Of a DNA stretch of 64,000 bases, positions 1 through 64,000 are shown piece after piece. The DNA lies in IMG/VR virus record IMGVR_UViG_3300033145_001156, positions 32,001 to 96,000 of that record; one strand, given 5' to 3'. How positions within the stretch are numbered: position 1 is the first letter of the stretch; every line of letters starts with the position of its first letter. The DNA is from a virus. Under the pieces are notes generated by a model. It saw nothing but the letters and a program-made list of their open reading frames with translations. It did not search any database and was not told the DNA's origin. The position numbers were made by a program, and so were the translations under genes.

Positions 1-1100
1 TCAGGTTTGACAAGTTCTCGAAGAAGGATTCGACGGACGGGCTGCCGATCGCCGAGTTGGTGAACTGGGGCGGCGAGGAGCTCATGATAGTCCGATACAA
101 CACGGTTATTCCAGAAGGGAGAGGGCCTTCTGGGAGCGTGAGGGTTGGGGAGTTGTTGTTGTTAATGCGGGCGTTCGGGTGCGATGTGTCCAAGATGCCC
201 AAGCGGATCAACGAGGACACGCTGGCCGATGCCCTGATGGAGGCCGCTCTTCAATTAGAGGGGTGCCAGAACGAGGTCGTCGTTCACGTGACCAAGGAAG
301 GAAGTTGGTTGTCCTGGATCGAAGGGATGGGGTTGCCGCAGGACGAGACGTTTCAGTTCAGGTTGTCCCAGTTCACGACCCTGAACGAAGAAGGTATCCC
401 GTGTCCCAGGGTGCATCCTGCGAGTGAGGATTACGGGAGGGTCTTCTTCGTAAAACTCGAAGTCGTTGGGGGAGAGTTTGATGGCATAGAAGTGCGCTGC
501 ATGGTTCCCTACGCTTACGCGGTTAATGAGAGGGGCGAGCCGACGTTGCCGACATACACAGACCGAAAGACTGGCGAGAAGGTGAAAGCAGTAGGGTATG
601 TGAGGACTGTGAAGTTTGAGAGCCTTTTTCTTGATGATGAGTATGACTGCGAGGATGGCCCGAGCGACAACGTCGTTGCGATAATGGCGAAGCACATTTC
701 CAATAAGACTGCTCTCGGGCGGGTGAACAAGTACGGGGCGGACCTGGACTCCATGATGAAGCCGCCAGAAGGGTCGGTGCCAAAAACCCAGCCCCCTCTA
801 TCAGAAGGGGAAGAAGAGGCCCTGTCGAAGATCGAGCATGATACCATCGGGGATGACCAGCTGCGGGACCTGATGGCAAAGCATGCCACCATGCCGGTGT
901 TCAAGGAAGGCACCTGGGTGTTCACCAAGGATGGGCTGGCATGGGCGAAGGACATCCTTGCTGGGTGGTCGGACAAACACAACCTGCCCAGGAAGTGTAG
1001 CCAATGGAACAAGGCGCAGCGGTCCCTGGTAGTGAAACTGCTGGATGGTGAACTGGCTGGCAGGGAATGGTTCGGAGAGGAAGAAGAAAGTGCCTTCTGA
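1..1100 (+). CDS. Putative ssDNA-binding/recombination protein (DUF669-like), 5'-truncated by window edge
   Basis: Frame is open from position 3 to TGA at 1100. It has a KLEVVGGEFDG motif and an acidic tail ending EEEESAF, like SSB C-termini, and lies in the replication arm. Confidence 0.4.
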   Translation, partial: RFDKFSKKDSTDGLPIAELVNWGGEELMIVRYNTVIPEGRGPSGSVRVGELLLLMRAFGCDVSKMPKRINEDTLADALMEAALQLEGCQNEVVVHVTKEGSWLSWIEGMGLPQDETFQFRLSQFTTLNEEGIPCPRVHPASEDYGRVFFVKLEVVGGEFDGIEVRCMVPYAYAVNERGEPTLPTYTDRKTGEKVKAVGYVRTVKFESLFLDDEYDCEDGPSDNVVAIMAKHISNKTALGRVNKYGADLDSMMKPPEGSVPKTQPPLSEGEEEALSKIEHDTIGDDQLRDLMAKHATMPVFKEGTWVFTKDGLAWAKDILAGWSDKHNLPRKCSQWNKAQRSLVVKLLDGELAGREWFGEEEESAF

Positions 1101-1140
1101 CTTGGGGTTCAGCGAATCGATTTTCAGGGGCAGGAAGAAG

Positions 1141-1386
1141 GTGAAGACGCGGATGGTCGAGCCTGTGCTTGACACCCCGTACAGGCTGGCGCGGTACTGG
1201 CATGACAGCATGTGCGAGGTCGGGGTCGAGCCTCCGTGCGGGCCGGGCGCGATGTGCGCTATGGCGAAGAAGGTTCTCGCGCTGTGGGGGCCGAGGTTGG
1301 CGAAGGCGAAGGTGGATGAGCTGGTCGAGGGGGCGCGCAAGAGAGGTACTTGGGCGTCCCTGAAGCCGTTGCTGAGGGGGAAGTGA
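1141..1386 (+). CDS. Hypothetical protein
   Basis: GTG start after a purine-rich RBS; stop overlaps the next start (GTGA). Confidence 0.5.
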   Translation: MKTRMVEPVLDTPYRLARYWHDSMCEVGVEPPCGPGAMCAMAKKVLALWGPRLAKAKVDELVEGARKRGTWASLKPLLRGK

Positions 1387-1547
1387 TGAAGATATTGCGT
1401 CTAGTAGTGATTAGTGGTCTTGTCGGGTTCGTGGTGATGTATTGCAGCATGGCAGTCTTCCCTCGTCCTTGGGGGTTCATTACCGGGACGTTGGGATGCG
1501 TGGCTGGTGGGTATCTCGTTAGTATATGGAGTGATCGCAAGGAGTGA
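1383..1547 (+). CDS. Small membrane protein (2 hydrophobic segments)
   Basis: Hydrophobic stretches ILRLVVISGLVGFVVMY and WGFITGTLGCVAGGYLV; coupled to the upstream stop. Confidence 0.5.
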   Translation: MMKILRLVVISGLVGFVVMYCSMAVFPRPWGFITGTLGCVAGGYLVSIWSDRKE

Positions 1548-1553
1548 CGAGGA

Positions 1554-1565
1554 CTTTGCGCAAAG
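1554..1565. repeat. Dispersed palindrome CTTTGCGCAAAG (copy upstream of LexA-like gene)
   Basis: ACTTTGCGCAAAGT at 1553-1566, 10 nt before the GTG start at 1576. Confidence 0.9.
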
Positions 1566-1575
1566 TTTGGGGGAA

Positions 1576-1869
1576 GTGATGCTGAGGGCATGGGTATCTG
1601 AGAAGGACAGAGCGGAGATAGGCGACGTCCGGCTGCATCTGCTGGCGTACATCCAGGGGTATGTCGAGGGCCACGGCTATCCCCCGACTGTCAGGGAGAT
1701 CCGTGACGTGTCGGGGTTCGCCTCGACGAACACTGTCCAGTACCACCTGGACAGGTTGGTTGAGATGGGGCTGCTCACGAAGGTTCGCGGGAAGTCGCGG
1801 ACGCTGAGGATCACTGATGAAGCGAGGAAGAGAATTGCGTTCACGTGGGAGGATGATGATGCGAAATGA
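1576..1869 (+). CDS. LexA-type winged-HTH repressor lacking the S24 peptidase domain
   Basis: GYPPTVREI...GFASTNTVQYHLDRLVEMGLL...KSRTL matches the LexA DNA-binding domain; the protein ends at about 97 aa. Confidence 0.85.
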   Translation: MMLRAWVSEKDRAEIGDVRLHLLAYIQGYVEGHGYPPTVREIRDVSGFASTNTVQYHLDRLVEMGLLTKVRGKSRTLRITDEARKRIAFTWEDDDAK

Positions 1870-2019
1870 AGGTTCTGAAGGAGCATGGCTTAGCGCAGCT
1901 GCCCTGTTGGTGGTGTTGTTGGGATTAGGGTTGGAGGCATTGCGACCAGGATTGGGCGTCAATACAGCATTCTTGTTAGGCGCAATAGTAGGTGGCATGT
2001 TTTGCATCGTGATATACGG

Positions 2020-2970
2020 ATGAACCCGTTTGAGGCGGCGAGGGAGAAGGACATCGTGGACGTGATCGGTCGGGATGTGAGGCTGAGGAAGTCCGGCCAC
2101 GTCCACAAGGGGCTGTGCCCGTTCCACGATGACTATGAGCCTTCCCTGGTGGTCTATCAAGACTCATTCTGGTGCTTCGGTTGCGGCGTTGGTGGGTCAG
2201 TTATAGACTACGTGATGTTGCGGGAGCGATGTGGTTCGCTGGAGGCTGCGAGGAAACTGGTTGGCGGGAGCTTTCTCCCCTATGTGCGGCGGCCCGCCAG
2301 ACAGAAAACGATTGCGCCTGCCGTGCCTCGATGGGTTCTTGGATACTGGCACGGAAAGTTGCTGGCGGGCTGCCGCACGTACTTCCATTCGCGAGGGTTC
2401 ACGGACGAGACGATTGACTTGTTACAGTGGGGCTGGGATGGCAGGCGGTTCACGATCCCGGTCTGGGACGGAGTTCCTGGAGAGAGCAGGGTTCACCAGG
2501 TCGCGAGGAGGCGATGCGATGAAGTAGAGATGAGGCAGTTGAGGGAAGAGATGCCTGAGGCCGATGAGCAGACTTTGCGGGAGGCGCTCCCGCAGAAGTA
2601 TTTGAATATCTGGGGATATGGTGGAAATCATCTTTACGGCAAGTGGAGCCTGAAGGGGCCTGTTCTGTACGTGTTCTTTGGGTTGCTGACGGCGGCGATG
2701 GCGATCCAGGACGGACTTCCTGCGTGCAGTCCGAGCAACGGCGTCGGGAGCTGGCAGGATGAGTGGAGTCAGTATTTCCAAGAGGCTGACACGGTATGGG
2801 TTCTCCAGGACAACACGCCGTCCGAGAGGGACGCAACGCACCTGGTCGCGGCCAGCATCGGGGGTCATGCAAGGGTCGTGGTGACTCCTGGAGAAGGAGA
2901 CTATGCAGACTACAAAGTGGGTGGGGGTACTGTCAAGGAGTTCTTGGAGTACATAGAAAAGGAGAATTGA
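2020..2970 (+). CDS. DNA primase-like protein (CHC2 zinc finger plus degenerate Toprim)
   Basis: GLCPFHDDYEPS...FWCFGCGVGGSVIDYV CHC2 motif; C-terminal VLQDN...GDYADY Toprim-like region. Confidence 0.8.
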   Translation: MNPFEAAREKDIVDVIGRDVRLRKSGHVHKGLCPFHDDYEPSLVVYQDSFWCFGCGVGGSVIDYVMLRERCGSLEAARKLVGGSFLPYVRRPARQKTIAPAVPRWVLGYWHGKLLAGCRTYFHSRGFTDETIDLLQWGWDGRRFTIPVWDGVPGESRVHQVARRRCDEVEMRQLREEMPEADEQTLREALPQKYLNIWGYGGNHLYGKWSLKGPVLYVFFGLLTAAMAIQDGLPACSPSNGVGSWQDEWSQYFQEADTVWVLQDNTPSERDATHLVAASIGGHARVVVTPGEGDYADYKVGGGTVKEFLEYIEKEN

Positions 2971-2971
2971 C

Positions 2972-3577
2972 GTGGGGATAAGTCCAGCAGCATTGATGGC
3001 GTTGTTGAAAGGTGATTTTGAGAATGCGATAGTGGCCTCGACGCCAGGGGGCATTGAGGCTCAGGAGGCGGCAGGGCAGAAGAGCTTCGTGGCTGATACT
3101 ACTTTGCCCATCAAGTGTGATTATTGCACTCGGGAGCAGTTGGAGCAGATGGGGATAGTGTTTGGCGAACCCGTGGATGACTTGTTCGTAGAGGTGCAAT
3201 TACCCGAGGGGCGGAAGAAGGTTGCCACCTCGCATTCGATGCATTCTGATTTGTTGGATGACAGGGGGCGCAAGCGGGCGGGCATCTACTACAAAGCGGC
3301 CTTCTATGATCGCAGAGCAGGTATAAGTTTGGAGCATCGGTTTCATGTCTTTTCGGAACCCGTTGGTGGTTGGTCTGGGTATGACAGGCACACAACGCCA
3401 TTTATTGTGGTGATAAGAGACTGTGGTGAGATTGTGTGGGAGGCAGAGGTAGTTGGCCCCGTAGCTGAGGAGTATTCGGAAGGGGGCGTGTTTGAAAAGA
3501 AGTGGAAGATTGTGGCCAGACATTGGCTGGATGAGTACTATCCTGATTGGGAGAACCCATTAGCACATTGGGATTAG
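2972..3577 (+). CDS. Hypothetical phage protein
   Basis: 201-aa ORF with AGGAG RBS, adjacent to the primase. Confidence 0.7.
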   Translation: MGISPAALMALLKGDFENAIVASTPGGIEAQEAAGQKSFVADTTLPIKCDYCTREQLEQMGIVFGEPVDDLFVEVQLPEGRKKVATSHSMHSDLLDDRGRKRAGIYYKAAFYDRRAGISLEHRFHVFSEPVGGWSGYDRHTTPFIVVIRDCGEIVWEAEVVGPVAEEYSEGGVFEKKWKIVARHWLDEYYPDWENPLAHWD

Positions 3578-3579
3578 GA

Positions 3580-3591
3580 CTTTGCGCAAAG
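3580..3591. repeat. Palindrome CTTTGCGCAAAG copy
   Basis: Immediately after the TAG at 3575-3577. Confidence 0.9.
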
Positions 3592-3608
3592 CGCATGAAA
3601 GGGAGTTG

Positions 3609-3947
3609 ATGATGGAGTCCTTGGAGAAGAGGCAGTTGAGGATTTTGTTCTCAGCGGTTAGAAGGGCTTATGAGATGCTAACGACTGGCGGCGACATAGA
3701 TCGGATCGGGGCAGCAGCAAAGATTCTCCGCGAGGCGAACGAGGCCGTGATGCGGGAGGAAGAGTGGGTAACTCTAGGTGACCTTGAGAGTGGGTCTTTG
3801 TTTACAAAGGTTGACGGTGGATTATATCTCAAGAGAGCTGCCTTTAAAGACTATGCATATCCTTGTGTTGGGGTCGGTGATGGTGTTACGCATTACTTCG
3901 CACCCTCCATCGTAGTCCGTAAAATCCAGGCTCCGACAATAGATTGA
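3609..3947 (+). CDS. Hypothetical protein
   Basis: ORF with GGGAG RBS. Confidence 0.55.
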   Translation: MMESLEKRQLRILFSAVRRAYEMLTTGGDIDRIGAAAKILREANEAVMREEEWVTLGDLESGSLFTKVDGGLYLKRAAFKDYAYPCVGVGDGVTHYFAPSIVVRKIQAPTID

Positions 3948-3995
3948 TTAGAGGAGGAATGATGAACGCGTTCAAGACTGAGGGGATGGTGAATA

Positions 3996-4898
3996 GTGAA
4001 GATAAGTTCTATCGGCTGGTGTGACTACTCAGGAGGAAGCCTAAATATAGTGGTTCGCGGTTCTGCCAAGGGAGATTGTGAGTGTGGTCCTGGCTGTACG
4101 AATTGTTATGTCAAGGCTTTTGACAACAGGTTTCATTTCCTGCCCGAGAGGACGATGTGGTATCCTGATAAGCTGAAGAAGCTGGCGACGATGAGGTTCC
4201 CCGAGTTCAGCCCGAAGCGGGGTGCGCCTCACAGGCCGATGTGCTTCGTGGCCGATACTGGAGACCTGTTTCATGAAGATGTACCAGACTTGTTTCTGAT
4301 GCACGTATTTGATGTGCTCCGTGGTAGGCCAAATGTCATTTGGCAGATACTCACGAAGCGCCCGCGCCGCATGGGGGACATCATAACAAGGTATTGTAGA
4401 GACCGTGCTAACATAGCAAGATTGCGAGACAGCATTTGGTTGGGCGTCTCTATCTCCAACCAGCGCACTGCCGACGAGCGAATCCCGATCTTGCTAGACA
4501 TACCGCCAGCGGCGAGGTGGGTTAGTATAGAGCCAATGTTGTCAGCGATGGACATCTTGCACTATCTGGACGGATGCCCTGAGCCTTGCGGCGGCGGTCA
4601 TCTGGGTTACGTCTCACATGACATGGCTATTGATGCAGAGTGCCCAGAATGGGAAGGCGCGAGCCTTGGCTACCAAGAGCCAGAATGGGTACAGACAGCC
4701 CCATGCCTGGACTGGGTGGTATTAGGCGCAGAGAGCGGTTCGAATCGGCGGCCTTTCAAAGTGGAGTGGGCTGCTGATATTAAGCAACAATGCGATGCAG
4801 CTGGTGTGGCCTTTTTCGGAAAACAGGACAGTGGATTGCATCCAGGCAAGCCGCTGTTGGTGGACGGGAGAGAATGGAAAGAATGGCCAAAGATATAG
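3996..4898 (+). CDS. DUF5131 / phage Gp37-Gp68 family protein
   Basis: IGWCDYS, CxxGCxNCY, DLFHE, WQILTKRP, WLGVS, VSIEP, DWVVLGAESG and FFGKQ motifs. Confidence 0.9.
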   Translation: MKISSIGWCDYSGGSLNIVVRGSAKGDCECGPGCTNCYVKAFDNRFHFLPERTMWYPDKLKKLATMRFPEFSPKRGAPHRPMCFVADTGDLFHEDVPDLFLMHVFDVLRGRPNVIWQILTKRPRRMGDIITRYCRDRANIARLRDSIWLGVSISNQRTADERIPILLDIPPAARWVSIEPMLSAMDILHYLDGCPEPCGGGHLGYVSHDMAIDAECPEWEGASLGYQEPEWVQTAPCLDWVVLGAESGSNRRPFKVEWAADIKQQCDAAGVAFFGKQDSGLHPGKPLLVDGREWKEWPKI

Positions 4899-5278
4899 AT
4901 ACATCTAGCTCATTCAAATTAGATATATATGTCTCTCCATTTCTTCCGATATATTTTCCAGCCAAGAATGAGGGAGAACTAGATTCAGTATTGCATCAAG
5001 TACAATTACCAAATAACCGTGTAGTTGTTAGCGAAGAGCTAATGGAAGAGATAAAAAGAACAGTGATGGGTGAAAAGATAGACTATGACATGGCATGTAC
5101 TTACATAGAATCACTAACAGACGCTAGGCCCAATTCACTTGACGAGGCAGAGTTAGAAGTCTTTGCCCTAGCGGTTGATGAGTATGAACAGATTCATTAC
5201 CCTATTGATTTGCCTAATCCTATTGAGGCAATTAAGTTTCGTAAAGAACAGGAGCAAATAGATGAGTGCCAACCGTGA
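4884..5278 (+). CDS. Protein ending in a HigA-antitoxin N-terminal-like domain (no HTH)
   Basis: YDMACTYIESL...ELEVFALAVDEYEQIHYPIDLPNPIEAIKFRKEQ resembles the HigA N-domain. Start is uncertain (4884 or 5066). Confidence 0.6.
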
Positions 5279-5425
5279 TATAGACGGCAAACTCAAGCAG
5301 AAGTTTGGTGACACTGAGCCACACGTTGGTGATTGGAAGCCTAAGAAGCCTAGGTTAGTCATTGGATGTCTATTGCCAGTGCTGATATTGGCTAGTATAA
5401 TCCTTAGTATATTGTGGATGCTATA

Positions 5426-6235
5426 ATGGCTGAGATATCTATCTTGATGAATGGGGTTGGCGTAAGGGCAACATTGAATAAGCGCAAGACTCAGACTCGT
5501 AGACTTATCTTACCTCAACCTACTGGTAAAAACCTAGAGATATTAGAGCGTAGTTATGGTGGTGATTGTGATATTGATAACTATTATCAAGCATTAACCG
5601 CAGATGATATGGGTTACGAATCCACTACGTTACGTTGTCCGTTTGGGGGTTATGGAGACTTTCTCTACGTTCGGGAGACTTGGTGCAAGGTGCTGACAGA
5701 AGTCCATTACACGGGAGAAGGTCATGGGGGTGATAGTGATCTTTGCTGTGGGTATAGAGCTACGATGACTTACACGTGTGGGAAGCCCATGCCTGAGAAC
5801 CCGTTTCGCAAGTGGAAGCCTTCTATTCACATGCCGAAGAAACGTGTTAGGCTGTGGTTAGTTAATGAAGGAACTGGGGTTGAGCAAGTTCAGGATATTA
5901 GTAAGGCTGATGCAATTGCAGAGGGAATACAGTGGAGCAAAGCATTTCCAGAAGGTTATACAATAGACGCCTCAGAAGACTTGGATGGCTCTATGGTTGG
6001 TGGTAATTATGAGATTTGCTCTTATGATGCTATACAGTGTTTTAGTAAGCTATGGGATTCAATCTATGCTAATCCTCGTCCGGTGCGCATCAAGGGTGTG
6101 ATTGACCATTATGTAAGTTATCCCTGGGATGATATTCGGGAGGTCAGTGAGCATCGGGGTAAGCTATGGTTCATAATAGGTAACGCATGGTTGTGGAAAC
6201 TAAGATATAGAATTAGAGAGAATAGTAATAAGTAG
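5426..6235 (+). CDS. ASCH/PUA-like phage protein (RKTQTRR ... PSIHMP family)
   Basis: ILMNG..VRATL..RKTQTRR, GDFLYVRETW, WKPSIHMPK and VQDISKADAIAEG motifs. Confidence 0.75.
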   Translation: MAEISILMNGVGVRATLNKRKTQTRRLILPQPTGKNLEILERSYGGDCDIDNYYQALTADDMGYESTTLRCPFGGYGDFLYVRETWCKVLTEVHYTGEGHGGDSDLCCGYRATMTYTCGKPMPENPFRKWKPSIHMPKKRVRLWLVNEGTGVEQVQDISKADAIAEGIQWSKAFPEGYTIDASEDLDGSMVGGNYEICSYDAIQCFSKLWDSIYANPRPVRIKGVIDHYVSYPWDDIREVSEHRGKLWFIIGNAWLWKLRYRIRENSNK

Positions 6236-6247
6236 GGAGAAATAAAT

Positions 6248-6484
6248 ATGAGTAGACAGTACAAGCGCGTATGTGACAATTGCCTAGACGAAATGATAGA
6301 GATGTGGGGTTGGTGGCGGGTTGAGAGAGTGAGGCGATATCCCTCTCCAGAGGTAAGTCATGCTTATTTGACTGAACCCAGAATAGAATGGGATTTCTGT
6401 AGTCAAGAGTGCATGGTAGAAAAAGTACGAGAATGGACAGAGGAACAGGCAAAGCTAGCGCGGCTGAGAGCAAGTGGTGATTAA
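6248..6484 (+). CDS. Small Cys-rich hypothetical protein
   Basis: CDNC...FCSQEC; GGGAG RBS. Confidence 0.55.
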   Translation: MSRQYKRVCDNCLDEMIEMWGWWRVERVRRYPSPEVSHAYLTEPRIEWDFCSQECMVEKVREWTEEQAKLARLRASGD

Positions 6485-6641
6485 GACAGAGACTGACTAT
6501 CTCAACGCCCTGTCAATGGCTGAGGCATGGATGGATGCCGAGCCTGGGTCAAAAGAGGAAGACATGCTGAGACTATTAGTGGAAGACATTATCGCATATG
6601 AGGAGGTTCACTATCCGATGGGGGAAGATGATGAAGCTTGA
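6477..6641 (+). CDS. 54-aa HigA N-domain-like mini-protein (absent from the ORF track)
   Basis: Manual translation: VIKTETDYLNALSMAEAWMDAEPGSKEEDMLRLLVEDIIAYEEVHYPMGEDDEA; overlaps neighbouring genes at both ends. Confidence 0.65.
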   Translation: MIKTETDYLNALSMAEAWMDAEPGSKEEDMLRLLVEDIIAYEEVHYPMGEDDEA

Positions 6642-6820
6642 GCATAAACCGCCAGAAACAGAAGAAGAGATAGACACTTATCTTCGACTACATGGCTATG
6701 ATCCGAGGGAAGTCGCTAGGTGGGGTAAAGAGATAGCGACGTTAGCGATGTTAAACGTGCAGGTAGCAAGAGTAAGGAAGCTCCTAGAGTGGCTGTTGGG
6801 AGAAAAGCGAGTGGAGGAAG

Positions 6821-7195
6821 ATGATGGAGATTGAGCGGATGCGACGGATATTGGCAGAACGGTGCATGGGCTGGCACAAAATGGAGATGGAACTTGAACT
6901 TGGTGCACGAGCGATATATTGGGTGGACGCAAGTGGCGAGGCTAGGGCTAGCGTGTCACGCTGGAAGCCTGATCAAAAGTGGCAAGACTGCTTACTTACC
7001 ATTGAGGAAATGCGGAAGGCAGGATGGAAGGATGACCTAGCATGGCTTCCTGACGGTACATTTCGGGTACGTTTCAATCGTGGCGATGCATGGGGCGAGT
7101 CATGCAATGTGGTAGATGGTGAATTGTCAGAGCCACACGCTCGTATGCTTGCCGCCGCCCGCGCCCTGGAATCGGAGAATACTGATGGACACTAA
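6821..7195 (+). CDS. Phage ABA-sandwich-like protein, paralog 1
   Basis: LAERCMGW...WKPD...IEEMR..GW...ARMLAAARAL. Confidence 0.55.
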   Translation: MMEIERMRRILAERCMGWHKMEMELELGARAIYWVDASGEARASVSRWKPDQKWQDCLLTIEEMRKAGWKDDLAWLPDGTFRVRFNRGDAWGESCNVVDGELSEPHARMLAAARALESENTDGH

Positions 7196-7541
7196 GCAGA
7201 TGCGGGAGACGCTTGCGACTAGGGCGATGGGTTGGGTATGGAATGAGTTCGAGGGGTTGGAGATGTGGGGAATCCTGAGCCACGGGGGGATAAAATTGGA
7301 GTGCTGGCTTGATGATTGGGAGCCAGATAAGAACGGTAAGCAGATGATGGATGTTATCGAGAAGATGCGGGAGAAGGGGTGGCGCTGCGTCGTGAACGAT
7401 GCTCTCTACCCGACTATCACGGCGGTCTGGTGGCGCAAGGACAATATATTCTGCCAGTTCGACGCCAAGGGTGAATCGGAATGCGAAGCTCGTATGTTGG
7501 CCGCAGCTCGTGCCCTGGGGATGGAGGATAGTAATGGCTGA
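7185..7541 (+). CDS. Phage ABA-sandwich-like protein, paralog 2
   Basis: LATRAMGW...WEPD...IEKMREKGW...ARMLAAARAL; a tandem paralog of 6821..7195. Confidence 0.55.
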   Translation: MDTKQMRETLATRAMGWVWNEFEGLEMWGILSHGGIKLECWLDDWEPDKNGKQMMDVIEKMREKGWRCVVNDALYPTITAVWWRKDNIFCQFDAKGESECEARMLAAARALGMEDSNG

Positions 7542-7697
7542 ACAAATAAACTGTCCGCGGTGCTTATCTATTCAAGTACAATCGTGGTGGGGATGTTGGC
7601 GCTGCATGGATTGCGGGCACAAGTGGTGGCGATTCGCGGGATTCAAGAAGATACACATGGGAATCTCAACGGTGGGCAGATGGGAGTCGGGGGAATA

Positions 7698-8128
7698 ATG
7701 GATGAGCATGTTCAGCAGGGTGGGTTGCGCGGTGAAAAGGTTCAGTACCCAGATGGCGTTGGTTGCTGTGTTTGGTATCCCTGGGAAGATGACACAGACA
7801 CAGGATTGTGTTTTGACTTCCCTGAAGAAGACATAGATGATTTGATAGTACTACTTCAGAAGCTCAAGGTAGTAGAAGCCAGGACATATAAGGAGGAAGA
7901 ATGATGAGCATTGATCTGCCGAATGGTTCTGTGATAGGTAGTAATTATTATGTGCAGGGCCGGTTGCGCGGAGAGAGGGTTCATGGCGGGTATCGTGTTT
8001 GGCGTCCATTTGAGGATGATCCGTGGGTGTTTGTACATTGTGATTTTTCAATGAAGGACTTGGATGATTTGATAACCCTTTGTCAAGTATTTAAGAATAT
8101 GGAAAAGGAGGAGCGGGAGTGTCAGTAA
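7698..8128 (+). CDS. Two small related hypothetical genes (7698..7904 and 7901..8128)
   Basis: Both contain LRGE[KR]V, W.P[WF]EDD and DF...D[IL]DDLI.L. Confidence 0.5.
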
Positions 8129-8373
8129 AATTGCAGGAAGTACGATATGGTACGAATGATATTGGTGTTGCCATAGAAATCAGGGAGGCCCAAAATGGGG
8201 GACTTGTACCCAGAATGATCATTAGAACTTACGGAACCCTGGAGGATGACAATACAGGAGTATTGAAGTTAAGCCTAGATTCTTGGGATGTTGTGAAGGC
8301 TGTTGGCAATGAGGTGTTTGCCGCATGGCAGATGCTTGACAAGTGATTTACGGGGAGACGGGAAGGAGGAAGA

Positions 8374-8793
8374 GTGATGAGCGCTGATCTGCACATTCAC
8401 GTGTACGAGGGGTTGACGAAGGATGACCTGAGAAGGTTTTTCAGTCACACGATGGGGTCGAAGTGGTTCACACTAAGTAATTTGTGGACTCCGGAGGAGC
8501 ACCAGGAGAGTTCCAACAAGATGATGGATAGTCCTGACGTCTGGGTGGGCAGCGTTTCATGGCTCAAGGCGGCACTTCTTGAGGACGGGGACAAGTACAT
8601 CCCGTCACCCGTCATGAAAGTGAGTGAGATCGTCGGGGAGGATCTGCCCGTGGTAGATGATGTATTGATCGGGCGGATCAAGGAAGCGCTGGCGCTGGAG
8701 AACACGACGGGTTACAATGTGGCGTCGCCGGAGACGGTTGTTGCGTTTCTGGAGGAGCATCGCGGGAAGCGGGTCTTCACGATCAGTTGGTAG
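8374..8793 (+). CDS. Hypothetical phage protein
   Basis: 139-aa ORF with GGAGG RBS. Confidence 0.6.
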   Translation: MMSADLHIHVYEGLTKDDLRRFFSHTMGSKWFTLSNLWTPEEHQESSNKMMDSPDVWVGSVSWLKAALLEDGDKYIPSPVMKVSEIVGEDLPVVDDVLIGRIKEALALENTTGYNVASPETVVAFLEEHRGKRVFTISW

Positions 8794-9060
8794 GGAGGTG
8801 TCTGTGAGAGTGCGGGATTTGCGAGGTCTTGATGGATTGGGTGTGCTAGTTAAGAGAAGCTCTAAGCTCAAGAATGTCGAGCGGGATTTCCAAGAGCAGT
8901 TGGCAGAGGCGGTCGAGAAGTTCAGGGAGAAGATGGGAGAAGAACCTAACACCATCCTGCTGGGGGTCCAGTTCGCTAGCTACGAGACGGGGATGGAGAC
9001 GCTGGTGAGTAAAGATGCCCCATTTTCAGGGTTCATTCTCTATAATATCCCTGACGTCCC

Positions 9061-10425
9061 ATGAAAATCTCTGAACTGGAGGAGGCGGTCATCGCGGCCT
9101 GCATGGCCGACCCGGAGGCGATGGCGGAGGCGGCGTCGAGCCTTCCGGAGGACAGGTTCGGGACTCACCAGGAGGTCTATTCGGCCATGCTGGAGATGTT
9201 CTTCGCCGGTGGCGGGATCGACCTGATAGGGCTGGCGAAGCAGATCGGGCCTGACCTGGACTCGGTCGGCGGGGTCCCGAAGCTGCGCTACCTCAAGCGG
9301 TCGATGGAGAGGCTGGACGTGAGGCCGGGCGGCTGGCGGAGCTGGATCAAGCTCGTGGGCGGGGCTGGCCAGTTGAGGCAGATGGCCCTGTTCGTGGATG
9401 GGTACCACGAGAAGCTGTCCGACCTCGACAGGGCGCTGATGGAGATACGGGACGTTGAGCAGTTCATGTCCGCGTTCTCGACCAAGTTCCAGGCGTCCCT
9501 GGGGGGTGACAGTGGCGGGCTTCGTCCGATAGGCGAGTTCGTCGAGGAGTGGAAGGGCATCATCGGCGACAAGCTGGCTGGGAAGGTCGTGGACAGGATC
9601 CCGACTGGCTGGCCGACGTTCGACTCGGTATTCGGGGGGTTCCCGATGCCGGGCCTGGTCATATTCGCGGGGCTGCCGGGGACCGGCAAGACTCAGTTCG
9701 CCATACAGGTCGCCGTGGACATCGCCCGGAGGATAAGGGACACGGGGCAGAAGGGCTGCGTGGGGATATTCTCGATAGAGATGAAGGGCAGCTCCTTGGT
9801 CAACAGGATCATCTGCGCGGACATGGGGCTGGACACGAGGAAGATCAATTCATGCCTGGAGGACTGGCGGGCATCCAGGCTGTACGAGGCGGGCGACGGG
9901 CTGGCCGCGCTGCCTTTGTACGTCGACCCTTCAGACATGGTGACTTCCGAGATGATCTCCTACCGGGCCGCCGCACTCCACATGAGGCACGGACCCTTGA
10001 GATTCCTGGTCATCGACTTCGCAGAGCTCATCGGAGACAAGCGCATGGAGTCTGAGGAGCTGAGGGTGTCTGGGATATACCGGAATGCGACCTCGCTGTC
10101 GAAGACACTCGACATGACCGTCATGCTGCTGGCGCAGTACAACCGGGGGGTCGCTGCGAGGGACACTAAGCTGGGGGGGAACTCCGACATACGGTACTCG
10201 TCCTTCGCGGAGATAACGGCGTCGATGATACTCCACGGCTACAACCCGGTGCAACTGCGAAAGATGGGGGTCAGCCTGAGGACGCCGAAGGACTATCCCG
10301 GCATAGAAGGTAGGGCATATGTGTTCTGCGGCAAGCATCGCGAGGGGCCGACAGGCATCATAGAGCTGGACTGGAACCCGAGTTCGACGTTCTGGTCGGA
10401 CCCGCAATCGGAGGGGGCATTTTGA
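9061..10425 (+). CDS. dnaB: DnaB-like replicative helicase
   Basis: IPTGWPTFD, Walker A GLPGTGKT, FSIEM, VIDF, LAQYNR and KHREGPTG motifs. Confidence 0.92.
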   Translation: MKISELEEAVIAACMADPEAMAEAASSLPEDRFGTHQEVYSAMLEMFFAGGGIDLIGLAKQIGPDLDSVGGVPKLRYLKRSMERLDVRPGGWRSWIKLVGGAGQLRQMALFVDGYHEKLSDLDRALMEIRDVEQFMSAFSTKFQASLGGDSGGLRPIGEFVEEWKGIIGDKLAGKVVDRIPTGWPTFDSVFGGFPMPGLVIFAGLPGTGKTQFAIQVAVDIARRIRDTGQKGCVGIFSIEMKGSSLVNRIICADMGLDTRKINSCLEDWRASRLYEAGDGLAALPLYVDPSDMVTSEMISYRAAALHMRHGPLRFLVIDFAELIGDKRMESEELRVSGIYRNATSLSKTLDMTVMLLAQYNRGVAARDTKLGGNSDIRYSSFAEITASMILHGYNPVQLRKMGVSLRTPKDYPGIEGRAYVFCGKHREGPTGIIELDWNPSSTFWSDPQSEGAF

Positions 10426-10925
10426 TGATCAAGGGAGAGTTCCATAACGTAGACATCAACTTGGGATACGAAAGGCTCGCGAAGGCTATCGTCGTGGGTG
10501 GGCTGCGAGGGTGGAATTACAAGTTCCTCGCCTCCGACTGGTGCTTGGACTTGTGCCTGATGGTGGACTGGGACAGGGACGAGCTGGTGCGGAAGCTGAG
10601 GAAGGTTGAGAAGCGGGAAGGGCCGTGCTGGTGGAAGCTGCGGCGGACATGCGATGACTGTGAGAAGCCGATAGCCGACTGGAACAAGTCTGGATACTGC
10701 AAACTTTGCGCAAAGTCTCACAGGAAGCGTAATGACCATAACTATGGCAGGGCCAGGATGTGTCTGAAGTGTGGTGGGCGAATAACCAATAACGCGAGAT
10801 TATGCAGGACGTGCGAGAACAAGAGGAGGAGAAGTGCTGGACTTGACGGTGGCGGACAGGCAGTTGGCGTTCACGAAAACTGTGTTGGGGAGGATGGAGG
10901 AGTTCGAACACAAGGACATAATTGA
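10422..10925 (+). CDS. Cys-rich (multi-CxxC) hypothetical protein
   Basis: Four CxxC pairs; coupled to the dnaB stop; contains a palindrome copy at 10704. Confidence 0.55.
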   Translation: MMIKGEFHNVDINLGYERLAKAIVVGGLRGWNYKFLASDWCLDLCLMVDWDRDELVRKLRKVEKREGPCWWKLRRTCDDCEKPIADWNKSGYCKLCAKSHRKRNDHNYGRARMCLKCGGRITNNARLCRTCENKRRRSAGLDGGGQAVGVHENCVGEDGGVRTQGHN

Positions 10926-11532
10926 GGCGACCAGGGTGCAATGCGGACTCCTGTCCGATTGGAAGACTGTCGAGCGGAAGGCCGCGTTGAACATGATGAT
11001 CGGCGTCTACACGCTGGATTTGTTGTGGCGGGAGCTGGGGAGCGATGACGTGTACTCGTTCTATGAGCAGGCTCCATGGTGTCCGATAGAAGAGTTCAAC
11101 TACTCGTTCGAGCAGTTCATGGACAGGGCCTTCGAGCTGGACTGGGCCACGGTGAGGAACTGGTGCAGGGTGGCGGACACGTGGCTCATCAATCCCCCCA
11201 TGATTGAGTTCAAGCCGGAGGAGGTAGAGCCTTCCAAGCTCTTGCTGTTCACAGCAAAGGAGCGCAAGGGGGAGATGACGGAGGAGGACTACGAGGTGCT
11301 GGGGAGCGGGTGCTCGTGGAGGAAGATGCGGCAGCACCTCTTGGTGAGCAGGCACGGGGAGAGCCCGATGAACGACAGGGTCATCATCCTGGACGGGGGG
11401 ATACTGTGGGCAAAGGACGGCAGGGGACCGAGGGTCGCGATAGGGAGTTTAGAAGTCGATGAAGAGGATGATCTTATAAGATGGGGGGTAGAGCGGATCG
11501 TTAAGGCGGCGGGTGTGAAGATAAGGGGATGA
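10834..11532 (+). CDS. Hypothetical protein
   Basis: 232-aa ORF with GGAGG RBS and high-GC3 codon usage. Confidence 0.65.
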   Translation: MLDLTVADRQLAFTKTVLGRMEEFEHKDIIEATRVQCGLLSDWKTVERKAALNMMIGVYTLDLLWRELGSDDVYSFYEQAPWCPIEEFNYSFEQFMDRAFELDWATVRNWCRVADTWLINPPMIEFKPEEVEPSKLLLFTAKERKGEMTEEDYEVLGSGCSWRKMRQHLLVSRHGESPMNDRVIILDGGILWAKDGRGPRVAIGSLEVDEEDDLIRWGVERIVKAAGVKIRG

Positions 11533-11800
11533 GACTGGGGCCATATCTTTTGGGATAGAGCGGACGAGGCTGGTTTTCATGGCTGTCTAAGGCCGCTAGG
11601 AACTATTCTCTTTGGAAAGTAGAGAGCTTGGAGAAGTTAGTTAGGTAATAAGTGTTAGTTTACGAGAGCAGCGGGACGTAGAAGGAAGGAGATGAAATAA
11701 TGTTGGAAGTGTTGGAAGTAGAGAGGTTTTTCCAGGTGGTTGGAATGTGCGTTGTGTTTGGTGGGCTGATTTGGGTTTTCGGGTCAGTCGTAGTTGATAT

Positions 11801-12109
11801 ATGGAGAGGCAAAGCATGACTCAGAAAGAAAGGACGGCGGACATGGGAGAAGAGGGTGTGAATCGGAAGTCGTTGAGGTTGTATGGTTATGAGGTGGCGA
11901 GAGACTATGGCATGCGGGTTAGATCATCATCTGATGCTGTGTATTTACACTTATGTGACATAGCCAACGACGACAAGCTATACGTGACGCGCATAACGTT
12001 GTTTAGGTTACAAGAGATCATTGCTGACGCGATGCAGCTATTCAAGCAGGCAGACGAGGTAGAAAAAGCACAAATAGCTGAACGAGAAGAGGTGAGTGTG
12101 CTAGAATAG
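11801..12109 (+). CDS. Hypothetical protein
   Basis: ORF in an AT-richer segment. Confidence 0.45.
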   Translation: MERQSMTQKERTADMGEEGVNRKSLRLYGYEVARDYGMRVRSSSDAVYLHLCDIANDDKLYVTRITLFRLQEIIADAMQLFKQADEVEKAQIAEREEVSVLE

Positions 12110-12162
12110 GTTGGTTAGGCGAACTGGTTAATTGGTTGACATTGACGATAAGCATGAATGGA

Positions 12163-12174
12163 CTTTGCGCAAAG
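12163..12174. repeat. Palindrome CTTTGCGCAAAG copy (intergenic)
   Basis: GGACTTTGCGCAAAGCGCA between ORFs ending at 12109 and starting at 12194. Confidence 0.9.
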
Positions 12175-12193
12175 CGCAAGAAGGGATTAAACC

Positions 12194-12526
12194 GTGAGGA
12201 TTGAGACTAGATTTATAAACCAGCTTTTGAATCAAATACAAAAGAGTAGATTCTATGATGGAAGCTATACTTACGTAGACCCTCTCTTATTGGTTCGTCA
12301 CAAGTTGGAATGCCTACGGGATGGCCGAGAGTGTAATCCTCTTAATGATTATGATGCCAGACTGTTGTTGAGGGCCATTAGGACAAATAGGGATCACGTT
12401 ATAGAACATGATCGGTCCGAAGCGATAGAAAAGCTGCTTGACAAGATGTACCAAATTTGTGTTCATGGTGAGTGGGCGCATCCTGGGGGAATCGTTGGCG
12501 ATCCCCGGGCGGAGGGCGCGGGTTGA
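12194..12526 (+). CDS. Hypothetical protein
   Basis: 110-aa ORF. Confidence 0.5.
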   Translation: MRIETRFINQLLNQIQKSRFYDGSYTYVDPLLLVRHKLECLRDGRECNPLNDYDARLLLRAIRTNRDHVIEHDRSEAIEKLLDKMYQICVHGEWAHPGGIVGDPRAEGAG

Positions 12527-12610
12527 GCCAGCATAAGTAGTGCATATGGTTCTAATCCGTTTTCTGCGAAGAGACTGGATGGAATACAGAAGAAGTTATT
12601 TGAGTAACCC

Positions 12611-12639
12611 TTGACAATTCGGGGTATTTGTATTATAAT
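12611..12639 (+). promoter_or_regulatory. Consensus sigma70-type promoter
   Basis: TTGACA(12611)-17 bp-TATAAT(12634), then AAGGAGGTG RBS and ATG at 12660. Confidence 0.85.
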
Positions 12640-12659
12640 TCAGGCAAGGAGGTGGAGAT

Positions 12660-12863
12660 ATGACTCACAAGGTGATATACAAGATGAACCTGAGGGGGGA
12701 CGGGCGATTGGTGGAGTTCCTTCAGCCCTTCCTGGCCAGTTACGTCGAGGAGAAGCTGACCCTGGGCAGGGCGAGGAAGTTCAAGTCTGCGCTGGAGATC
12801 ATCTTCGGAGACGCCGTGACCGTCCAGACGGCCAGCCTGCCGATCAGCATCAAGATTCTGTAA
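12660..12863 (+). CDS. Small hypothetical protein under its own strong promoter
   Basis: Perfect RBS and promoter. Confidence 0.7.
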   Translation: MTHKVIYKMNLRGDGRLVEFLQPFLASYVEEKLTLGRARKFKSALEIIFGDAVTVQTASLPISIKIL

Positions 12864-12873
12864 TGCTCTTCAC

Positions 12874-13179
12874 GTGAAAAAGTGGCAGAAGAGGATCTGG
12901 CAGGAGGTCATCGACCGGGATGAGGGGTTGTGCTTATACTGCGGAAGGCAGGGATGTCAGGTCCATCATGTCACGCCACGGTTGCGCTATGGTAAAGAGG
13001 GCAAGAGGAAGGGCGGCCCATTGTGGCAGTTGAAGAACATGTGCTGTGTGTGTTTCAGGTGCAACGTGGAGGCGCACACGAGGGGGATGAGGATCAGGGC
13101 CATGGAGATTCTGCACCAGCGATTCGAATATGACTACTCTGACGGGCCATGGGCGGAATATGGGGTGGGCGATGGATGA
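12874..13179 (+). CDS. HNH endonuclease
   Basis: RDEGLCLYCG...QVHHV..R...NMCCVCFRCNVEAH. Confidence 0.8.
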   Translation: MKKWQKRIWQEVIDRDEGLCLYCGRQGCQVHHVTPRLRYGKEGKRKGGPLWQLKNMCCVCFRCNVEAHTRGMRIRAMEILHQRFEYDYSDGPWAEYGVGDG

Positions 13180-13448
13180 CAAGGACTTCCGGGAGATTGA
13201 TGCTTATCTCATTTTCCAAAGGAAGTTAGCGGAGGAGACGGAGAATGCTGGCAAGATGGTGGCGGGGTTTTTCAACACCCTCGTTCAGCATGGCGTACCA
13301 GAACAATGGGCAGCATACATGACCTCATTCTACTTTTGGGCACTGACGCAGAAGGGGAAATGAGCGGAGACCGGTTCGACTTGGTTGGGGGCTTCCTGAT
13401 CTTGATGCTCGCAGTCGTGGTGGTGTTGGCGATATGGGGAGGTTGCAG

Positions 13449-13514
13449 ATGAGAGAACTGCCGATCTTGCTTAATGGCGAAATGGTACGGGCGACGATGG
13501 AGGGGCGCACTTGA
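13449..13514 (+). pseudogene. 21-codon 5' stub of the ASCH/PUA-like gene family
   Basis: MRELPILLNGEMVRATMEGRT* matches the N-termini of 14354 (IRELPVLMNSSM) and 5426 (ISILMNG..VRAT); it is cut off at the endonuclease promoter. Confidence 0.7.
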
Positions 13515-13539
13515 CAACTAGAGTAGTCTGTACTATACT
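13511..13539 (+). promoter_or_regulatory. sigma70-type promoter of the LAGLIDADG gene
   Basis: TTGACA(13511)-17 bp-TATACT(13534); GAGGAGG RBS before ATG 13578. Confidence 0.75.
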
Positions 13540-13577
13540 ATACCTGAGAATGTTTAGTCCATGAGGAGGTATAGGGC

Positions 13578-14369
13578 ATGATTAACTGGCAGGATAAGGA
13601 CTGGTCATATTTACTAGGCGTTATACATGGCGATGGATGTATCGCCCCGCGCAGCATAAATATTGCTGTAGGATATGGTGATCGGGACTACGCAGATGTG
13701 TTAATGTCTTTATGGGAATCGTTGGGATATTTTCCCAAGTTGTACCGCCCACGCTCTGCACTTAGGGTAAGCGTTCACAGCAAAGTGTTGCGTGATGAGA
13801 TAGCGCCATTCAAGCAGAAAGGTATTTGGTCATGGCCGGAAGGGTTGCAGGAGTCGGAATATCTTTCTGGGGTATTCGACTCTGATGGATGGGCATCTTT
13901 GGCGGGCGGTAGTAAGAAGATTGGTATTACACTCAAACGGAGCGGAAATCTTAAGAGACTAGCTGCCTACCTGGGTCATTTGGGAATTCCTAGAGTAACC
14001 GTTCAAAATAGAGTAACAAGCTATAAGGGTCGCCCCTACGAAATAGAGAGAATACTCATTTGTGATTCAGCAAGGATTGTTCAGCTCGGAGCCTTGTTGA
14101 ATTTTCGTAATGCTAGAAAGGCAGGCATGTTTGATGCGGTTTATCAACATGCTAAGAACTATTTGAATCGGGTCCCACTGTGGCGCGAGGTAGGATTATG
14201 GCTAATGGAAGAGTCTAGAGATTGGCGCGAAATTGCCAAGAAGTTTAATTTGTCGAAGGCTCAAGTTGATAGTGTCCTGCAGAACTTACGCCAGAACGCA
14301 GACGTTCAGACAACGCCCCAGGTAGTAATCTTGACGAAATACGAGGTGAGGGAGTGGCGAGACAAATAA
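13578..14369 (+). mobile_element. Free-standing LAGLIDADG homing endonuclease (two motifs, C-terminal HTH-like region)
   Basis: YLLGVIHGDG and YLSGVFDSDG motifs; lower GC than flanks. Confidence 0.85.
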
Positions 14370-14986
14370 GAGAACTTCCCGTGTTAATGAATAGCTCTAT
14401 GACTATAGCGACAATGGCCAGGACGAAGACGATGACTCGCAGGCCGATGAGGCCGCAGCCTGAACATGATGCGCGATACACTCACCAGCCCCAGCGGTTG
14501 GTTTGGAGGGCGCGTAGTGGATGGGAAGGCATCATGTGGGAGCCGTGGAAGCTAGGACATCCCCGGCCAGGATATGAGCACGTTGCCAAGCAGGGGCCAT
14601 ACGGAGTCCCCGGCGACTTCCTCTATGTGCGGGAGACGTGCCGGGCTGAGGAGCTTGAAAGCGGCCTCGACGGTATACGTTACTTGGCCGACAATGCCTT
14701 CATCGAAATCGAGGATAGTCTAGAAGCGGGCAAGCGCTGGAGCCAGATGTACCATTATCGAGGGGGCGAGGGGCTGACTATTCCCAGTATCCACATACCC
14801 AAGTGGGCCACACGGACGTGGCTGGTGAATACGGGCGTGGGAGTGGAGCGCGGGCCAGAGATCACGGAAGCCGATGCGAGGGCCGAGGGGTTCGAGAGCG
14901 CCGACGCGTTCATGATCTGGTGGGAGAATCAATACCCTGGAATGGACTGGCGGTTCGTGACTAGCTACGAGGTGATAGAGCGATGA
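14354..14986 (+). CDS. ASCH/PUA-like phage protein, paralog of 5426..6235
   Basis: KTMTRR, GDFLYVRET, PSIHIPKWATR and ITEADARAEG motifs. Confidence 0.75.
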   Translation: MARQIRELPVLMNSSMTIATMARTKTMTRRPMRPQPEHDARYTHQPQRLVWRARSGWEGIMWEPWKLGHPRPGYEHVAKQGPYGVPGDFLYVRETCRAEELESGLDGIRYLADNAFIEIEDSLEAGKRWSQMYHYRGGEGLTIPSIHIPKWATRTWLVNTGVGVERGPEITEADARAEGFESADAFMIWWENQYPGMDWRFVTSYEVIER

Positions 14987-15414
14987 GAGATGATCTTGGA
15001 CGTACGACATGGCCCGACAAGGTGCGAGCAGAGCGCGACAAATACGGGGAGTTCATCGAGCGGCTGGCGCGGACGGGACTAAAATGGCGACTTGACAATC
15101 CATCTTACTGGTACTGTCCGCACTGTGACGGCGGGGTAGTCCGTTCTGGCATAGGGCTCACCCACGAAGGCAACTGCCCCGTCGTCGAAGCTCGCCGTCT
15201 CTTGGGCTGGCCCGTGGATGAGCGGGGGAATCTGGAGTGATGATGACAATAAATGAATTCGTATGCAACGGGATCGACAGGCTCATGGCAGACGCGGCAG
15301 CGCAAGCATCTGAGTTCACGGATGCTAGCAGTGCGTTGGCAATAGCGTTCCTCGACGCGCCGGACACGTTGCGGAGGGCCTGGCATGACTGGCTAGTGAG
15401 CGAGGAGGAGAACG

Positions 15415-16382
15415 ATGAGTGAGCGAACAGCATCTGAGATTCGGACGTATTGTGAGGCGGCAAGCGAGGGGCCGTGGCACAAAAACGGATTCCTGCCGCA
15501 ACGGGCATATAACGGGGCTAGTCAATGTGTTCTCGTTGCTCCTGCACGAATCTTTGTTCGTAGCGAAGTAGCCATCGCCGAAGCAAACCTCGCATTTTGC
15601 GTCAACGCCCGCGTCGACCTGCCCCGCGTGTTGGAGGTAGCGGTGAAGCTGCGAGAGATGGCAGAGTTTGCTTGTGAGCTTGCCGACGACGATGTGGACT
15701 GGGATGCAGTGAACGTGTTGCTAGACGAAACTAGGTGGCTAGCGGAGGATACCGATGGAGATGAGTGAGCGGACGGCGGCACAAATCCGCGCGTACCTGG
15801 CAGAGGATATGAAGCTGCACAACTTCCTGGCATTGGTGGAAGTGGACATGCCGCGATTGCTGGAGGCGGCAGTGAAGTTGCGGGAGGCGCGATTGAGTGA
15901 TCGGCGTTGTATTATTGGCACTGCTTTCTATTCCCCGCTTTCTGAAGAGAAAATTGAGCGTCTGGCACAGCAAGATACCCTTTTGATCGAAACCGCATGG
16001 CTAGCAGAGGGGGATACTGATGGAGGCACCTGAGCGGATCTACTTGCAAGCGAGCATGACGGAAGAGGATGACGACTGGGATGACGAGGTTGGAGTGACT
16101 TGGTGCGTTGACAGGATCAATGATACCGATGTTGAATATGTGCGGCGGGACGTGGCGGCGAAGCTGAGGGCGGCGCTTGCGCACTATCGTCTCACGGTTT
16201 CGGCGTATCATGGCAAATGCGCGGATCTCTTTGCCGAAACCGCATGGCTGGCAGATTCACCGGAAGCGGCAGTTTCACTAAACGCTGAAAACGGAGAGGA
16301 GAGTGAAGGCCACGTGCTGGCAGATGGTAAGCTGCATGATGGCATATCGACGACGGGACAATGGGGGGAGGGTGAAGCGTGA
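15415..16382 (+). CDS. Three tandem related small genes (15415..15768, 15761..16033, 16020..16382)
   Basis: Shared modules MSERTA..IR.Y and VD[LM]PR.LE.AVKLRE (genes 1-2) and ET.WLA[ED] (all three). Confidence 0.6.
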
Positions 16383-17120
16383 CAGACTTGGAATCGGCAA
16401 TTTGGGGATTGGTGACAGAGAAGGAACTAAAAACGATCGGTGACCAGAAGCAGTTAGTGCGAGATATCGTAGCGCTATTCCCGCCGCAAAATCTGACACA
16501 TTACGCTCTTCGGGGTATCGTGGAGCAACTGCGGCTTTGCGGGTACGAATGTGAAGCTGGGCCGCTGATACTCAATACGGCATTTATAGCACTAGAGGAA
16601 TTGTCTCGCCAGGGAGGAGAGTGAAACGTGCACAAGTGGCTGACGGCAGAAGAGATTGAGTGTATGGAAGAGACCTTGGTAGGTTTGGAAGAGCGACTTA
16701 TCGCTGCTCCCCTTTTTGCGCCTGATATGCGACGTCTCATAGCCGACCGTCGAGAGACGCGGAAACTGCTTAGGCGCGTTGTGTTCGGAGATATATTCAT
16801 GGATTTGAGGCTAGCGCTAAGTGACATAAGCGATATGTTGGAGGCAACCGCCGATGACTAACTGGCAAAAGTGTCCTGATTGCGGTAAGGTTTGCGCGAA
16901 GCTAAGAATATGGGGTAACATCTTAGTTGGGTATTGTCTGGGCTGTGACCTCAAGTGGTGGGGTATGTTGGGTACGGAGCACCTGATAGGCAGGAAAGGC
17001 GGGAAGAAAGATGACTGACGCTGAAAAGATGCTTCTGAAGAAGCTACGCGTGCTCCTGGTGGAAATGATTCACTTGATTGACGCGCGGCTATCGATGGCA
17101 AGCGCCGGGGGGTAGCACAA

Positions 17121-17579
17121 ATGACTGATGCACAGATGCTCCAGACAATCACAACAATGCTGACAGGCCCACCTTCCAGCCTGGTGATAATCATGGCGAT
17201 TGGGGCGGCGGCGCGGTTGCATGGCCTAGACGGCTTGATGTACTACCGCCAGATATGGGCCGAATCCAGGTTCAATCCTGAAGCGGTCAACCCAAAGTCC
17301 GGCTGCCTTGGGCTGGGCCAGATGAATCCGAAGTTCTGGCCGGAGGCGACGACCGACGTGAAGGGCAATCTGAAATTGTCGGCAGGGTACATGGAGAACT
17401 TGTTGGAGCAATATGGGGGCAACTACGAAAAGGCACTGGCGGCATATAACTGGGGCCCTGCGAGAGTAGATTTTATGATTGACAAGTTCGCTGCTTATGG
17501 CGGCAGCTGGTATGCCGTCTTGCCCCAGGAGACGCAGAAGTACATCCGCTGGATCATGGAGGGGGATGGAGATGAGTGA
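17121..17579 (+). CDS. Lytic transglycosylase (SLT domain)
   Basis: AESRFNPEAV..SGCLGLGQM, ALAAYNWGP and ETQKYI motifs. Confidence 0.9.
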   Translation: MTDAQMLQTITTMLTGPPSSLVIIMAIGAAARLHGLDGLMYYRQIWAESRFNPEAVNPKSGCLGLGQMNPKFWPEATTDVKGNLKLSAGYMENLLEQYGGNYEKALAAYNWGPARVDFMIDKFAAYGGSWYAVLPQETQKYIRWIMEGDGDE

Positions 17580-18234
17580 ACTGATTGATATAGTCAGGTG
17601 TCACAGGTGCAACAACAGGGCTATCGTGGCGGGACTCTGCGCTGGGTGCGCCAGCAAGGAGATCAAGCGGCTGCGCGAATCACTACGAGGGGCGCAAGAT
17701 AACGTGACGCGCCAGATCGAGGCAGTCAAGGATGCGGAGAGGGAGATCAAGCGCTTGCGGAAGATTGAGGCGGCACTGTTATTGCCTTGGCAAGTGGATG
17801 TTGACCCCAGGAAGGCCGCGATCACCTGGTATCGGAAAATGGCTCTTTATTCTGCCGGCGGCGACGCTCTGAGGGCGCAACGGTTCGCCATGGCCGATGC
17901 GCTGGAGGGGAAACCATGACAGATGCACTTCAATTAGAGCTACTCAATGCGCGCATCAAAACACTGGAAGCCGAAAATGCGTTGCTAGGTGCTCAGCATG
18001 ATGCCTATGAAGATTTCATATGGGCCGTATTAGGTATGTTCAGCGGAAAGAATATGGAGGCTTTCAAGGTATGGGTTGCTAATGTTCTCAAGTCTATTGA
18101 TGCGTTGCCGAATAGCGATAAGATTAGAGAGGCATTGGAGGCGAGATGAGCAAGGGCGGGTGGTTCGTGGCGGCATGCGCACTGGGGGTCTTGGGGTACG
18201 CACTCGTGTCGTGCGGGCTGTGGACGCTGGTGCG

Positions 18235-18263
18235 TTGACTAGAGCGCCGTTTTGTGGTAGAAT
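18235..18263 (+). promoter_or_regulatory. sigma70-type promoter with extended -10
   Basis: TTGACT-17 bp-TAGAAT with TGn immediately before the -10. Confidence 0.6.
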
Positions 18264-18479
18264 TATGGGAGGGAAGGATGAAGCATTTCGTTGATGGGGA
18301 TCAGGTGGCGATCACGCTGGACGACTTTGTGGACTTGCAGCAATCGCCCGCCGTGTTCATTCCCGTGGACAGCGACGACGGGAGGGCCGTGATCGCTGGC
18401 GGGGTGGCGCAGTTGTCTGTGGGGCGGTTGAGCGAGATATTCAACGAATTGAGGACTTTGCGCGAAGCGCAGGAAGGGG

Positions 18480-18965
18480 ATGGAAATGGGCGGGCAGGTC
18501 TTGAAGGTTAGGCGGTACAAGGCGGGGTACGAGGTTCGGACGATACATCATCCAGAAGAAGATTGCGGCGTTCCCGGCGGGATGGAGATGAAGTCCGCCT
18601 TCACGCCGGAAGGGTACTACATCGGCAATTCCAAGGATGCATACCGATTGATAGTCAAGCGGGGCATCAAGCCGGAACCCATGAAGCCGGATCGTCCGGA
18701 GGCTAACGGGGGTTGGGGGCGGACGTGTTCCATCGGGTTCTGTGAGCGCGACCAGAAGTGGTTCGGCTGGTCACACAGGGCTATCTACGGGTTCGGAATT
18801 GGCGCTAAGGTAAAAGAGGGGGACTGTGCTGCGAGTTCGGGATGGACTGACGAGTGGTTGGCAGAGTATCCTGAAGATGACCTTAGCTTACCAGTCGGAT
18901 TTGTCGCTGAGTCATTAGCTGATTGTAAACGAATGGCGATAGCGTTTGCGGAAAGTGTATCCTAG
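18480..18965 (+). CDS. Hypothetical phage protein (KWFGWSHRA family)
   Basis: 161-aa ORF flanked by palindrome copies at 18456 and 18968. Confidence 0.65.
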   Translation: MEMGGQVLKVRRYKAGYEVRTIHHPEEDCGVPGGMEMKSAFTPEGYYIGNSKDAYRLIVKRGIKPEPMKPDRPEANGGWGRTCSIGFCERDQKWFGWSHRAIYGFGIGAKVKEGDCAASSGWTDEWLAEYPEDDLSLPVGFVAESLADCKRMAIAFAESVS

Positions 18966-18981
18966 GACTTTGCGCAAAGTC
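18966..18981. repeat. 16-bp perfect palindrome GACTTTGCGCAAAGTC
   Basis: Directly after the TAG at 18963-18965. Confidence 0.9.
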
Positions 18982-19696
18982 TGGGGGAGCGACGGTCGGG
19001 GTTCGCAGGCATGGGTTCGACATGGAGTGGGCGCACCACAGGCACGGGGTCCGGGTGGGTGATGAGAGGGTGTCGGAGTACGTCGAGGATGTGCTCAGGC
19101 AGGTGAAGAGGAGCGGCAACGGATTCGTGGGGACGGGCGACTTGGCGGTGTACGGGTATCTGGCTGACGAGGCTGATCTGTATGTGCTCGTCATCCTTCA
19201 CGGGGCGGAGAGCTACTGCCTGGAGATGACGGCAGAGGCGGTTCATGCGAGACTCGTGGATTCAATGCCCTGATTGCAAGGGCCTTGGCAAGATTGACGG
19301 GAAGAAGTGTCCGCGCTGCGGGGGGAAGTTCTGCGTGAAGAAAGAGGAGGATTGAATGGAGACGTTCAAGTGCTACGTGTGCAAGGTGGAGGTCGAGGGA
19401 GGATACCACGTGTTCATGGAGGCCCGGAGCGCCAGGGAGAAGGACAGGTTCAGGGACGTGTGCGAGAAGTGCGTGCCGGGGGCGACCGAGTTCGACAGGT
19501 GTCTCAGTCCTGAAACGATAAAACAGATGCATGGGGAGTATGCGTCTGGGATGGGTCCGAGGGAGATCGAGCTGAGGGAGATGTTCCGGGAGGCGATGAA
19601 GATACTCCCTGACAGGGTGAGGCACGGGATCTACGAGGCGTATTGGGAGAAGTGCGAGAGGGTGCTGGGATGACCTTGCAGCAAAGGGAGTGAAGC

Positions 19697-20185
19697 ATGG
19701 CAACGTTGGGTGACCTCAGGCAGGACCCTAAAAATGCAAGAAAACATTCAGCGCGCGGTTTTGGGATGCTAGTCGATACTATCCAGGAAGTCGGCGCAGC
19801 ACGTTCCGGTGTGTGCGATGAGGACGGTGTGATCCTTGCGGGAAACTTGACCTGGGAAGCTATGGCTGAGGCTGGGATCAATAAGGTGAAGATCGTGGAC
19901 GCTGAGGGTGATGAATGGGTGGTCGTTCGGCGTAAAGGGCTGAGTAATAAACAGAAGGTCAAGCTGGCTGTGGGTGATAACCGGATCGGCGAATTGTCTG
20001 AGTGGGATGTGGATGTATTAGAGGGGCTGGACATTGACTTGGGCGATATGTGGTTCGACTCAGAGCTTGCAGAGATAGGACTAGTCGATCCGGCTGACGT
20101 GGTATTTCCAGAATATGATGAATCTATAGCTGGCGAGGTAGAATACATTGAATGCCCCGAATGCGGACACAAATGGCCCAAGTAG
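19697..20185 (+). CDS. ParB/Srx N-terminal domain protein
   Basis: DPKNARKH, ILAGN, LAVGDNRIGELSEWD and C-terminal CPECG. Confidence 0.75.
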   Translation: MATLGDLRQDPKNARKHSARGFGMLVDTIQEVGAARSGVCDEDGVILAGNLTWEAMAEAGINKVKIVDAEGDEWVVVRRKGLSNKQKVKLAVGDNRIGELSEWDVDVLEGLDIDLGDMWFDSELAEIGLVDPADVVFPEYDESIAGEVEYIECPECGHKWPK

Positions 20186-21195
20186 ATTACATGGCTATTC
20201 TGGAGGGGGCGTGGCAGCAGCATCTTGAAGAACGTAAGCTGGATGCCCCGACGCTGATAAGCACTTTCGCAGGTTGCGGCGGTTCCTCCCTCGGCTACAG
20301 CATGGCAGGGTTTCGGGAACTCCTGGCAGTCGAATGGGATGACAATGCAGTCGCAACGTTCAAGTTGAACTTTCCAGACGTGCCGGTCTATCATGGTGAC
20401 ATTCACAAGCTGACAGTTGAAAAGTGCTTGGAAATGATCGGCCTGCAACCTGGGGAGATTGACCTTCTGGATGGTTCACCGCCTTGTCAGGGATTCAGTA
20501 CGGCAGGCAAGCGCAAGATGGAGGACAAGCGCAATCAACTTTATATGGAGTTTATCCGATTGCTCAGGGGGTTAAGGCCGAAGGTGTTCGTGATGGAGAA
20601 TGTGAGCGGCCTGGTCAAGGGCAAGATGAAGCTGGTGTTTGCTGACATCATGCAGGAGATGAAGGCAAGCGGTTATAGGGTCAGGTGCAAGTTGCTCAAT
20701 GCGATGTACTTTCAGGTTCCGCAGAGTAGACAACGACTGATATGGATCGGGGTTAGGGATGATTTGGGAATTGAAGTGAGCTTTCCGAAGGCAGAGCATA
20801 GACCGATAACAGCGGGGCAAGCTATTGTCGGGGCTGATTCTATGCCTCTTGGGAGACCGACATTAGCAGTTCGTAATGTTAGCCGACAAATACGACCAGG
20901 TGAAGGGGCGGGCAAGTATACTAAACATGGTACGGCTTTTAGCGTGATCCGTCTCGATGAACGAAGACCAGCACCAACGTTGACAAAGTCATTAGCTGGG
21001 ATGAGTGGAATTATGCAGCCGACAGGGGATAGCTATCTATCAGCAGCACAGATCAAAAGACTAGCAAGCTACCCAGGTTCATTTCGATTGATGGGTGCTG
21101 CTACTAGAAAGTGGGCATGTATTGGTAATTCCGTTCCGCCCCTCTTCATGCGGGCAATTGCAAAACATATCAGAACAGAGATATTGAAAGCATAA
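20152..21195 (+). CDS. DNA cytosine-5 methyltransferase
   Basis: FAGCGG, GSPPCQGFS, MENV, QSRQR and GNSV motifs. Confidence 0.95.
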   Translation: MPRMRTQMAQVDYMAILEGAWQQHLEERKLDAPTLISTFAGCGGSSLGYSMAGFRELLAVEWDDNAVATFKLNFPDVPVYHGDIHKLTVEKCLEMIGLQPGEIDLLDGSPPCQGFSTAGKRKMEDKRNQLYMEFIRLLRGLRPKVFVMENVSGLVKGKMKLVFADIMQEMKASGYRVRCKLLNAMYFQVPQSRQRLIWIGVRDDLGIEVSFPKAEHRPITAGQAIVGADSMPLGRPTLAVRNVSRQIRPGEGAGKYTKHGTAFSVIRLDERRPAPTLTKSLAGMSGIMQPTGDSYLSAAQIKRLASYPGSFRLMGAATRKWACIGNSVPPLFMRAIAKHIRTEILKA

Positions 21196-21364
21196 CAGAA
21201 ATAGGGTTAGGACCCAAGTTATTGGAATCATGAGGCGCAACGATGGGAGCGGTTAAGTTTATGTCAACAAATGAAACACAGGCGTGCGAGTGGTTTGCTG
21301 TACATGTCTCAGAAAGTGAGTATGATTTGTTTGCCTTGGTAACTGTTTGCATAGTTGGTGCATA

Positions 21365-21922
21365 ATGGGCAGACGCAGAGAACTGGCAGAACTAAGGCGG
21401 GACAGGCGAAGGATAGCTACTCTATATCTCAGAGGTAAACTTCAAACGGAAATCGCTGAAGAGCTAGGGATCAATCAGTCAACTGTAAGCCGTGATTTGA
21501 AAGCGCTTCAGAAGGAATGGCTGGAAGACACCAAGATTGACTTCGACAAGGCTAAAGCCAGAGAGATTGCCAAGATTGATAACCTCGAACGCATTTACCA
21601 TGTTGCTTGGATACGCAGTTGTGAGGATGCTGAGACTATTCGTAAGAAGAAGGCAGAAGTTGCTGGGGTAGAGCGTAAAGAGATCGTCACTACTGCTAAG
21701 GGGCAGGTAGGTGATCCTCGTTTTTTGACGGGGGTACAGTGGTGTATTGAGCGGCGCTGTAAAGTGTTGGGCATTGATGCGCCAACGAAGATAGCACCGA
21801 CAGATCCGACAGGGGAGAAGGAATATACAGGGCTTACGGACGAAGAGCGAAATAGACGGATATGTGCGCTCCTTGGGATCAAGCCAGAGGGTGAAGCTAG
21901 ATCGGATACTTCTGACGAGTGA
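21365..21922 (+). CDS. terS: Terminase small subunit (HTH)
   Basis: QTEIAEELGINQSTVSRDL HTH and RCKVLGIDAP; immediately upstream of TerL. Confidence 0.75.
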   Translation: MGRRRELAELRRDRRRIATLYLRGKLQTEIAEELGINQSTVSRDLKALQKEWLEDTKIDFDKAKAREIAKIDNLERIYHVAWIRSCEDAETIRKKKAEVAGVERKEIVTTAKGQVGDPRFLTGVQWCIERRCKVLGIDAPTKIAPTDPTGEKEYTGLTDEERNRRICALLGIKPEGEARSDTSDE

Positions 21923-23417
21923 CGTTTTCAAGAAGGTATACCGTGATGACAGGGCGGCTTTCGTCTGGGACTGCATAGACTGGCAAGCTCCCATTCTGAA
22001 AGGCGAGACGATGGCGGCCTACCAGGAGGAGATACTGTCTGAGCTGGACGTCAGGGAGAGAGTGTCTGTTCGGGGGCCCCACGGTCTCGGGAAAACTGCG
22101 CTGGCAGCTTGGAATGTTTTGCATTTCGCGTTGACGAGGGATGGGGAGGATTGGAAGGTTCCCACGTTGGCGTCCGTCTGGCGGCAACTTGTTGAGTACC
22201 TTTGGCCTGAGGTACATAAATGGGCATCCATATTGAGATGGGACAAGATAGGGAGGAATCCTTTTGGTGATCAGTTGATGGTATTGCGGCTCCGGTTGTC
22301 TACGGGGGCCGCTTTTGCTGTTGCGGCAAAAGACCCTGGGTTGATCGAGGGAGCTCATGCAGAGCAAATGTTGTACGTTTTTGATGAGAGTAAGTCTATT
22401 GCCGACAGGATGTGGGATGCTGCTGAGGGTGCGTTCGCGTCTGGCGACGTCAAGTGGTTTGCCATTAGCACGCCTGGGGAGACGCAGGGCAGGTTCTGGC
22501 AGATACAGGCGCGCAAGAAGGGCTACCACGACTGGTGGGTGAGGCACGTCACACTGGAGGAGGCTCTTGCTGCTGGGCGGATGCGCCCCAAGTGGGTCGA
22601 GGAAAGGAAGCTACAATGGGGGGAGCAGTCTCCCATCTACCAGAACCGCGTGCTGGGGGAATTCGCGGACTCGCCCTCGGACGCCATCATACCGCTGACT
22701 TGGGTGGAGGCGGCCAACGAGCGCTGGCGGGAGTGGGACAAGGAGGGGGTGCTGACGGCGGTCGGGGTGGACGTCGGGGGCGGGCTGGCCACGGGGAACA
22801 AGAGCGTGATAGCTAAGGCGTACGACAGGTTCAAGATCGCCGAGCTGGTGAAGATACCCATGGCGAGCGACCCGAAAGTAGCGACGATGGAACTCACCGG
22901 GAGGATAGTCGCGATGCTGCGGGGCACAGATGCGACAGCGGTGGTGGACTCGATAGGGATAGGGGCCGGGGTGCTGCACAGGCTGTGCGAGCTGGAGTAC
23001 AAGGCCATCGACTTCGTGGCGGGCAGGAAGACGTCCCTGATGGACCAGGTGGATTCGTACGGGTTCAGGAACTGGAGGTCCGCCGCATGGTGGATAACCA
23101 GGGAGCTGCTGGAGCCGGACAGCGGGTACGACGTGTGCCTGCCGCCGGACGACGAGCTGACGGGCGACCTGACGACGCCGAAGTGGAAGCCGGTGAGCGC
23201 CGGGCTAATCCTCGTCGAGCCGAAGGACAAGGTGAAGGACAGGCTCCCGGAGGGGCGGTCGACGGACTGCGGGGATGCCGTGGTGCAGGTGCTGGTGGGG
23301 AAGACGCTGGAGAACGCCCGTCTGCTGGAGGAGGTCAGGAGGAAGAAGCCGAAGGTGAAGAGCGTGTGGGCACCGGGGTACAGGATAGGGAAGGGGTTGA
23401 CGAGGGGGAGAGGATGA
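21864..23417 (+). CDS. terL: Terminase large subunit
   Basis: GPHGLGKT Walker A, VFDE Walker B, ISTP, VLGEF, GVDVG nuclease motif and RSTDCGDA. Confidence 0.92.
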   Translation: MRSLGSSQRVKLDRILLTSDVFKKVYRDDRAAFVWDCIDWQAPILKGETMAAYQEEILSELDVRERVSVRGPHGLGKTALAAWNVLHFALTRDGEDWKVPTLASVWRQLVEYLWPEVHKWASILRWDKIGRNPFGDQLMVLRLRLSTGAAFAVAAKDPGLIEGAHAEQMLYVFDESKSIADRMWDAAEGAFASGDVKWFAISTPGETQGRFWQIQARKKGYHDWWVRHVTLEEALAAGRMRPKWVEERKLQWGEQSPIYQNRVLGEFADSPSDAIIPLTWVEAANERWREWDKEGVLTAVGVDVGGGLATGNKSVIAKAYDRFKIAELVKIPMASDPKVATMELTGRIVAMLRGTDATAVVDSIGIGAGVLHRLCELEYKAIDFVAGRKTSLMDQVDSYGFRNWRSAAWWITRELLEPDSGYDVCLPPDDELTGDLTTPKWKPVSAGLILVEPKDKVKDRLPEGRSTDCGDAVVQVLVGKTLENARLLEEVRRKKPKVKSVWAPGYRIGKGLTRGRG

Positions 23418-24027
23418 TGGAGCACAAGTGCGAGGCGAATGAGGGCGGTACTCACGTAGAGTTCTGGCCCAAAGATCAGAAATGGCATTTGAGTACTTGC
23501 GGAACTCTCTTATATTGTCCCTACTGCGGCATCAAGCTGGAGAAGCCAGATGAGAAGATCGAGGTGAGCCGGAACGCGTTGAGAGAGGTTGTCGATCAGT
23601 TGTGGATAGTCCATGAAGAAGATGCTTGGGGGGGGCATCGCACAGATGCTCCCGAGAGGGTCTTTGCTCAATGCCAACGGATCAACAAGATGCTGCGGGA
23701 TGCAGAGCGCGAGGAGGGGGGATGATGGAGCACGAGCACAGATGTACAAAGAGTGCGAGTGTCAGAATTCTATGGCGTACCGATCACTGGAGTATCGTAG
23801 ATTCTACAGGCTGGCCGCGTTTCGGTATCACTCACTGCCCCTACTGCGGCGTGAAGCTGGAGCCGCCGGACGTCAAGATTGAGGTGAGCCGGAAGGCACT
23901 ACTAAACTGGGCTAGTCGTTTAGACCTTGCTAATAGCGAATTACTAGGGGGCTGGCTGAGAACAGAAGTTAGTACTTTCATTGGGGCAATTGCAATTTGT
24001 ATCAGGACGGCAGCACTCAATGACTGA
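23414..24027 (+). CDS. Tandem paralogous small Zn-ribbon genes (23414..23725 and 23722..24027)
   Basis: MMEH..., CPYCG.KLE.PD.KIEVSR.AL in both. Confidence 0.7.
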
Positions 24028-24048
24028 GCGCGAGGAGGGGGGATGATG
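23705..24048 (+). repeat. 23-bp direct repeat GAGCGCGAGGAGGGGGGATGATG (23705-23727 and 24026-24048)
   Basis: Exact match; includes RBS and start codons; flanks gene 23722..24027. Confidence 0.85.
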
Positions 24049-27000
24049 TGGACTGACGTGTACGACAAGTGGGGTACTGGGGAGCATGAGGACGTTCCGT
24101 GCAAGTTTGCGGGGCAGACGATAATGTTGAGCAGGGAGAAATGCGAAGCCGGGCTGGGTGACTTGGTGAAGGAGTACGTTCGCATCCTGCGCACCCCGTG
24201 GTGGCGGAGGACGTTCGGCTGGGGGTTCGCGGAGAAGTTTCTGCGGAAGCGCCTGAACGTCTCCATCCTTGAATGGCATAAGTAGGATTTTGCGTAAAGT
24301 TCAGGAGGAAGCGATGATGTTGCCTGGCAGTTTGGTGGCCGAGATGGTAGATGCGACAATAACAGGAAACATAGTACTATTCTTCCCCCACGAGATACCA
24401 GAACAGTTTCCTGGAGTAACTGGCAAGTTGCTGTGCCATGCACCACCATTGGAAGATGGTGGTCTTAGACATGCTTTCGTGTATCTAGGGCCGGAGCAAG
24501 CGGACGAGGCCGGGTTCTGCCATGTGTGCGGAGAGTTTCAGTTGCCTATTGTTGTTCTTGCGAACTCGTGGTCTGCGTGTGGATATTGTGGCAGTAAGCG
24601 CCTTGTGCGCGAAGTTCAGGGGGTAATGATGAGGGGGATAAAGTCGTATTGGTGGCAGTGCGACGTCTGCAAGAAGACCGCAGAGACGAGACAAGATAAG
24701 TTACCGCTAGGGTGGATGCCTGCCTACGGGATGCACGTGTGTTCTGAGGAATGCAAGCAGAAGATGATCAAGATTCAGTCTGAGGTCTACTGCATCGGTC
24801 CTGGGGAGACCTTGGATTTCGAGACGATGAGCATCATTGACTGGCAGGTAGGTGAGGGTAAGTTGTACCTGACTGTTGATGAGGGGAGAATGGGGTAGAT
24901 GGGTGAGAAGAGGATATGCTACCACCTGTTCCTCGTGCCGACGGCATGGGACCAAAAGAGGCCGGGGCCATGCGAGGTCAACTCTTGCAGGTGCGGGCAG
25001 AACTGGACGTGCCCCGTGTGCGGGTACGGGCAGGGTTCGTGGCCGCACGTGTGTGACATGCCGGACGGGGAGCACGAGAGATTGTTGAAGCGGAGCCTGG
25101 TGGAGAATGCAGACATATGGAGGGCGTTGGCAGATGCGTGACGAGACGTTGTTCCTGGAGTGCGAGTGCCACAGCGACGAGCACGTCCTGAGGTGGAGCC
25201 TGGTTGCCGATCCCAAGTGGCCCGCCTTGTACACCTCGGTGTTCTTGTGCCAGTACAGGAACGTGTTCAAGCGAGTATGGGTTGCCGTCAAGTACGTCCT
25301 TGGGTACAAGTGCAGGTATGGGCATTAGGACTGCTTCGAGTTGAACCCAAAGGACATAGGGCGGATGATAGCCCTGCTGGAGGTATACCGGGAGGCAGTG
25401 CATGGTGGAGAGTCTTGAGGAGGCTGCCGAGTCGGTGGGGAAGGTCGACTGGGACCAGTTCGTGGCAACCATCTGCGAGAGTCGGGAGCGGGTGATCGAG
25501 GAGTTCTGCTGGTGGGCGGAACATTGCGGGGAAGCGCTCGCAGAAGCTTATGCCTTGTGGGAGGAGTCTTGTGGTAGACCTCCGATGACCAAGAACGAGA
25601 AGAAGCAGGCGTGGTTCAACTACGTGCGTGAAAGGGAGAGGGATGGGCAAGGCGTTCGAGATGAATGACGATGGTTGGTCGTCCCACGGGACATAGCCAT
25701 CAGGCTGGGAAGAGGAGGGTGAGGATGAGTGAGATGCTGCGGTGCGGGGACTGCGCGCTGTTCGAGCGGGGCGGCACGGCTGCCCTTTACAATTGGTGGG
25801 GTGACTGTGAGGTAAGCCCGGATCCCCTCTCGGTGCATGGCTCGGACGAGGCCTGCAAGAAATTCAAGCCGAAGGGGGAACCCGAGCTACTGGCGGAGAA
25901 GGTATACGAATGGGACATAGGTGACTTTAAGATGCACGAGACTGGGGATGTGCAGGAGCTGCCAGTGGAAGACGCGTGTATCAATATCTTTGATTCTGCG
26001 CCTGTGCGGTTAGGAGGATATAAGGCAGTATACATTTATCGATTCCCTTGGCTTGCGTTCAAGCCCAAAGGTTGGCGGCAGTGGGTTGTCTTCCTGTGGG
26101 GGACGGACGTCTGGTTCGGGCGGTGGCCGTTCTGCAAGTGCCTGTTCGCGGCCAACGTCCTGGTCTGGATGCTGGGGTGGGTGATGGGATGAGCAGGGTC
26201 CATCAGGTCAAGTGCGACGGTTGCAGGAAGATACAGGAGGACACGCGGGACAACGCCATGCCAGAGTGGAGGGACCCGGACAGGTGGGACGGCTGGTGGT
26301 CGCTGGACGTGGCAGGAGACGGTCGGGAGCACTACGACTTGTGCTGCCTCAAGTGCCTGAAGGAGTGGGTGGGGAATAGGGTTGAGTACTGGGAGCGATA
26401 CGAAAAGGAGGCTGTTGACTTGAAAGTGGATCAGGGGAGGGCGATGCAGTGAATAACCAGGTGCAAAACTTGTCAGTTCTCAGGAGGGCGGCATGAGGAG
26501 GGTAACTTGGGCTCGTTGGATTGAGCTGTGTACTGATGATTGCGATTTTGAGTGCTATGTAGAAGATAGTCGGCTCTTCGCGATACCAAGAACTGGCAAG
26601 GTGTTTGAGATTCTCATGCCAGGGCACTGGGAGAAGCTGCGCGGCGGCCCATTCATTCGTCACGGGGGCGACCTCAGCTTCCATTGCGCCTGTGGCAAGC
26701 CCGTAGTGTTAGCTGACGAGGCTATCATGGACTGTTCATGCGGACGGCGATATCGGTTGCCACCCGCAGAAGTGGAAGTATGGAGGGAACGATGAAGAAG
26801 CTGGAGGAGAGATTGGAGAGGGAGGATGATGGGTGCGGGGAGTGGAGGCCCCGTTCCGTATTTGCAGCTACCCGATACAGAATAGAAAACGGGGAGGAGG
26901 TGATACTTGGGGACAAGGTACTTCCTGACTGTGAGCTGCCTTCAATGCGGGAGAACTAATAATGATATTTACTACGCCCCGACGTGCGGCTTCCTGACCC

Positions 27001-28611
27001 ACAAGTGCGACCACTGCGGGGTGGAGTTCGACATCGAGGCCCAGCTCTGCGAGAGGGAGAGGACGGAACTCAGGCGGCAGCAGGAGGAGCACAGTGCGAT
27101 GATAGAGAGGATGGTGGAGGGTTTTGGACGGAGTGGTGCCGTCATTGACTTGGAGGACTTCACATAAAATGGCGAGGGCTATGAGTTGGCAGAACACCTT
27201 GCGCAAAGCGCAGAGGGGGAGTGACAAGTGATAACGCGGAAATTCTCTTGCGGGAGCGGTTGTTCTTTTTATCATGCGATATACGTTGAAGGCCTGAACA
27301 GGGGCTACATCTGCCTCGCTCAACCCGGAGAAGAACCAGAAGGTTGTCCGATGGTGAGGCCCGTCATTGATGGAGACTATGTGCACATTCATTGCCCATC
27401 ATGCTATGCTTGCGTGCCCATCGTTGAAGGGGGATACGAGGTTTGCGACAAATATGATAAGCCGTTTGGGCGGATGGACCAACAAGTAGATTCCTGCGTG
27501 GGGTGTCCGTTTTATCACCCAAACAAGAAGGCGGGTGGATGGCTTGAGTCGCGGGAAGACTTAATAAAAGAGCTTCACAGGCTTCGTACAGAGTTGCTTC
27601 GTGCAGCGAGGAGGGCAGAGCGGGCAGAGAAAGAGATCAAAGACAAGGCGACGGAAGAGCATGAGGGTTTTATGTAGCCATTAGAGATGGCGTGGAGTTC
27701 AAGTTGGTTAAGTGTGCGAGGTGTCGCAAGTGTGGAAACATCAACGACATGCGGTTAGTCTCGTGTTCTTGGATGCACAAGAAGTGAGACTTTGCGCAAA
27801 GTGAGGAGGTCTAATGTCTGAATGGAACTGGAGTGATGTTCGCGAGCCGATAGAGAAGCTACTGCGGGAGAAGTATGGTGTAGGGTTGGAATCGGTCACG
27901 GTGGTGAGGACTGCCCGCTCGAACTGGCATGCCCACGTTCCGGCAGGTCTTACGTTCGTGCCTACCCGATACCGAAACGTTGACAGGAAGGGTGTGAGGG
28001 CATGGCTGTGGCGCTTCTTCGGGAAGGTGCTTGGGAAGCCCCGCTGGGGGCAAGACAAGGTGATGCTGGAGCCCATGTGTCCTCACGAAGTGGAGGAGAT
28101 CCAGTTGTCGCAATACACCGCTAAAGATCCGTGTGGTGTTGAATACAGATGGTGGATGGGATACGGCCCGGAGTCGAAGGTCCTGGCTATCGGTGATTGG
28201 GAAGGTTCGACTGGCTTTGCGCAAAGCAGGAAGGGGGAAAGAGATGCTGACGATGGAGCATCGGCCCAAGATCGAGAAGGCGTATGAGGATGCGATTGTT
28301 GAAGTCAAGGAAGGGAGAAAATGATGAAGTGGCCGGGGATGGGTGAATATGGTGATGTCAATGAGGGAGAGGGGTCGGTTCACCTTCCGTTCACTCAGGT
28401 GGATGTGGAGTTCTTTCCGAAACTCATGTACGGCTATAGGGGCTACACATGGCCCGACGACCTGTGTCCGCACGTGAAGGACAACAAGATTGAGCGGGTT
28501 TTGGTGCTGACCAGCCAAGACGGCTACACCGGCGCGGGGATATGCCTGGACTGCCTGATGGAGTGGGCGGAGCGGAACCGCAGCAGGATATGGAAGGGAG
28601 AAGGCGAGTGA
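24043..28611 (+). other. Array of about 15 small, often CxxC-containing hypothetical genes between terL and the first glycosylation cluster
   Basis: Closely coupled + strand ORFs, e.g. 24043, 24899, 25402, 26493, 26907, 27228, 27814, 28321. Confidence 0.6.
25134..25418 (+). pseudogene. Phage hypothetical gene interrupted by an in-frame TAG at 25326
   Basis: ...GYKCRYGH*DCFELNPKDIGRMIALL...; the frame continues 29 codons to a TGA that overlaps the next gene's start. Confidence 0.5.
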
Positions 28612-29858
28612 AGAAGGTGGCGTTCCTGACGACGTTCTTCGAGGTCGAGAGCGGGTATTCCCTGGTGGCGGTGACGGAGACCCAGATCAGGATGCTGTTG
28701 GACCACGGGTACGAGCCGGTCGTCCTGGTGCAGGAGGACTTCAAGCCCCACGGGATGTGGGCCCCGGAGATGCTGGACGTGCGCCCCGTGATCCCCAGAT
28801 TGAAGCTGACGCAGGGGGTCGCCAAGGACTTCGAGGAACGAGTGAACAGGATACAGGAGGCGCTGGAGGAGAACCTGGAGGGGGTCGACGTCTGCATCAC
28901 GCAGGACATCATCCTCCAGGCATTCTACAAGGAGCACAACGTGGCCATGAGGCGATACGCCAGGCGGCACGAGCTCCTGTGGCTGCACTGGATACACTCG
29001 TGCCCGAGCGCGGGGGACCAGGGGAAGTACCCCGGCAACTGCCGGTTCACCCCTCCCCCGGGCTACATCGTGTACCCCAACTCGTCCGATAAGTCGCTGG
29101 TGGTGGGCGCTTACGGGCTAGGCGGTCAGGAGTGGCGGGTGAAAGTGAGCAGGGCTGGCCACTCGATAGACCCGATGCTGCTGTGGCCCTACGACGAGCT
29201 GACGCGGGACCTCGTCTCCAAGTTCGCTCTCCACCAGGGGGACGTGTCCGTCGTGTACCCCGCCAGGCTGGACAGGGGGAAGCAGCCCGAGAAGATCATA
29301 CGGCTGCTGGCGGGGGTCAAGAAGTTGGGCTACACCCCCAGGCTCCTGGTCATCGACTGGCAGTCGATGGGCAAGAGGTTCCAGAAATACATAGACGAGC
29401 TGCTGGAGCTGGCCAGGGAGTTGGGGCTGGAGGGGGAGGTCGCGTTCACGAGCAGGCTGGACGACAGGTGCTCCCAGGGCGTCCCGAGGAGGATCGTCGT
29501 CGAGCTGATGGACTTATCCAACGTGTACGTCCACCCCTCTAGGGTCGAGACTTACTCGTTCGTCGTGCATGAGGCCATGCTCAGGGGCTGCCTGTGCGTC
29601 CTGAACCACGACCTGCCCATGATGCGGGAGCTGTACGGGGACGCGGCGATATACATGGACTTCAGCAGCGACAGAATGAGTCGTAAATATCAGCCCGATG
29701 AGCAGTCGTTCTGGGACGACGAGGCCAAGAGGCTGATGGCTGAGTTGGGGCAGAACAGGGCGCTAGCGGCGAGGCAGAAGGCACGGAAGGAGTGGACGCC
29801 CCAGGCACTGTGGAAACAATTCGAGCCCCTGCTTTTCCTAATACCAGTAGGTGAATAA
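28608..29858 (+). CDS. GT-B fold glycosyltransferase (GT4-like)
   Basis: ARLDRGKQPE and YVHPSRVETYSFVVHEAMLRG (EX7E-type motif). Confidence 0.88.
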   Translation: MKKVAFLTTFFEVESGYSLVAVTETQIRMLLDHGYEPVVLVQEDFKPHGMWAPEMLDVRPVIPRLKLTQGVAKDFEERVNRIQEALEENLEGVDVCITQDIILQAFYKEHNVAMRRYARRHELLWLHWIHSCPSAGDQGKYPGNCRFTPPPGYIVYPNSSDKSLVVGAYGLGGQEWRVKVSRAGHSIDPMLLWPYDELTRDLVSKFALHQGDVSVVYPARLDRGKQPEKIIRLLAGVKKLGYTPRLLVIDWQSMGKRFQKYIDELLELARELGLEGEVAFTSRLDDRCSQGVPRRIVVELMDLSNVYVHPSRVETYSFVVHEAMLRGCLCVLNHDLPMMRELYGDAAIYMDFSSDRMSRKYQPDEQSFWDDEAKRLMAELGQNRALAARQKARKEWTPQALWKQFEPLLFLIPVGE

Positions 29859-31219
29859 TGAATATCATTGTTACAGGCACTGGTCGGTGCGGTACAGGAT
29901 TTATGGCCAGGTGGTTATCTAGTGCTGGTATCAAATGTACTCACGAAGGAGTGTTTAACACTAAGGGTTGGGACTACGCGCTAGAGCAGATACGGTTGCG
30001 GTTGGCCAATCCCTATTGGGGCTGGCAAGCTGATTCATCATGGCTTGCCGCTCCATGGCTAGGGCAACCAGAGCTTAAAGATATGACTGTGATTCATGTT
30101 GTGCGTCATCCCAAGCCAACTATAGATTCGTTCTTGCGACTAATTTTGTATGCTAACAACCGACCATATTTTGACTGGGCGGCCCAGTTCCTTCCTAGAT
30201 TGAGGGAACTAAATCCAGTAGATAGTATGGTTTACTGGTATATAACTTTGAACGAGATGATAGAACCATATGCCCACTATCGACATATGGTAGAAGATAG
30301 TACCATGTCACTAGAACGGTTCTTAGGCATAGATATAGAACCTGAGAAGCTCTATAATAATACTCTATACAACACTAGGGCTGGTCTTGGCCCATCAAAT
30401 ATTAGACTAGAAGACATCAACTCAGAGTTAAGAGATAAGCTACTAGCCATGACAGACAAATATGGATACGAATGGGATGATGCTTTTGTACCCGAGACCA
30501 TAGAGGCTACGTGGTGGGCAGGACAATCTATATTACTAGATTCAAGATCAGGCTACCTTGGTGGTTCTTGGCAGTGGCGTGACACTAACGGAAAACCATT
30601 AGCCTATGATGGTGATCTCGTTAAGTTCTTCTATGAACAAACACTCTCAGTGGAACACCCATTCGTAGTAGACGTTGGGGCTAGCACGGGTAGCTTTACC
30701 CTGTTACCCTTGTTACATCCAACAATGAATGTCTTGGCATTTGAACCTAACCCTATGGCATTTAGTGTGTTAGAGAGCAATATTAAATTGCATAACCTTC
30801 AAGATAGAACATCGCTGTGTCAAATAGCACTATCAGATACTAATGGAACAGGAACACTAAAGGTTCCCGAAGGCAGCACCCATATGGCTATTGGATGTTT
30901 GGGATCGCCAAGGCCACGCGGACTTGAATGGTATGATGTGCCTGTGGAAATCAAAAGTCTAGATAGCTATAACCTCCCAGTATTAGATTTCCTTAAGATT
31001 GATACCGAGGGAAATGAACTGAATGTTTTGAAGGGTGGCGAGGTTACAATTAAAAGGTTCTTGCCATCAATATTGCTAGAATATCAAGCACTTAATACTA
31101 GACAGTTTGGGTACGAGCCTGAGAAGATAATTGAGTTGCTAGAAAGCTGGGGTTATGACCATTTTGAACACGTAGGGATAGAGGACATCTATGTTAGTTG
31201 CGATCATAACGACTCTTGA
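29858..31219 (+). CDS. Sulfotransferase-like domain fused to an FkbM-family methyltransferase
   Basis: N-terminus TGTGRCGT (PSB-like loop) and HVVRHP...S; C-terminus VDVGASTG, AFEPNP, KIDTEGNELNVLKG. Confidence 0.78.
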   Translation: MNIIVTGTGRCGTGFMARWLSSAGIKCTHEGVFNTKGWDYALEQIRLRLANPYWGWQADSSWLAAPWLGQPELKDMTVIHVVRHPKPTIDSFLRLILYANNRPYFDWAAQFLPRLRELNPVDSMVYWYITLNEMIEPYAHYRHMVEDSTMSLERFLGIDIEPEKLYNNTLYNTRAGLGPSNIRLEDINSELRDKLLAMTDKYGYEWDDAFVPETIEATWWAGQSILLDSRSGYLGGSWQWRDTNGKPLAYDGDLVKFFYEQTLSVEHPFVVDVGASTGSFTLLPLLHPTMNVLAFEPNPMAFSVLESNIKLHNLQDRTSLCQIALSDTNGTGTLKVPEGSTHMAIGCLGSPRPRGLEWYDVPVEIKSLDSYNLPVLDFLKIDTEGNELNVLKGGEVTIKRFLPSILLEYQALNTRQFGYEPEKIIELLESWGYDHFEHVGIEDIYVSCDHNDS

Positions 31220-32363
31220 CAACCTGCCCTTGCTGAAGGAGCAGATCCTCGTCCTGCGGAGCGACCCGTTCGTGGACGAGATCGTGGTAGTCAGCAATGG
31301 TTCTAATGATGGAACTAATGAATGGTTAAAGGAGCAAGATATTATTTCTGTTATTAGGGAGAACGACGGGGCCGGGCCTGGCAGGAACGCTGGTCTTGAT
31401 ATGGCAGGAGAGTTCGACTACGTGCTCATGCTCGACGGCGGGATCAGGCCGCTGGTGAACGGGACGGGGCACATGCTGGACTACCTGGAGAGGCACCCCG
31501 GGGTCGACGTCCTCGGGCTGGAGGTCCCGCACTTCGAGACCGACAGGGGGAGGGCGTGGCGTAGGTGGCCTAGGCCAATAACTGACGACCAGACGTACAG
31601 GCACAGCCATCTAAGCCTCACGGCGTATTGCCTCTCGCGGGCGCGCGCGTGGGACGGGCTGAGGTTCAGCGAGGAGGGGCCGTTCGGGGAGCCCGGGTGG
31701 GGCGTGGACGATGACGAGATGGCCTGCCAATGGGCCGAGGCGGGGATAGTCCTGTACTCAGTAACTAACATCCACCCCTACAGGCGGGGGTCGGGCAGCT
31801 TCAGGAGGCTGTTCCTGGAGACGGGCGTCTGGCCGAACCAGTACGGATCGGTATACGAGAAGAGGCTGGTCTGGATGCAGCAGAACTGGCCGCAGTACGG
31901 GCGGGGGGTGCAATGGGGAGAACCCTGGCTTACCATCGTCGTCAAGGTCGGGGAACTGGAGGGGACGGCCAGGATCATCAAGCGCGCGCACAACATGCTG
32001 AGGAGGAGGGCGTTCGGGGAGCCGTGGGACGCCATCCCGAACCCGTACAGCATCGTGGCGTGGGACCCGACCGAGGAGTTCACGGAGTGGGCCGAGCCGA
32101 GGCGGCTGAGGCAGCACCACGGCGACAGGATCATCGTGGACGGCAGGATCGTCAGGAGGGCGACGGAGAGCGGGGAGGTCTGGACGGGCGACTTCAGGGT
32201 GTGGAAAGGAGAAGATTGGAAGGGGGCTGTGAGGCCCAACGCTCACTACCATGCATTGGTGACCAGTGAGGGAGGGTTGGAGCAGGTGCTGAAGCGATAC
32301 AGTGAGATTTATCCCAGGCAGGAGAAGAACGTTTCCCCTGAAGCGAGAGAAGAGGTTGGCTAA
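31191..32363 (+). CDS. GT-A fold glycosyltransferase (GT2-like)
   Basis: IVVVSNGSNDGT, NDGAGPGRNAG, LMLDG and GWGVDDDE motifs. Confidence 0.82.
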   Translation: MLVAIITTLDNLPLLKEQILVLRSDPFVDEIVVVSNGSNDGTNEWLKEQDIISVIRENDGAGPGRNAGLDMAGEFDYVLMLDGGIRPLVNGTGHMLDYLERHPGVDVLGLEVPHFETDRGRAWRRWPRPITDDQTYRHSHLSLTAYCLSRARAWDGLRFSEEGPFGEPGWGVDDDEMACQWAEAGIVLYSVTNIHPYRRGSGSFRRLFLETGVWPNQYGSVYEKRLVWMQQNWPQYGRGVQWGEPWLTIVVKVGELEGTARIIKRAHNMLRRRAFGEPWDAIPNPYSIVAWDPTEEFTEWAEPRRLRQHHGDRIIVDGRIVRRATESGEVWTGDFRVWKGEDWKGAVRPNAHYHALVTSEGGLEQVLKRYSEIYPRQEKNVSPEAREEVG

Positions 32364-35300
32364 GAAGCATTTTCTGGCAGGGAGTTCAGGAGCATCCTCT
32401 AAATTTGAGTGGAATGAAGAATGGCGTGAAATCTCAGCCAGGCGTACTCGCACGTCTAAGACAAAACACCTTCATATCAATGGAAGTCCTACTGGGAAAT
32501 ATGGTTGGCATGGAACCATTGGTTCAATTCACTATCAGGACGAACAAGGCGATTGGCAAGAGATTGATGCAACGTTACGGCGCATCAATAACCCCCAGCT
32601 TGATGGCTGGCTAGTTACCCAAAACGGCTGGCACTTTGCCCTGGGTAAGCCAGGTGATAAAGACGATGATGGTTGGATAGGCTTCGGTGGTAGACAGGGG
32701 GCCAACTGGCTGAAATTCCGTTTGGATAAAGTCGGCTATCTTCATTGGCCGACTAGAGACTGGCAGGATATTGGCGGTGGTCCAACCCACGACCGTGGCA
32801 AGCTCACCCAGCATACTAATACCATGACAATCGGGCCAGAAGGAGCCGAGTCCAGTGTCAAAACCACGGGTTATGCTGAATGGACTGACCTTTGGCAAAC
32901 ACCAGACAATGGCGCTATTTCAGTCAAATGGCGAGTGGACGGAGAAAAGCTCAAAGAGGCTGTTACCGTTAGCCAGACGGCAAGAGAGTGGATTACAAAA
33001 AACAGACCTCCTGACACAACCCCAAGTGAAACTTACTTCGGCTTTGTCTATGAGCTTGATGTAAGCGACATCCCTAAATGGGTTAAGGGCGGTGTTTTAC
33101 AAGACATTGATGCTGACTTTGATGACGATAATAGCACAGCCAGGGTTGAACTACGCGACGCTATGGATAGGCTATTGGCCTTTCTGCCCGTCTCCTACGC
33201 TTATAGCCAAGAAGATGAACGTGGTTACCGAGAGCGCGTTGCCTTGCGCAAGCGGTTCTGGAAAGCTCCTAATGGCAAGCACTACCTCTTGGTAGGTGCG
33301 CTCGTTCCTAACTTGGCGAATCTGCCTGCTGGCGACATCATCTTCGACCCTAGCCCCTACTCAAGTGACGACCCGACAGAGGATGGATTCATTAAATATG
33401 AAAGTGGGCCAACCTATACTAGAGATAATACAGCTGATTATCTTAGATTTGGTGGTTATGGTGAATATACCATGTTTCCAACATGGTATTTTGACTACCG
33501 TGCTTATGTTGAGTGGAATATAACTGCTCTAGCTGGAGCTACTCTGACGACGAATCCGACATTCAAGTATCAAGGAACGTTTGATAGGACCCTTAATGAA
33601 GAGATAAACCCGATTTCAAGTCAGCCAAGTGAAGCGGAAGATGCAGACCTATACGCTGACATTGCAAGTGGTACAGCTTATGTGGACCCTTGGAACTTTG
33701 CTGTTGGCACAGGGCAAGAAGATGATTTGGGTTCTTCGGCCAAAACAGACCTCCAAAATGCTATTGATGCTTCACAGTCATGGTTCGCAATTGGTTTACA
33801 GGACCCGGTTGCCGAGGGAACGGGCGATGATGACCTTTCGAGTCGACTTTACTCCGAGAATAAGGACCCCGCCGCCGATCCGCCGCCAACGCTGTATGTA
33901 GAGTATGAAGAAGGTTCTTCATCATCTTCATCGAGTTCTAGCTCTAGTACCTCCTCAAGCAGCACATCATCAAGTTCTACGTCAAGCTCATCTACCAGCT
34001 CAAGCTCTACTTCGTCCTCAAGCACCAGCTCATCCTCAACTTCGAGTTCCAGCACGAGTAGTAGCATCTCATCATCATCAACGTCGAGTTCTTCTACGTC
34101 ATCCAGTTCGACATCCAGCAGCTCAACTTCTTCAAGCTCAACGAGCAGCTCAAGCACGTCTTCAAGTTCAACATCATCGTCAACATCAAGTAGTTCAACT
34201 TCTAGCTCTTCGACATCAAGCTCATCTACGAGCAGCAGCTCTACATCGTCTAGCAGCACGTCCAGTTCATCCACAAGTTCAAGCACGAGTTCATCTTCAA
34301 CATCCAGCAGCAGTACCTCATCTTCCAGCACGTCTAGTTCATCAACGAGCTCTTCATCAACATCATCATCAAGCATATCTAGTAGTAGCACTTCGTCAAG
34401 CTCTACATCTTCTTCTAGCACAAGTTCAAGTTCTACATCCAGTTCAAGTACCAGCTCGACGTCATCGAGCACCAGTTCTTCCTCGACGAGCAGCAGTAGT
34501 ATTAGCTCAAGTAGCACGTCCAGTTCAAGTACGTCTAGCAGTTCCACGTCTTCTTCGTCAACGAGTTCCACCTCGTCAAGTTCTACTTCTTCGAGTAGCA
34601 GCACTTCTTCGTCATCGACCAGCAGCAGTTCGACATCAAGTAGTTCCACCAGCTCGTCGTCCACGTCCAGCAGCACTTCGAGTTCGTCAACCAGTTCATC
34701 CAGCACGTCCAGCTCATCTACGTCGAGTAGCTCAACGAGCACCTCAAGCAGCAGCACATCCAGCTCATCGACAAGCTCTTCGACGAGTAGCAGCTCAACC
34801 TCCTCATCGTCAACGAGTTCTAGTTCAACCTCGTCGAGTTCCACGAGTTCGTCAACATCGAGCAGCAGCACTTCCTCAAGTTCCACATCTTCTTCGTCGA
34901 CTAGCTCAAGCAGCACGTCTTCGAGTTCGACTTCGTCTAGTTCCACTTCGAGCACGAGTAGCAGCTCGACATCGTCTTCGAGCACGTCAAGTTCCTCGAC
35001 AAGCTCAAGCTCCACGTCTAGCAGCAGCACTTCAAGCAGTTCTACATCAAGCACGAGTTCGAGCAGCACCTCGTCATCATCGACGAGTTCATCTTCAACC
35101 AGCAGCAGCACTTCGTCAAGCTCCACGTCCAGCTCTTCAACGTCATCCTCATCGACTTCAAGTTCCAGTACTTCATCATCCTCAACGTCCTCTAGCTCTA
35201 CCAGTAGTACGAGTTCAAGCAGCACGTCGTCTACTTCGAGTAGTAGCACTTCCAGTTCCAGCACAAGCTCATCTTCGACGTCTAGCAGCTCTACTTCCTC

Positions 35301-35895
35301 TAGTTCTACATCGAGCAGCAGTACATCTAGTAGTTCCACGTCGTCATCATCTACCAGCTCGTCTACAAGTTCCAGCAGCACATCGTCTAGCAGCACGAGT
35401 TCATCTTCCACATCAAGCAGCACATCGTCGTCCTCTACGTCATCTAGCAGCACTTCCAGTTCGTCAACGAGTAGCACATCAAGCTCAAGTACAAGCAGTA
35501 GTTCAACAAGTTCAAGCAGTACTTCATCATCTTCAACTTCCAGCTCCAGCACAAGTTCATCCTCCACGAGTAGCAGTTCCACATCATCAAGTACTTCGTC
35601 AAGTTCGACTTCAAGCGGCACGAGTTCATCTAGCACCAGTTCGTCATCCACCAGCATAAGCAGTTCAAGCTCAAGTTCGTCGTCGTCGTCAAGCAGTTCG
35701 AGCTCCTCGTACTCGGTGCCGCCGATGGAGTGCACGGCGCTGGATGTGGTGTGCGGCGCAACGACGATAACGGCGGTTGACGGTTGCGAGGGACCGATCA
35801 CGACATGCATGTGCAGCGCAACGGCGGTTGACGGTTGTGAGGGACCGATCGTGACATGCGCGTCCGGCGAGATAGAGGTAGAAGTATACGAGTAA
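32356..35895 (+). CDS. Large Ser/Thr-rich repeat protein: folded N-terminal domains, ~598-residue (TSSSS)n stalk, Cys-rich C-terminus
   Basis: TTG start overlapping the GT2 stop. DNRLRE-like segment (YRAYVEWNITAL...PPTLYVEY). Ser/Thr tract at 33916-35709. C-terminal TAVDGCEGPI occurs twice. Confidence 0.85.
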   Translation: MAKKHFLAGSSGASSKFEWNEEWREISARRTRTSKTKHLHINGSPTGKYGWHGTIGSIHYQDEQGDWQEIDATLRRINNPQLDGWLVTQNGWHFALGKPGDKDDDGWIGFGGRQGANWLKFRLDKVGYLHWPTRDWQDIGGGPTHDRGKLTQHTNTMTIGPEGAESSVKTTGYAEWTDLWQTPDNGAISVKWRVDGEKLKEAVTVSQTAREWITKNRPPDTTPSETYFGFVYELDVSDIPKWVKGGVLQDIDADFDDDNSTARVELRDAMDRLLAFLPVSYAYSQEDERGYRERVALRKRFWKAPNGKHYLLVGALVPNLANLPAGDIIFDPSPYSSDDPTEDGFIKYESGPTYTRDNTADYLRFGGYGEYTMFPTWYFDYRAYVEWNITALAGATLTTNPTFKYQGTFDRTLNEEINPISSQPSEAEDADLYADIASGTAYVDPWNFAVGTGQEDDLGSSAKTDLQNAIDASQSWFAIGLQDPVAEGTGDDDLSSRLYSENKDPAADPPPTLYVEYEEGSSSSSSSSSSSTSSSSTSSSSTSSSSTSSSSTSSSSTSSSSTSSSSTSSSISSSSTSSSSTSSSSTSSSSTSSSSTSSSSTSSSSTSSSTSSSSTSSSSTSSSSTSSSSTSSSSTSSSSTSSSTSSSSTSSSSTSSSSTSSSSTSSSSTSSSSISSSSTSSSSTSSSSTSSSSTSSSSTSSTSSSTSSSSTSSSSISSSSTSSSSTSSSSTSSSSTSSTSSSSTSSSSSTSSSSTSSSSTSSSSTSSSSTSSSTSSSSTSSSSTSSSSTSSSSTSTSSSSTSSSSTSSSTSSSSTSSSSTSSSSTSSSSTSSSTSSSSTSSSSTSSSSTSSSSTSSSSTSSSSTSSTSSSSTSSSSTSSSSTSSSSTSSSSTSSSSTSSTSSSSTSSSSTSSSSTSSSTSSSSTSSSSTSSSSTSSSSTSSSSTSSSSTSSTSSSSTSSTSSSSTSSSSTSSSSTSSSSTSSSSTSSSSTSSSSTSSSSTSSSTSSSSTSSSSTSSSSTSSSTSSSSTSSSSTSSSSTSSTSSSSTSSSSTSSSSTSSSSTSSSSTSSSSTSSSSTSSSTSSSSTSSGTSSSSTSSSSTSISSSSSSSSSSSSSSSSSYSVPPMECTALDVVCGATTITAVDGCEGPITTCMCSATAVDGCEGPIVTCASGEIEVEVYE
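33916..35709 (+). repeat. Protein-level Ser/Thr pentad repeat encoded by heavily mixed codons
   Basis: Almost only Ser (TCN and AGY) and Thr codons over 1794 nt, with no obvious exact DNA tandem unit. Confidence 0.95.
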
Positions 35896-35905
35896 AGGAG
35901 GTACG

Positions 35906-36190
35906 GTGGCGCAATACAGTGTAGGGGATTTGGTGAATTGCAGGGCCACGTTCACCGAGGGCGGGGTCGACGTGGACCCGATGACCATCGAGATGCACGT
36001 CCGGGTGCCGGACGGGACGGTGGACATCTACACACATGCTGGCGGGACCGTCACCCGGACAGCGGTGGGGGTCTACGAGTCAGAGTTCGAGGTCACCCAG
36101 TTCGGTGTCTACCACTACAAGTGGGTGTCGACCGGACCGGGTCAGGCCGCCGCCGAGATGGGGTTCCAGACGTTCTACACATCGTTCTGA
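35906..36190 (+). CDS. Small Ig-like/BppU-like virion protein
   Basis: VDP.T...VRVPDG..., VGVYE...TQFGVYHYKW beta-rich pattern; AAGGAGG RBS. Confidence 0.55.
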   Translation: MAQYSVGDLVNCRATFTEGGVDVDPMTIEMHVRVPDGTVDIYTHAGGTVTRTAVGVYESEFEVTQFGVYHYKWVSTGPGQAAAEMGFQTFYTSF

Positions 36191-36204
36191 GGAGACGGGC
36201 GGGT

Positions 36205-36234
36205 TTGCCATCGTCGGCGTAGGTGTGGTATAAT
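36205..36234 (+). promoter_or_regulatory. Promoter upstream of portal
   Basis: TTGCCA-18 bp-TATAAT with extended -10 (TGG). Confidence 0.65.
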
Positions 36235-36245
36235 AGGGGAACGAG

Positions 36246-37820
36246 GTGATCATGGGGATCAGGGAGAAGTTGGCTGGCAGGATAGCGCCGGACCTAGTGG
36301 CGACGATAGGTACGCAGTCAGAACTATTGGAGTCGCAGGGCCAGCAGATAGAGTGGCTGGCGAGAGAAGCAGCTAGAAACAGCAAGTTGCGTGAGCGATT
36401 AGCAAGCTGGGAGCTCTTTGAAGAAGATATTGGGTGGGAGAGGCTGGGGCCCAGCGGCGACCTAGACATGCCGGAGAGCACGAGGCAGTTCAAGGTGAGG
36501 CGGTCGCGGATCCTCTACAGGAGCGACCCGAACGCGCTGAGGATCGTCCAGCTCTACACCGACTACGTGGTGGGGGACGGGCTGTCGATCAAGGCCGCGA
36601 ACGAGGACGTCCAGGTGATAGTGGACTTGTTCCTGGGCGACAGGAAGAACAAGAAGCTGTTCAGCTCGCAGGGGCAGCGGGGATTCTCCAACAGGCTGCT
36701 GGTGGACGGGGAGACGTTCCCCGTCTACTTCCGCCCGACGGGGAAGAAGCGGGACGGTATCATCAAGGTCAGGCGGGTGTCCTCCCTGCAGATCGTCGAG
36801 ATACTGACCGACCCGGAGGACGAGCTGACCCCGCTGTGGTACCTGAGGCAGTGGAACGAGGGGGCCGAGACCAAGCACCTGTGGTACGCCGACAGGGACG
36901 CCACGGGCGAGGACTTGAAGAAGGTCGAAGAGTTCAGGGGGTACGAGCAGTCCGGCCTGAATGTGAGGATGTCGCAGGTGGTGTTCCACGCGCTGGGGAC
37001 GAGGGGGCAGGGCTTGCTGTTCACCATCCTGGACTGGCTGAACGAGTTCAAGCTGTTCATGGAGAGGCGGGCGACCATCATGGCCGCGCTGGCCCTGTTC
37101 GCGTGGAAGACGAAGACGACCGGGACCCCCAAGGAGGCCGAGCTGCTGAAGGCCATGTGGGGCACGGAGATAGACGACGTGAGGATGCCGCCCGCCTTCG
37201 CGGGGGCGAGGCTGATAGAGACCGAGGGGGCGGACACCGTCCCGATCAAGACTGACACCGGGGCGTCCGCCGCGCAGGTGGACGGCACGATGCTGTTCCA
37301 GCAGATATGCGTGGGGTCGGGGATACCCCCGCACATGCTCGCGCGCGGGGAGTACTGGAGGATGGCGACGGCCACCGCCCTCGACTGGACGCTGGAGAGG
37401 CAGTTCAAGGCGTACCAGTCCCTGCTGAGGGGATACTACAACGACGCAGTGCGCTACCAGCTGGAGTTCTCCGCCAACGCAGGCGCGAAGATGCCGAAGG
37501 ACGAGGCCGAGTGGGCGCTCGACCTGGACTTCCCGCCGCTGACCAGGGAGAAGACGAAGGACATGCTGGAGGCGCTGGCGATAGGCAGCGAGCTGGGGGT
37601 CCCCGCCGACGAGATCCTGTACAAGGCGCTGGTGGCGCTGGGGGTCGACAACCCGTCCGACATCGTGCAGCAGATGGAGAAGGGCGAGGTGGAAGAGGCC
37701 GAGGCCGCCATCGCGGGGTCGATCGAGGGCCGCGAGGAGGAGATCATCGAGTCGCTGACGCACTTCGCCAGGATGCTGAGGGACGACAGCATGATGGAGG
37801 CGTCCCTGGAGGAAGATTAG
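36246..37820 (+). CDS. Portal protein
   Basis: 524 aa; YVVGDGL, LLVDGE, EILTDPED, NATA-like MATA and LDFPP; position between terminase and head genes. Confidence 0.85.
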   Translation: MIMGIREKLAGRIAPDLVATIGTQSELLESQGQQIEWLAREAARNSKLRERLASWELFEEDIGWERLGPSGDLDMPESTRQFKVRRSRILYRSDPNALRIVQLYTDYVVGDGLSIKAANEDVQVIVDLFLGDRKNKKLFSSQGQRGFSNRLLVDGETFPVYFRPTGKKRDGIIKVRRVSSLQIVEILTDPEDELTPLWYLRQWNEGAETKHLWYADRDATGEDLKKVEEFRGYEQSGLNVRMSQVVFHALGTRGQGLLFTILDWLNEFKLFMERRATIMAALALFAWKTKTTGTPKEAELLKAMWGTEIDDVRMPPAFAGARLIETEGADTVPIKTDTGASAAQVDGTMLFQQICVGSGIPPHMLARGEYWRMATATALDWTLERQFKAYQSLLRGYYNDAVRYQLEFSANAGAKMPKDEAEWALDLDFPPLTREKTKDMLEALAIGSELGVPADEILYKALVALGVDNPSDIVQQMEKGEVEEAEAAIAGSIEGREEEIIESLTHFARMLRDDSMMEASLEED

Positions 37821-38025
37821 ATGATCGGCTACATCCCGTGTTACGACAAGATGAGTGACGATGCGGTGGTCGAGAAATATCTCAGGGTCGATACCGACAA
37901 ACTATGGGCCGGGATGACTGATGATGAGTTCTGGGCTACGACGAGATGGGTGCTGCCAGGACTTTGCGCAAAGCGCAAGAAAAGAGATTTAGGTGGCCTT
38001 ACGAGCTGCCGGAAAGGGACGGGGG

Positions 38026-38562
38026 ATGACTTGCATCATTGGGTTGGCTGAAGGCGGCAAGGTGTGGATCGGGGGCGATTCTGCCAGCAGTGATGGTAGT
38101 TGGATAGTCAGGGCCACCGCGATCGAGAAGGTGTTCCAGTGCCCACCGTTCCTCCTTGGGTGTGAGACGTCGTTTCGGATGATGCAGATCCTGCGCTATC
38201 ATCTCGGGGATCTGCCTGAACAAGGTGAGTCAAATACCACAGCGTATATGGTCAAGACGTTCGTGGAGCGCATCAGACGGATATTCAAGGAGCACGGTTT
38301 CGCCAAAATTGAGGACAGCAAGGAAGAGGGCGGCCAGTTCTTCGTGGGGTATAACGGTTGGTTATACCTGATCGGCTCCGACTTCCAGGTCAACAGCTAC
38401 CGGGACGGGCTGGACGCGATAGGGAGTGGGGCAAACCTCGCGCTGGGGGCCATGAAGGCGTTGGACTTTCTGCCGCCGAGGGAGCGCGTCGAGAGGGCAT
38501 TGGAGGTCGCGGCGTACTTCAGCGGGGGCGTGATGCCGCCGTTCACAGTATTGGAGGGATAG
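38026..38562 (+). CDS. HslV/proteasome-beta-like Ntn protease
   Basis: Starts M-T-CIIG (N-terminal Thr nucleophile); GGDS, EKVF and AIGSGA motifs. Confidence 0.75.
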   Translation: MTCIIGLAEGGKVWIGGDSASSDGSWIVRATAIEKVFQCPPFLLGCETSFRMMQILRYHLGDLPEQGESNTTAYMVKTFVERIRRIFKEHGFAKIEDSKEEGGQFFVGYNGWLYLIGSDFQVNSYRDGLDAIGSGANLALGAMKALDFLPPRERVERALEVAAYFSGGVMPPFTVLEG

Positions 38563-39602
38563 AATGTATGAAGTAGATAAGAAGATGTTCGAGCAGTTGG
38601 CTGCCCTAGAGCACGACCGGTGGTCGAGGTGGATGAAGTACATGTTTGCTAACCTGACAATGGAGAACCTGGTGCGGTGGAAGCGGCAGATGGACACGCA
38701 TTACAGGAATTTGTCAGAAGCTGAGAAGGAGAGCGACAGGAAGGAAGTGCGTCGGACTTTGGAGATTCTAAAGACAGATGTTGTGCGTAAATGGGAACCG
38801 TGGATGTCTGAGGGAGAATATTGTGCTAGTTGTGGCGGGTACACTTCAGAACCCTGTTTTCATGAGGGCAAGCCGTATTGTAGGGGCCACTTGCCTGGGA
38901 CCAAAGAGGAGGAAGAACGACACAAGGCGTATTTTGAGGGGCGGGAGGGATGATGAGCATCACTGCCGTGGATGAGGGTTGCAGGTATTGCGGGGGCTAC
39001 CACGCAGGAACGTGCCTGATGATCGAGGAGATTGAGTACTATCCCGACGGCTCGGTCAAGAGGGTGAAGCTGCGGCCTCAATTCGGGGGAGTTTATCACA
39101 GTGGACCAGAGGTGAACGTGACGTGGGTGTCAGATGACGTTGCCGAGGAGGACTCTGATGGCTAGAGACTGGGTTCCGGCGGCGTTCTACATCGCGGGGG
39201 GGATCGCCATCTTGACAGGTGTCGGGCTGATTCTCATGGGAATAGCATACAGGGTGCGATACCTATGTACGTGATCGTGTATTGCGGGTACGAGGGACTG
39301 GACAGGGTGCTGTGGGCCGGGGAGGAGGGGGCCGGGGAAGCCTGCCTCCGCATCCGGAAGCGCATCGTCGACAACCTGGAGCGTGTCGGCCTTCCCCCGA
39401 GGCCTGATGAAGACGACGAGGGCTGGAGCGCCGCACTGGACGAATGGTACGAGATGAAGGAGAAGGTCCGGGATATCATGAGCTGGCCCTGGTGGAGCAT
39501 GGATGATCCCGACAGGGTGTGCGTGATGAAGGACGTCGGGGACTTCGAGTACAGGTGCTGCTGCGAGGAGCTGGGTGTCGGGACGGAGAAGGAGTGGCTG
39601 TA

Positions 39603-40397
39603 TTGAGCAAGATCGAGGCGTTGATCAGGCTGCTGGAGGACGTGAGGTACAGGAGCAGGTACCGCAAGTCCACCGACCGGTACAAGACCGAGCTCCAGAA
39701 GACCTACGAGGAGTGGTACAGGGGACTCGCCAAGGACCTAGAGAAGGAGGAGAGCGAGGTCAAGCGCCGCAAGCTATCTGAGGCGGCTCTGCTCGTGCTC
39801 CTGATGGATCTCAAGAAGTTGGGCAGGGAGCGGCTGGAAGAGGCATACATGCAGTCTATAGAGGCCGTCGACATAACGCCAGAGATGGTGGACGAGATGG
39901 AGTTCATCATCGCCAGCAACGACGAGTACCTGGAAGACTCCCTGATGCCCGCCCTCAGGGAGAGGATCGAGAAGAACGTCACGTCCGAGATATGGTTCGC
40001 CGGGCTAGCCGCCATACTGGGGACGTTCACGGGGTTCACCGCGAGGGTCGGGCTGTACGCAGGAGCGTATTGGAACGCGATATGGAAAGGGGCCGCACAG
40101 AAACATAAAGTTCAGAATCGCGAGGAATGGCAGGTGCTCTGGCTAAAAGATCCCAGGGCTCAGCATTGTAAAAGTTGTTTGGAGTTCGCTGGAGCCTATG
40201 TCCATTATGATGCGATGCTAGTAGTGACTGGCGGGGCGACACCGTCGCATTTGGTTGACTGTAATGGTAACTGCCGATGTCTGCTCCTGACACGTTCCGG
40301 CCCTGAGATGGACTGGGTCGTGATGGGTTCCGGGGGCGTCACGGAGAGCATGAGGGAGAAGAGAGAGGAGATAACGTGGCAGAGTGGCGCAAGGTAG
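39603..40397 (+). CDS. MuF/gp7-like minor head morphogenesis protein
   Basis: Helical N-terminus; C-terminal W...HCKSC...CNGNCRC; downstream of the portal. Confidence 0.65.
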   Translation: MSKIEALIRLLEDVRYRSRYRKSTDRYKTELQKTYEEWYRGLAKDLEKEESEVKRRKLSEAALLVLLMDLKKLGRERLEEAYMQSIEAVDITPEMVDEMEFIIASNDEYLEDSLMPALRERIEKNVTSEIWFAGLAAILGTFTGFTARVGLYAGAYWNAIWKGAAQKHKVQNREEWQVLWLKDPRAQHCKSCLEFAGAYVHYDAMLVVTGGATPSHLVDCNGNCRCLLLTRSGPEMDWVVMGSGGVTESMREKREEITWQSGAR

Positions 40398-42162
40398 AAG
40401 AGTTCGCGGACGACCTGGCTGAGCGCATATACGCATTGGAGGCGCTCCAGGCCGTGCTGCCGATGAGCGACGAAGAGTTCCTGGAGATGGGGCGCAGGCT
40501 ACAACGGGCCATCGATCGAGAGTATCAAAAGGTAACTGGCCAATACATAGTCTCCGACCATCTCAAGCTCCACCGGTTCAGGCTGGAGCTGGACGTGGAG
40601 GGCGACTGGGGCCTGCTGGCTAGGGGAATCGTCAGGATGATCCTGGACTGGGAAGCAGGGCTGAGTTGCGAGCCTGCTGCCCTGGAGGGCTACGGGACGC
40701 CTTCGCTCATGCTCCGCGTTCCCGACACGGGGGAGACGAGGATGGGCTGCAGGATCAAGGTGCGTCACTATTATGGGCTGAGGACATAACGTGGAAGAGA
40801 TGACTTGCAGCGATGAGGAGTTCCCTGCCATAACCGTAGATGTCTTGGATGCGCTGGTGCGAGAACTGAAGGAGCGGATGCCTTCTGAGGGGTTGTATCT
40901 CACGAACTGGGGCAACGAAGGGTATACCTTGCCGAGCGATGACCACGTCGTGCCTCGGCGCTGGCTAGCTGACATGGGCGAGGATGAGCGAGAAGGAATA
41001 GAAGCATGGCACACATGGACTTTGAGGCGGGATTACAAAGAGAGGTGGGCAAAGATGGCGAGGATAGACGTGAGGAGCAGCATAGAGGAGCAGTTGGGGG
41101 CGATGACGCAGGACGACGTGGACAGGTTCTGCAACATAGCCAACTTAGCCAAGATGACCACAGAGGAGTTTGGGGAGTGGTTCGAAGACTGGTCGCTGGA
41201 GGGGCTGGCGCAATTACTGACTGCGAGGATAGCAGAATGATATGTGCGGTCTGCGGGCGCGAGGACAAGTTTGACTTCCACGTGCTAGACACGGTGTGGA
41301 TATGCGTGGTGCCGGAAGAGTGGTGGGATGAACACGTCTGCCTGAGCTGCTTCGACGAGTTGGCGTTCAAGAAGAGCTACAGGTACACCATCAAGGTGTT
41401 GTACTTCGACGGGCATCGACAGCCGATCACGTTCACGGCCCGGGAAGGGATAATCGAGGAGGAGAGAGGATGACTGCTATCAACACGGAATTTGAAACCA
41501 TGGAATTCAGGGTACAACCGCCAGAACAGAGGGAGAGAAAGGGGATAGATATCAAAAGGCTGTTCGCGAAGCTATGGTCACTCCAATACCCGAAACGGTA
41601 TCGTGAAGACTTCATGTACTGCTGGGAGCAGTGGCGATACACGGATTGGCCAGAAAGCGGCCTATGGTGGGCTTGCCAAGTGTTCGGAGAGTATGTCTAT
41701 CCCGGTTGGACTTATAGCGATGAAGAGCGTGAGATCCTTGAGCAGCAGAGAACGGCAAGACAAGAGGCGCAGGCCTGAAGAAGGGGGAAGGGAATGATTT
41801 GGCAAGTAGTTGACGTTGTGGCGTTGTGGGTTGGGAGGGCCGTGCTGGGTCTGATGGTGCTGACGGTGGCGACCATCCTCGTGGGCATGTTCGCCATCGG
41901 GTTCCAGGTCGTCCGGAAGGGCGCGCGGGACGCGTGGCGGGCCATCAAAGTCGCACGGAAGGGCAAATGAGGGTAGTCGGGGACCTGGCAGTCGACGAGG
42001 AAGGCTACATGTACTTCAGGATATGCACCACGCATGGCTGGACGCCCGGGCGGAACAAGCTGTGCCGGGTGGGCGGCGGCATGGTGTTCTTCTGGGACGA
42101 CTACATCGGGGTCGAGAGGGGGTTCCCCATCGGGGAGTTCGTGGAATGGCTGAGAGAGGTAG

Positions 42163-43239
42163 ATGATGAAGTATCAGGAACCGGAGAAGCTGAGCGACAG
42201 CAAGCTGAAGGCGTACCACTGGTGGCTGCATTCTAGGTACAGCCGGGAGGACGTGAGTAGGAAGGAGGTCGCCAGGAGGCACACCGAGGCTGTCAGGGTG
42301 ATGGAGGCCCGCGGGGTGAAGCATCCCAGGCAGGACAAGCTGGATAGAGCGACGGTGGACGACTTTGCGCGAAGACGTGAAGGCGGGCCAGGAAAGGGTC
42401 GGAGAAGTCCTGTGAAAGATGAAGACCAGAATGAGGCCGAGCCAGGCAGGGAGACACAGGACTTTGCGCAAAGTTTGGAGGAGTCGCATAGTCGGAGCAA
42501 GTGCATGAGGTGTGACGAACCGCCGGTAGTGGATGTCCAGTGGGCCGACGGTCGTGGGAGGGCGTGGTTCTGCCTGCCGTGCTTCAGGGAATGGATCAAG
42601 GGAGAATATGAAGGAGACGACAGGGAGATAGTCAGGGCGTTCCACGTCCTCGACGGGGAGGTCCCGAAGAAGATAGGGGATGGAGAGCAGGTTAAGAAGC
42701 TAGGTGACCAATTGAAGGACAAGGAGATAGCTGAGCGCATCGAGAAGTTGACAGGGATGGAGGAGGCGCGGCGGCTGGACGACACCTACAAGCCCGAATA
42801 CTTCGAGAAGTGGATGGACTGGGACAGGCACGTGCGCGCGTGGAATGCGATAAAGCCGCACCTGAGGGGGCAGTCGTTCCTGGACGTGGGCTGCGGGATG
42901 GGGTTCGCGCTGTCGCAGCTGAGGCAGGCGGGCTACAGGGTGAGGGGAACGGAAGTGAGTCCGTGGGCCATAGGGTTCTGCGCCGCGCTGGGGATCAGGG
43001 TGGACAGGGCCAGCGCTACCAAGCTGCCCTACGAGGACGGATCGTTCGACACCGTGTTCTCGATGTTCCTGCTGGACGACGTCCCCGGGAAGGCCGTCGA
43101 GGAGTCAATCAGGGTCGCGAGGATGAGGGCGGTGCACCTGGTCCCCGACGTGGAGAAGTGGGCGGGGGGGGAGCTGGCGGACGGGTTCCGGGTGCTGGTA
43201 CACGACAAGTCGGCGGCGAAGTCCGGGCAGGAAGCGTGA
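42163..43239 (+). CDS. Multidomain protein: His-rich N-domain, CxxC domain, class I SAM methyltransferase
   Basis: LDVGCGMG and LPYEDGSFD motifs; CMRC...CLPC; N-terminus MMKYQE. Confidence 0.75.
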   Translation: MMKYQEPEKLSDSKLKAYHWWLHSRYSREDVSRKEVARRHTEAVRVMEARGVKHPRQDKLDRATVDDFARRREGGPGKGRRSPVKDEDQNEAEPGRETQDFAQSLEESHSRSKCMRCDEPPVVDVQWADGRGRAWFCLPCFREWIKGEYEGDDREIVRAFHVLDGEVPKKIGDGEQVKKLGDQLKDKEIAERIEKLTGMEEARRLDDTYKPEYFEKWMDWDRHVRAWNAIKPHLRGQSFLDVGCGMGFALSQLRQAGYRVRGTEVSPWAIGFCAALGIRVDRASATKLPYEDGSFDTVFSMFLLDDVPGKAVEESIRVARMRAVHLVPDVEKWAGGELADGFRVLVHDKSAAKSGQEA

Positions 43240-43240
43240 T

Positions 43241-43268
43241 TTGACACAAGCCGTGGATTCACTATAAT
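43241..43268 (+). promoter_or_regulatory. sigma70-type promoter of the head operon
   Basis: TTGACA-16 bp-TATAAT. Confidence 0.75.
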
Positions 43269-43327
43269 ATGATTAGCAAGCGGATAATGCGGGGATGACC
43301 CGCTACAACTGAATAGATACTATCGCG

Positions 43328-43364
43328 AGGCCGGAGAGCCCTTTTCTCCGGCCTTTTGCGTTTT
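43328..43364 (+). terminator. Intrinsic terminator in the head-operon leader
   Basis: 10-bp stem AGGCCGGAGA/TCTCCGGCCT followed by TTTGCGTTTT. Confidence 0.7.
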
Positions 43365-43374
43365 GGAGGTGGAC

Positions 43375-43692
43375 ATGTACAAGTACGGCGTCCCGTTCAG
43401 GGAGGCCAAGATGAAGACTGTCGACGGCATAAAAATGCCAGCTTCGGCTTTCCTCTACGTTCCCGACCCGGAACTTCCCAGCACGTGGAGGCTGCCGATC
43501 CGGGACAAGGACGGGAAGATGACCGCCAAGCAGTTGGGCATGGCGGCTGCGGCGCTGGGGCCCGGGTTCAGGGGGCAGAGGGTCGAGCTCCCCGCCGGGG
43601 CGAGGAAGGCTGCGGCAAGGAAGCTGATCGGGTTGTACAGGAAGCTGGACAAGGAACCACCCCCATATCTCAAGAAGATAGGAGGTGGATGA
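43375..43692 (+). CDS. Head-associated protein (PASAFLYVPD...STWRLP domain)
   Basis: GGAGGTG RBS; precedes the prohead protease. Confidence 0.65.
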   Translation: MYKYGVPFREAKMKTVDGIKMPASAFLYVPDPELPSTWRLPIRDKDGKMTAKQLGMAAAALGPGFRGQRVELPAGARKAAARKLIGLYRKLDKEPPPYLKKIGGG

Positions 43693-45041
43693 TGCCGTGG
43701 GTTTTGAGTGACGTAGATAAGCATAAGGCAGGGTTGAGCAAGAAGCAGAAGGAGTTATGGCTGAAGGTAGCCAACCCGGCGCGGGAGCGGTGCCTCGGCA
43801 AGATCGAGGGGACGCCCAGCAAGGAGCAGATCAAGAAGTGCGAGGGCAGCGCCATCCGGCAGGCCAATGCGGTCGTGGGAGGCAAGGTGAGCGAGGTGCA
43901 GATATGCGAGGCGTCGCCCAGCCACGAGATCTACCTGACTGAGAAGGAGGGTAGGAAGTGGCGGGTGGGCCTCATAGACGAGGGGATGTCGGGCAACCGA
44001 CGCCTCTATACCGGGGAAGTGCTTCGGGAGGCGGTCAATCTTTTCGAGGGGGCCCCGAGTTTCGCAGACCATCCCACCACCGACGAGGAGGCTGAGAGGC
44101 CGGAGCGCAGCATCCGCGACAAGATGGGCGTGTTCGAGAACCCCGTCTGGGAATCCGACGGAATCAAGGCGGACTTCATACCGATAGATCCCTGGCTACG
44201 TGAAGTCATGCTGACGAGCTTCAACGAGGGTGTCCCGGACTTCGTGCAGTTCTCGATAAACGCCAAGGGGCTCGCGGAGAGCGAGAAAGACGCCCACGGG
44301 AAGTACCAAAACGTCACGCGGATACTGAGCGTGCAGTCCGTGGACGTCGTGACGCAGGCCGCGGCTGGCGGGAAGGTGATAGAACTACTGGCGTCCCAGA
44401 AAGAGGATGCTGAAATCGAGGAGGAGAGGATGATAGACTGGAAAGAGTTGACTGTCAAGGAGCTCGCGGACAACTGTCCGGAACTCCTGGAGTCGATACG
44501 TGTAGAAGAGAAAGCGAAAGCCTACGGCGAGAAGGAGGAGCTGTTCGCGCTCCAGGAGACCATCAAGGGGCTGGAGGACGATAAGGTCACCCTGGAGGCC
44601 GAGAAGACGGCCCTGGGCGAGAAGATCGCGGGCCTCGAGGGCGAGAAGGCAGAGCTCGAGGGGGCGGTCAGCAAGATGACCGTGAGCGCCCGGATGGTGG
44701 AGGCTTCGAACGTCGTGGTCCAGAAGATCGCCGAGGCGGAACTCCCGGACGTGACGAGGAAGAAGCTGACGAAGCTCTTCGAGGTCACCGTGGAGGCGTA
44801 CGCCAAGGACGGATCGGAGGAGGCTGGTGCGAAGCTGGAGCAGGTCATCACCGACGCCATCGAGGCCGAGAGGGTGTACCTGGACGAGCTGATGAAGCAG
44901 CCCGAGATCACGGGCATGGGCAAGACGGAGAAGGAAGGCCTGACGATGGGGGACGCGAAGACGAAGCTGAAGGAGGCGTTCATGAGGCATGGCCACTCCG
45001 AGGAGGAAGCGGAGGAAATGGCAGGAGGCAGGAATGGCTAA
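43689..45041 (+). CDS. Prohead protease plus scaffold (ChaB-like N-terminus)
   Basis: SGNRRLY, FADHP, FSINAKG and SVDVVTQAAAGG protease motifs; acidic coiled-coil C-terminus. Confidence 0.85.
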   Translation: MMPWVLSDVDKHKAGLSKKQKELWLKVANPARERCLGKIEGTPSKEQIKKCEGSAIRQANAVVGGKVSEVQICEASPSHEIYLTEKEGRKWRVGLIDEGMSGNRRLYTGEVLREAVNLFEGAPSFADHPTTDEEAERPERSIRDKMGVFENPVWESDGIKADFIPIDPWLREVMLTSFNEGVPDFVQFSINAKGLAESEKDAHGKYQNVTRILSVQSVDVVTQAAAGGKVIELLASQKEDAEIEEERMIDWKELTVKELADNCPELLESIRVEEKAKAYGEKEELFALQETIKGLEDDKVTLEAEKTALGEKIAGLEGEKAELEGAVSKMTVSARMVEASNVVVQKIAEAELPDVTRKKLTKLFEVTVEAYAKDGSEEAGAKLEQVITDAIEAERVYLDELMKQPEITGMGKTEKEGLTMGDAKTKLKEAFMRHGHSEEEAEEMAGGRNG

Positions 45042-46095
45042 GAACGAGTGTTGGAGCAAGGGCGGCGGATACGAGCTGCTCATGGAGGAAGTCAAGACAG
45101 ACCACCCCGGGACTCTCGACAGCGGTGAGGCGTTCCGGGCGAGCGAGTTCACCGGCGTCGCGCTGGTGGACATAGCGGACGCTGGGAGCGGGACGATCAC
45201 GCGCGCGATGGGTTTCGGGCTGACGGTTGCTGCCACGGATGACGGCGGGGCGAGTGCCGTGGCGCTCGGGGATCCGCTGTACTACCACTCGGACGACGGG
45301 GCCGTCAACAAGGTCGTGAACGACGGGTACTTCATCGGGTGGGCATGGGGCGTGGTGGCTTCTGGGTCAGCCGTCATCTGCGTGCTGCTGGACCAGGACC
45401 CGGACTACACCAGGTTCATGGACGAGCAGCTCCTGGAGTTCGGCGACGGGGCGGGCACGAAGGAGGACGCGGGGGACGTGCAGATCTGGTTCGACCTGGC
45501 CGACCAGGATTTCATGGTCAGCAATTTACTAGCCGGGAGCGACGTCCGCATTGACACGACCGATGACGGTAGGATCGAGCTGAACAGCCATACTTACGGG
45601 GCCACCATCCCGAACTGGGAAGGTATAGTGCGGGTTAATCCTACGTTTGGCACGGCTAATCCGGCTCTTGACGTGTGCACGTTCAACGTGCAGCCATTAG
45701 TGCTTGATACCGTTACTGGTACCAACATTATTGGTTCGCAGAGCGACATCTACATAAATGGTGGAGTTGGTGATTGGTCGGGAGTGATGCGCGCTGGTCA
45801 GTTCCAGGTCACGGATGATGCTGTTGCTGGGCGTACAATCGCTGGGCCGGTCATGATGATCAGAACATGGCAGCAGTTGATCGCCACAGTGACTAACGGC
45901 GTGTATGCTATCTACTCAGACATAGCAACTGGAGGCACTGGATATACAGCATGGCTGTGGGTGGGCGACGACGGCGGACAGCAGGCTGACTTGGCATCTG
46001 CGGTAAGCGCTACAGTTATTGCAGTTGTCACTTGCGAAGTGGATGGGGCTGCTGTGGGTTACATCCCGGTCTATGACGGATACACACCTGCATAA
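45034..46095 (+). CDS. Capsid decoration/cement protein (DUF2190-like) with long beta-rich extension
   Basis: GVAL...GDPLYY...FIGWA N-domain; between scaffold and major capsid. Confidence 0.55.
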   Translation: MAKNECWSKGGGYELLMEEVKTDHPGTLDSGEAFRASEFTGVALVDIADAGSGTITRAMGFGLTVAATDDGGASAVALGDPLYYHSDDGAVNKVVNDGYFIGWAWGVVASGSAVICVLLDQDPDYTRFMDEQLLEFGDGAGTKEDAGDVQIWFDLADQDFMVSNLLAGSDVRIDTTDDGRIELNSHTYGATIPNWEGIVRVNPTFGTANPALDVCTFNVQPLVLDTVTGTNIIGSQSDIYINGGVGDWSGVMRAGQFQVTDDAVAGRTIAGPVMMIRTWQQLIATVTNGVYAIYSDIATGGTGYTAWLWVGDDGGQQADLASAVSATVIAVVTCEVDGAAVGYIPVYDGYTPA

Positions 46096-46132
46096 CCTAA
46101 GTTGATTTGACGTAAACTGAAAGGGGGGCATC

Positions 46133-46414
46133 GTGCCCAAGGATAAAGACACCAAAACCACGATGAAGGGGCTCGCTTTGAGTGAGGAGCAGAAGAAGGT
46201 GGTGGCCGAGCTGCAGAAGTTCAAGCAGAGGCTCCAGCGGGAGCAGCAGAAGGCCGCCACGATTCAGGACCAGCTCTCTCGACAGGTGGGCGTAATAGCT
46301 GAGGTGACGGGGGTCGTCAAGTATCTGAGGGCGCAGATGCCTTCTCCCGAAGAGATGACGGGGGAAGTGACCTTGGGCGAGAAGATCTCGCTCAGGGAAC
46401 CTAAAACTGAATAG
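46133..46414 (+). CDS. Coiled-coil hypothetical protein
   Basis: Gln/Lys-rich heptad pattern. Confidence 0.55.
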   Translation: MPKDKDTKTTMKGLALSEEQKKVVAELQKFKQRLQREQQKAATIQDQLSRQVGVIAEVTGVVKYLRAQMPSPEEMTGEVTLGEKISLREPKTE

Positions 46415-46490
46415 CATCGAGATACCAGATACATCGTAGACACATCGCGGCCCTCGGAAGACAAGACACTTACACCATAGGAGGGTGAAC

Positions 46491-47660
46491 ATGAGTGGAG
46501 TATTGAAACTGATCGAGAACCTGGACATCCAGCGAGCGGCGATCCACAAGACGTACGACAAGGACGGCGTAAACCTCCGCAGGCGTTGGAACAGTCCGGA
46601 GTGGAACAACAAGGTCGCGGACTTCGTGAACCTGTGGGCGGACGTTGAGCAGGGCATCCGACCCAACTGGTACCTGAGAGAAGTCCTGACCACGAGTGAC
46701 TTCCCGATGCTGTTCGGGGACGTCCTGGACAGGCGGCTCCTGGCTGCCTACCGGCGCGCCCCGGCGACGTGGCGGGACTACATCAGGACCGACACCGTGC
46801 GGGACTTCCGCCAGGTGAAGCGGTTCGACATCAACACCGGCTCGAGGGTCTTGGACCCGGTGGCCGAGAAGGGCGAGTACACCCCGATCGTCAACAACGA
46901 GGGTGAGTACGACTACACGGTCGGGAAGTACGGCAACCAGAAGGACTACTCCTGGGAGGCCATCGTCAACGACGACTTGGGGGCGCTGAAGAGGGCTCCG
47001 GACGAGCTGGCGACGCTAGCGGCCAACACGGAGGCCTGGTTCGCGACGAGCCTGTTTTCGAATGCCGCGGCCTGGGCTTCAGCCTTCGGCGGGCTAGCAT
47101 ACACCGGCACGGCCAGGCTGGGGGTCGCGGCGCTGCAGCTGGGCATCACCACGATGCAGACCAGGACCGATCCCGGCGGAGCGCCGATCAACGCGAGGCC
47201 GATATGGCTGGTGGTCCCCCCGAACCTGGAGTTTCAGGCGAGGTCGATCCTCGAGTCCATCGAGCTGGACTGGGAAGGCGCGACGGTCGCCCCGTTGGGG
47301 GGCAACGCGTTCACCTACGGGACTAAGAACGTCATCAGGGGCTACCTGAAGCTGAGGGTGAACGATTGGCTGCCCATCGTGGGGGCCAACGGCACGGAAG
47401 CATGGTACCTGTTCACCGACTACAACAACATCCAGGCGATGGAAGTCGGGTTCCTGAGGGGCCACGAGACCCCGGAGGTGCGGATGAAGAGTTCCGATTC
47501 CGTGCTCCTGGGCGGCGGGCCTGTCAGCCCGATGGAGGGCACTTTCCTGGACGACGACGTGGTCTACAGGGTCCGGATGATCATCGGCGGGACCCGGATG
47601 GACTGGCGCGGCGCGTACGCTTCCAACGGTACGGCGGCACAGCCTTCGATCCCTGCGTAA
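46491..47660 (+). CDS. Major capsid protein (HK97 fold, Mu gpT-like)
   Basis: TTSDFPMLFG, DFRQVK, EKGEY, SWEAIVNDDLG, LVVPPNLE, FLRG and DWRG motifs. Confidence 0.9.
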   Translation: MSGVLKLIENLDIQRAAIHKTYDKDGVNLRRRWNSPEWNNKVADFVNLWADVEQGIRPNWYLREVLTTSDFPMLFGDVLDRRLLAAYRRAPATWRDYIRTDTVRDFRQVKRFDINTGSRVLDPVAEKGEYTPIVNNEGEYDYTVGKYGNQKDYSWEAIVNDDLGALKRAPDELATLAANTEAWFATSLFSNAAAWASAFGGLAYTGTARLGVAALQLGITTMQTRTDPGGAPINARPIWLVVPPNLEFQARSILESIELDWEGATVAPLGGNAFTYGTKNVIRGYLKLRVNDWLPIVGANGTEAWYLFTDYNNIQAMEVGFLRGHETPEVRMKSSDSVLLGGGPVSPMEGTFLDDDVVYRVRMIIGGTRMDWRGAYASNGTAAQPSIPA

Positions 47661-47666
47661 ACACTT

Positions 47667-47688
47667 GAGGGGGCCTCGCGGCCCCCTC
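47667..47688 (+). terminator. GC-rich hairpin after the major capsid gene (no U tract)
   Basis: GAGGGGGCC-TCGC-GGCCCCCTC. Confidence 0.5.
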
Positions 47689-47704
47689 TGAAGGAGAGGA
47701 GAAT

Positions 47705-48628
47705 ATGGCGAGAGGAGCACTTGGCGTCCAGCCGCCGGACAGTTTCACGCGGCAGGCAGCGAGGGCACTAGCGGTGCTGCCCCCTGCCGGGGCATACGAC
47801 GCTGCGCCCCTGGAACTCGAATCGGGGCTCATGAAGTGGGTGACGCTGAGCGTCACGTACATCCGGGGGGCGGTGAACGGGGCGGTCGACCTCATGATAG
47901 AAACCAGCCCCTACAACCAAGCTGCTGAAGTGCCTGCGGGAGCGCAGGAATGGTTCACTTCGACGCTCTACGTCGCTGGGGCACCACCGCCCGCGCCAGT
48001 GGGCAGCGACGTCTATGAGGAGTTCATCACGTACACCTCCACCCTCGCCACGAATGCGTACACCTACGGACCTATACGGCTCGGGGGGACCATACCTAGG
48101 CTGAAGGTGTCCTGCAGGGAGAGCGGGGTCGTGGGGACCCCGGGGACTTGCCACATAGTAGCGTACTTTGCACCTTATGGAGCGTGATAAATGCCAGGAC
48201 TGACTAACGAAGCCGCGGGGACGGCGACTGCATGTGCAGTTCAGGACGTGTTCGACCTCGTAAACGCAGAATTGGTGTTGCAGGAGACCGGTTCCACGTT
48301 GACTTCTACGGCTGCGGAGCAGAACGTATATGTATCAGAAACACCACTTGGGTGCTTTAAGCCGATAGTCGTGTTCATTTCGCTCGATGCGATGGCAGCG
48401 GGCGCGGATTCTGTGACCATCAGGTCATATTATAGAATCGCGGCAGCACCAGCGGGCTATTTGCTCAGCGATACTCAGACATATACGGGTGTCGATGGAG
48501 GCCTTGCAGGGGGGCGTGTGTTAGTAGCAATAGACCTTTATCCGAACCGCTTTGGATGTCGAGTGACATTACAGAGAGTCGGTGGAGCAGATTATGCGTT
48601 CCCTTGGGCCGTACACTTAGAGAATTAG
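47705..48628 (+). CDS. Two putative virion proteins (47705..48187 and 48191..48628)
   Basis: Beta-rich, Ala/Gly/Thr-rich ORFs directly after the major capsid gene. Confidence 0.55.
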
Positions 48629-48639
48629 GGAGATGAGAT

Positions 48640-49329
48640 ATGGTTCGAGGCTATGATCACTTAGGCATAAACTTCGAGATGCTTATGGATTTACAGATGA
48701 ACGAGGGTATTGGTACAATTGTGTACGATTCTGCAAAAGCTCATCATCCGTTTGTGTTGACAGCTACGGCTACTTGGACGAACCTGGCGAACGATCTGAC
48801 CGTGATAGATTTCAACGCTGCGAACCCAGACCACATCGCGTGCGGGGCTGCTGCATGTGCTGACTTGGACTTCACGGCTGGAGACTTCAGTGGAGCCTGC
48901 TGGGTACGAGGAGATGCCCTTGGTAACAGGAACATCCTGACCCACGGCGTCCACAACGTGGACGGATGGTACTGGTACATAGATGTCAATGGTGCGATGA
49001 ACCTGATCACGAGTCAGGCGGCGGCATATCAAGTTACCATCGGCGCTGCCGGGGACATCGTCGTGGGAACGTGGAGATTCGTGTCTTTTTCAAGGGACGG
49101 CGAGGTCGTGAACATGTACACCAACGGCGCAGAAGTCACCACTATCGCAGGTACTCATGTCGACCCCGTTACGGCAGCGGCCCGGAACTTCTACATCGGA
49201 GTGAACAACGCCGCCGGGGCTGCATGGTATGACGGGTATCTGTGGAGGCCGAGGGTTTGGGATAGGGTTTTAACTGCTGCTGAGTTTCTCTCTCTCTTCG
49301 AGATGGAACGCACATACTTAGGGGCTTAG
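48640..49329 (+). CDS. LamG/concanavalin A-like lectin domain protein
   Basis: DFSGACWV, WRFVSFSRDG...MYTNG, FYIG and RVWDRVLT motifs. Confidence 0.8.
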   Translation: MVRGYDHLGINFEMLMDLQMNEGIGTIVYDSAKAHHPFVLTATATWTNLANDLTVIDFNAANPDHIACGAAACADLDFTAGDFSGACWVRGDALGNRNILTHGVHNVDGWYWYIDVNGAMNLITSQAAAYQVTIGAAGDIVVGTWRFVSFSRDGEVVNMYTNGAEVTTIAGTHVDPVTAAARNFYIGVNNAAGAAWYDGYLWRPRVWDRVLTAAEFLSLFEMERTYLGA

Positions 49330-50538
49330 ATGGGCATAGGACTTGTGGACGACCTCTGGAGAATAGAGCACGGCATACACCACACTCCCCGATTCACCGG
49401 GGACATATGGTTCGTGGACGCTGCGGTCGCAACGAGCGGGAGTGGGGAGACCCCATACCAAGCGTTGAAGACCATCAAGGAGGCAGTGACCCTCGCGAGC
49501 GCGGGGGATGCGATTACGGTCAAGGCTGGGGTTTACAGCGAAGACGCCCTGGACTTGAACAAGGACGGATTAGAGCTATGGGGTGAGATAGGTGTCGTCA
49601 TAGGCAGTTCCGTCGGGGGGACGGTGCTGACGGTCTCCGGGGACTATTGCTGGGTTGAAGAGGTCTGGCTGACCGAGGCTGGTCAGGTAGGCATGGCGCT
49701 CACCGGAGCACGTTGTTACATAATGCGCGTACAGAGCGGACCGGGCAACTCCATCGGGTTCGACGTGGACGGGACAGCCAACGTCCTAGAGCGGTGCCAC
49801 GCCGGGCAGCCCACGACCACCGGGTTCGACGTCGGGGCCAACGGGAACGCGCTGAGGGACTGCGACGCCATCGGCACGGGAGCTGGGACCCGCGGGTTCC
49901 ACGTCTCTGCTGGGCTGAGGAACAAGCTTTTCAACTGCGCGAGCGTGGCGAACACGACGGCGGGATTCGAGATCGCGACCGGCTCCAACAGCAACCTGCT
50001 GGAGAACTGCGCGTCGGGGGCCGGGGACGGGCGCTGGGTGGACGCAGACCTCGCGAGCGTGTGGAGTAATTTCACGTACGACGACACGGTCTACAAGATC
50101 ACGACGTTCAACGGCGGGACGACCTACAACATGTTCAAGATCACCGGGGCGGTCAGGGTGAGCGACATCCACGGGCACGTGGACACGGAGATCCCGAACG
50201 TCGCCAGCGACCTGCACCTGGAGCTGTTCTCCACCGGCGGCGCGGTCAACATAACGAACGGGCCGGGCACCAACATACAGGCGGCGGTCGTCGGAGCGCT
50301 GCTGGTGAGGAACGCGGAGTCGACGGTCAATATAGACCTGGCGGACCCGAACGGGACTCCTGCGTTGGCGGAGAACGCGAACTGGCGCGACCCGAAGACC
50401 ATCATAGACGTAGTGAAGGACGGCGGGGCGGACACCTACATCCGGGCGGTCCTGAGCGTGGCACAGGCCAGCGGGGCGATCCACTGGCACTGCATGTGGG
50501 AGCCGCTGACGGAGTCAGGTTTCCTGGAGGCAGCATAA
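49330..50538 (+). CDS. Right-handed beta-helix (pectin-lyase-like) virion protein
   Basis: GSGETPYQALKTIKEAV...GDAITVKAGVYSE, then repeated GF.V...N.L..C coils. Confidence 0.75.
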   Translation: MGIGLVDDLWRIEHGIHHTPRFTGDIWFVDAAVATSGSGETPYQALKTIKEAVTLASAGDAITVKAGVYSEDALDLNKDGLELWGEIGVVIGSSVGGTVLTVSGDYCWVEEVWLTEAGQVGMALTGARCYIMRVQSGPGNSIGFDVDGTANVLERCHAGQPTTTGFDVGANGNALRDCDAIGTGAGTRGFHVSAGLRNKLFNCASVANTTAGFEIATGSNSNLLENCASGAGDGRWVDADLASVWSNFTYDDTVYKITTFNGGTTYNMFKITGAVRVSDIHGHVDTEIPNVASDLHLELFSTGGAVNITNGPGTNIQAAVVGALLVRNAESTVNIDLADPNGTPALAENANWRDPKTIIDVVKDGGADTYIRAVLSVAQASGAIHWHCMWEPLTESGFLEAA

Positions 50539-50780
50539 GGGTGAAACACGCCCAGGACTTCTCATTCGACGTCCGGGCAATATACGAGGATTAGGATGGC
50601 TGATGAGAAGAAGGTCTGGCTGATAGGCAAGTGCTTCATCTGCGAGAAGTACTGGCCCGAGGACGAGATGACCAAGGCGAGGGTAGTCACGAGGGCGATG
50701 AAGGAGAAGGAGCCGGTCAAGTACGTGTGCCCGGACTGCAAGAAGATAATTGAGCATGAGCCGGTAGTAGAGGAGATATA

Positions 50781-51200
50781 ATGGCCACGTTCAGCTATGG
50801 AGACCCGCCAGCCACCAATAGGGATTATGTCCGACTTCTTGTGGTGGACATTGATCTGACGACCACGGTTGGGCCGCGCGAAGACTGGAGTGTGTTCTTT
50901 ACAAATGAAGAGATTGACGTGTTTTTAGCCCTGGCAGTCAACAACGTCTGGCGAGCATCGGCCATAGCTCTTCGTGCAATCGCAGTATCGAAAGCACTGA
51001 TGGCGAAGGCATTTTCAATCGGAGACTACTCGGAGAGTGCGACTGAGATTCAGGTTGCAGAAACTCTCAACCGCAAGGCTGAGGAGTTTGACGAATTGGC
51101 TGTGAAATACGGGGGTCCGTATTCCTCCGTACAAAGTTTTGATTTCACGAATTTCGCCTTTAGAGCCAGAACATGGAGGGACGCTCTTGTCGGAGACTAA
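50781..51200 (+). CDS. Head-tail adaptor
   Basis: VRLLV.D, FTNEEI..FL and IGDYS; synteny. Confidence 0.7.
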   Translation: MATFSYGDPPATNRDYVRLLVVDIDLTTTVGPREDWSVFFTNEEIDVFLALAVNNVWRASAIALRAIAVSKALMAKAFSIGDYSESATEIQVAETLNRKAEEFDELAVKYGGPYSSVQSFDFTNFAFRARTWRDALVGD

Positions 51201-52056
51201 GCTGCTTTATCAAGAGGAGAGCTGGTTAAGAAAACAATATTGGGATAATGAGTTAGGATTCCGCAAACTAGCAGACTTGGCTGGATGTGGGACTTCTACC
51301 ATTCGCTACTGGTTTCGCAAGTTCGGCATTCCAAGTCGAGATATGTCAGAAGCGATAAGGCTAAGCAAATCAAAAGGCGATGAACTCTATCGTAACGTTG
51401 AATGGCTGCGAACCCAATATATTGATAATGGGTTTAGCATGCAAATGATAGCTGACATATCTGGATGCACAGCAGCTACTATTCTGCACTGGCTGAGGAA
51501 ATTTGACATCCCCCGCCGGGGCGGATCAGAAGCAATTAAATTGTCTCATGACAAGGGGCGGCATAACCGTGTAGTAGATGACGAATTGAAGCACAAGTTG
51601 TCAGAGGGTGTAAAGGCAGCTTACGCAAGAGGTGACTATGATAAAGAGGAATATCGTCAACGTCGTTCTGAAACCATGAAGCGGCTTTGGGCAGAGGGGG
51701 TATTTGACCATGTTGGGCCAATGCGATCCGAGTGGATAAAATCGGCATGGGCTTCTGGGAAATTGAATGGGAACATGGAAAATAATTCAAATTGGCGTGG
51801 TGGATTGTCTTTTGAACCCTATACGCCAAAGTTCAATGAGGAATTTAAGCAATCAATTCGTGAGCGCGACAACTATACATGTGGCATTTGTTGGCTTCCG
51901 GGAAAGAGTGTTCACCATATAAATTATGTGAAGAAAGACACAAATCTAGAAAACTGTATCATCTTATGCAAATCCTGTCATGGTGTCACAAATCATAATC
52001 GTGACTACTGGCAACCCAGACTATCAGCACTGATGGAAGCCAGGGCGAACCGATAA
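51187..52056 (+). mobile_element. HNH homing endonuclease with tandem HTH repeats
   Basis: Two LY..WLR.QY.DN...GC...TI..W.RKF.IP repeats, NWRGG, and RDNYTC...VHHINY...LCKSCH; AT-rich. Confidence 0.85.
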
Positions 52057-52493
52057 TGGCTAGGAGCGGACTTCTAAAGGGCGTTCGCCCAACCACATTA
52101 TTGAAGAATCAGCTCTATGAGCTGGAATTGCTGCATTTTTGCACGATCCAGGTCGCAACGGAAGGTGCAGACGACGGGTTCGGGCAACCGATGCTGGCCT
52201 GGGAGGACGAGACCACCGACGTTCACTGCCGGCTGAACTGGCGGTCGGTGAACGAGCAGTTGTGGCAGTTCGAGGGAGTCGTCGCCGACTACAAGCTATT
52301 CGTGGACATTGACGTGATAGTTCCCGAGACTAGGCAGATAGTTGACGTTACTGATAAGGATGGGAACTTGATAGACGCTGGGCCATTCGATATCATAAGC
52401 ACCCAGAGATTCGATATGGGCCCAGACACGGGACAGCACCATAAAGAGTTGCTGCTGAAGAGGGCTGCGAGGTCGGGAAGGGGCAAGGGATGA
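52056..52493 (+). CDS. Head closure/stopper protein
   Basis: DGFGQP...W...VHCRL...HHKELLL; synteny. Confidence 0.7.
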   Translation: MARSGLLKGVRPTTLLKNQLYELELLHFCTIQVATEGADDGFGQPMLAWEDETTDVHCRLNWRSVNEQLWQFEGVVADYKLFVDIDVIVPETRQIVDVTDKDGNLIDAGPFDIISTQRFDMGPDTGQHHKELLLKRAARSGRGKG

Positions 52494-53320
52494 GGATCCT
52501 GGTGACGGGTGACGCCGGTTGGCTCGGCGGGCACATCTCCAACCATCTGGAGGGCGAGGGGCACGTGGTCGTCGGTTTCGACCTCCTGCCGGGCGACAGG
52601 ATGGTCGGCGACCTCGTTGACTTGAAGCCCGAGCACCTAGAGGGGATCGAGGCGGTCGTCCACTGCGCGGCCATCGGTGACGTGTACGTGGCGAACAGGA
52701 ACCCCGCACTGGCGTTCAAGGCGTCGGCTGAGGGCACGGCGGCCCTGGTGGCGGCCTGCCCAGAGGACCTGAGGGTGTTCGTCCACATCAGCACGTGGGA
52801 GGTCTACGGGCCTCATTCTCCTCACATCGAGGTCTTGGAGACGTCCCAGTGCAGGCCGGAGCACCCCTATGCCGCCGCGAAGCGCGCTGGGGAACTGGCG
52901 CTGGTGAGCACGATCAGGACGCCGTGGCGCATCCTGAGGCTGGGGAGCGCGTACGGGCACGGGATGAGGGAGAGCTCGCTAATCTCCAGGTTCATCGAGA
53001 AGATGAGGAGCGGGGAGCCGCTGACCATTCACGACGACGGGAAGCAGTTCAGGCAGTGGGTGTGGACGGGGGACATGTGCAGAGCAGTCAGTTCAGCACT
53101 GGGGGATGTCCCGAACGGGGTGTACAACGTCGTCGGGAGCGAGGCTGTCACCGTGCTGGGGCTAGCGGAGATGCTGGGCGGAGAGATCGTCCACCAGGAG
53201 CGGAGGAAGTCAGAAACGCCGTGCTACCTGGTGTCGGGGGCCAAGGCGAAGTTCTGGCTCAGGTGGGAGCCGGAGAAGGGATTCAAGGAAGGGGTGGCAG
53301 AGATTGTACGGAGCACGTGA
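52490..53320 (+). CDS. NAD-dependent sugar-nucleotide epimerase/dehydratase
   Basis: ILVTGDAGWLG, VHCAA, ST.EVYG, YAAAK and DGKQFRQWV motifs. Confidence 0.9.
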   Translation: MRILVTGDAGWLGGHISNHLEGEGHVVVGFDLLPGDRMVGDLVDLKPEHLEGIEAVVHCAAIGDVYVANRNPALAFKASAEGTAALVAACPEDLRVFVHISTWEVYGPHSPHIEVLETSQCRPEHPYAAAKRAGELALVSTIRTPWRILRLGSAYGHGMRESSLISRFIEKMRSGEPLTIHDDGKQFRQWVWTGDMCRAVSSALGDVPNGVYNVVGSEAVTVLGLAEMLGGEIVHQERRKSETPCYLVSGAKAKFWLRWEPEKGFKEGVAEIVRST

Positions 53321-53840
53321 CCCGGGGAAGCACAGGGAGTCCCTCGTGAGGCTGGTGAGGGAGTCCGGCGCAAGGAACATCGCGGAGGTGGGCGTCTACA
53401 AGTGCGCGACCTCGCTGGCGGTCCTGATGAACTGCGACGTGGACAGGTACTACATGGTCGACCCCTGGAGGGACTACTGGGACTCCGGGGACGGGGAGGC
53501 GGACCGGGGCTCCCCGAAGGACGTGGACTGGGAGGCCCTGTTCAAGGGTGCACTGGAAGTGGAGCAGCGGTTCACCGTGGCGGAAGTCTTGAGGCTCCCG
53601 TCGGTCAGCGCGGCGAAGATGTTCTACCCCGGGGAGCTGGACCTGGTGTTCATAGACGGCGACCACTCCTACGAGGGTGCGAGGGCGGACATAGAAGCGT
53701 GGACACCGGCGGTGAAGGAGGGCGGGATCCTGTCGGGGCACGACTACTACACGAGGTGGCCGGGAGTCGTCAGGGCGGTCGACGAGGCGTTCGGAGACTT
53801 GCACTTCATGAAAGACACGGTGTGGTGGACTCAATTATAG
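53304..53840 (+). CDS. Class I SAM methyltransferase (Methyltransf_24-like)
   Basis: AEVGV, VDPW, VFIDGDHSYE and GGILSGHDY motifs. Confidence 0.85.
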   Translation: MYGARDPGKHRESLVRLVRESGARNIAEVGVYKCATSLAVLMNCDVDRYYMVDPWRDYWDSGDGEADRGSPKDVDWEALFKGALEVEQRFTVAEVLRLPSVSAAKMFYPGELDLVFIDGDHSYEGARADIEAWTPAVKEGGILSGHDYYTRWPGVVRAVDEAFGDLHFMKDTVWWTQL

Positions 53841-54463
53841 TCTACACGGCGATAATAGGCGACATAGACGACCTGTTGCCAACGAGGACAGGAGGGGTAG
53901 CATGGGTTGATGTCCGAAAAAGAAGAAGCCCAGGGTGGGCGATAAGGCAAGCAAGAAGGCAGTTGACAGACCCGAGAAGGGAGTCTCGGCTGTACAAGAT
54001 ACTGAGCCACCAGTGGATACCGGGGACGAGCATCTGGATAGACGGGACGATCCAGTTGAAGGTGAGTCCAAGGGAGTTGGCGCAGTACCTTGGGGAGAAT
54101 GACATGGCGGCGTTCCGGCACCCGTCGAACGACTGCGCCCTGAGGGAGGCCGAGATAGTCGCCAGGGTGGGGAAGGCGACCGAAGAAGCGTTGAGGCAGG
54201 CCGAGAGGTACAGGGAGGCCGGATTCCCGGAGCACCACGGGATGATGGCTTGCGGGGTTCTGATCCGCAGGCACACCGAGGCAGTAGAACGATTCAACGA
54301 CATGTGGTGGAGCGAGTATTGTCGAGGATGCGTCAGGGACCAAGTGAGCTTCAACTATGTGTTGTGGAAGTTGGACATGAAGTGCAGCGTGATTCCGGGT
54401 GACTCGTACAACAACAGGTTCATACGAAAGGTGTCACATGTCAAACCGACGGGTTACGGCTAG
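53822..54463 (+). CDS. DUF616 (TOD1/MUCI70-like) putative glycosyltransferase
   Basis: VYTAIIG..DDL, KILSH, SIWIDG, FRHP..DC...EA and RDQVSFNY motifs. Confidence 0.75.
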   Translation: MVDSIIVYTAIIGDIDDLLPTRTGGVAWVDVRKRRSPGWAIRQARRQLTDPRRESRLYKILSHQWIPGTSIWIDGTIQLKVSPRELAQYLGENDMAAFRHPSNDCALREAEIVARVGKATEEALRQAERYREAGFPEHHGMMACGVLIRRHTEAVERFNDMWWSEYCRGCVRDQVSFNYVLWKLDMKCSVIPGDSYNNRFIRKVSHVKPTGYG

Positions 54464-55199
54464 GGAAGTATTTTGCCAGGTTCAGGGGCACATGACGACC
54501 GGAGAGGGATACTCGGTCATCCGGCTGGGCGACGGGGAGTGCCGGTTGATGGGCTGGCCCGACAGGACCCCGAGGAGGGAACTCCAGCAATCATTGAGGT
54601 ACTGGTTCGGGCATACGGACTTCAGCCGGGAAGACGTGGACGCGATGGCGAACCTCCTGAGGCAGGCGATAGCGGTTGCCGACGTGGTGGGGGTCCCGGG
54701 CAAGGAGCAGCTGGCTGACGGGCGCAAGGGCTGGGCGAACGTGGAGAGGTACCTGGACGAATATCATCTGCTGGACGAGGACGCGTGGCTGTGCGACAAC
54801 GAGCTGCACATCCGGATGGCCGAGCAGGGGCTGTACGAGGAGCTGCTGCTGGGACTCCCTGACATTAGCATCATCACTTGCAGGGACGTCGGGTTCCTGA
54901 TGGAGTCGTTCTTCAGGATCGGGGCGGTCACAGTCTACGAGGTTCCTGCCGAGGCGCAGACAGCCGGGTGGAAGCCGACGAGCCACTGGCCGGACAGGTT
55001 CGACGAGTTGTACAAGGAGGTCGAGGTCACGTATCCTGGCCAACTGTTCCTGGTAGCCGCCGGGCCGCTGGGCAAGGTGTACTGCCAGTGGGTGAAGGAG
55101 CGGGGCGGGGTGGCCCTGGATGCAGGCTCGATCTTAGATGGCTGGGTCGGGATACGGAGCAGGACGTACCTCAAGGAGAGGGACTACTCGCTATGCTGA
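54438..55199 (+). CDS. GT-D fold (DUF1792-like) glycosyltransferase
   Basis: SVIRLGDGE, ADVVG and LVAAGPLGKVYC...ALDAGS.LDGW motifs. Confidence 0.75.
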   Translation: MSNRRVTAREVFCQVQGHMTTGEGYSVIRLGDGECRLMGWPDRTPRRELQQSLRYWFGHTDFSREDVDAMANLLRQAIAVADVVGVPGKEQLADGRKGWANVERYLDEYHLLDEDAWLCDNELHIRMAEQGLYEELLLGLPDISIITCRDVGFLMESFFRIGAVTVYEVPAEAQTAGWKPTSHWPDRFDELYKEVEVTYPGQLFLVAAGPLGKVYCQWVKERGGVALDAGSILDGWVGIRSRTYLKERDYSLC

Positions 55200-55831
55200 A
55201 GGTGTCGGTGGACCTGGACAAGTGGTTGGATGAGTACCCGTGGTACCGGGACGTGCTGGACGTCCTCGACGACTACCAGGAGGGGCCTGAGACGGCTGCC
55301 CTCTGGACGCCGTGGAAGGGCGGGCTGTGGATGAAGGAGCGGGTCTGCGAGATCGCGGAAGTGTGCGCGGAGAGGTTCCCTGGGGACTTCATCGAGATCG
55401 GGGCCTACCTGGGGCAGACCACGAGGGGGCTGGCGGAGGTGGCCAGGGAGCACGACCGGCGGGTGGTGGTGATAGACCCGTGGGACCCGGACTCGCTGTG
55501 TTGCCAGGGCTGGGAGTACAACGTGTTCCTGCGCAGCATCAGGGGGTACTCGGACATCATAGACGTCTACCGGCTGTCTTCGTTCGAGGACGAAGCCATC
55601 GAGATCATCGAGGGCAGGGAGCTCGCGTTCGCGTTCGTGGACGGGCTGCACATCTACGAGGCGGCGCTGTCGGACATCAAGGCATGCGCGCACTGCCATG
55701 GGGTCATAGCCGTGGACGACCTGCCGAACTGCATTGACGTGTGGGACGCGTTCATGGAGGGCGTCGAGGTGACTAGGAGGGTTCCGTTGTGGAGGAAGTA
55801 TCATCGTGAAGGCTATCTATTGCCACGTTGA
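55193..55831 (+). CDS. Class I SAM methyltransferase (Methyltransf_24-like)
   Basis: IEIGAYLG, IDPW, FVDGLH.YE and GVIAVDD motifs. Confidence 0.8.
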   Translation: MLKVSVDLDKWLDEYPWYRDVLDVLDDYQEGPETAALWTPWKGGLWMKERVCEIAEVCAERFPGDFIEIGAYLGQTTRGLAEVAREHDRRVVVIDPWDPDSLCCQGWEYNVFLRSIRGYSDIIDVYRLSSFEDEAIEIIEGRELAFAFVDGLHIYEAALSDIKACAHCHGVIAVDDLPNCIDVWDAFMEGVEVTRRVPLWRKYHREGYLLPR

Positions 55832-56408
55832 ACCGCCGGAAGTTGACATCATAATACCAACGCTGAATTTCAGGGCAGCATTAGACAACTATCACGGTTG
55901 GCCCGATCCTGGCGTGGAAACTTGGTGGTTGACAGTCATGGTAGATGAAAAACAAGAAGGGTTCACTCGGACAGTCAACCGTGGACTTGCCGAGACGAAG
56001 TCTCCGTACATCTGTATTATAGGGGACGACGCGGTCCCAGAGACCGAGGGTTGGCTGTTAGAACTGAGGAAGGCGCTGGAGGAGGGGTACGGGTTCGCGT
56101 TCCCGACCATGCCTTGCAGGACGGCTCCCATATCGAAGGCGAGGAGGGCGTCCCCGACAGGGCAGTTGGTGGAGATACCCCACGGGCCTTACGGGTGCGT
56201 CCTGATGAAGAGAGAAGTCTTGGGGGAGGTCGGGCTGCTGGACGAGGCGTTCGCGCACTACGGGTCGGATGTTGACCACCAGAGGCGATCTAGTTTCAAG
56301 TCGGTGTGGGTTGCGCACGTGTACGTCCGCAGGGAGCTGCACGAGCCGAGGGAACCCTGGTGGACGGAGGACGGGATAAAATTCCGTGAAAGGTGGGGAG
56401 ATCGATGA
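55806..56408 (+). CDS. GT2-like glycosyltransferase
   Basis: DIIIPTL, GFTRTVNRGL, IGDDA and VGLLDEAF.HYGSDVD motifs. Confidence 0.82.
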   Translation: MKAIYCHVEPPEVDIIIPTLNFRAALDNYHGWPDPGVETWWLTVMVDEKQEGFTRTVNRGLAETKSPYICIIGDDAVPETEGWLLELRKALEEGYGFAFPTMPCRTAPISKARRASPTGQLVEIPHGPYGCVLMKREVLGEVGLLDEAFAHYGSDVDHQRRSSFKSVWVAHVYVRRELHEPREPWWTEDGIKFRERWGDR

Positions 56409-56559
56409 GATGTTATCTGAGAGGCACGTCATAGTTGGGGTTGCTGAACACGGTACTAGGATGTCTTGTCAATCGTGTGCTCATCAAGGTATGTGACAGC
56501 AACACCAAGAAAATCGTAGGTTGGCGGTGGGGCAAGGCAACAGATTTTCCTAGGAAAGC

Positions 56560-57396
56560 ATGATGAGGATTGGGTGGATTTTTGATCAGGCGCTATCGCT
56601 CCACACGGGCGGGCAGATGCTTTCCAGCAGGCTGCTGCTGAGGAGGTCACCAGGCTGGGCCGACGTGAAGGTCATATCGCCGTACCACGACAGTTGGCTG
56701 GGCGAGTGCGACGCATACATCGTGAACCAGTGCCGGTACTTCAGGCCCGACCAGTTGGCGAGGATCATGGAGAAGCCGTACATCTGGCTGTTCCACGACG
56801 CGCTGCACAACTGTATGCACCAGGGGTTCATCCTGAAGGCGCTGCTGAGGAAGGCGACGGGCTGCATGTTCAAGTCGCCTTCCCACCAGGAGAACGTGTG
56901 CGGCAAGTGGCCGGAAGCGAAGGAAGTCCCCGGGAAAGCGGTCTACGCGACGCCGATAGACCTGGACATGTTCTACCCGGGGGAGAAGACGAGAGGCACG
57001 ATCTGGCTGGGGAACTACGTGCCGGAGAAAGGCGTGAGAGAGGCCGTCGCGTGGGCCGAGGAGAACGAGGAGGTCGTGGACTTCTTCGGGTTCGGGGACG
57101 CGTTCATGTTCAGGATAGCCAGCCCCTGGGCCAGGTTCTATCCGGTGCTGCCCTACAGGGAGGTGCCGCAGATCCTCAGGCGGTACGAGAGGCTGGTGTT
57201 CCTGCCCAAGTGCCCAGAGGCCGCCGGTCGGGTGGTGGTGGAGGCGCTGCTGTCGGGCTGCGAGGTGGTCACCAACGACATGATCGGGTTCAAGTCGTTC
57301 GACTGGTGGTCGGACGAGCCAGGGACTTTGCGCAAAGCGCTGAGGGAGCGAGAGGGGGAATTCTGGGAGACGGTCAAGGAGATGTTAGATGGATAA
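56560..57396 (+). CDS. GT4-like glycosyltransferase
   Basis: GGQ N-terminal motif, PEKGV and PEAAGRVVVEALLSGC. Confidence 0.82.
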   Translation: MMRIGWIFDQALSLHTGGQMLSSRLLLRRSPGWADVKVISPYHDSWLGECDAYIVNQCRYFRPDQLARIMEKPYIWLFHDALHNCMHQGFILKALLRKATGCMFKSPSHQENVCGKWPEAKEVPGKAVYATPIDLDMFYPGEKTRGTIWLGNYVPEKGVREAVAWAEENEEVVDFFGFGDAFMFRIASPWARFYPVLPYREVPQILRRYERLVFLPKCPEAAGRVVVEALLSGCEVVTNDMIGFKSFDWWSDEPGTLRKALREREGEFWETVKEMLDG

Positions 57397-57967
57397 AGAA
57401 TATCCGGTAGGGGTTGCCTACCAAGAAGGCCCAGGTCACACGGGGCTTGCTGGTATGCATGGGGGGAGTGATCCTGGGTTAGGTTCTATAGGTGGACCAA
57501 GCGGCGGTCCACCAGCTACGGAAGAACAAACCAATTATGTTAAGAGACTACTTTTCAAACAATCAGATACGGAAATGATGCAATCTCTAGGTTCTGGCCA
57601 ACGTTTGGAGAATGGTTTTCTCTACTACAAGACTATGGATAAGCGTCCTGAGGGGTTTTGGGATTTGTCGCGTAGGGAAGCGGGAAAAGCAGGGGTTGTA
57701 CTTGGTGCACGTTATATAAAATGGCGGAATTCGATAGATGTTTCAAAAATGAGCAAAGCACAAGCATCCACTTTTTTGGATTCAGCAACTAACCGTTTAG
57801 GTGGTTCGCTACAGGGATTTGTCAGATTGCAAACAGGAGGAAGTCGACAAAGTACCGATAGGTATTTTCAAGGGTTAGTGAATGAAACGCGAACTTATAT
57901 AAAGAAGTATCCTGATGGTGAGGAAATGAGAAAGGCTCTTGGAAAAAGTTATGGGTTCGGTAGATGA
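57389..57967 (+). CDS. AT-rich hypothetical protein with N-terminal YPVGVAYQE motif
   Basis: 192-aa ORF; N-terminal motif shared with 58597. Confidence 0.6.
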   Translation: MDKEYPVGVAYQEGPGHTGLAGMHGGSDPGLGSIGGPSGGPPATEEQTNYVKRLLFKQSDTEMMQSLGSGQRLENGFLYYKTMDKRPEGFWDLSRREAGKAGVVLGARYIKWRNSIDVSKMSKAQASTFLDSATNRLGGSLQGFVRLQTGGSRQSTDRYFQGLVNETRTYIKKYPDGEEMRKALGKSYGFGR

Positions 57968-58114
57968 GTCAAGTCACCGCAGTTCACAGGGCATACTACA
58001 CGAAGGTGAAGGGTTGGGCGAAAAACACGTACTGCGGATGTTATAATTGTCTGCTGACTTGTGGGAGCGCAACTTGTTCAGCTTTCACGAGGGCGGCTGG
58101 CTGAGGAGGGCGAG

Positions 58115-58588
58115 GTGAGCTTCAAGGTCGACGTAGAGACGAAGTTCACTCCTGAGCGCCAGATACACGCGGCCTGCGACGTCGTGATGACCGACTGGTG
58201 CGAGTACTCGGGGGAGATAGTCCAGCAGATGGCGCGGGCGAACGTCACGGAGGGGATCGGGCCGGGGCCGCACCCCCATCCCGGGAGGGAGGACACCGGG
58301 GCGCTGAGGGAGTCCGTCCAGTTCGTGGTGGACGAGCCGGAGAGGTACGTCTGGAGGGCGCAGGTCGGGCCGGACAAGAACGCACCTGCGCTGGAGGGCG
58401 GGACTCCCCCGTGGTTGTACGGATGGTTCCTGGAGGTGGGCTGGCACTCCCCGGTGGGCAGGTTCTGGCGGTACCCGTGGCTGAGACCAGCGCTGCTGAA
58501 CAGCATCACGTGGGTGAGGAGGGACCTAGACAGAGCGGCAGATACACTGGCCCGGATGTTGAACAGGTTGAGCAGAGGATGGAAATAG
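58115..58588 (+). CDS. HK97 gp10-like tail completion protein
   Basis: DTGALRES, YG.FLEVG and YPWLRPAL motifs. Confidence 0.75.
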   Translation: MSFKVDVETKFTPERQIHAACDVVMTDWCEYSGEIVQQMARANVTEGIGPGPHPHPGREDTGALRESVQFVVDEPERYVWRAQVGPDKNAPALEGGTPPWLYGWFLEVGWHSPVGRFWRYPWLRPALLNSITWVRRDLDRAADTLARMLNRLSRGWK

Positions 58589-58596
58589 GAGGGGAG

Positions 58597-58806
58597 ATGA
58601 AGTACCCTGTTGGAGTAACATACCAAGAAGCGGAGACGAAGGGTAGGATGGGCGGGGAGAAGGCGCAGGGGCCGGGAGGGTTCTGCGTGTGCCCCGAATG
58701 CGGGGAGGAGATCCCCCACGAGACGGGGAAGCCATGCTTCGGCGAGGAGTGCCCGGAGTGCGGAGCCAAGATGACGGCCAAGGGCGGAAAAGAGGAAGCT
58801 AAATAG
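58597..58806 (+). CDS. Small Zn-ribbon protein with N-terminal YPVGVTYQE motif
   Basis: GPGGFCVCPECG...H..G.PC...CPECG; AGGAGGGG RBS. Confidence 0.7.
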   Translation: MKYPVGVTYQEAETKGRMGGEKAQGPGGFCVCPECGEEIPHETGKPCFGEECPECGAKMTAKGGKEEAK

Positions 58807-59231
58807 TGATCTCCGTCGTGCAGGTCCTCCGCACTTGGCTGCTCCTACAGCCTCTCATCATACCGCAGGTCGGGATGAAGATATGGGGGATGCCGGGGAT
58901 ACCCTCTGGTGAAGTTAACAACATGCCGCAGAAGGCTATCACGATGTATCAGAACCCTGGGACGGGCAGGTGGGGGGTCCCACTCTACAACGCATCCATC
59001 CAGTTCAGATGCTACGGGGCGACGTCGTGGGAGGCAGAGGAGGTCTGGGGGGCGCTGTACGACACACTCCACAGGGTGAACTGCATCAACGTCACCATCG
59101 GGGCTGATGACTATACCATATACGTCTCGCAGTTGGGGAGCGGGCCGACTGAGCAGCAAGAGCCGCTGACTGACTGGCCGTTCCAGCTCGCATCATTTTC
59201 ATTTATAGCCTGCGAGAGCACGATGCCTTGA
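58806..59231 (+). CDS. Tail terminator (DUF3168-like)
   Basis: IQFRCYG...AEEV..ALYD.L; synteny. Confidence 0.65.
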   Translation: MISVVQVLRTWLLLQPLIIPQVGMKIWGMPGIPSGEVNNMPQKAITMYQNPGTGRWGVPLYNASIQFRCYGATSWEAEEVWGALYDTLHRVNCINVTIGADDYTIYVSQLGSGPTEQQEPLTDWPFQLASFSFIACESTMP

Positions 59232-59275
59232 TATTATCATACCTATAAGTGTAGACAATTCAAGAGGAGGGATAT

Positions 59276-59767
59276 ATGTTCGAGCAGTTAGTAATGGGAG
59301 TTAGCAAGCACCACGGGGCGTTCGTCGCGAGGATCAAAGGGCAGAAGCTACTCCAGGTCGGCACGGCGTCCAGGGGCGCGTTCGCTGAGTGGTTCCGGCG
59401 GCGAGGCAGGGAGGTCGAGGTCGATGGGGAGGGTGAGTACGACGCAGCGTACTCGCAGGGATTACTAGATGGGATGAACGAGGAGGACGTCGCGAAGCTG
59501 GTCAAGAAAGTCTTGGGACAAGCACCGGTGTTCGTGTCCTCGGTTCCTTCTCCCAAGTGGCGGCACACGAACGTGAGGCGCATGGCGGCGGACTACGAGC
59601 GAATCCTGAGCAAGTTCAAGATCGAGGCGTTCGCGTACTGGGGTGGCAGGATGCTATGCGTCGTGGCGAAGAAAAAGAAGAGGCGGGTCGCCAAGGCAGA
59701 AGTTGTCAAGACGGAACCAGTCAGGACAGAAGAGAAGCATGACTTCTCGGAATGGAGGAGTGGATGA
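59276..59767 (+). CDS. Degenerate SAM-methyltransferase-like protein
   Basis: LLQVGTASRG, YDAAYSQGLL and SVPS. Confidence 0.45.
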   Translation: MFEQLVMGVSKHHGAFVARIKGQKLLQVGTASRGAFAEWFRRRGREVEVDGEGEYDAAYSQGLLDGMNEEDVAKLVKKVLGQAPVFVSSVPSPKWRHTNVRRMAADYERILSKFKIEAFAYWGGRMLCVVAKKKKRRVAKAEVVKTEPVRTEEKHDFSEWRSG

Positions 59768-60705
59768 TACTCCAGGTAGGCATGACGTCGTTCTCGCCGC
59801 AGCATGGCTACGGGAGGATAGAGGAACCCATGGTTGACGCGCTAGCGGCGGCTGGCGCGACCATCCTGAAAGACCATGAATTCGGCTGGAATTATAGACT
59901 TTTATGGGGTTATCCCCATGCATATATTATTTCTAAGAGCGGTTACGGTGATGACATCATACTTCATACCATGTTCGAGTTCCCGACCTTGCCCAAGCAT
60001 TGGCCCGGTTTGTACAACCGGTACCGCTTGCTGTGGTTGCCGACGACTTGGTGCGAGGAGGTCTACAGGGACAACGGTGTGACAGCCGACATCATGGTGA
60101 GCGGCTACGGGATAGACGAGGAAGACTTCCCGGAGCTGACAAGGGAGCGGGAGGCGCACGACCACCCGTTCACGTTCCTGGCGGTGGGGCACCAGTTCAC
60201 CGACAGGAAGGGTTCGCACCTGGCGCTGGAGGCATTCATGAAGTTGGGGCTGAAGGACGCCAGGCTGCTGCTCAAGATCCGGGACCCGATGGTCAAGAGC
60301 ATCTCCGGGGATTTCAAGGGAGAGGTCGTGGTCGTCGGCGGGTTCCTGGGCAACAACGACTACTGGAACCTGCTCGCCATGAGTGATGTGCTCGTCTACC
60401 CCCACTGGGGGGAGGGGTTCGGGCTGATCCCCTTGGAGTACGGTCGGACGGGACTACCAGGGATCGTCACCGACTACTCAGGGCCGAGGGACTACCTGAA
60501 CGACGAGTGTTGGCTGAGGTTGGAGATGAGGAAGGGCAAGCCCGACGTGGAGCAGCTGATGGCGCAGATGCTCTGGTGTTATGAGCACCAGGACGACGTG
60601 CGCCGGATGGGGCGGAGCGCCGCGAAGTACGTGGCCGAGGAATACACGTGGGAGGCTTCCGGGCGCAAGGCGTATCGGAAGCTGAAGGAAAAACTAGGAG
60701 GTTAA
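59764..60705 (+). CDS. GT4-like glycosyltransferase
   Basis: HGYG, TMFE, DRKG and YPHWGEGFGLIPLE...G motifs. Confidence 0.88.
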   Translation: MILQVGMTSFSPQHGYGRIEEPMVDALAAAGATILKDHEFGWNYRLLWGYPHAYIISKSGYGDDIILHTMFEFPTLPKHWPGLYNRYRLLWLPTTWCEEVYRDNGVTADIMVSGYGIDEEDFPELTREREAHDHPFTFLAVGHQFTDRKGSHLALEAFMKLGLKDARLLLKIRDPMVKSISGDFKGEVVVVGGFLGNNDYWNLLAMSDVLVYPHWGEGFGLIPLEYGRTGLPGIVTDYSGPRDYLNDECWLRLEMRKGKPDVEQLMAQMLWCYEHQDDVRRMGRSAAKYVAEEYTWEASGRKAYRKLKEKLGG

Positions 60706-60709
60706 AACT

Positions 60710-61258
60710 ATGCCAGGAGGCGGAATACGTGCCTCAACGCCTGACGAACTCTTTTTCGATCAGGGTTCGATCACGTTCGAGGGCACGGAGATAGGAGCTA
60801 CGGTTGGGCCTACCACCTGGAGGATCGTGAAAGAAGACTACATCCCGGACCTCTGCGGAGCGAAGGGGGAGATCAGGGGCACCAAGTACCGGGTGAAGGA
60901 GGAGGCGTTCCTGCAGGTCACCATGACTGCATGGCTGCTGACCAACCTGAGCTGGGCAGTGTTCGGGATCGATGTGTCTTCGGACGTATCTTCCGAGGTG
61001 ATGGGTTCGGTCGTCGGGGCGTCGAGTTCGGAGGTTGGCTGCATCGCCGACGAGTACTACGGGACCGTGCGGTTCAAGGGGACGGACTGCAACGGGTTCG
61101 ACACCACGATCTACCTGATGAACGCGGAGGTCGAGGGAGACCTTGAGGTCGCGTTCCCCGGCGTGAGTGAGGTGCAGTACACCGTGACGTTCAAGGCGAC
61201 GTATGCTGCGGCGCACCCGACGGTTCGACCGTGGCAGGTCATACGCGAGATTGCGTGA
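60710..61258 (+). CDS. Major tail tube protein
   Basis: IGAT.G, IYLMNA and YTVTFKA; upstream of chaperones and tape measure. Confidence 0.7.
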   Translation: MPGGGIRASTPDELFFDQGSITFEGTEIGATVGPTTWRIVKEDYIPDLCGAKGEIRGTKYRVKEEAFLQVTMTAWLLTNLSWAVFGIDVSSDVSSEVMGSVVGASSSEVGCIADEYYGTVRFKGTDCNGFDTTIYLMNAEVEGDLEVAFPGVSEVQYTVTFKATYAAAHPTVRPWQVIREIA

Positions 61259-61294
61259 TAAAAAAGAGGGGCTTTCGAATCTCCGAAAGCCCCT
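61259..61294. terminator. Hairpin after the tail tube gene; A-run upstream gives a U tract on the - strand
   Basis: AGGGGCTTTCG-AATCTC-CGAAAGCCCCT. Confidence 0.55.
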
Positions 61295-61315
61295 ACCATG
61301 AAAGGAGACTGAGGA

Positions 61316-61738
61316 GTGACTGAGGAACTGAAGAAGTTGGCAGAGGAAGGGCTGGACCTGGACGGGCTCGTCCCGGAGGTCACCATCAGGTACAGGGGGG
61401 AGGAATACCCGATCAAGTACCTGACGCCGATAGAGGAGGTGCAGGTCCAGCGGCTGAGCAAGAAGCTGTCCTGGACGATCAAGAAGCGCGAGGCCGTGGA
61501 CAAGCTGATCGAGGCTCTGTCCGAGGACGATGACGAGCAGTTCGAAGAGCTCCTGGGCAAGAGTGAGGAGTGGAACGAGAGGATCGCCGACGCCTTCAAC
61601 GACATCGTCAGCATCTCTATCCCGGCCATGAAGGAGGGCATGTCGGACATGCCCTCGGTGCAGATGACGGCCATGAGCACGTTCATCCTGAAGGTGATGG
61701 GGGCCGGACGGGTCCCTCCTCAGCCCGAGAACTCGTAG
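61316..61738 (+). CDS. Tail assembly chaperone (G-like)
   Basis: Acidic helical protein between tail tube and tape measure. Confidence 0.7.
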   Translation: MTEELKKLAEEGLDLDGLVPEVTIRYRGEEYPIKYLTPIEEVQVQRLSKKLSWTIKKREAVDKLIEALSEDDDEQFEELLGKSEEWNERIADAFNDIVSISIPAMKEGMSDMPSVQMTAMSTFILKVMGAGRVPPQPENS

Positions 61739-62025
61739 AGCTGTGCGCCACGCTGATGTGGAACTACGGGTTCTCCGAGAGGGAGTTGGAAAAGATACCT
61801 GCGTGGAGGCAGAAGATATACCTGGAGATGATCCCCCGCCTGGCTGCGGGGGAGGACGCGCGGGCCGTCATGGTCCATCATGATGATCCCAAGCAGTTGC
61901 TGAGGCGGTTGCGGACTCGGGCTGCGGGCGTCTCCAAGAAGCACGAGCTGAAGGCTAGGGACATCGGGAGGCGGTTCATGGACGCATTGAGGATGCACGG
62001 CGCTAAGGTGAGGGGGAAGAAGTAG
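61730..62025 (+). CDS. Tail assembly chaperone extension (T-like, -1 frame); start approximate
   Basis: Overlapping -1 frame ORF (ELVELCATLMWNYGFS...). Confidence 0.5.
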
Positions 62026-64000
62026 TGGCCCAAACGTTCGCGTTCGGCGAGGCCGTCGTGACAATCCGTGGGGACATGCGGGAGCTGGCTGCTGCGCTGG
62101 GTCAGTCGCGCGGCCTTGTCGACGATTTCAAAGAAGAAGCCAAGAGCACCAGCCAACAGGCTGTATCGTCTTTTCAGGCGATCGATGGCGCGGTCGCCGT
62201 GCTCAACGGCGTCCTAGTGGCGGCGGCCAAGAAAGCCGGACAGTTGGCCGACAGTTGGATGTACGCCGCCGGTCGGCTGGAGACGCTGGAGATATCGCTC
62301 CAGAACGTGGGCAAGATGGCTGGATATTCCGAAGATGAACTATTCAAGTACCGCGACGCCATCAAAGCGGCTGGTATTGAGACGAAGGGGGCCACCCAGG
62401 CAACCATCGCGTTCGTCACGTCCCAGCTGGACGTAAGCAAGGCGGCCAAGGTAGCGCGGGTGGCACAGGACTTGGCCGTCATCGCGGGAACCGATTCCAC
62501 CCAGATGTTCAACAGACTGACCCAGGCCATCTCCATGCAGCGCCCGATACTCCTGCGGGCCGCCGGGATAACCACCGGGCTGACCGAGATATACGCGAAG
62601 TTCTCTGAGGAGACTGGCATCGCGGTCAAGGCGATGGACGCGCAGATGAAGAAGACCGCCATGCTCAACTTCATCTTGGAGTACGGCGAGAGGGCGTTCG
62701 GGACCTACGAATCTGCGATGGGTTCCGCGTACAAGCAGATGGGTTCGATGACCCGGTACGCGGAAGAGATGAAGAACGTCTTCGGCGAGCACCTACAGCC
62801 GGTCTTCATGGCACAAGTCAGCGCTCAGAAATTATTCTACAAGACAATGGTGGACCTGCATCCAGTGTTGCAGGGGACCATCGCGCTGACGATGAAGCTG
62901 GGATCCGTGGCGGTCGCTGCAGTGGCTGGAATCAAGGCGCTGTCCCTCGCGATCCCATATTTGACTGGCGGGATGTTGACGCTGACTGGAGCACTGGGAA
63001 TCTTGGCATCTACGGTACTTCCCTTAATCCTCGCCATCGGCGCTTTGACCGCCATATACGTCATCTACAAGAAGCGGGGGGAAGAAGTCACCGCGATGGT
63101 GGAGCGCCAGGAGGAGCGCATGGCGAGCCTGGCGAGGGTCTACGCGCGCGGGGCTGAGGACTACGAGGAGTACATCGCCAAGATGACGCGGCTGGCCATC
63201 GAGGCGGGGAAGGTCCCGTACCAGATCAGCTCCAACACCGAGGAGGCCATGAAGTGGGTAAGGCTCAACCTCGCCATGACGGTCACCGAGTTCAACAACC
63301 TGCGCGACGGCATAGTGGAGACCGCACAAGTCGCACGCGATTTCTCCGAGGGGATGCTGAGCAGCGGGGAGAACATCAAGCTCGCGGCGGAGACCGAGGT
63401 GGAGGCCCAGAAGGACGTGGCGAGGTGGGCAGAGTATGCGACCTCTCAGCGCCTGGCCGGTCTGGCCAAGGAGTGGGACGCGCGGAAGAAGGACCAGGCG
63501 CAGGCCAAGAAGTGGGCCAAGGCGATGTCCGAGGTCTTCGAGAAGGCCCTCGACAGCGCCGCCGAGTACGAGGAGGAGCGCGTCGCGCTGGCGGGCGAGT
63601 CCGACCAGGCCATCGTTGAGTTGGCCGCGCAGTTCGACGAAGAGCGGACGCTGGCCCAGGCCCGGCACCATCAGAACCTGGCCCAGTTGGAGGCCCAGTG
63701 GCAGGCCGACCGCACGGCTGCCGCGGCTGCGGGGGACATGGCGGAGCTGCAGAAGATAGATGCCACGTACCAGCAGGAGTTGGCGAAGCGGCAGGCGAGC
63801 TGGGCCAACAGGACGGCGATGGACCGGCAGGAGCATGCGCTGGACCTGGCTAGATTAGCGGTGGCGAACGCGCAGAAGGCCCACGCCAACGAGGTCGCCA
63901 GGCTGGAGGAGATAACCGCCCTGAAGAAGCAGATGGCCGAGAAGTTCGCCATCGAGTTCATGGCGAGTGACGACTGGCTGAAGATGAGCCAATCGGCCCG
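62025..64000 (+). CDS. Tape measure protein (3'-truncated; absent from the ORF track)
   Basis: GTG overlapping the upstream TAG: MAQTFAFGEAVVTIRGD...ARVAQDLAVIAG...; Ala-rich helical, no stop seen before the window end. Confidence 0.85.
   Translation, partial: MAQTFAFGEAVVTIRGDMRELAAALGQSRGLVDDFKEEAKSTSQQAVSSFQAIDGAVAVLNGVLVAAAKKAGQLADSWMYAAGRLETLEISLQNVGKMAGYSEDELFKYRDAIKAAGIETKGATQATIAFVTSQLDVSKAAKVARVAQDLAVIAGTDSTQMFNRLTQAISMQRPILLRAAGITTGLTEIYAKFSEETGIAVKAMDAQMKKTAMLNFILEYGERAFGTYESAMGSAYKQMGSMTRYAEEMKNVFGEHLQPVFMAQVSAQKLFYKTMVDLHPVLQGTIALTMKLGSVAVAAVAGIKALSLAIPYLTGGMLTLTGALGILASTVLPLILAIGALTAIYVIYKKRGEEVTAMVERQEERMASLARVYARGAEDYEEYIAKMTRLAIEAGKVPYQISSNTEEAMKWVRLNLAMTVTEFNNLRDGIVETAQVARDFSEGMLSSGENIKLAAETEVEAQKDVARWAEYATSQRLAGLAKEWDARKKDQAQAKKWAKAMSEVFEKALDSAAEYEEERVALAGESDQAIVELAAQFDEERTLAQARHHQNLAQLEAQWQADRTAAAAAGDMAELQKIDATYQQELAKRQASWANRTAMDRQEHALDLARLAVANAQKAHANEVARLEEITALKKQMAEKFAIEFMASDDWLKMSQSA

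Follow-up and report, generated by a model that had tools for sequence, protein, structure and literature searches.

The parS, Noc NBS and KorB OB sites are dispersed palindromes of 13-16 bp, composed of a T-run, a GC core and an A-run, and are read by a protein that contains the ParB_N and HTH domains. Dispersed palindromes at gene junctions also recur in unrelated phage lineages (e.g. Cluster O, SPbeta), and their reader and purpose are known in few cases. Cluster O mycobacteriophages carry 17-bp dyad repeats, TGTTCGGNNNCCGAACA (Cresawn et al. 2015, PMC4351075). In phage SPbeta, the in silico prediction of the intergenic repeat SPBRE preceded the discovery of its reader by decades; the repeat turned out to be the operator of MrpR, at which this master repressor binds (PMC10516654). 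The stoperators of the Cluster A phages, which function as a roadblock to elongation, are asymmetric 13-mers of temperate phages, recognized by a monomeric two-domain immunity repressor, and one of their copies overlaps the early promoter (PMC9283540). In Cluster K, the ESAS inverted repeats located right upstream of the Shine-Dalgarno sequence (SD) were judged likelier to be sites of DNA-protein interaction than RNA hairpins (PMC3203893).

Here we describe an element of this kind in a window of 64 kb, which corresponds to positions 32001-96000 of a virus record of 105,622 bp (phage G000); coordinates refer to the window unless preceded by G, which denotes the whole genome. A preliminary description of the window had listed ten perfect copies of the 12-mer CTTTGCGCAAAG, one-mismatch copies at 18456, 27197 and 42363, and two-mismatch copies at 16890, 18944 and 24288. 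All these coordinates were verified, and 100 dinucleotide shuffles of the window gave 0 perfect copies. Additional two-mismatch matches at 11404, 23662 and 51685 are at about the chance level (1.9 matches with up to two mismatches are expected in the window). The full 105.6-kb genome contains 18 perfect and six one-mismatch copies, 24 in total, with 18 of the 24 in the accessory/early 60 kb. CTTTGCGCAAAG is by a wide margin the most repeated word of the genome, and its palindromic 10-mer is the only one present there in at least three copies.

In full, the element is an oriented, lineage-specific sequence of 15-16 nt, RRGA-CTTTGCGCAAAG-Y, whose core is a perfect 12-bp palindrome, so that CTTTGCGCAAAG is present on both strands and the flanks alone are asymmetric. 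This asymmetry, which had been pointed out before, is real: GA precedes the core in 20 copies out of 24 and the mirror-image TC follows it in only four, while a pyrimidine (T or C) occupies position +13 in 23. All copies share a single orientation, which cannot be separated from the direction of transcription, because every gene of G000 is also on the + strand. The element usually fills the gap between two cistrons, after the stop codon of the first and before the extended SD and start codon of the second, at a distance of 1-9 nt from the SD. An SD-led start follows 6-26 nt downstream of 13/24 copies (background 0.13, p=2e-6), the stop of a long frame lies at most 10 nt upstream of 8/24 (background 0.037, p=1.6e-6), and both features are combined in 6/24 (background 0.006, p=6e-9). 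The earlier impression that many copies sit right after a stop codon or before a ribosome-binding site is therefore borne out, and the placement is far from random. The intragenic copies are indeed read in three frames (DFAQS, LCAK, TLRKA), and most of them are only 44-78 nt away from the stop of the enclosing ORF. The copies in the window and their surroundings are as follows:

1554..1565, + strand: perfect copy at a junction, with the stop of a 53-aa ORF 6 nt upstream and, past an SD, ATG 1579 of a gene for a LexA-type winged-helix (wHTH) protein 13 nt downstream
3580..3591, + strand: perfect copy of the CGCA class; the stop of ORF 2972-3577 is 2 nt upstream, and an extended SD and ATG 3609/3612 follow
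10704..10715, + strand: perfect copy in a stretch of ~400 nt after DnaB with only a doubtful ORF; the left flank is AA rather than GA, and there is no clean junction
12163..12174, + strand: perfect copy of the CGCA class, with GTG 12194 (110-aa ORF) 19 nt downstream
18456..18467, + strand: one-mismatch copy, with a promoter (18235) upstream and ATG 18480 (Tad6) 12 nt downstream
18480..18965, + strand: gene for Tad6 (Thoeris inhibitor), a single-gene cassette bracketed by copy 18456 on the left and copy 18968 on the right
18944: decayed two-mismatch copy beside copy 18968
18968..18979, + strand: perfect copy, 2 nt past the Tad6 stop
24288..24299, + strand: two-mismatch copy TTTTGCGTAAAG with the whole junction anatomy, i.e. 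TAGGA on the left, then an SD and ATG 24314 14 nt downstream
27197..27208, + strand: one-mismatch copy, with GTG 27228 (gene A) 19 nt downstream
27790..27801, + strand: perfect copy, with ATG 27814 (gene B) 12 nt downstream
28215..28226, + strand: perfect copy at the 3' end of gene B, with ATG 28244 17 nt downstream, where segment C (homologous to L056 2653, see below) starts
37962..37973, + strand: perfect copy past the portal gene, with GTG 37993 (gene Y) 19 nt downstream
42363..42374, + strand: one-mismatch copy within ORF 42163-43239
42462..42473, + strand: perfect copy within the same ORF, followed by an SD and the in-frame ATG 42505; it may mark an internal start or a former junction
57326..57337, + strand: perfect copy within ORF 56560-57396, whose stop follows 59 nt downstream, with ATG 57389 51 nt downstream

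The element is separate from the promoters of the phage. G000 has ~17 near-consensus strong sigma70 promoters, none of which contains the palindrome, and no -10 element was found at the proper distance from the copies. One member of this family is

12611..12639, + strand: consensus sigma70 promoter, aacccTTGACAatt-N14-TATAAT

A promoter role of the palindrome was rejected in view of this separate family and of the start codon located only 10-24 nt past the site, because of which the site cannot be the promoter of the adjoining gene. Terminator-like hairpins in G000 are at the chance level, which places the copies inside operons; two copies, G2746 and G23732, are found at operon ends, with a strong promoter 60-67 bp downstream of each. 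Neither a stable hairpin nor a T-run was found at the copies. A search conducted without a positive control detected no sigma factor, NusG factor or single-subunit RNA polymerase in G000, and the long operons with their copies would be read by the host sigma70 RNA polymerase.

The preliminary description overlooked that related phages are joined by recombination at the copies. The close relative L056 retains the motif (four copies in 9 kb vs 0.18 expected). At its copy 1836, the left flank of G60215 (window 28215) continues into the right flank of G59197 (window 27197), and genes A and B are swapped between the two phages at copies. Copy 27790 has the same left flank in L056, followed by different DNA, while L056 2430 has a changed right flank. 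L056 also contains an extra gene X between its copies 4757 and 5260, inserted at the position that matches copy 37962. Altogether, four of the 18 ends of alignment blocks between G000 and L056 are at most 25 nt away from a copy (p=1.3e-3), and decayed half-copies are present at the L056 joints. In G000, five single genes, including Tad6, have copies on both sides, and the genes behind the copies are mostly small ORFans. We propose that the copies also serve as crossover points for gene swap, gain and loss, because a stretch of ~15-30 nt (the site and the SD) recurs ~24 times. G000 also encodes a Sak4-like AAA_24 recombinase and an RNaseH-fold exonuclease.

A distant relative, G001, contains 28 copies of CTTTTG-YR-CAAAAG vs 0 in shuffles, and thereby shares with G000 the TTTG-NN-CAAA design. 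Four of its copies coincide with promoters of the type TTGACT/TTTACT...TATAAT, in each case exactly within the 17-bp spacer (background 0.001, p=1.7e-8), the classical position of an operator. As no promoter of G000 contains a copy, the argument for an operator function comes from the distant G001 and not from G000 itself.

Taken together, these data make it quite possible, with the odds slightly short of even, that the element is a genome-wide docking site of a dimeric phage DNA-binding protein, which acts as a stoperator-like roadblock or organiser and doubles as a short-homology crossover joint. The bound copies would act on DNA as roadblocks or insulators to the RNA polymerase elongating through cistron junctions, as stoperators do; alternatively, they would form a genome-wide loading or organising site, like parS, NBS or KorB OB. 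The protein-binding network suggested earlier thus stands as the best reading, given the lack of a consistent RNA fold, the distinction from promoters and the G001 copies in operator position; that a protein binds these sites, which protein does so and how transcription is affected is what we infer from the sequence. On the other hand, single copies are not better conserved than their surroundings between G000 and L056 (three substitutions in 36 bases of the cores vs ~11% background divergence), which counts against a docking site.

It is tempting to regard recombination as the primary function, with the copies as dedicated joints of a gene-cassette system for promoterless single genes with their own SD. 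At the palindrome, such genes would be swapped, reordered, gained and lost, with an outcome analogous to that of integron cassettes or of the shuffling by T4-type PeSLs; protein binding would then serve recombination. The A/B swap, the bracketed gene X and the changed flank at L056 2430, all of which occur at copies, speak in favor of such a system, as do the bracketed single genes (the anti-defence Tad6 among them), the predominance of small ORFans behind the copies, the accumulation of copies in the accessory/early region and the decayed half-copies. However, the profiles PF00589 and PF00239 of tyrosine integrases and serine recombinases gave no match in G000 or G001, a 7.6-kb indel of a glycosylation cassette and other breakpoints between G000 and L056 are away from copies, and a Tad6 homolog is found in an unrelated phage without the motif, which indicates that the site does not travel with Tad6. 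Moreover, short-homology recombination is expected at any repeated sequence of 15-30 nt, whatever its purpose, and we therefore consider dedicated cassette joints unlikely, if still worth attention. An integron attC array was rejected, as integrons combine a tyrosine recombinase with attC sites of 57-141 bp that contain imperfect inverted repeats, whereas the site described here is spacerless, has only 12-16 bp and is accompanied by no PF00589 match. The strict co-orientation with the genes and the SD adjoined at 1-9 nt could also be explained by an element that acts in RNA, as the target of a translational regulator or of a processing endonuclease, or as a post-cleavage 5' stabiliser, before the SD of polycistronic mRNA. 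An A-to-G change at position 9 in two variant copies would preserve a U-G pair, and the SAS/ESAS of Cluster K, found in a comparable place, have been discussed with regard to translation (PMC3203893). Yet the CTTTGCGCAAAG core alone has a fold energy of 0.0 kcal/mol, core-to-core pairing is predicted for only 6/24 copies, the CGCA-class copies prefer a shifted hairpin, and no compensatory double changes were seen in the variant copies. The loopless perfect dyad symmetry is typical of double-stranded DNA sites, and both the four G001 copies within promoter spacers, upstream of the transcription start, and the copies G2746 and G23732 upstream of strong promoters are at odds with a role in the transcript, which we regard as distinctly improbable.

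Two proteins are concrete candidates for the reader of the palindrome, one of them being an unusual fusion of a ParB-like module with a methylase, encoded outside the window. These and the other relevant genes are:

1579..1869, + strand: 96-aa protein, the first candidate reader, with a LexA-type winged-helix DNA-binding domain only and no peptidase domain
G14345-15907, outside the window: candidate reader with ParB_N (37 bits) and HTH_ParB (30 bits) fused to a methylase
19697..20185, + strand: protein with a ParB-like N-domain, in which no HTH and no PDB relative were detected; a weak candidate
20152..21195, + strand: C5-cytosine DNA methylase; GCGC is not specifically tied to the motif

The fusion aligns to Spo0J/Noc at E=6.5e-13, and an N6/N4 DNA methylase replaces its usual C-terminal dimerisation domain. 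The genes of both main candidates are each preceded by a copy. Neither candidate is detectable in G001 or in G002, which both contain similar palindromes; this suggests that the reader differs by phage, that it is a host factor, or that the resemblance is convergent. In the 12-bp core, only ~7-8 bp separate the half-site centres, a short distance for a classical HTH dimer, unless its contacts extend to the GA/TC flanks. We regard the fusion and the LexA-type protein as equally plausible, each being a possible rather than a probable reader, and another phage or host protein as somewhat more plausible than either. The parS-like character proposed earlier retains some ground, since a ParB_N+HTH module is encoded in the genome, but the protein at 19697, to which it had been linked, lacks the HTH and is a poorer candidate than the fusion. 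There is only a slim chance that the palindromes are parS-like loading sites of this fusion at ~24 places of the genome, where its ParB module would bind, perhaps as a sliding clamp in the ParB fashion, and bring the methylase along new phage DNA, resulting in rapid genome-wide self-protection. The placement at junctions would then simply follow from the room for a 15-bp site in a genome that is 90% coding.

Other roles at the DNA level, with no dedicated phage regulator involved, include a host-type repeat or a borrowed box of a host transcription factor, a target of the phage methylases and a nicking site as in T5, phiKMV and tf. A common host factor would explain the design shared by G000 and G001 despite no detectable shared DNA-binding protein; however, the 55 other viral contigs in which the 15-mer was found have a single copy each, at about the chance level, and the MAG contigs with a related TerL lack the element. 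G000 encodes two DNA methylases as well as HNH and LAGLIDADG endonucleases, compatible with a target of modification or cleavage. The suggestion that the GCGC core is methylated is nevertheless unsupported, as GCGC is not enriched in G000 (584 sites, obs/exp 1.12), 96% of its occurrences are outside the motif, and the centres of the G001 palindromes are mostly CA, TG or TA. The T5 nicking consensus R/GCGCRGG (PMC3517423) resembles AGCGCAGG, found right behind two CGCA-class copies, but the motifs of T5, phiKMV and tf have no symmetry and occur on one strand only. The palindromic core, in contrast, is present on both strands and would be cut on both; a nick motif of this type was rejected. Taken as a group, we find these roles very improbable.

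To the earlier cases of dispersed junction palindromes the present one adds the orientation and the tight packing between stop codon and SD, the separateness from promoters, and copies at which two naturally occurring relatives have in fact crossed over. If both the binding and the roadblock are true, stoperator-like control would no longer be limited to temperate actinobacteriophages but would include a large phage that apparently does not integrate, and would provide a mechanistic link between regulation and the evolution of mosaic genomes.

Among the known systems, the ParB/parS type has in common with G000 a ParB_N+HTH module on the same replicon (G14345-15907), but here the module is fused to an N6/N4 DNA methylase, and palindrome and ParB do not co-occur in G001 and G002. 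SPBRE is likewise a dispersed intergenic repeat, but SPbeta is temperate and its reader has a degenerate tyrosine-recombinase fold, while PF00589 was not detected in G000. The SAS/ESAS of Cluster K are start-linked repeats in a single orientation in the non-structural half of the genome, but the SD is part of the SAS, an asymmetric 13-mer, and the ESAS has 17-bp arms and a variable spacer (PMC3203893). The PeSLs of T4-type phages (Arbiol et al. 2010, PMC2839356) are also short intergenic repeats that flank small non-essential ORFans, and recombination between their copies explains indels, replacements and shuffling among close relatives, as found here between G000 and L056; unlike the element of G000, they are composed of a strong early sigma70 promoter and terminator stem-loops.

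The resemblance to the stoperators of Cluster A (L5 gp71; PMC9283540), drawn in the preliminary description, holds for the number of copies (>20, and 24 here), the placement in short intergenic spaces at junctions and one orientation shared by all copies. In Cluster A, the site orientation follows the direction of transcription, from which it is not separable in G000, where all genes are on the + strand. The resemblance does not extend to the form of the site, which is a perfect palindrome in G000 but an asymmetric 13-mer in Cluster A, or to promoter overlap, which is absent from the ~17 promoters of G000 and seen only in the distant G001; nor was an integrase or a CI-type repressor found in G000, where PF01381 gave only sub-threshold matches. 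The repeats of Cluster O (PMC4351075) also come in dozens of dyad-symmetric copies over the whole genome, mostly between ORFs or at gene ends, and are separate from the SigA/sigma70 promoters, a combination found in G000 as well, and in both cases glycosyltransferase genes occur among the virion genes. Unlike the Cluster O repeats, for which orientation is not meaningful, the element of G000 has 6-bp arms without a spacer and one orientation, abuts the SD, and has documented crossovers at its copies.

Ten perfect copies of the 12-bp palindrome CTTTGCGCAAAG are present in the window, against none in 100 dinucleotide-preserving shuffles, and all of them lie exactly where the preliminary description had placed them; the one- and two-mismatch copies that it listed are also present, while three additional two-mismatch matches correspond to about the number expected by chance. 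In the complete record of this phage (G000; 105,622 bp, with a terminal repeat of 114 bp), from which the window takes bases 32001-96000, the count rises to 18 perfect and six one-mismatch copies, which makes the motif by far the most repeated word of the genome; no other palindromic 10-mer reaches three copies. Alignment of the 24 copies reveals an oriented element, R-R-G-A-CTTTGCGCAAAG-Y, that is longer than the palindrome. The asymmetry of the flanks, already remarked upon from the window, thus holds for the genome as a whole: 20 of the 24 copies have GA immediately before the core, while only four have the mirror-image TC after it. Two classes of right flank can be distinguished, either CGCA(A/G)GAAAGGGAG, leading directly into an extended Shine-Dalgarno (SD) sequence of the AGAAAGGAGG type, or TTT/TCT/TGA followed by GGAGG, leading directly into the SD. 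Among the flanks of the CGCA class (e.g. window 3592-3605 and 37974-37986) the extended SD reads AAGAAAGGGAG, which would imply a host 16S rRNA with a 3' tail ending in ..CCUCCUUUCU and provides a small clue to the host.

All convincing genes of G000 are encoded on the plus strand and the GC skew amounts to +0.15 to +0.5 over nearly the whole genome; a putative block of minus-strand genes at genome 27.6-30.4 kb, which would have allowed a test of the orientation, was dismissed as spurious because the skew remains positive there. Against the whole-genome background, the placement of the copies close to stop codons and ribosome-binding sites, pointed out in the preliminary description, proves to be highly non-random. 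An SD-led start is found 6-26 nt downstream of 13 of the 24 copies (background 0.13, p=2e-6), the stop of a long frame not more than 10 nt upstream of eight (0.037, p=1.6e-6), and both together in six (0.006, p=6e-9). The copies inside genes are indeed read in three frames, yet in most cases the containing ORF ends, and the next gene starts, after only another 44-78 nt. Eighteen copies fall into the first 60 kb, with the replication and accessory genes, and six into the 45-kb virion half. The early region also contains two free-standing homing-endonuclease genes:

window 13578-14369: homing endonuclease of the LAGLIDADG_3 type, 263 aa
genome 9048-9524: homing endonuclease of the HNH_3+AP2 type, 158 aa

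Several familiar roles can be set aside. The motif is not the promoter of the gene behind it, since the start codon is only 10-24 nt away and a properly spaced -10 element is lacking. The same proximity of start codons and lack of a -10, together with the existence of a separate family of consensus promoters, rule out a promoter for a phage RNA polymerase or sigma factor; neither a sigma nor a NusG-like factor was detected in G000, nor was a single-subunit RNA polymerase, in a search that had no positive control. The separate promoters, none of which contains the palindrome, are the following:

window 12611-12639; genome 2806, 18422, 22650, 31417 and 44611: aacccTTGACAatt-N14-(tgtg)TATAAT, near-identical consensus sigma70 promoters, five of them perfect and about a dozen more near-perfect

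The -35 element of this family has a conserved AACCC on its upstream side and a conserved ATT on its downstream side, which suggests an added recognition element or a site for the promoters' own regulator. The copies are not intrinsic terminators either, as they form no stable hairpin and have no T-run; terminator-like hairpins in general occur at chance level (window 1-20000), which places the copies inside long operons. A solo TnpB gene adjoins a mini-array at genome 25219-25309, in which two identical repeats of 29 nt enclose a spacer of 33 nt. This spacer bears no relation to the palindrome, which rules out that it targets the motif; an exact search with a 24-nt core taken from the repeat found nothing in 185,579 prokaryotic genomes.

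The clearest result of our analysis is the comparison with L056, a viral fragment of about 9 kb and the only close relative with motif-bearing junctions, whose portal is 89% identical to that of G000. It carries four copies with at most one mismatch, against 0.18 expected. The copy at position 1836 of L056 combines the left flank of genome copy 60215 with the right flank of genome copy 59197, so that two genes, A and B, are swapped in order by a crossover inside the motif. The copy at 2430 has the left flank of genome copy 59790 and is then followed by different DNA. Behind the portal gene of L056, an extra gene (X) is inserted between copies 4757 and 5260, where G000 has a single copy (window 37962), and decayed half-copies are recognizable at two more joints. 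Altogether, of the 18 ends of alignment blocks between G000 and L056, four are no more than 25 nt away from a copy (p=1.3e-3). A 7.6-kb glycosyltransferase/FkbM cassette of G000 (window 28600-36200), which includes a Ser/Thr-rich protein of 1197 aa, is missing in L056 (compared at 3012-3032), where a segment C directly adjoins the portal promoter, and it has no bounding copies. Because it is absent from so close a relative, this cassette is a recent gain or loss.

Within G000, five single genes have copies on both sides. One of them (window 18480-18965), with its own promoter at 18235, encodes a strong match to Tad6, an inhibitor of type I Thoeris (PF25188, E=2.7e-54). The motif is absent from the Tad6 homolog of an unrelated phage, which indicates that the site is a feature of the junctions of this lineage rather than of the gene. 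Searches of G000 for tyrosine and serine recombinases found none. At genome 6692-8799, a Sak4-like AAA_24 ATPase (445 aa) and, next after it, an RNaseH-fold exonuclease (257 aa) are likely to constitute a phage recombination module that could drive short-homology exchange.

Beyond L056, the 15-mer GGACTTTGCGCAAAG turns up in another 55 viral contigs, only once in each and about as often as expected by chance. The closest cultured phages are only 44% identical in TerL, and the motif is absent from contigs of metagenome-assembled genomes that carry TerL relatives (Acidobacteriota, Actinomycetota, Chloroflexi). Scans with DnaB, the winged helix and the promoter pattern yielded no further relatives, and a metagenome scan returned a single, uninformative locus. 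Among the 80 TerL relatives (43-56% identity), a complete 99-kb phage, G001, contains 28 copies of CTTTTG-YR-CAAAAG, against none in shuffles, with the same inner TTTG-NN-CAAA design as the motif of G000, which likewise tolerates variation in its two central bases. Four of these copies fall precisely within the 17 bp that separate TTGACT/TTTACT from TATAAT/TATACT (background 0.001, p=1.7e-8), which is the classical position of an operator, upstream of the transcript start, and supports a site read by a protein at the DNA level; the remaining copies include some at stop/SD junctions. Since G001 is only distantly related, sharing by BLAST and phmmer only TerL, DnaB, the primase and a few other proteins with G000, the resemblance of the palindromes could be convergent. 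G001 also contains four near-identical units (genome 32246, 33857, 81203 and 86201) composed of a promoter, an embedded palindrome and a conserved leader of about 40 nt (gtgtaag..ttgattgg), which may represent small-RNA or leader modules in repeated form.

Other TerL relatives have dispersed palindromes of their own (L130/L131, from the 162-kb phage G002, and L123/L125). One carries four copies of TTAGCGCTAAGG in 21 kb, a palindrome close to the KorB operator TTTAGCSGCTAAA, and another four copies of CTGAATATTCAG, three of them within 240 bp. There are also a repeat of about 45 nt, ggttgtcgtgtccatgTAGACAATCTATCGgat, in four copies spaced by 630-850 bp (L107, 6287-8604) and four tandem iteron-like repeats of 36 bp (L074, 3306-3426). 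Matches to TTTG-NN-CAAA in L069 were rejected, as they look like chance.

Two DNA-binding proteins stand out in G000 as candidates for recognizing the motif, and a copy lies upstream of each gene. The first (window 1579-1869; 96 aa) is a LexA-type winged helix and nothing more, with matches to PF01726 and to LexA structures, and has seven metagenomic homologs, 71-83% identical, that are likewise limited to the DNA-binding domain; the recognition helix occurs in variants, S-T-N-T-V and T-T-S-L-V. The second (genome 14345-15907, outside the window; 520 aa) has the unusual architecture of a ParB_N domain and HTH fused to an N6/N4 DNA methylase; its ParB module combines an N-domain of the chromosomal type, with a partly retained GxxR box (GGTR), and a ParB/KorB HTH (E=6.5e-13 to Spo0J and Noc). 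The sites of the ParB family, parS, NBS and OB, are palindromes of 13-16 bp made of a T-run, a GC core and an A-run, a layout shared by the G000 motif. The ParB-like protein at window 19697, proposed earlier as a reader, has no detectable HTH, and no clear Cro/CI HTH was found in G000. G001 and G002 have no detectable member of either candidate family, and searches with BLAST, phmmer and Pfam (PF01726, PF02195, PF17762, PF01381) identified no reader shared by G000 and G001.

We tentatively propose, as the best-supported reading though one that falls somewhat short of probable, that a dimeric DNA-binding protein docks at the many copies of the motif, which would act as roadblocks, insulators or organizers and in addition as joints for short-homology crossovers. 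These docking sites would be crowded into the gaps between cistrons, the only space available, where the left flank would be free to be optimal and the right flank forced to merge into the SD, which alone may explain the orientation of the element. In terminator-poor operons the bound copies would be stoperator-like roadblocks or insulators; alternatively, they might be loading or organizing sites like those of the ParB family. Together with the SD, the site would form a repeat of 15-30 nt, present about 24 times, and hence a natural substrate for short-homology recombination, which with the Sak4-like recombinase and exonuclease may account for the gene shuffling seen against L056. That recombination is the selected function of the copies is nevertheless unlikely, as the rearrangements between the two genomes, the glycosylation cassette among them, are not all at copies.

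A role at the RNA level would agree with the position beside the SD, but the core alone has no fold of its own (0.0 kcal/mol), the core pairs with itself in the minimum-energy fold of only six of the 24 copies, a shifted hairpin is favored in RNA of the CGCA class, and compensatory changes are absent from the variant copies; we regard such a role as quite unlikely. Recognition by a host factor, methylation or a nick site is more doubtful still. Methylation of the GCGC core, suggested in the preliminary description, lost its appeal since GCGC is not enriched in G000 (584 sites, observed/expected 1.12) and the motif accounts for about 4% of these sites, so that their methylation cannot be its point.

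Dispersed palindromes at gene junctions are an already known, if poorly understood, kind of element, and the motif of G000 belongs there. In form, it is closest to the 17-bp dyad repeat of Cluster O mycobacteriophages, present in more than 30 copies at gene junctions and apart from the SigA promoters (PMC4351075). In proposed action, its closest counterparts are SPBRE/MrpR (PMC10516654) and the stoperators, whose bound sites act as roadblocks (PMC9283540); the likeness to stoperators, raised at the outset, stands as regards the number of copies and their placement at junctions and breaks down over the asymmetric site, the promoter copy and the temperate lifestyle. In evolutionary consequence, it comes closest to the PeSLs of T4-type phages, which account for gene shuffling (PMC2839356), and departs from them in promoter and terminator content, as it departs from integrons in recombinase and site structure. 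What the case of G000 adds to these systems is an oriented element fitted tightly between stop and SD, with crossovers documented at its copies and two candidate readers that can be tested.

Follow-up and report, generated by a model that had tools for sequence, protein, structure and literature searches.

To our knowledge, the glycosylation of virions by phage-encoded enzymes has been experimentally demonstrated only in mycobacteriophages, where it changes the recognition of the particles by antibodies. In the passages of PMC11600133, PMC12363180 and PMC12619734 that cite Freeman et al. 2023, the phages concerned are Corndog/Shida of Cluster O, Che8 of Cluster F and Myrna of Cluster C, and the reported targets of the glycans are the C-termini of the capsid and tail tube subunits. 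In the Cluster O phages, an O-methyltransferase and three glycosyltransferases (GTs) are encoded between the portal and the protease genes. In streptococci, the adhesin Fap1 is glycosylated by GtfA/B, Gtf3 and dGT1, the last with a DUF1792 domain of the GT-D type (PMC5063993).

In this paper, we describe a cassette of sugar-enzyme genes embedded among the neck and tail genes of an uncultivated phage (IMG/VR record IMGVR_UViG_3300033145_001156), the genome of which is complete at 105,622 bp with a 114-bp terminal repeat. Coordinates refer to the window, i.e. the whole stretch of 64,000 nt that was analysed, which corresponds to positions 32,001 to 96,000 of the record. The locus suggests virion glycosylation outside the mycobacteriophages, by enzymes of unrelated families and through a much more elaborate pathway.

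Organization of the locus

The main enzyme block (52490-57396) runs in the same direction (+) as the neck and tail genes. A second enzyme pair, a methyltransferase-fold gene and a GT4 gene, lies at 59276-60705 between the tail terminator and the tail tube. Eight sugar-enzyme genes fall within nine consecutive ORFs, an arrangement that cannot be put down to chance. The adaptor and epimerase genes overlap or abut at their ends, as do GT4b and the ORF after it and, in succession, the methyltransferase-fold gene, GT4c and the tube gene; translation of the cassette genes is coupled to that of the neck and tail genes, and no + strand terminator was found within the cluster.

The genes named by an earlier, sequence-only reading of this DNA were recovered one by one, at the same positions and on the + strand, through Pfam, PHROG, profile and structure matches, and two ORFs absent from it were added within the span (57389-57967 and 58579-58806). 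Its count of about seven GT-like genes of at least three fold types and about five methyltransferases in the late operon agrees with our genome-wide tally of seven GT-like genes (GT4a, GT2a, DUF616, GT-D, GT2b, GT4b and GT4c; types GT-A, GT-B and GT-D) and five methyltransferase-like genes (FkbM, Methyltransf_11, two Methyltransf_24 and one recognized by fold alone). The late region holds all the transferases of the phage genome.

The structural neighbours are likewise on the + strand. Upstream of the block is a head-tail adaptor/stopper candidate (52056..52493; weak match to phrog_615, E 9e-3), whose stop overlaps the epimerase start, and a homologue of which lies upstream of neck1 in the complete relative G006 and in L106. 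Downstream, a 192-aa protein (57389..57967), whose start overlaps the GT4b stop, received no Pfam, PHROG or Atlas assignment and was not found in G006. It is followed by a Neck1/tail-completion (gp10-like) protein (58061..58588; weak match to phrog_5, 8e-4) with homologues beside the terminator in G006, L029 and L106, by a small zinc-ribbon ORF of 75 aa (58579..58806; CxxC...CxxC pattern, weak Zn_ribbon matches), and by the tail terminator (58806..59231; phrog_123, 7.7e-6), which is kept in G006, L098 and L106.

The tail tube protein (60710..61258; phrog_885, 2.2e-5) gave an AF2 model (pLDDT 67) that matches solved tail tubes, HFTV1, Douge and lambda gpV among them. Residues 87-112 form a Ser-rich disordered loop, a low-confidence region of the model, and S91 and S100 do not vary among 17 homologues; these conserved serines could have a purely structural role. 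Sequence inspection of the capsid and tube found no S/T-rich C-terminal acceptor tail of the mycobacteriophage style.

Enzymes of the cassette

All the enzyme genes are on the + strand, and none of their products contains a hydrophobic segment, so that they are predicted to be soluble. The block opens with an extended-SDR NDP-sugar epimerase/dehydratase of 276 aa (52490..53320; Pfam Epimerase PF01370, 2.5e-37). Its motifs TGDAGWLG, STWEVYG and YAAAK provide the Rossmann GxxGxxG and the S/T...YxxxK triad of the extended SDRs, and its closest PDB relatives are dTDP-glucose 4,6-dehydratases and UDP-glucose 4-epimerases; at the family level, the product is predicted to be an epimerase or dehydratase. 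The next product, the SAM methyltransferase MT24a (53304..53840; Methyltransf_24 PF13578, 1.3e-14), is probably a sugar O-methyltransferase; its motif-I Gly, DxxH and one more Asp are invariant (alignment A7), and it shares 46-49% identity with homologues in L002, L003 and L028.

The DUF616/TOD1_MUCI70-type GT-like protein of 213 aa (53822..54463, the start at 53822 being placed in the present analysis; PF04765 TOD1_MUCI70, formerly DUF616, 2.2e-17) has invariant WxDG and RDQxSF motifs (alignment A5) and homologues at 60 viral loci. The 253-aa GT-D-like enzyme (54438..55199; PF22882, 1.3e-10, above cut-off) carries an invariant RLGDGE (DxE) motif (alignment A1); both the N-terminal R-x-G-D-x-E and the C-terminal G-x-x-G-K...A-x-D-x-G that characterize the fold are invariant in nine homologues, and its profile matches the DUF1792 GalT1 structures 4PFX/4PHR (E 4.5e-4), the DxE motifs being in register. 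We know of no characterised phage system that contains GT-D-like and DUF616 enzymes. The second SAM methyltransferase, MT24b (55193..55831; Methyltransf_24 PF13578, 3.3e-10), has its counterpart fused to the N-terminus of GT-D in relatives (MT24::GT-D ORFs in L002, L003 and G006), which links methylation to the GT-D transfer step.

Two further transferases complete the block. The short GT2 (GT-A) enzyme GT2b, of 200 aa (55806..56408; Glycos_transf_2 PF00535, 3.4e-6, above cut-off), carries a DxD-like motif, IIGDDA, and has homologues in L003, L028, L106 and many MCP-adjacent loci. GT4b, a divergent GT4-like (GT-B) protein (56560..57396), scores below the cut-off in Pfam (Glycos_transf_1, 5e-3), but its profile A3, built from eight homologues, matches the GT4 structure 4XSO at 1e-4 across the E-x7-E motif, and more than nine viral loci contain it together with GT-D genes.

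Of the second pair, the small protein at 59276..59767 had no match in a Pfam search; its ESM Atlas model resembles class I SAM methyltransferases (Methyltransf_11/23 clusters) at a TM of 0.76. Its stop overlaps the start of GT4c, and the two remain neighbours in L098 and L100. GT4c itself (59752..60705; Glycos_transf_1 PF00534, 2.5e-13), with the motif EGFGLIPLE, is directly upstream of the tail-tube gene. Degenerate catalytic motifs, which the sequence-only reading would have counted against a working pathway, are confined to motif I of the fold-only protein (VGTASRG); the others are intact.

Conservation in related phages

At least seven diverged relatives have the same cassette ahead of their tail-tube gene. 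The order GT4b, MT24, GT2b, DUF616, MT24::GT-D, GT4c, tube is seen in L002, L003, G006/L028, L029 and L106, and GT4c adjoins the tube gene in L002, L003, L028/29, L106 and, as a recurring pair, in L098-L101 and L105, with tube identity as low as 27%. G006 is a complete phage of 116 kb, which has the neck, tail and cassette genes in common with the present phage; the epimerase is not conserved in it, and no homologue of the capsid, portal, cluster-1 enzymes or serine stalk (see below) was detectable there.

Related enzymes are also encoded between the head and tail genes of unrelated phage lineages, the cultured Cellulophaga phage phi12:1 included. In the L004 group these lie between the major head and major tail genes, in L005 between portal and protease, and the order MCP-GT2b-DUF616 recurs across viral loci. 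In Alteromonas halophila, the GT-D homologue belongs to a glycan cluster with GT2, sulfotransferase, GT61 and RgpF, and one neighbour in L003 matches a 'GtrB-like' PHROG.

A proposed pathway for virion glycosylation

On balance, we favour a cytoplasmic, late-expressed pathway that would place a methylated oligosaccharide on virion proteins, with the tail tube as the prime candidate acceptor. The sequence-only reading had proposed such a pathway, and it is the reading best supported by what is directly seen, namely the gene identities, intact motifs, predicted solubility, embedding in and coupling to the structural operon, and conserved synteny with the tube; the parts that we infer are the protein acceptor, its glycosylation site, the sequence of the reactions and the role of the glycan, which may lie in shielding the particle or in its adhesion.

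Host nucleotide sugars would feed the pathway, one of them re-tailored by the phage SDR epimerase/dehydratase. As many as five soluble transferases (GT4b, GT2b, DUF616, GT-D and GT4c) would then build the oligosaccharide stepwise on a virion protein, either ahead of particle assembly or in the course of it, while the two Methyltransf_24 enzymes would O-methylate its sugars, one of them working with the GT-D step. The tail tube, the gene of which always follows GT4c (in L104, a contig of only 6.6 kb, a tube homologue has no GT4c upstream), would be the most likely acceptor, and the glycan may sit on the exposed Ser-rich loop; other surface proteins might be modified too.

A clade of uncultivated siphophages of ~100 kb shares a conserved set of five transferases and two methyltransferases. 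More tentatively, this set might coevolve with the tube gene and coat the entire tail in a defined, methylated oligosaccharide; in the present phage a second, independent pathway acting on a serine-stalk fibre would give a two-layer 'glycocalyx', and in sister lineages the coat might be sulfated through a PAPS-reductase-like protein and a sulfotransferase.

If confirmed, the proposed pathway would widen the view of the surface composition of phage particles, give a function to viral GT-D-like and DUF616 proteins, and point to probable annotation errors, for example the label 'DNA methyltransferase' given on the strength of PF13578 alone.

Alternative explanations

The sequence-only reading had considered DNA hypermodification and O-antigen conversion less likely, and the complete genome bears this out: it encodes no thymidylate-synthase-type hydroxymethylase (PF00303 Thymidylat_synt; control genomes scored), no GtrA, no priming transferase (Bac_transf), no tyrosine or serine integrase/resolvase and no multi-pass membrane ORF, more than three hydrophobic segments being confined to the tape measure and antisense frames. 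GtrABC-type O-antigen conversion was rejected on the lack of GtrA, a polytopic membrane ORF and an integrase, and T4-like hmC-type base glycosylation on that of PF00303, its defining gene. As no integrase is encoded, the cassette does not represent lysogenic conversion.

Cluster 2, the cassette studied here, might instead extend the glycan of a 1197-aa serine-stalk protein (32302-35895), its enzymes acting after those of cluster 1, much as dGT1 acts on streptococcal Fap1. The stalk is 57% Ser/Thr and has its own GT4, FkbM and GT2 genes alongside (cluster 1), and the sole characterised relative of the GT-D enzyme, matched by its profile as described above, acts on a serine-rich repeat protein, DUF1792 adding Glc to Glc-GlcNAc-modified Fap1 (PMC5063993). 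However, the stalk gene is 17 kb away, and the cassette tracks the tube gene. Moreover, G006 retains the entire cassette without the stalk or cluster 1, its only S/T-rich protein being hydrolase-like with a signal peptide, and the other GT-D-bearing viral contigs (longest 55 kb) have no serine-stalk ORF. We consider this explanation unlikely, and our results do not support the earlier merging of the two clusters into a single pathway.

The soluble enzymes could also modify a host envelope glycopolymer (for example a teichoic-acid-like or lipid-linked precursor) from the cytoplasmic side late in infection, which could block superinfection or the sticking of progeny to debris. Soluble or peripheral GT2 and GT4 enzymes (TarM, TarS and TarP) can act on lipid-linked wall polymers, and since the soluble prophage transferase TarP acts on wall teichoic acid, solubility is no proof of a protein acceptor; the A. 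halophila cluster and the 'GtrB-like' match agree with such a role. Nevertheless, the complete genome lacks GtrA, a priming transferase and a flippase-like membrane protein, and a host target fits poorly with five transferases and two methyltransferases kept inside neck/tail operons in several lineages, which makes this account improbable.

Glycosylation and methylation of phage DNA bases as an anti-restriction hypermodification, although DNA is the classical substrate of phage transferases (reviewed in PMC12619734) and the Methyltransf_24 homologue of the Cellulophaga phage bears the annotation 'DNA methyltransferase', is very hard to credit, as the hydroxymethylase is absent, the genes lie in the late neck/tail operon and not with replication genes, the annotation is based solely on PF13578, a generic class I family, and GT-D, DUF616, GT4 and SDR epimerase are families typical of glycan assembly.

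Comparison with known systems

Like the mycobacteriophage systems, the present phage has a block of methyltransferases and glycosyltransferases inside the virion structural operon, here from adaptor to tail tube on the same strand, and the enzymes are soluble; the tail tube is among the mycobacteriophage targets, whereas here it is a candidate only. The enzyme sets are not homologous in sequence: Shida gp33-36, the counterparts of Corndog gp35-38, gave no meaningful match to any window protein in blastp and phmmer searches. The proposed pathway is also much larger than those of the mycobacteriophages, with five transferases, two to three methyltransferases, an epimerase and a separate second cluster, and it uses the GT-D-like and DUF616 families. 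The Cluster O block lies between portal and protease, while the cassette here is in the neck/tail-tube region, and the C-terminal acceptor tails of the mycobacteriophages have no equivalent in this phage.

By analogy with Fap1, the cassette may carry out sequential cytoplasmic O-glycosylation with several soluble transferases, one of them a GT-D enzyme with DxE, and a Ser-rich repeat protein is encoded by this phage as well. On the other hand, the GT-D kinship is distant (PF22882, not PF08759), the GtfA/GtfB pair and accessory Sec were not seen among the Pfam matches, no multi-pass protein could serve as SecY2, and in G006 the cassette occurs without a Ser-rich protein.

The putative pathway here is tied specifically to the tail tube, and in several uncultivated lineages related cassettes are again found between the head and the tail genes. 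Cellulophaga phage phi12:1 (NC_021791) has two genes only (gp39-gp40, ~30% identity), of which gp39 bears the annotation DNA methyltransferase. This adjacent Methyltransf_24 and DUF616-like pair, shared with relatives of the phage, likewise lies among structural genes, with head morphogenesis on one side and the prohead protease and major capsid genes on the other, and makes phi12:1 a cultured carrier of the core enzyme pair that can be tested at the bench.

Gene order and catalytic motifs

The virus record from which the window is taken is a complete genome of 105,622 bp with a 114-bp direct terminal repeat, and a near-identity DNA search with positions 52000-61500 against the 50,697 deposited phage genomes turned up nothing closely related. 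The sequence-only reading had placed a second block of sugar and methyl transferases among the head-tail joining genes, and all of these enzymes were indeed located, at 52490-57396 and 59276-60705 (cluster 2). Every gene in this region is on the plus strand, as are the structural genes around it. Upstream, the portal gene (36246-37820) is followed by genes for a Methyltransf_11 protein (42163-43239), the prohead protease, a decoration-like protein and the major capsid protein (46485-47660; Phage_capsid_4, 1e-36), directly 3' of which lie two unknown ORFs. Next come genes for a protein with a ConA-like lectin fold (Laminin_G_3, 3e-18) and for a beta-helix protein of 402 aa, together at 48640-50538; both may be fibres attached to the capsid that bind or cut glycans. 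An HNH/MerR endonuclease (51139-52056) and, on a weak match, the head-tail adaptor (52056-52493) follow. Cluster 2 itself comprises an epimerase (52490-53320), a first Methyltransf_24 enzyme (53304-53840), a DUF616/TOD1 protein (53822-54463, start refined), a GT-D-like protein (54438-55199), a second Methyltransf_24 enzyme (55193-55831), a GT2 transferase (GT2b, 55806-56408) and a divergent GT4-like protein (GT4b, 56560-57396). The ORFs that follow encode, in this order, an unknown protein, a Neck1/gp10-like protein, a small zinc-ribbon protein, the tail terminator, a 163-aa protein, a second GT4 transferase (GT4c, 59752-60705), the tail tube (60710-61258), chaperones and a tape measure of 1712 aa. 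PDB sequence searches with the adaptor, Neck1 and DUF616 proteins returned no useful match.

Two features of the intervening ORFs were also observed. The HNH endonuclease, which bears MerR-type HTH repeats and sits immediately 5' of the neck genes, has a homologue immediately 5' of the tube gene on the short contig L104 (4316-5236) and others near DUF616 loci; it seems to be a mobile endonuclease that marks points where the structural operon was rearranged. Furthermore, the unknown 192-aa ORF and the 75-aa zinc-ribbon ORF share an N-terminal motif (at 57389-57430 and 58597-58630, respectively), (E/K)YPVGV(A/T)YQE with a Gly-rich stretch after it, and the zinc-ribbon part of the latter is 40-51% identical to a segment inside the post-portal proteins of the viral loci L004 and L008.

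The possibility, raised by the sequence-only reading, that the catalytic motifs might prove degenerate is not borne out, because they are kept in all the enzymes except the small methyltransferase-fold protein. In the epimerase, which belongs to the SDR enzymes, the Rossmann motif, STWEVYG and YAAAK are all intact; it could be a 4-epimerase, a dehydratase or a decarboxylase, among which its PDB relatives do not discriminate. The GT-D protein keeps RLGDGE and a C-terminal glycine-rich and ALDxG region, which are invariant in nine homologues and align with the DUF1792 structures 4PFX/4PHR. The DUF616 protein keeps WxDG and RDQxSF, GT2b contains IIGDDA, both GT4b and GT4c contain E-x7-E, and the motif-I glycine, DxxH and one more Asp are preserved in each of the two Methyltransf_24 groups. 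The 163-aa protein has no match in Pfam; its structure model in the Atlas resembles class I methyltransferases with a TM of 0.76, and it alone among the cluster-2 enzymes has a degenerate SAM loop. GT-D and the second Methyltransf_24 are separate genes in the window (54438-55831, GT-D first), and the order is opposite to that of a fusion with the methyltransferase N-terminal in L002 (5337-6737), L003 (3548-5002) and the complete phage genome G006 (67813-69363).

Relatives that share the cluster and its candidate acceptor

An alignment of GT-D homologues used as the query retrieved 14 viral loci, and tube alignments added further loci from viral and metagenome contigs; scans of viral contigs with a single protein found one locus for GT-D and none for the tube, and further loci were reached only with alignments. 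The order GT4b, Methyltransf_24, GT2b, DUF616, Methyltransf_24::GT-D fusion, GT4c, tube and tape measure recurs in L002, L003, L028/L029 and L106, and the neck genes precede the entire cassette in L028 and L106. GT4c also adjoins the tube gene in L098-L101 and L105, where tube identity falls to 27%; in L104 the tube gene is present and GT4c is absent upstream.

G006, the 116-kb record behind L028, shares with the window phage the adaptor, Neck1, terminator, tube, tape measure and cassette, and phmmer found in it no homologue of the capsid, portal, protease, cluster-1 enzymes (the separate GT4, FkbM and GT2 genes) or the 1197-aa serine-rich stalk protein (32302-35895) beside which those enzymes are encoded. 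This distribution argues that cluster 2 is an autonomous module travelling with the tail module, that the serine stalk is dispensable for it, and that its acceptor, if a phage protein, should be one of the shared tail proteins. The sole S/T-rich protein of G006 (902 aa; 45413-48121, minus strand; locus L032) is encoded downstream of the tail genes and has a hydrolase-like body between a signal sequence of lipoprotein-like type and a Pro-Thr linker at the C-terminus.

The tube, an abundant, exposed tail protein and the constant neighbour of the cassette, is the most likely target if virion proteins are glycosylated. Its AF2 model, built with 17 sequences (pLDDT 67, against 37 with 4 sequences), matches the tail-tube structures solved for HFTV1, mycobacteriophage Douge and lambda, and confirms the fold, not the loop orientation. 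A Ser-rich loop of variable length (residues 87-112), in which S91 and S100 are invariant, is disordered in this model. We lean towards virion-protein glycosylation with the tube as the most likely candidate acceptor; as the sequence-only reading had proposed, modification of virion proteins is the best available interpretation.

That the serine-rich stalk is the main acceptor seems unlikely to us. Just one GT-D relative has been characterised, and it lengthens the O-glycan on the serine-rich adhesin Fap1 (PMC5063993); for this reason the stalk may be an additional acceptor in the window phage. However, G006 and other GT-D contigs hold the cassette or GT-D without such a protein, and the view that the cassette needs the stalk as an obligate partner was rejected.

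A GC-rich hairpin with a 12-bp stem (61267-61294) lies directly 3' of the tube gene and is probably a transcript-stabilising or attenuating element behind the most abundant tail protein. The tube also ends in Ala, as do the decoration-like protein, the capsid, ORF 47705, the lectin-fold protein and the beta-helix protein (44989-50538). The tube and five out of six head-associated proteins encoded in succession are thereby among only 14 of 165 ORFs with this ending genome-wide, possibly by chance. A shared C-terminal acceptor tag was rejected, since there is no common S/T tag and the Ala-end pattern is absent in G006.

Probable site of action

No hydrophobic segment was found in any cluster-2 enzyme, no real ORF in the whole genome exceeds three such segments, and the few small ORFs for membrane proteins resemble lysis genes. 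The complete genome lacks GtrA, Bac_transf, a thymidylate-synthase-type hydroxymethylase, and both tyrosine and serine integrases, and its transferase genes all lie within the late region. Stops and starts overlap from the adaptor to the epimerase, along the enzyme run, between GT4b and the ORF after it, and between the methyltransferase-fold gene and GT4c, whose end is 4 bases before the tube start; no plus-strand terminator lies inside cluster 2. Taken together, these features point to a soluble, late, cytoplasmic pathway. Modification of a host glycopolymer is improbable, O-antigen conversion in particular being at odds with soluble enzymes, late genes and the missing GtrA, Bac_transf and integrases. 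Base glycosylation of phage DNA, for which the hydroxymethylase is missing and the transferase genes are late, is very unlikely. The earlier discounting of both on the window thus holds for the complete genome.

Related enzymes in unrelated lineages

Similar enzymes were found beside virion genes elsewhere. L004 (6672-16205; IMGVR_UViG_3300021467_000016) and its relatives L007-L015 have the order terminase, portal, major head protein, a block of ~10 kb and major tail protein; besides a GT4b-like gene and GT9, the block has two GT-D genes in tandem, a PAPS-reductase-like gene, a sulfotransferase and an FkbM methyltransferase, so that the virion glycan may be sulfated. In L005, GT-D lies between portal and protease/capsid. 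No deposited phage genome gave a tblastn match to the GT-D-like proteins. DUF616 homologues occur in 60 viral loci, frequently in the order capsid, GT2b, DUF616, and at least 22 of these loci are near virion genes, a count not usable as a statistic given the tiny reference set. Most genes of small phages are near structural genes anyway. The cultured Cellulophaga phage phi12:1 encodes a Methyltransf_24 protein and a DUF616-like transferase (L097:5537-7209, gp39-gp40) between head morphogenesis and prohead protease; the former, annotated as a DNA methyltransferase on the basis of PF13578 only, is probably a glycan methyltransferase, a reading open to bench test as the phage is in culture.

Comparison with known systems

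In Cluster O mycobacteriophages, the portal and protease genes flank an O-methyltransferase and three transferases. These enzymes are reported to modify the capsid as well as the tail tube, according to secondary accounts that all cite Freeman et al. 2023 (PMC11600133, PMC12363180, PMC12619734). The two enzyme sets are not homologous, and the cluster-2 pathway is larger, differently positioned and without C-terminal acceptor tails. What is new here is the set of enzymes, how large the pathway is and how tightly it is linked to the tail tube.
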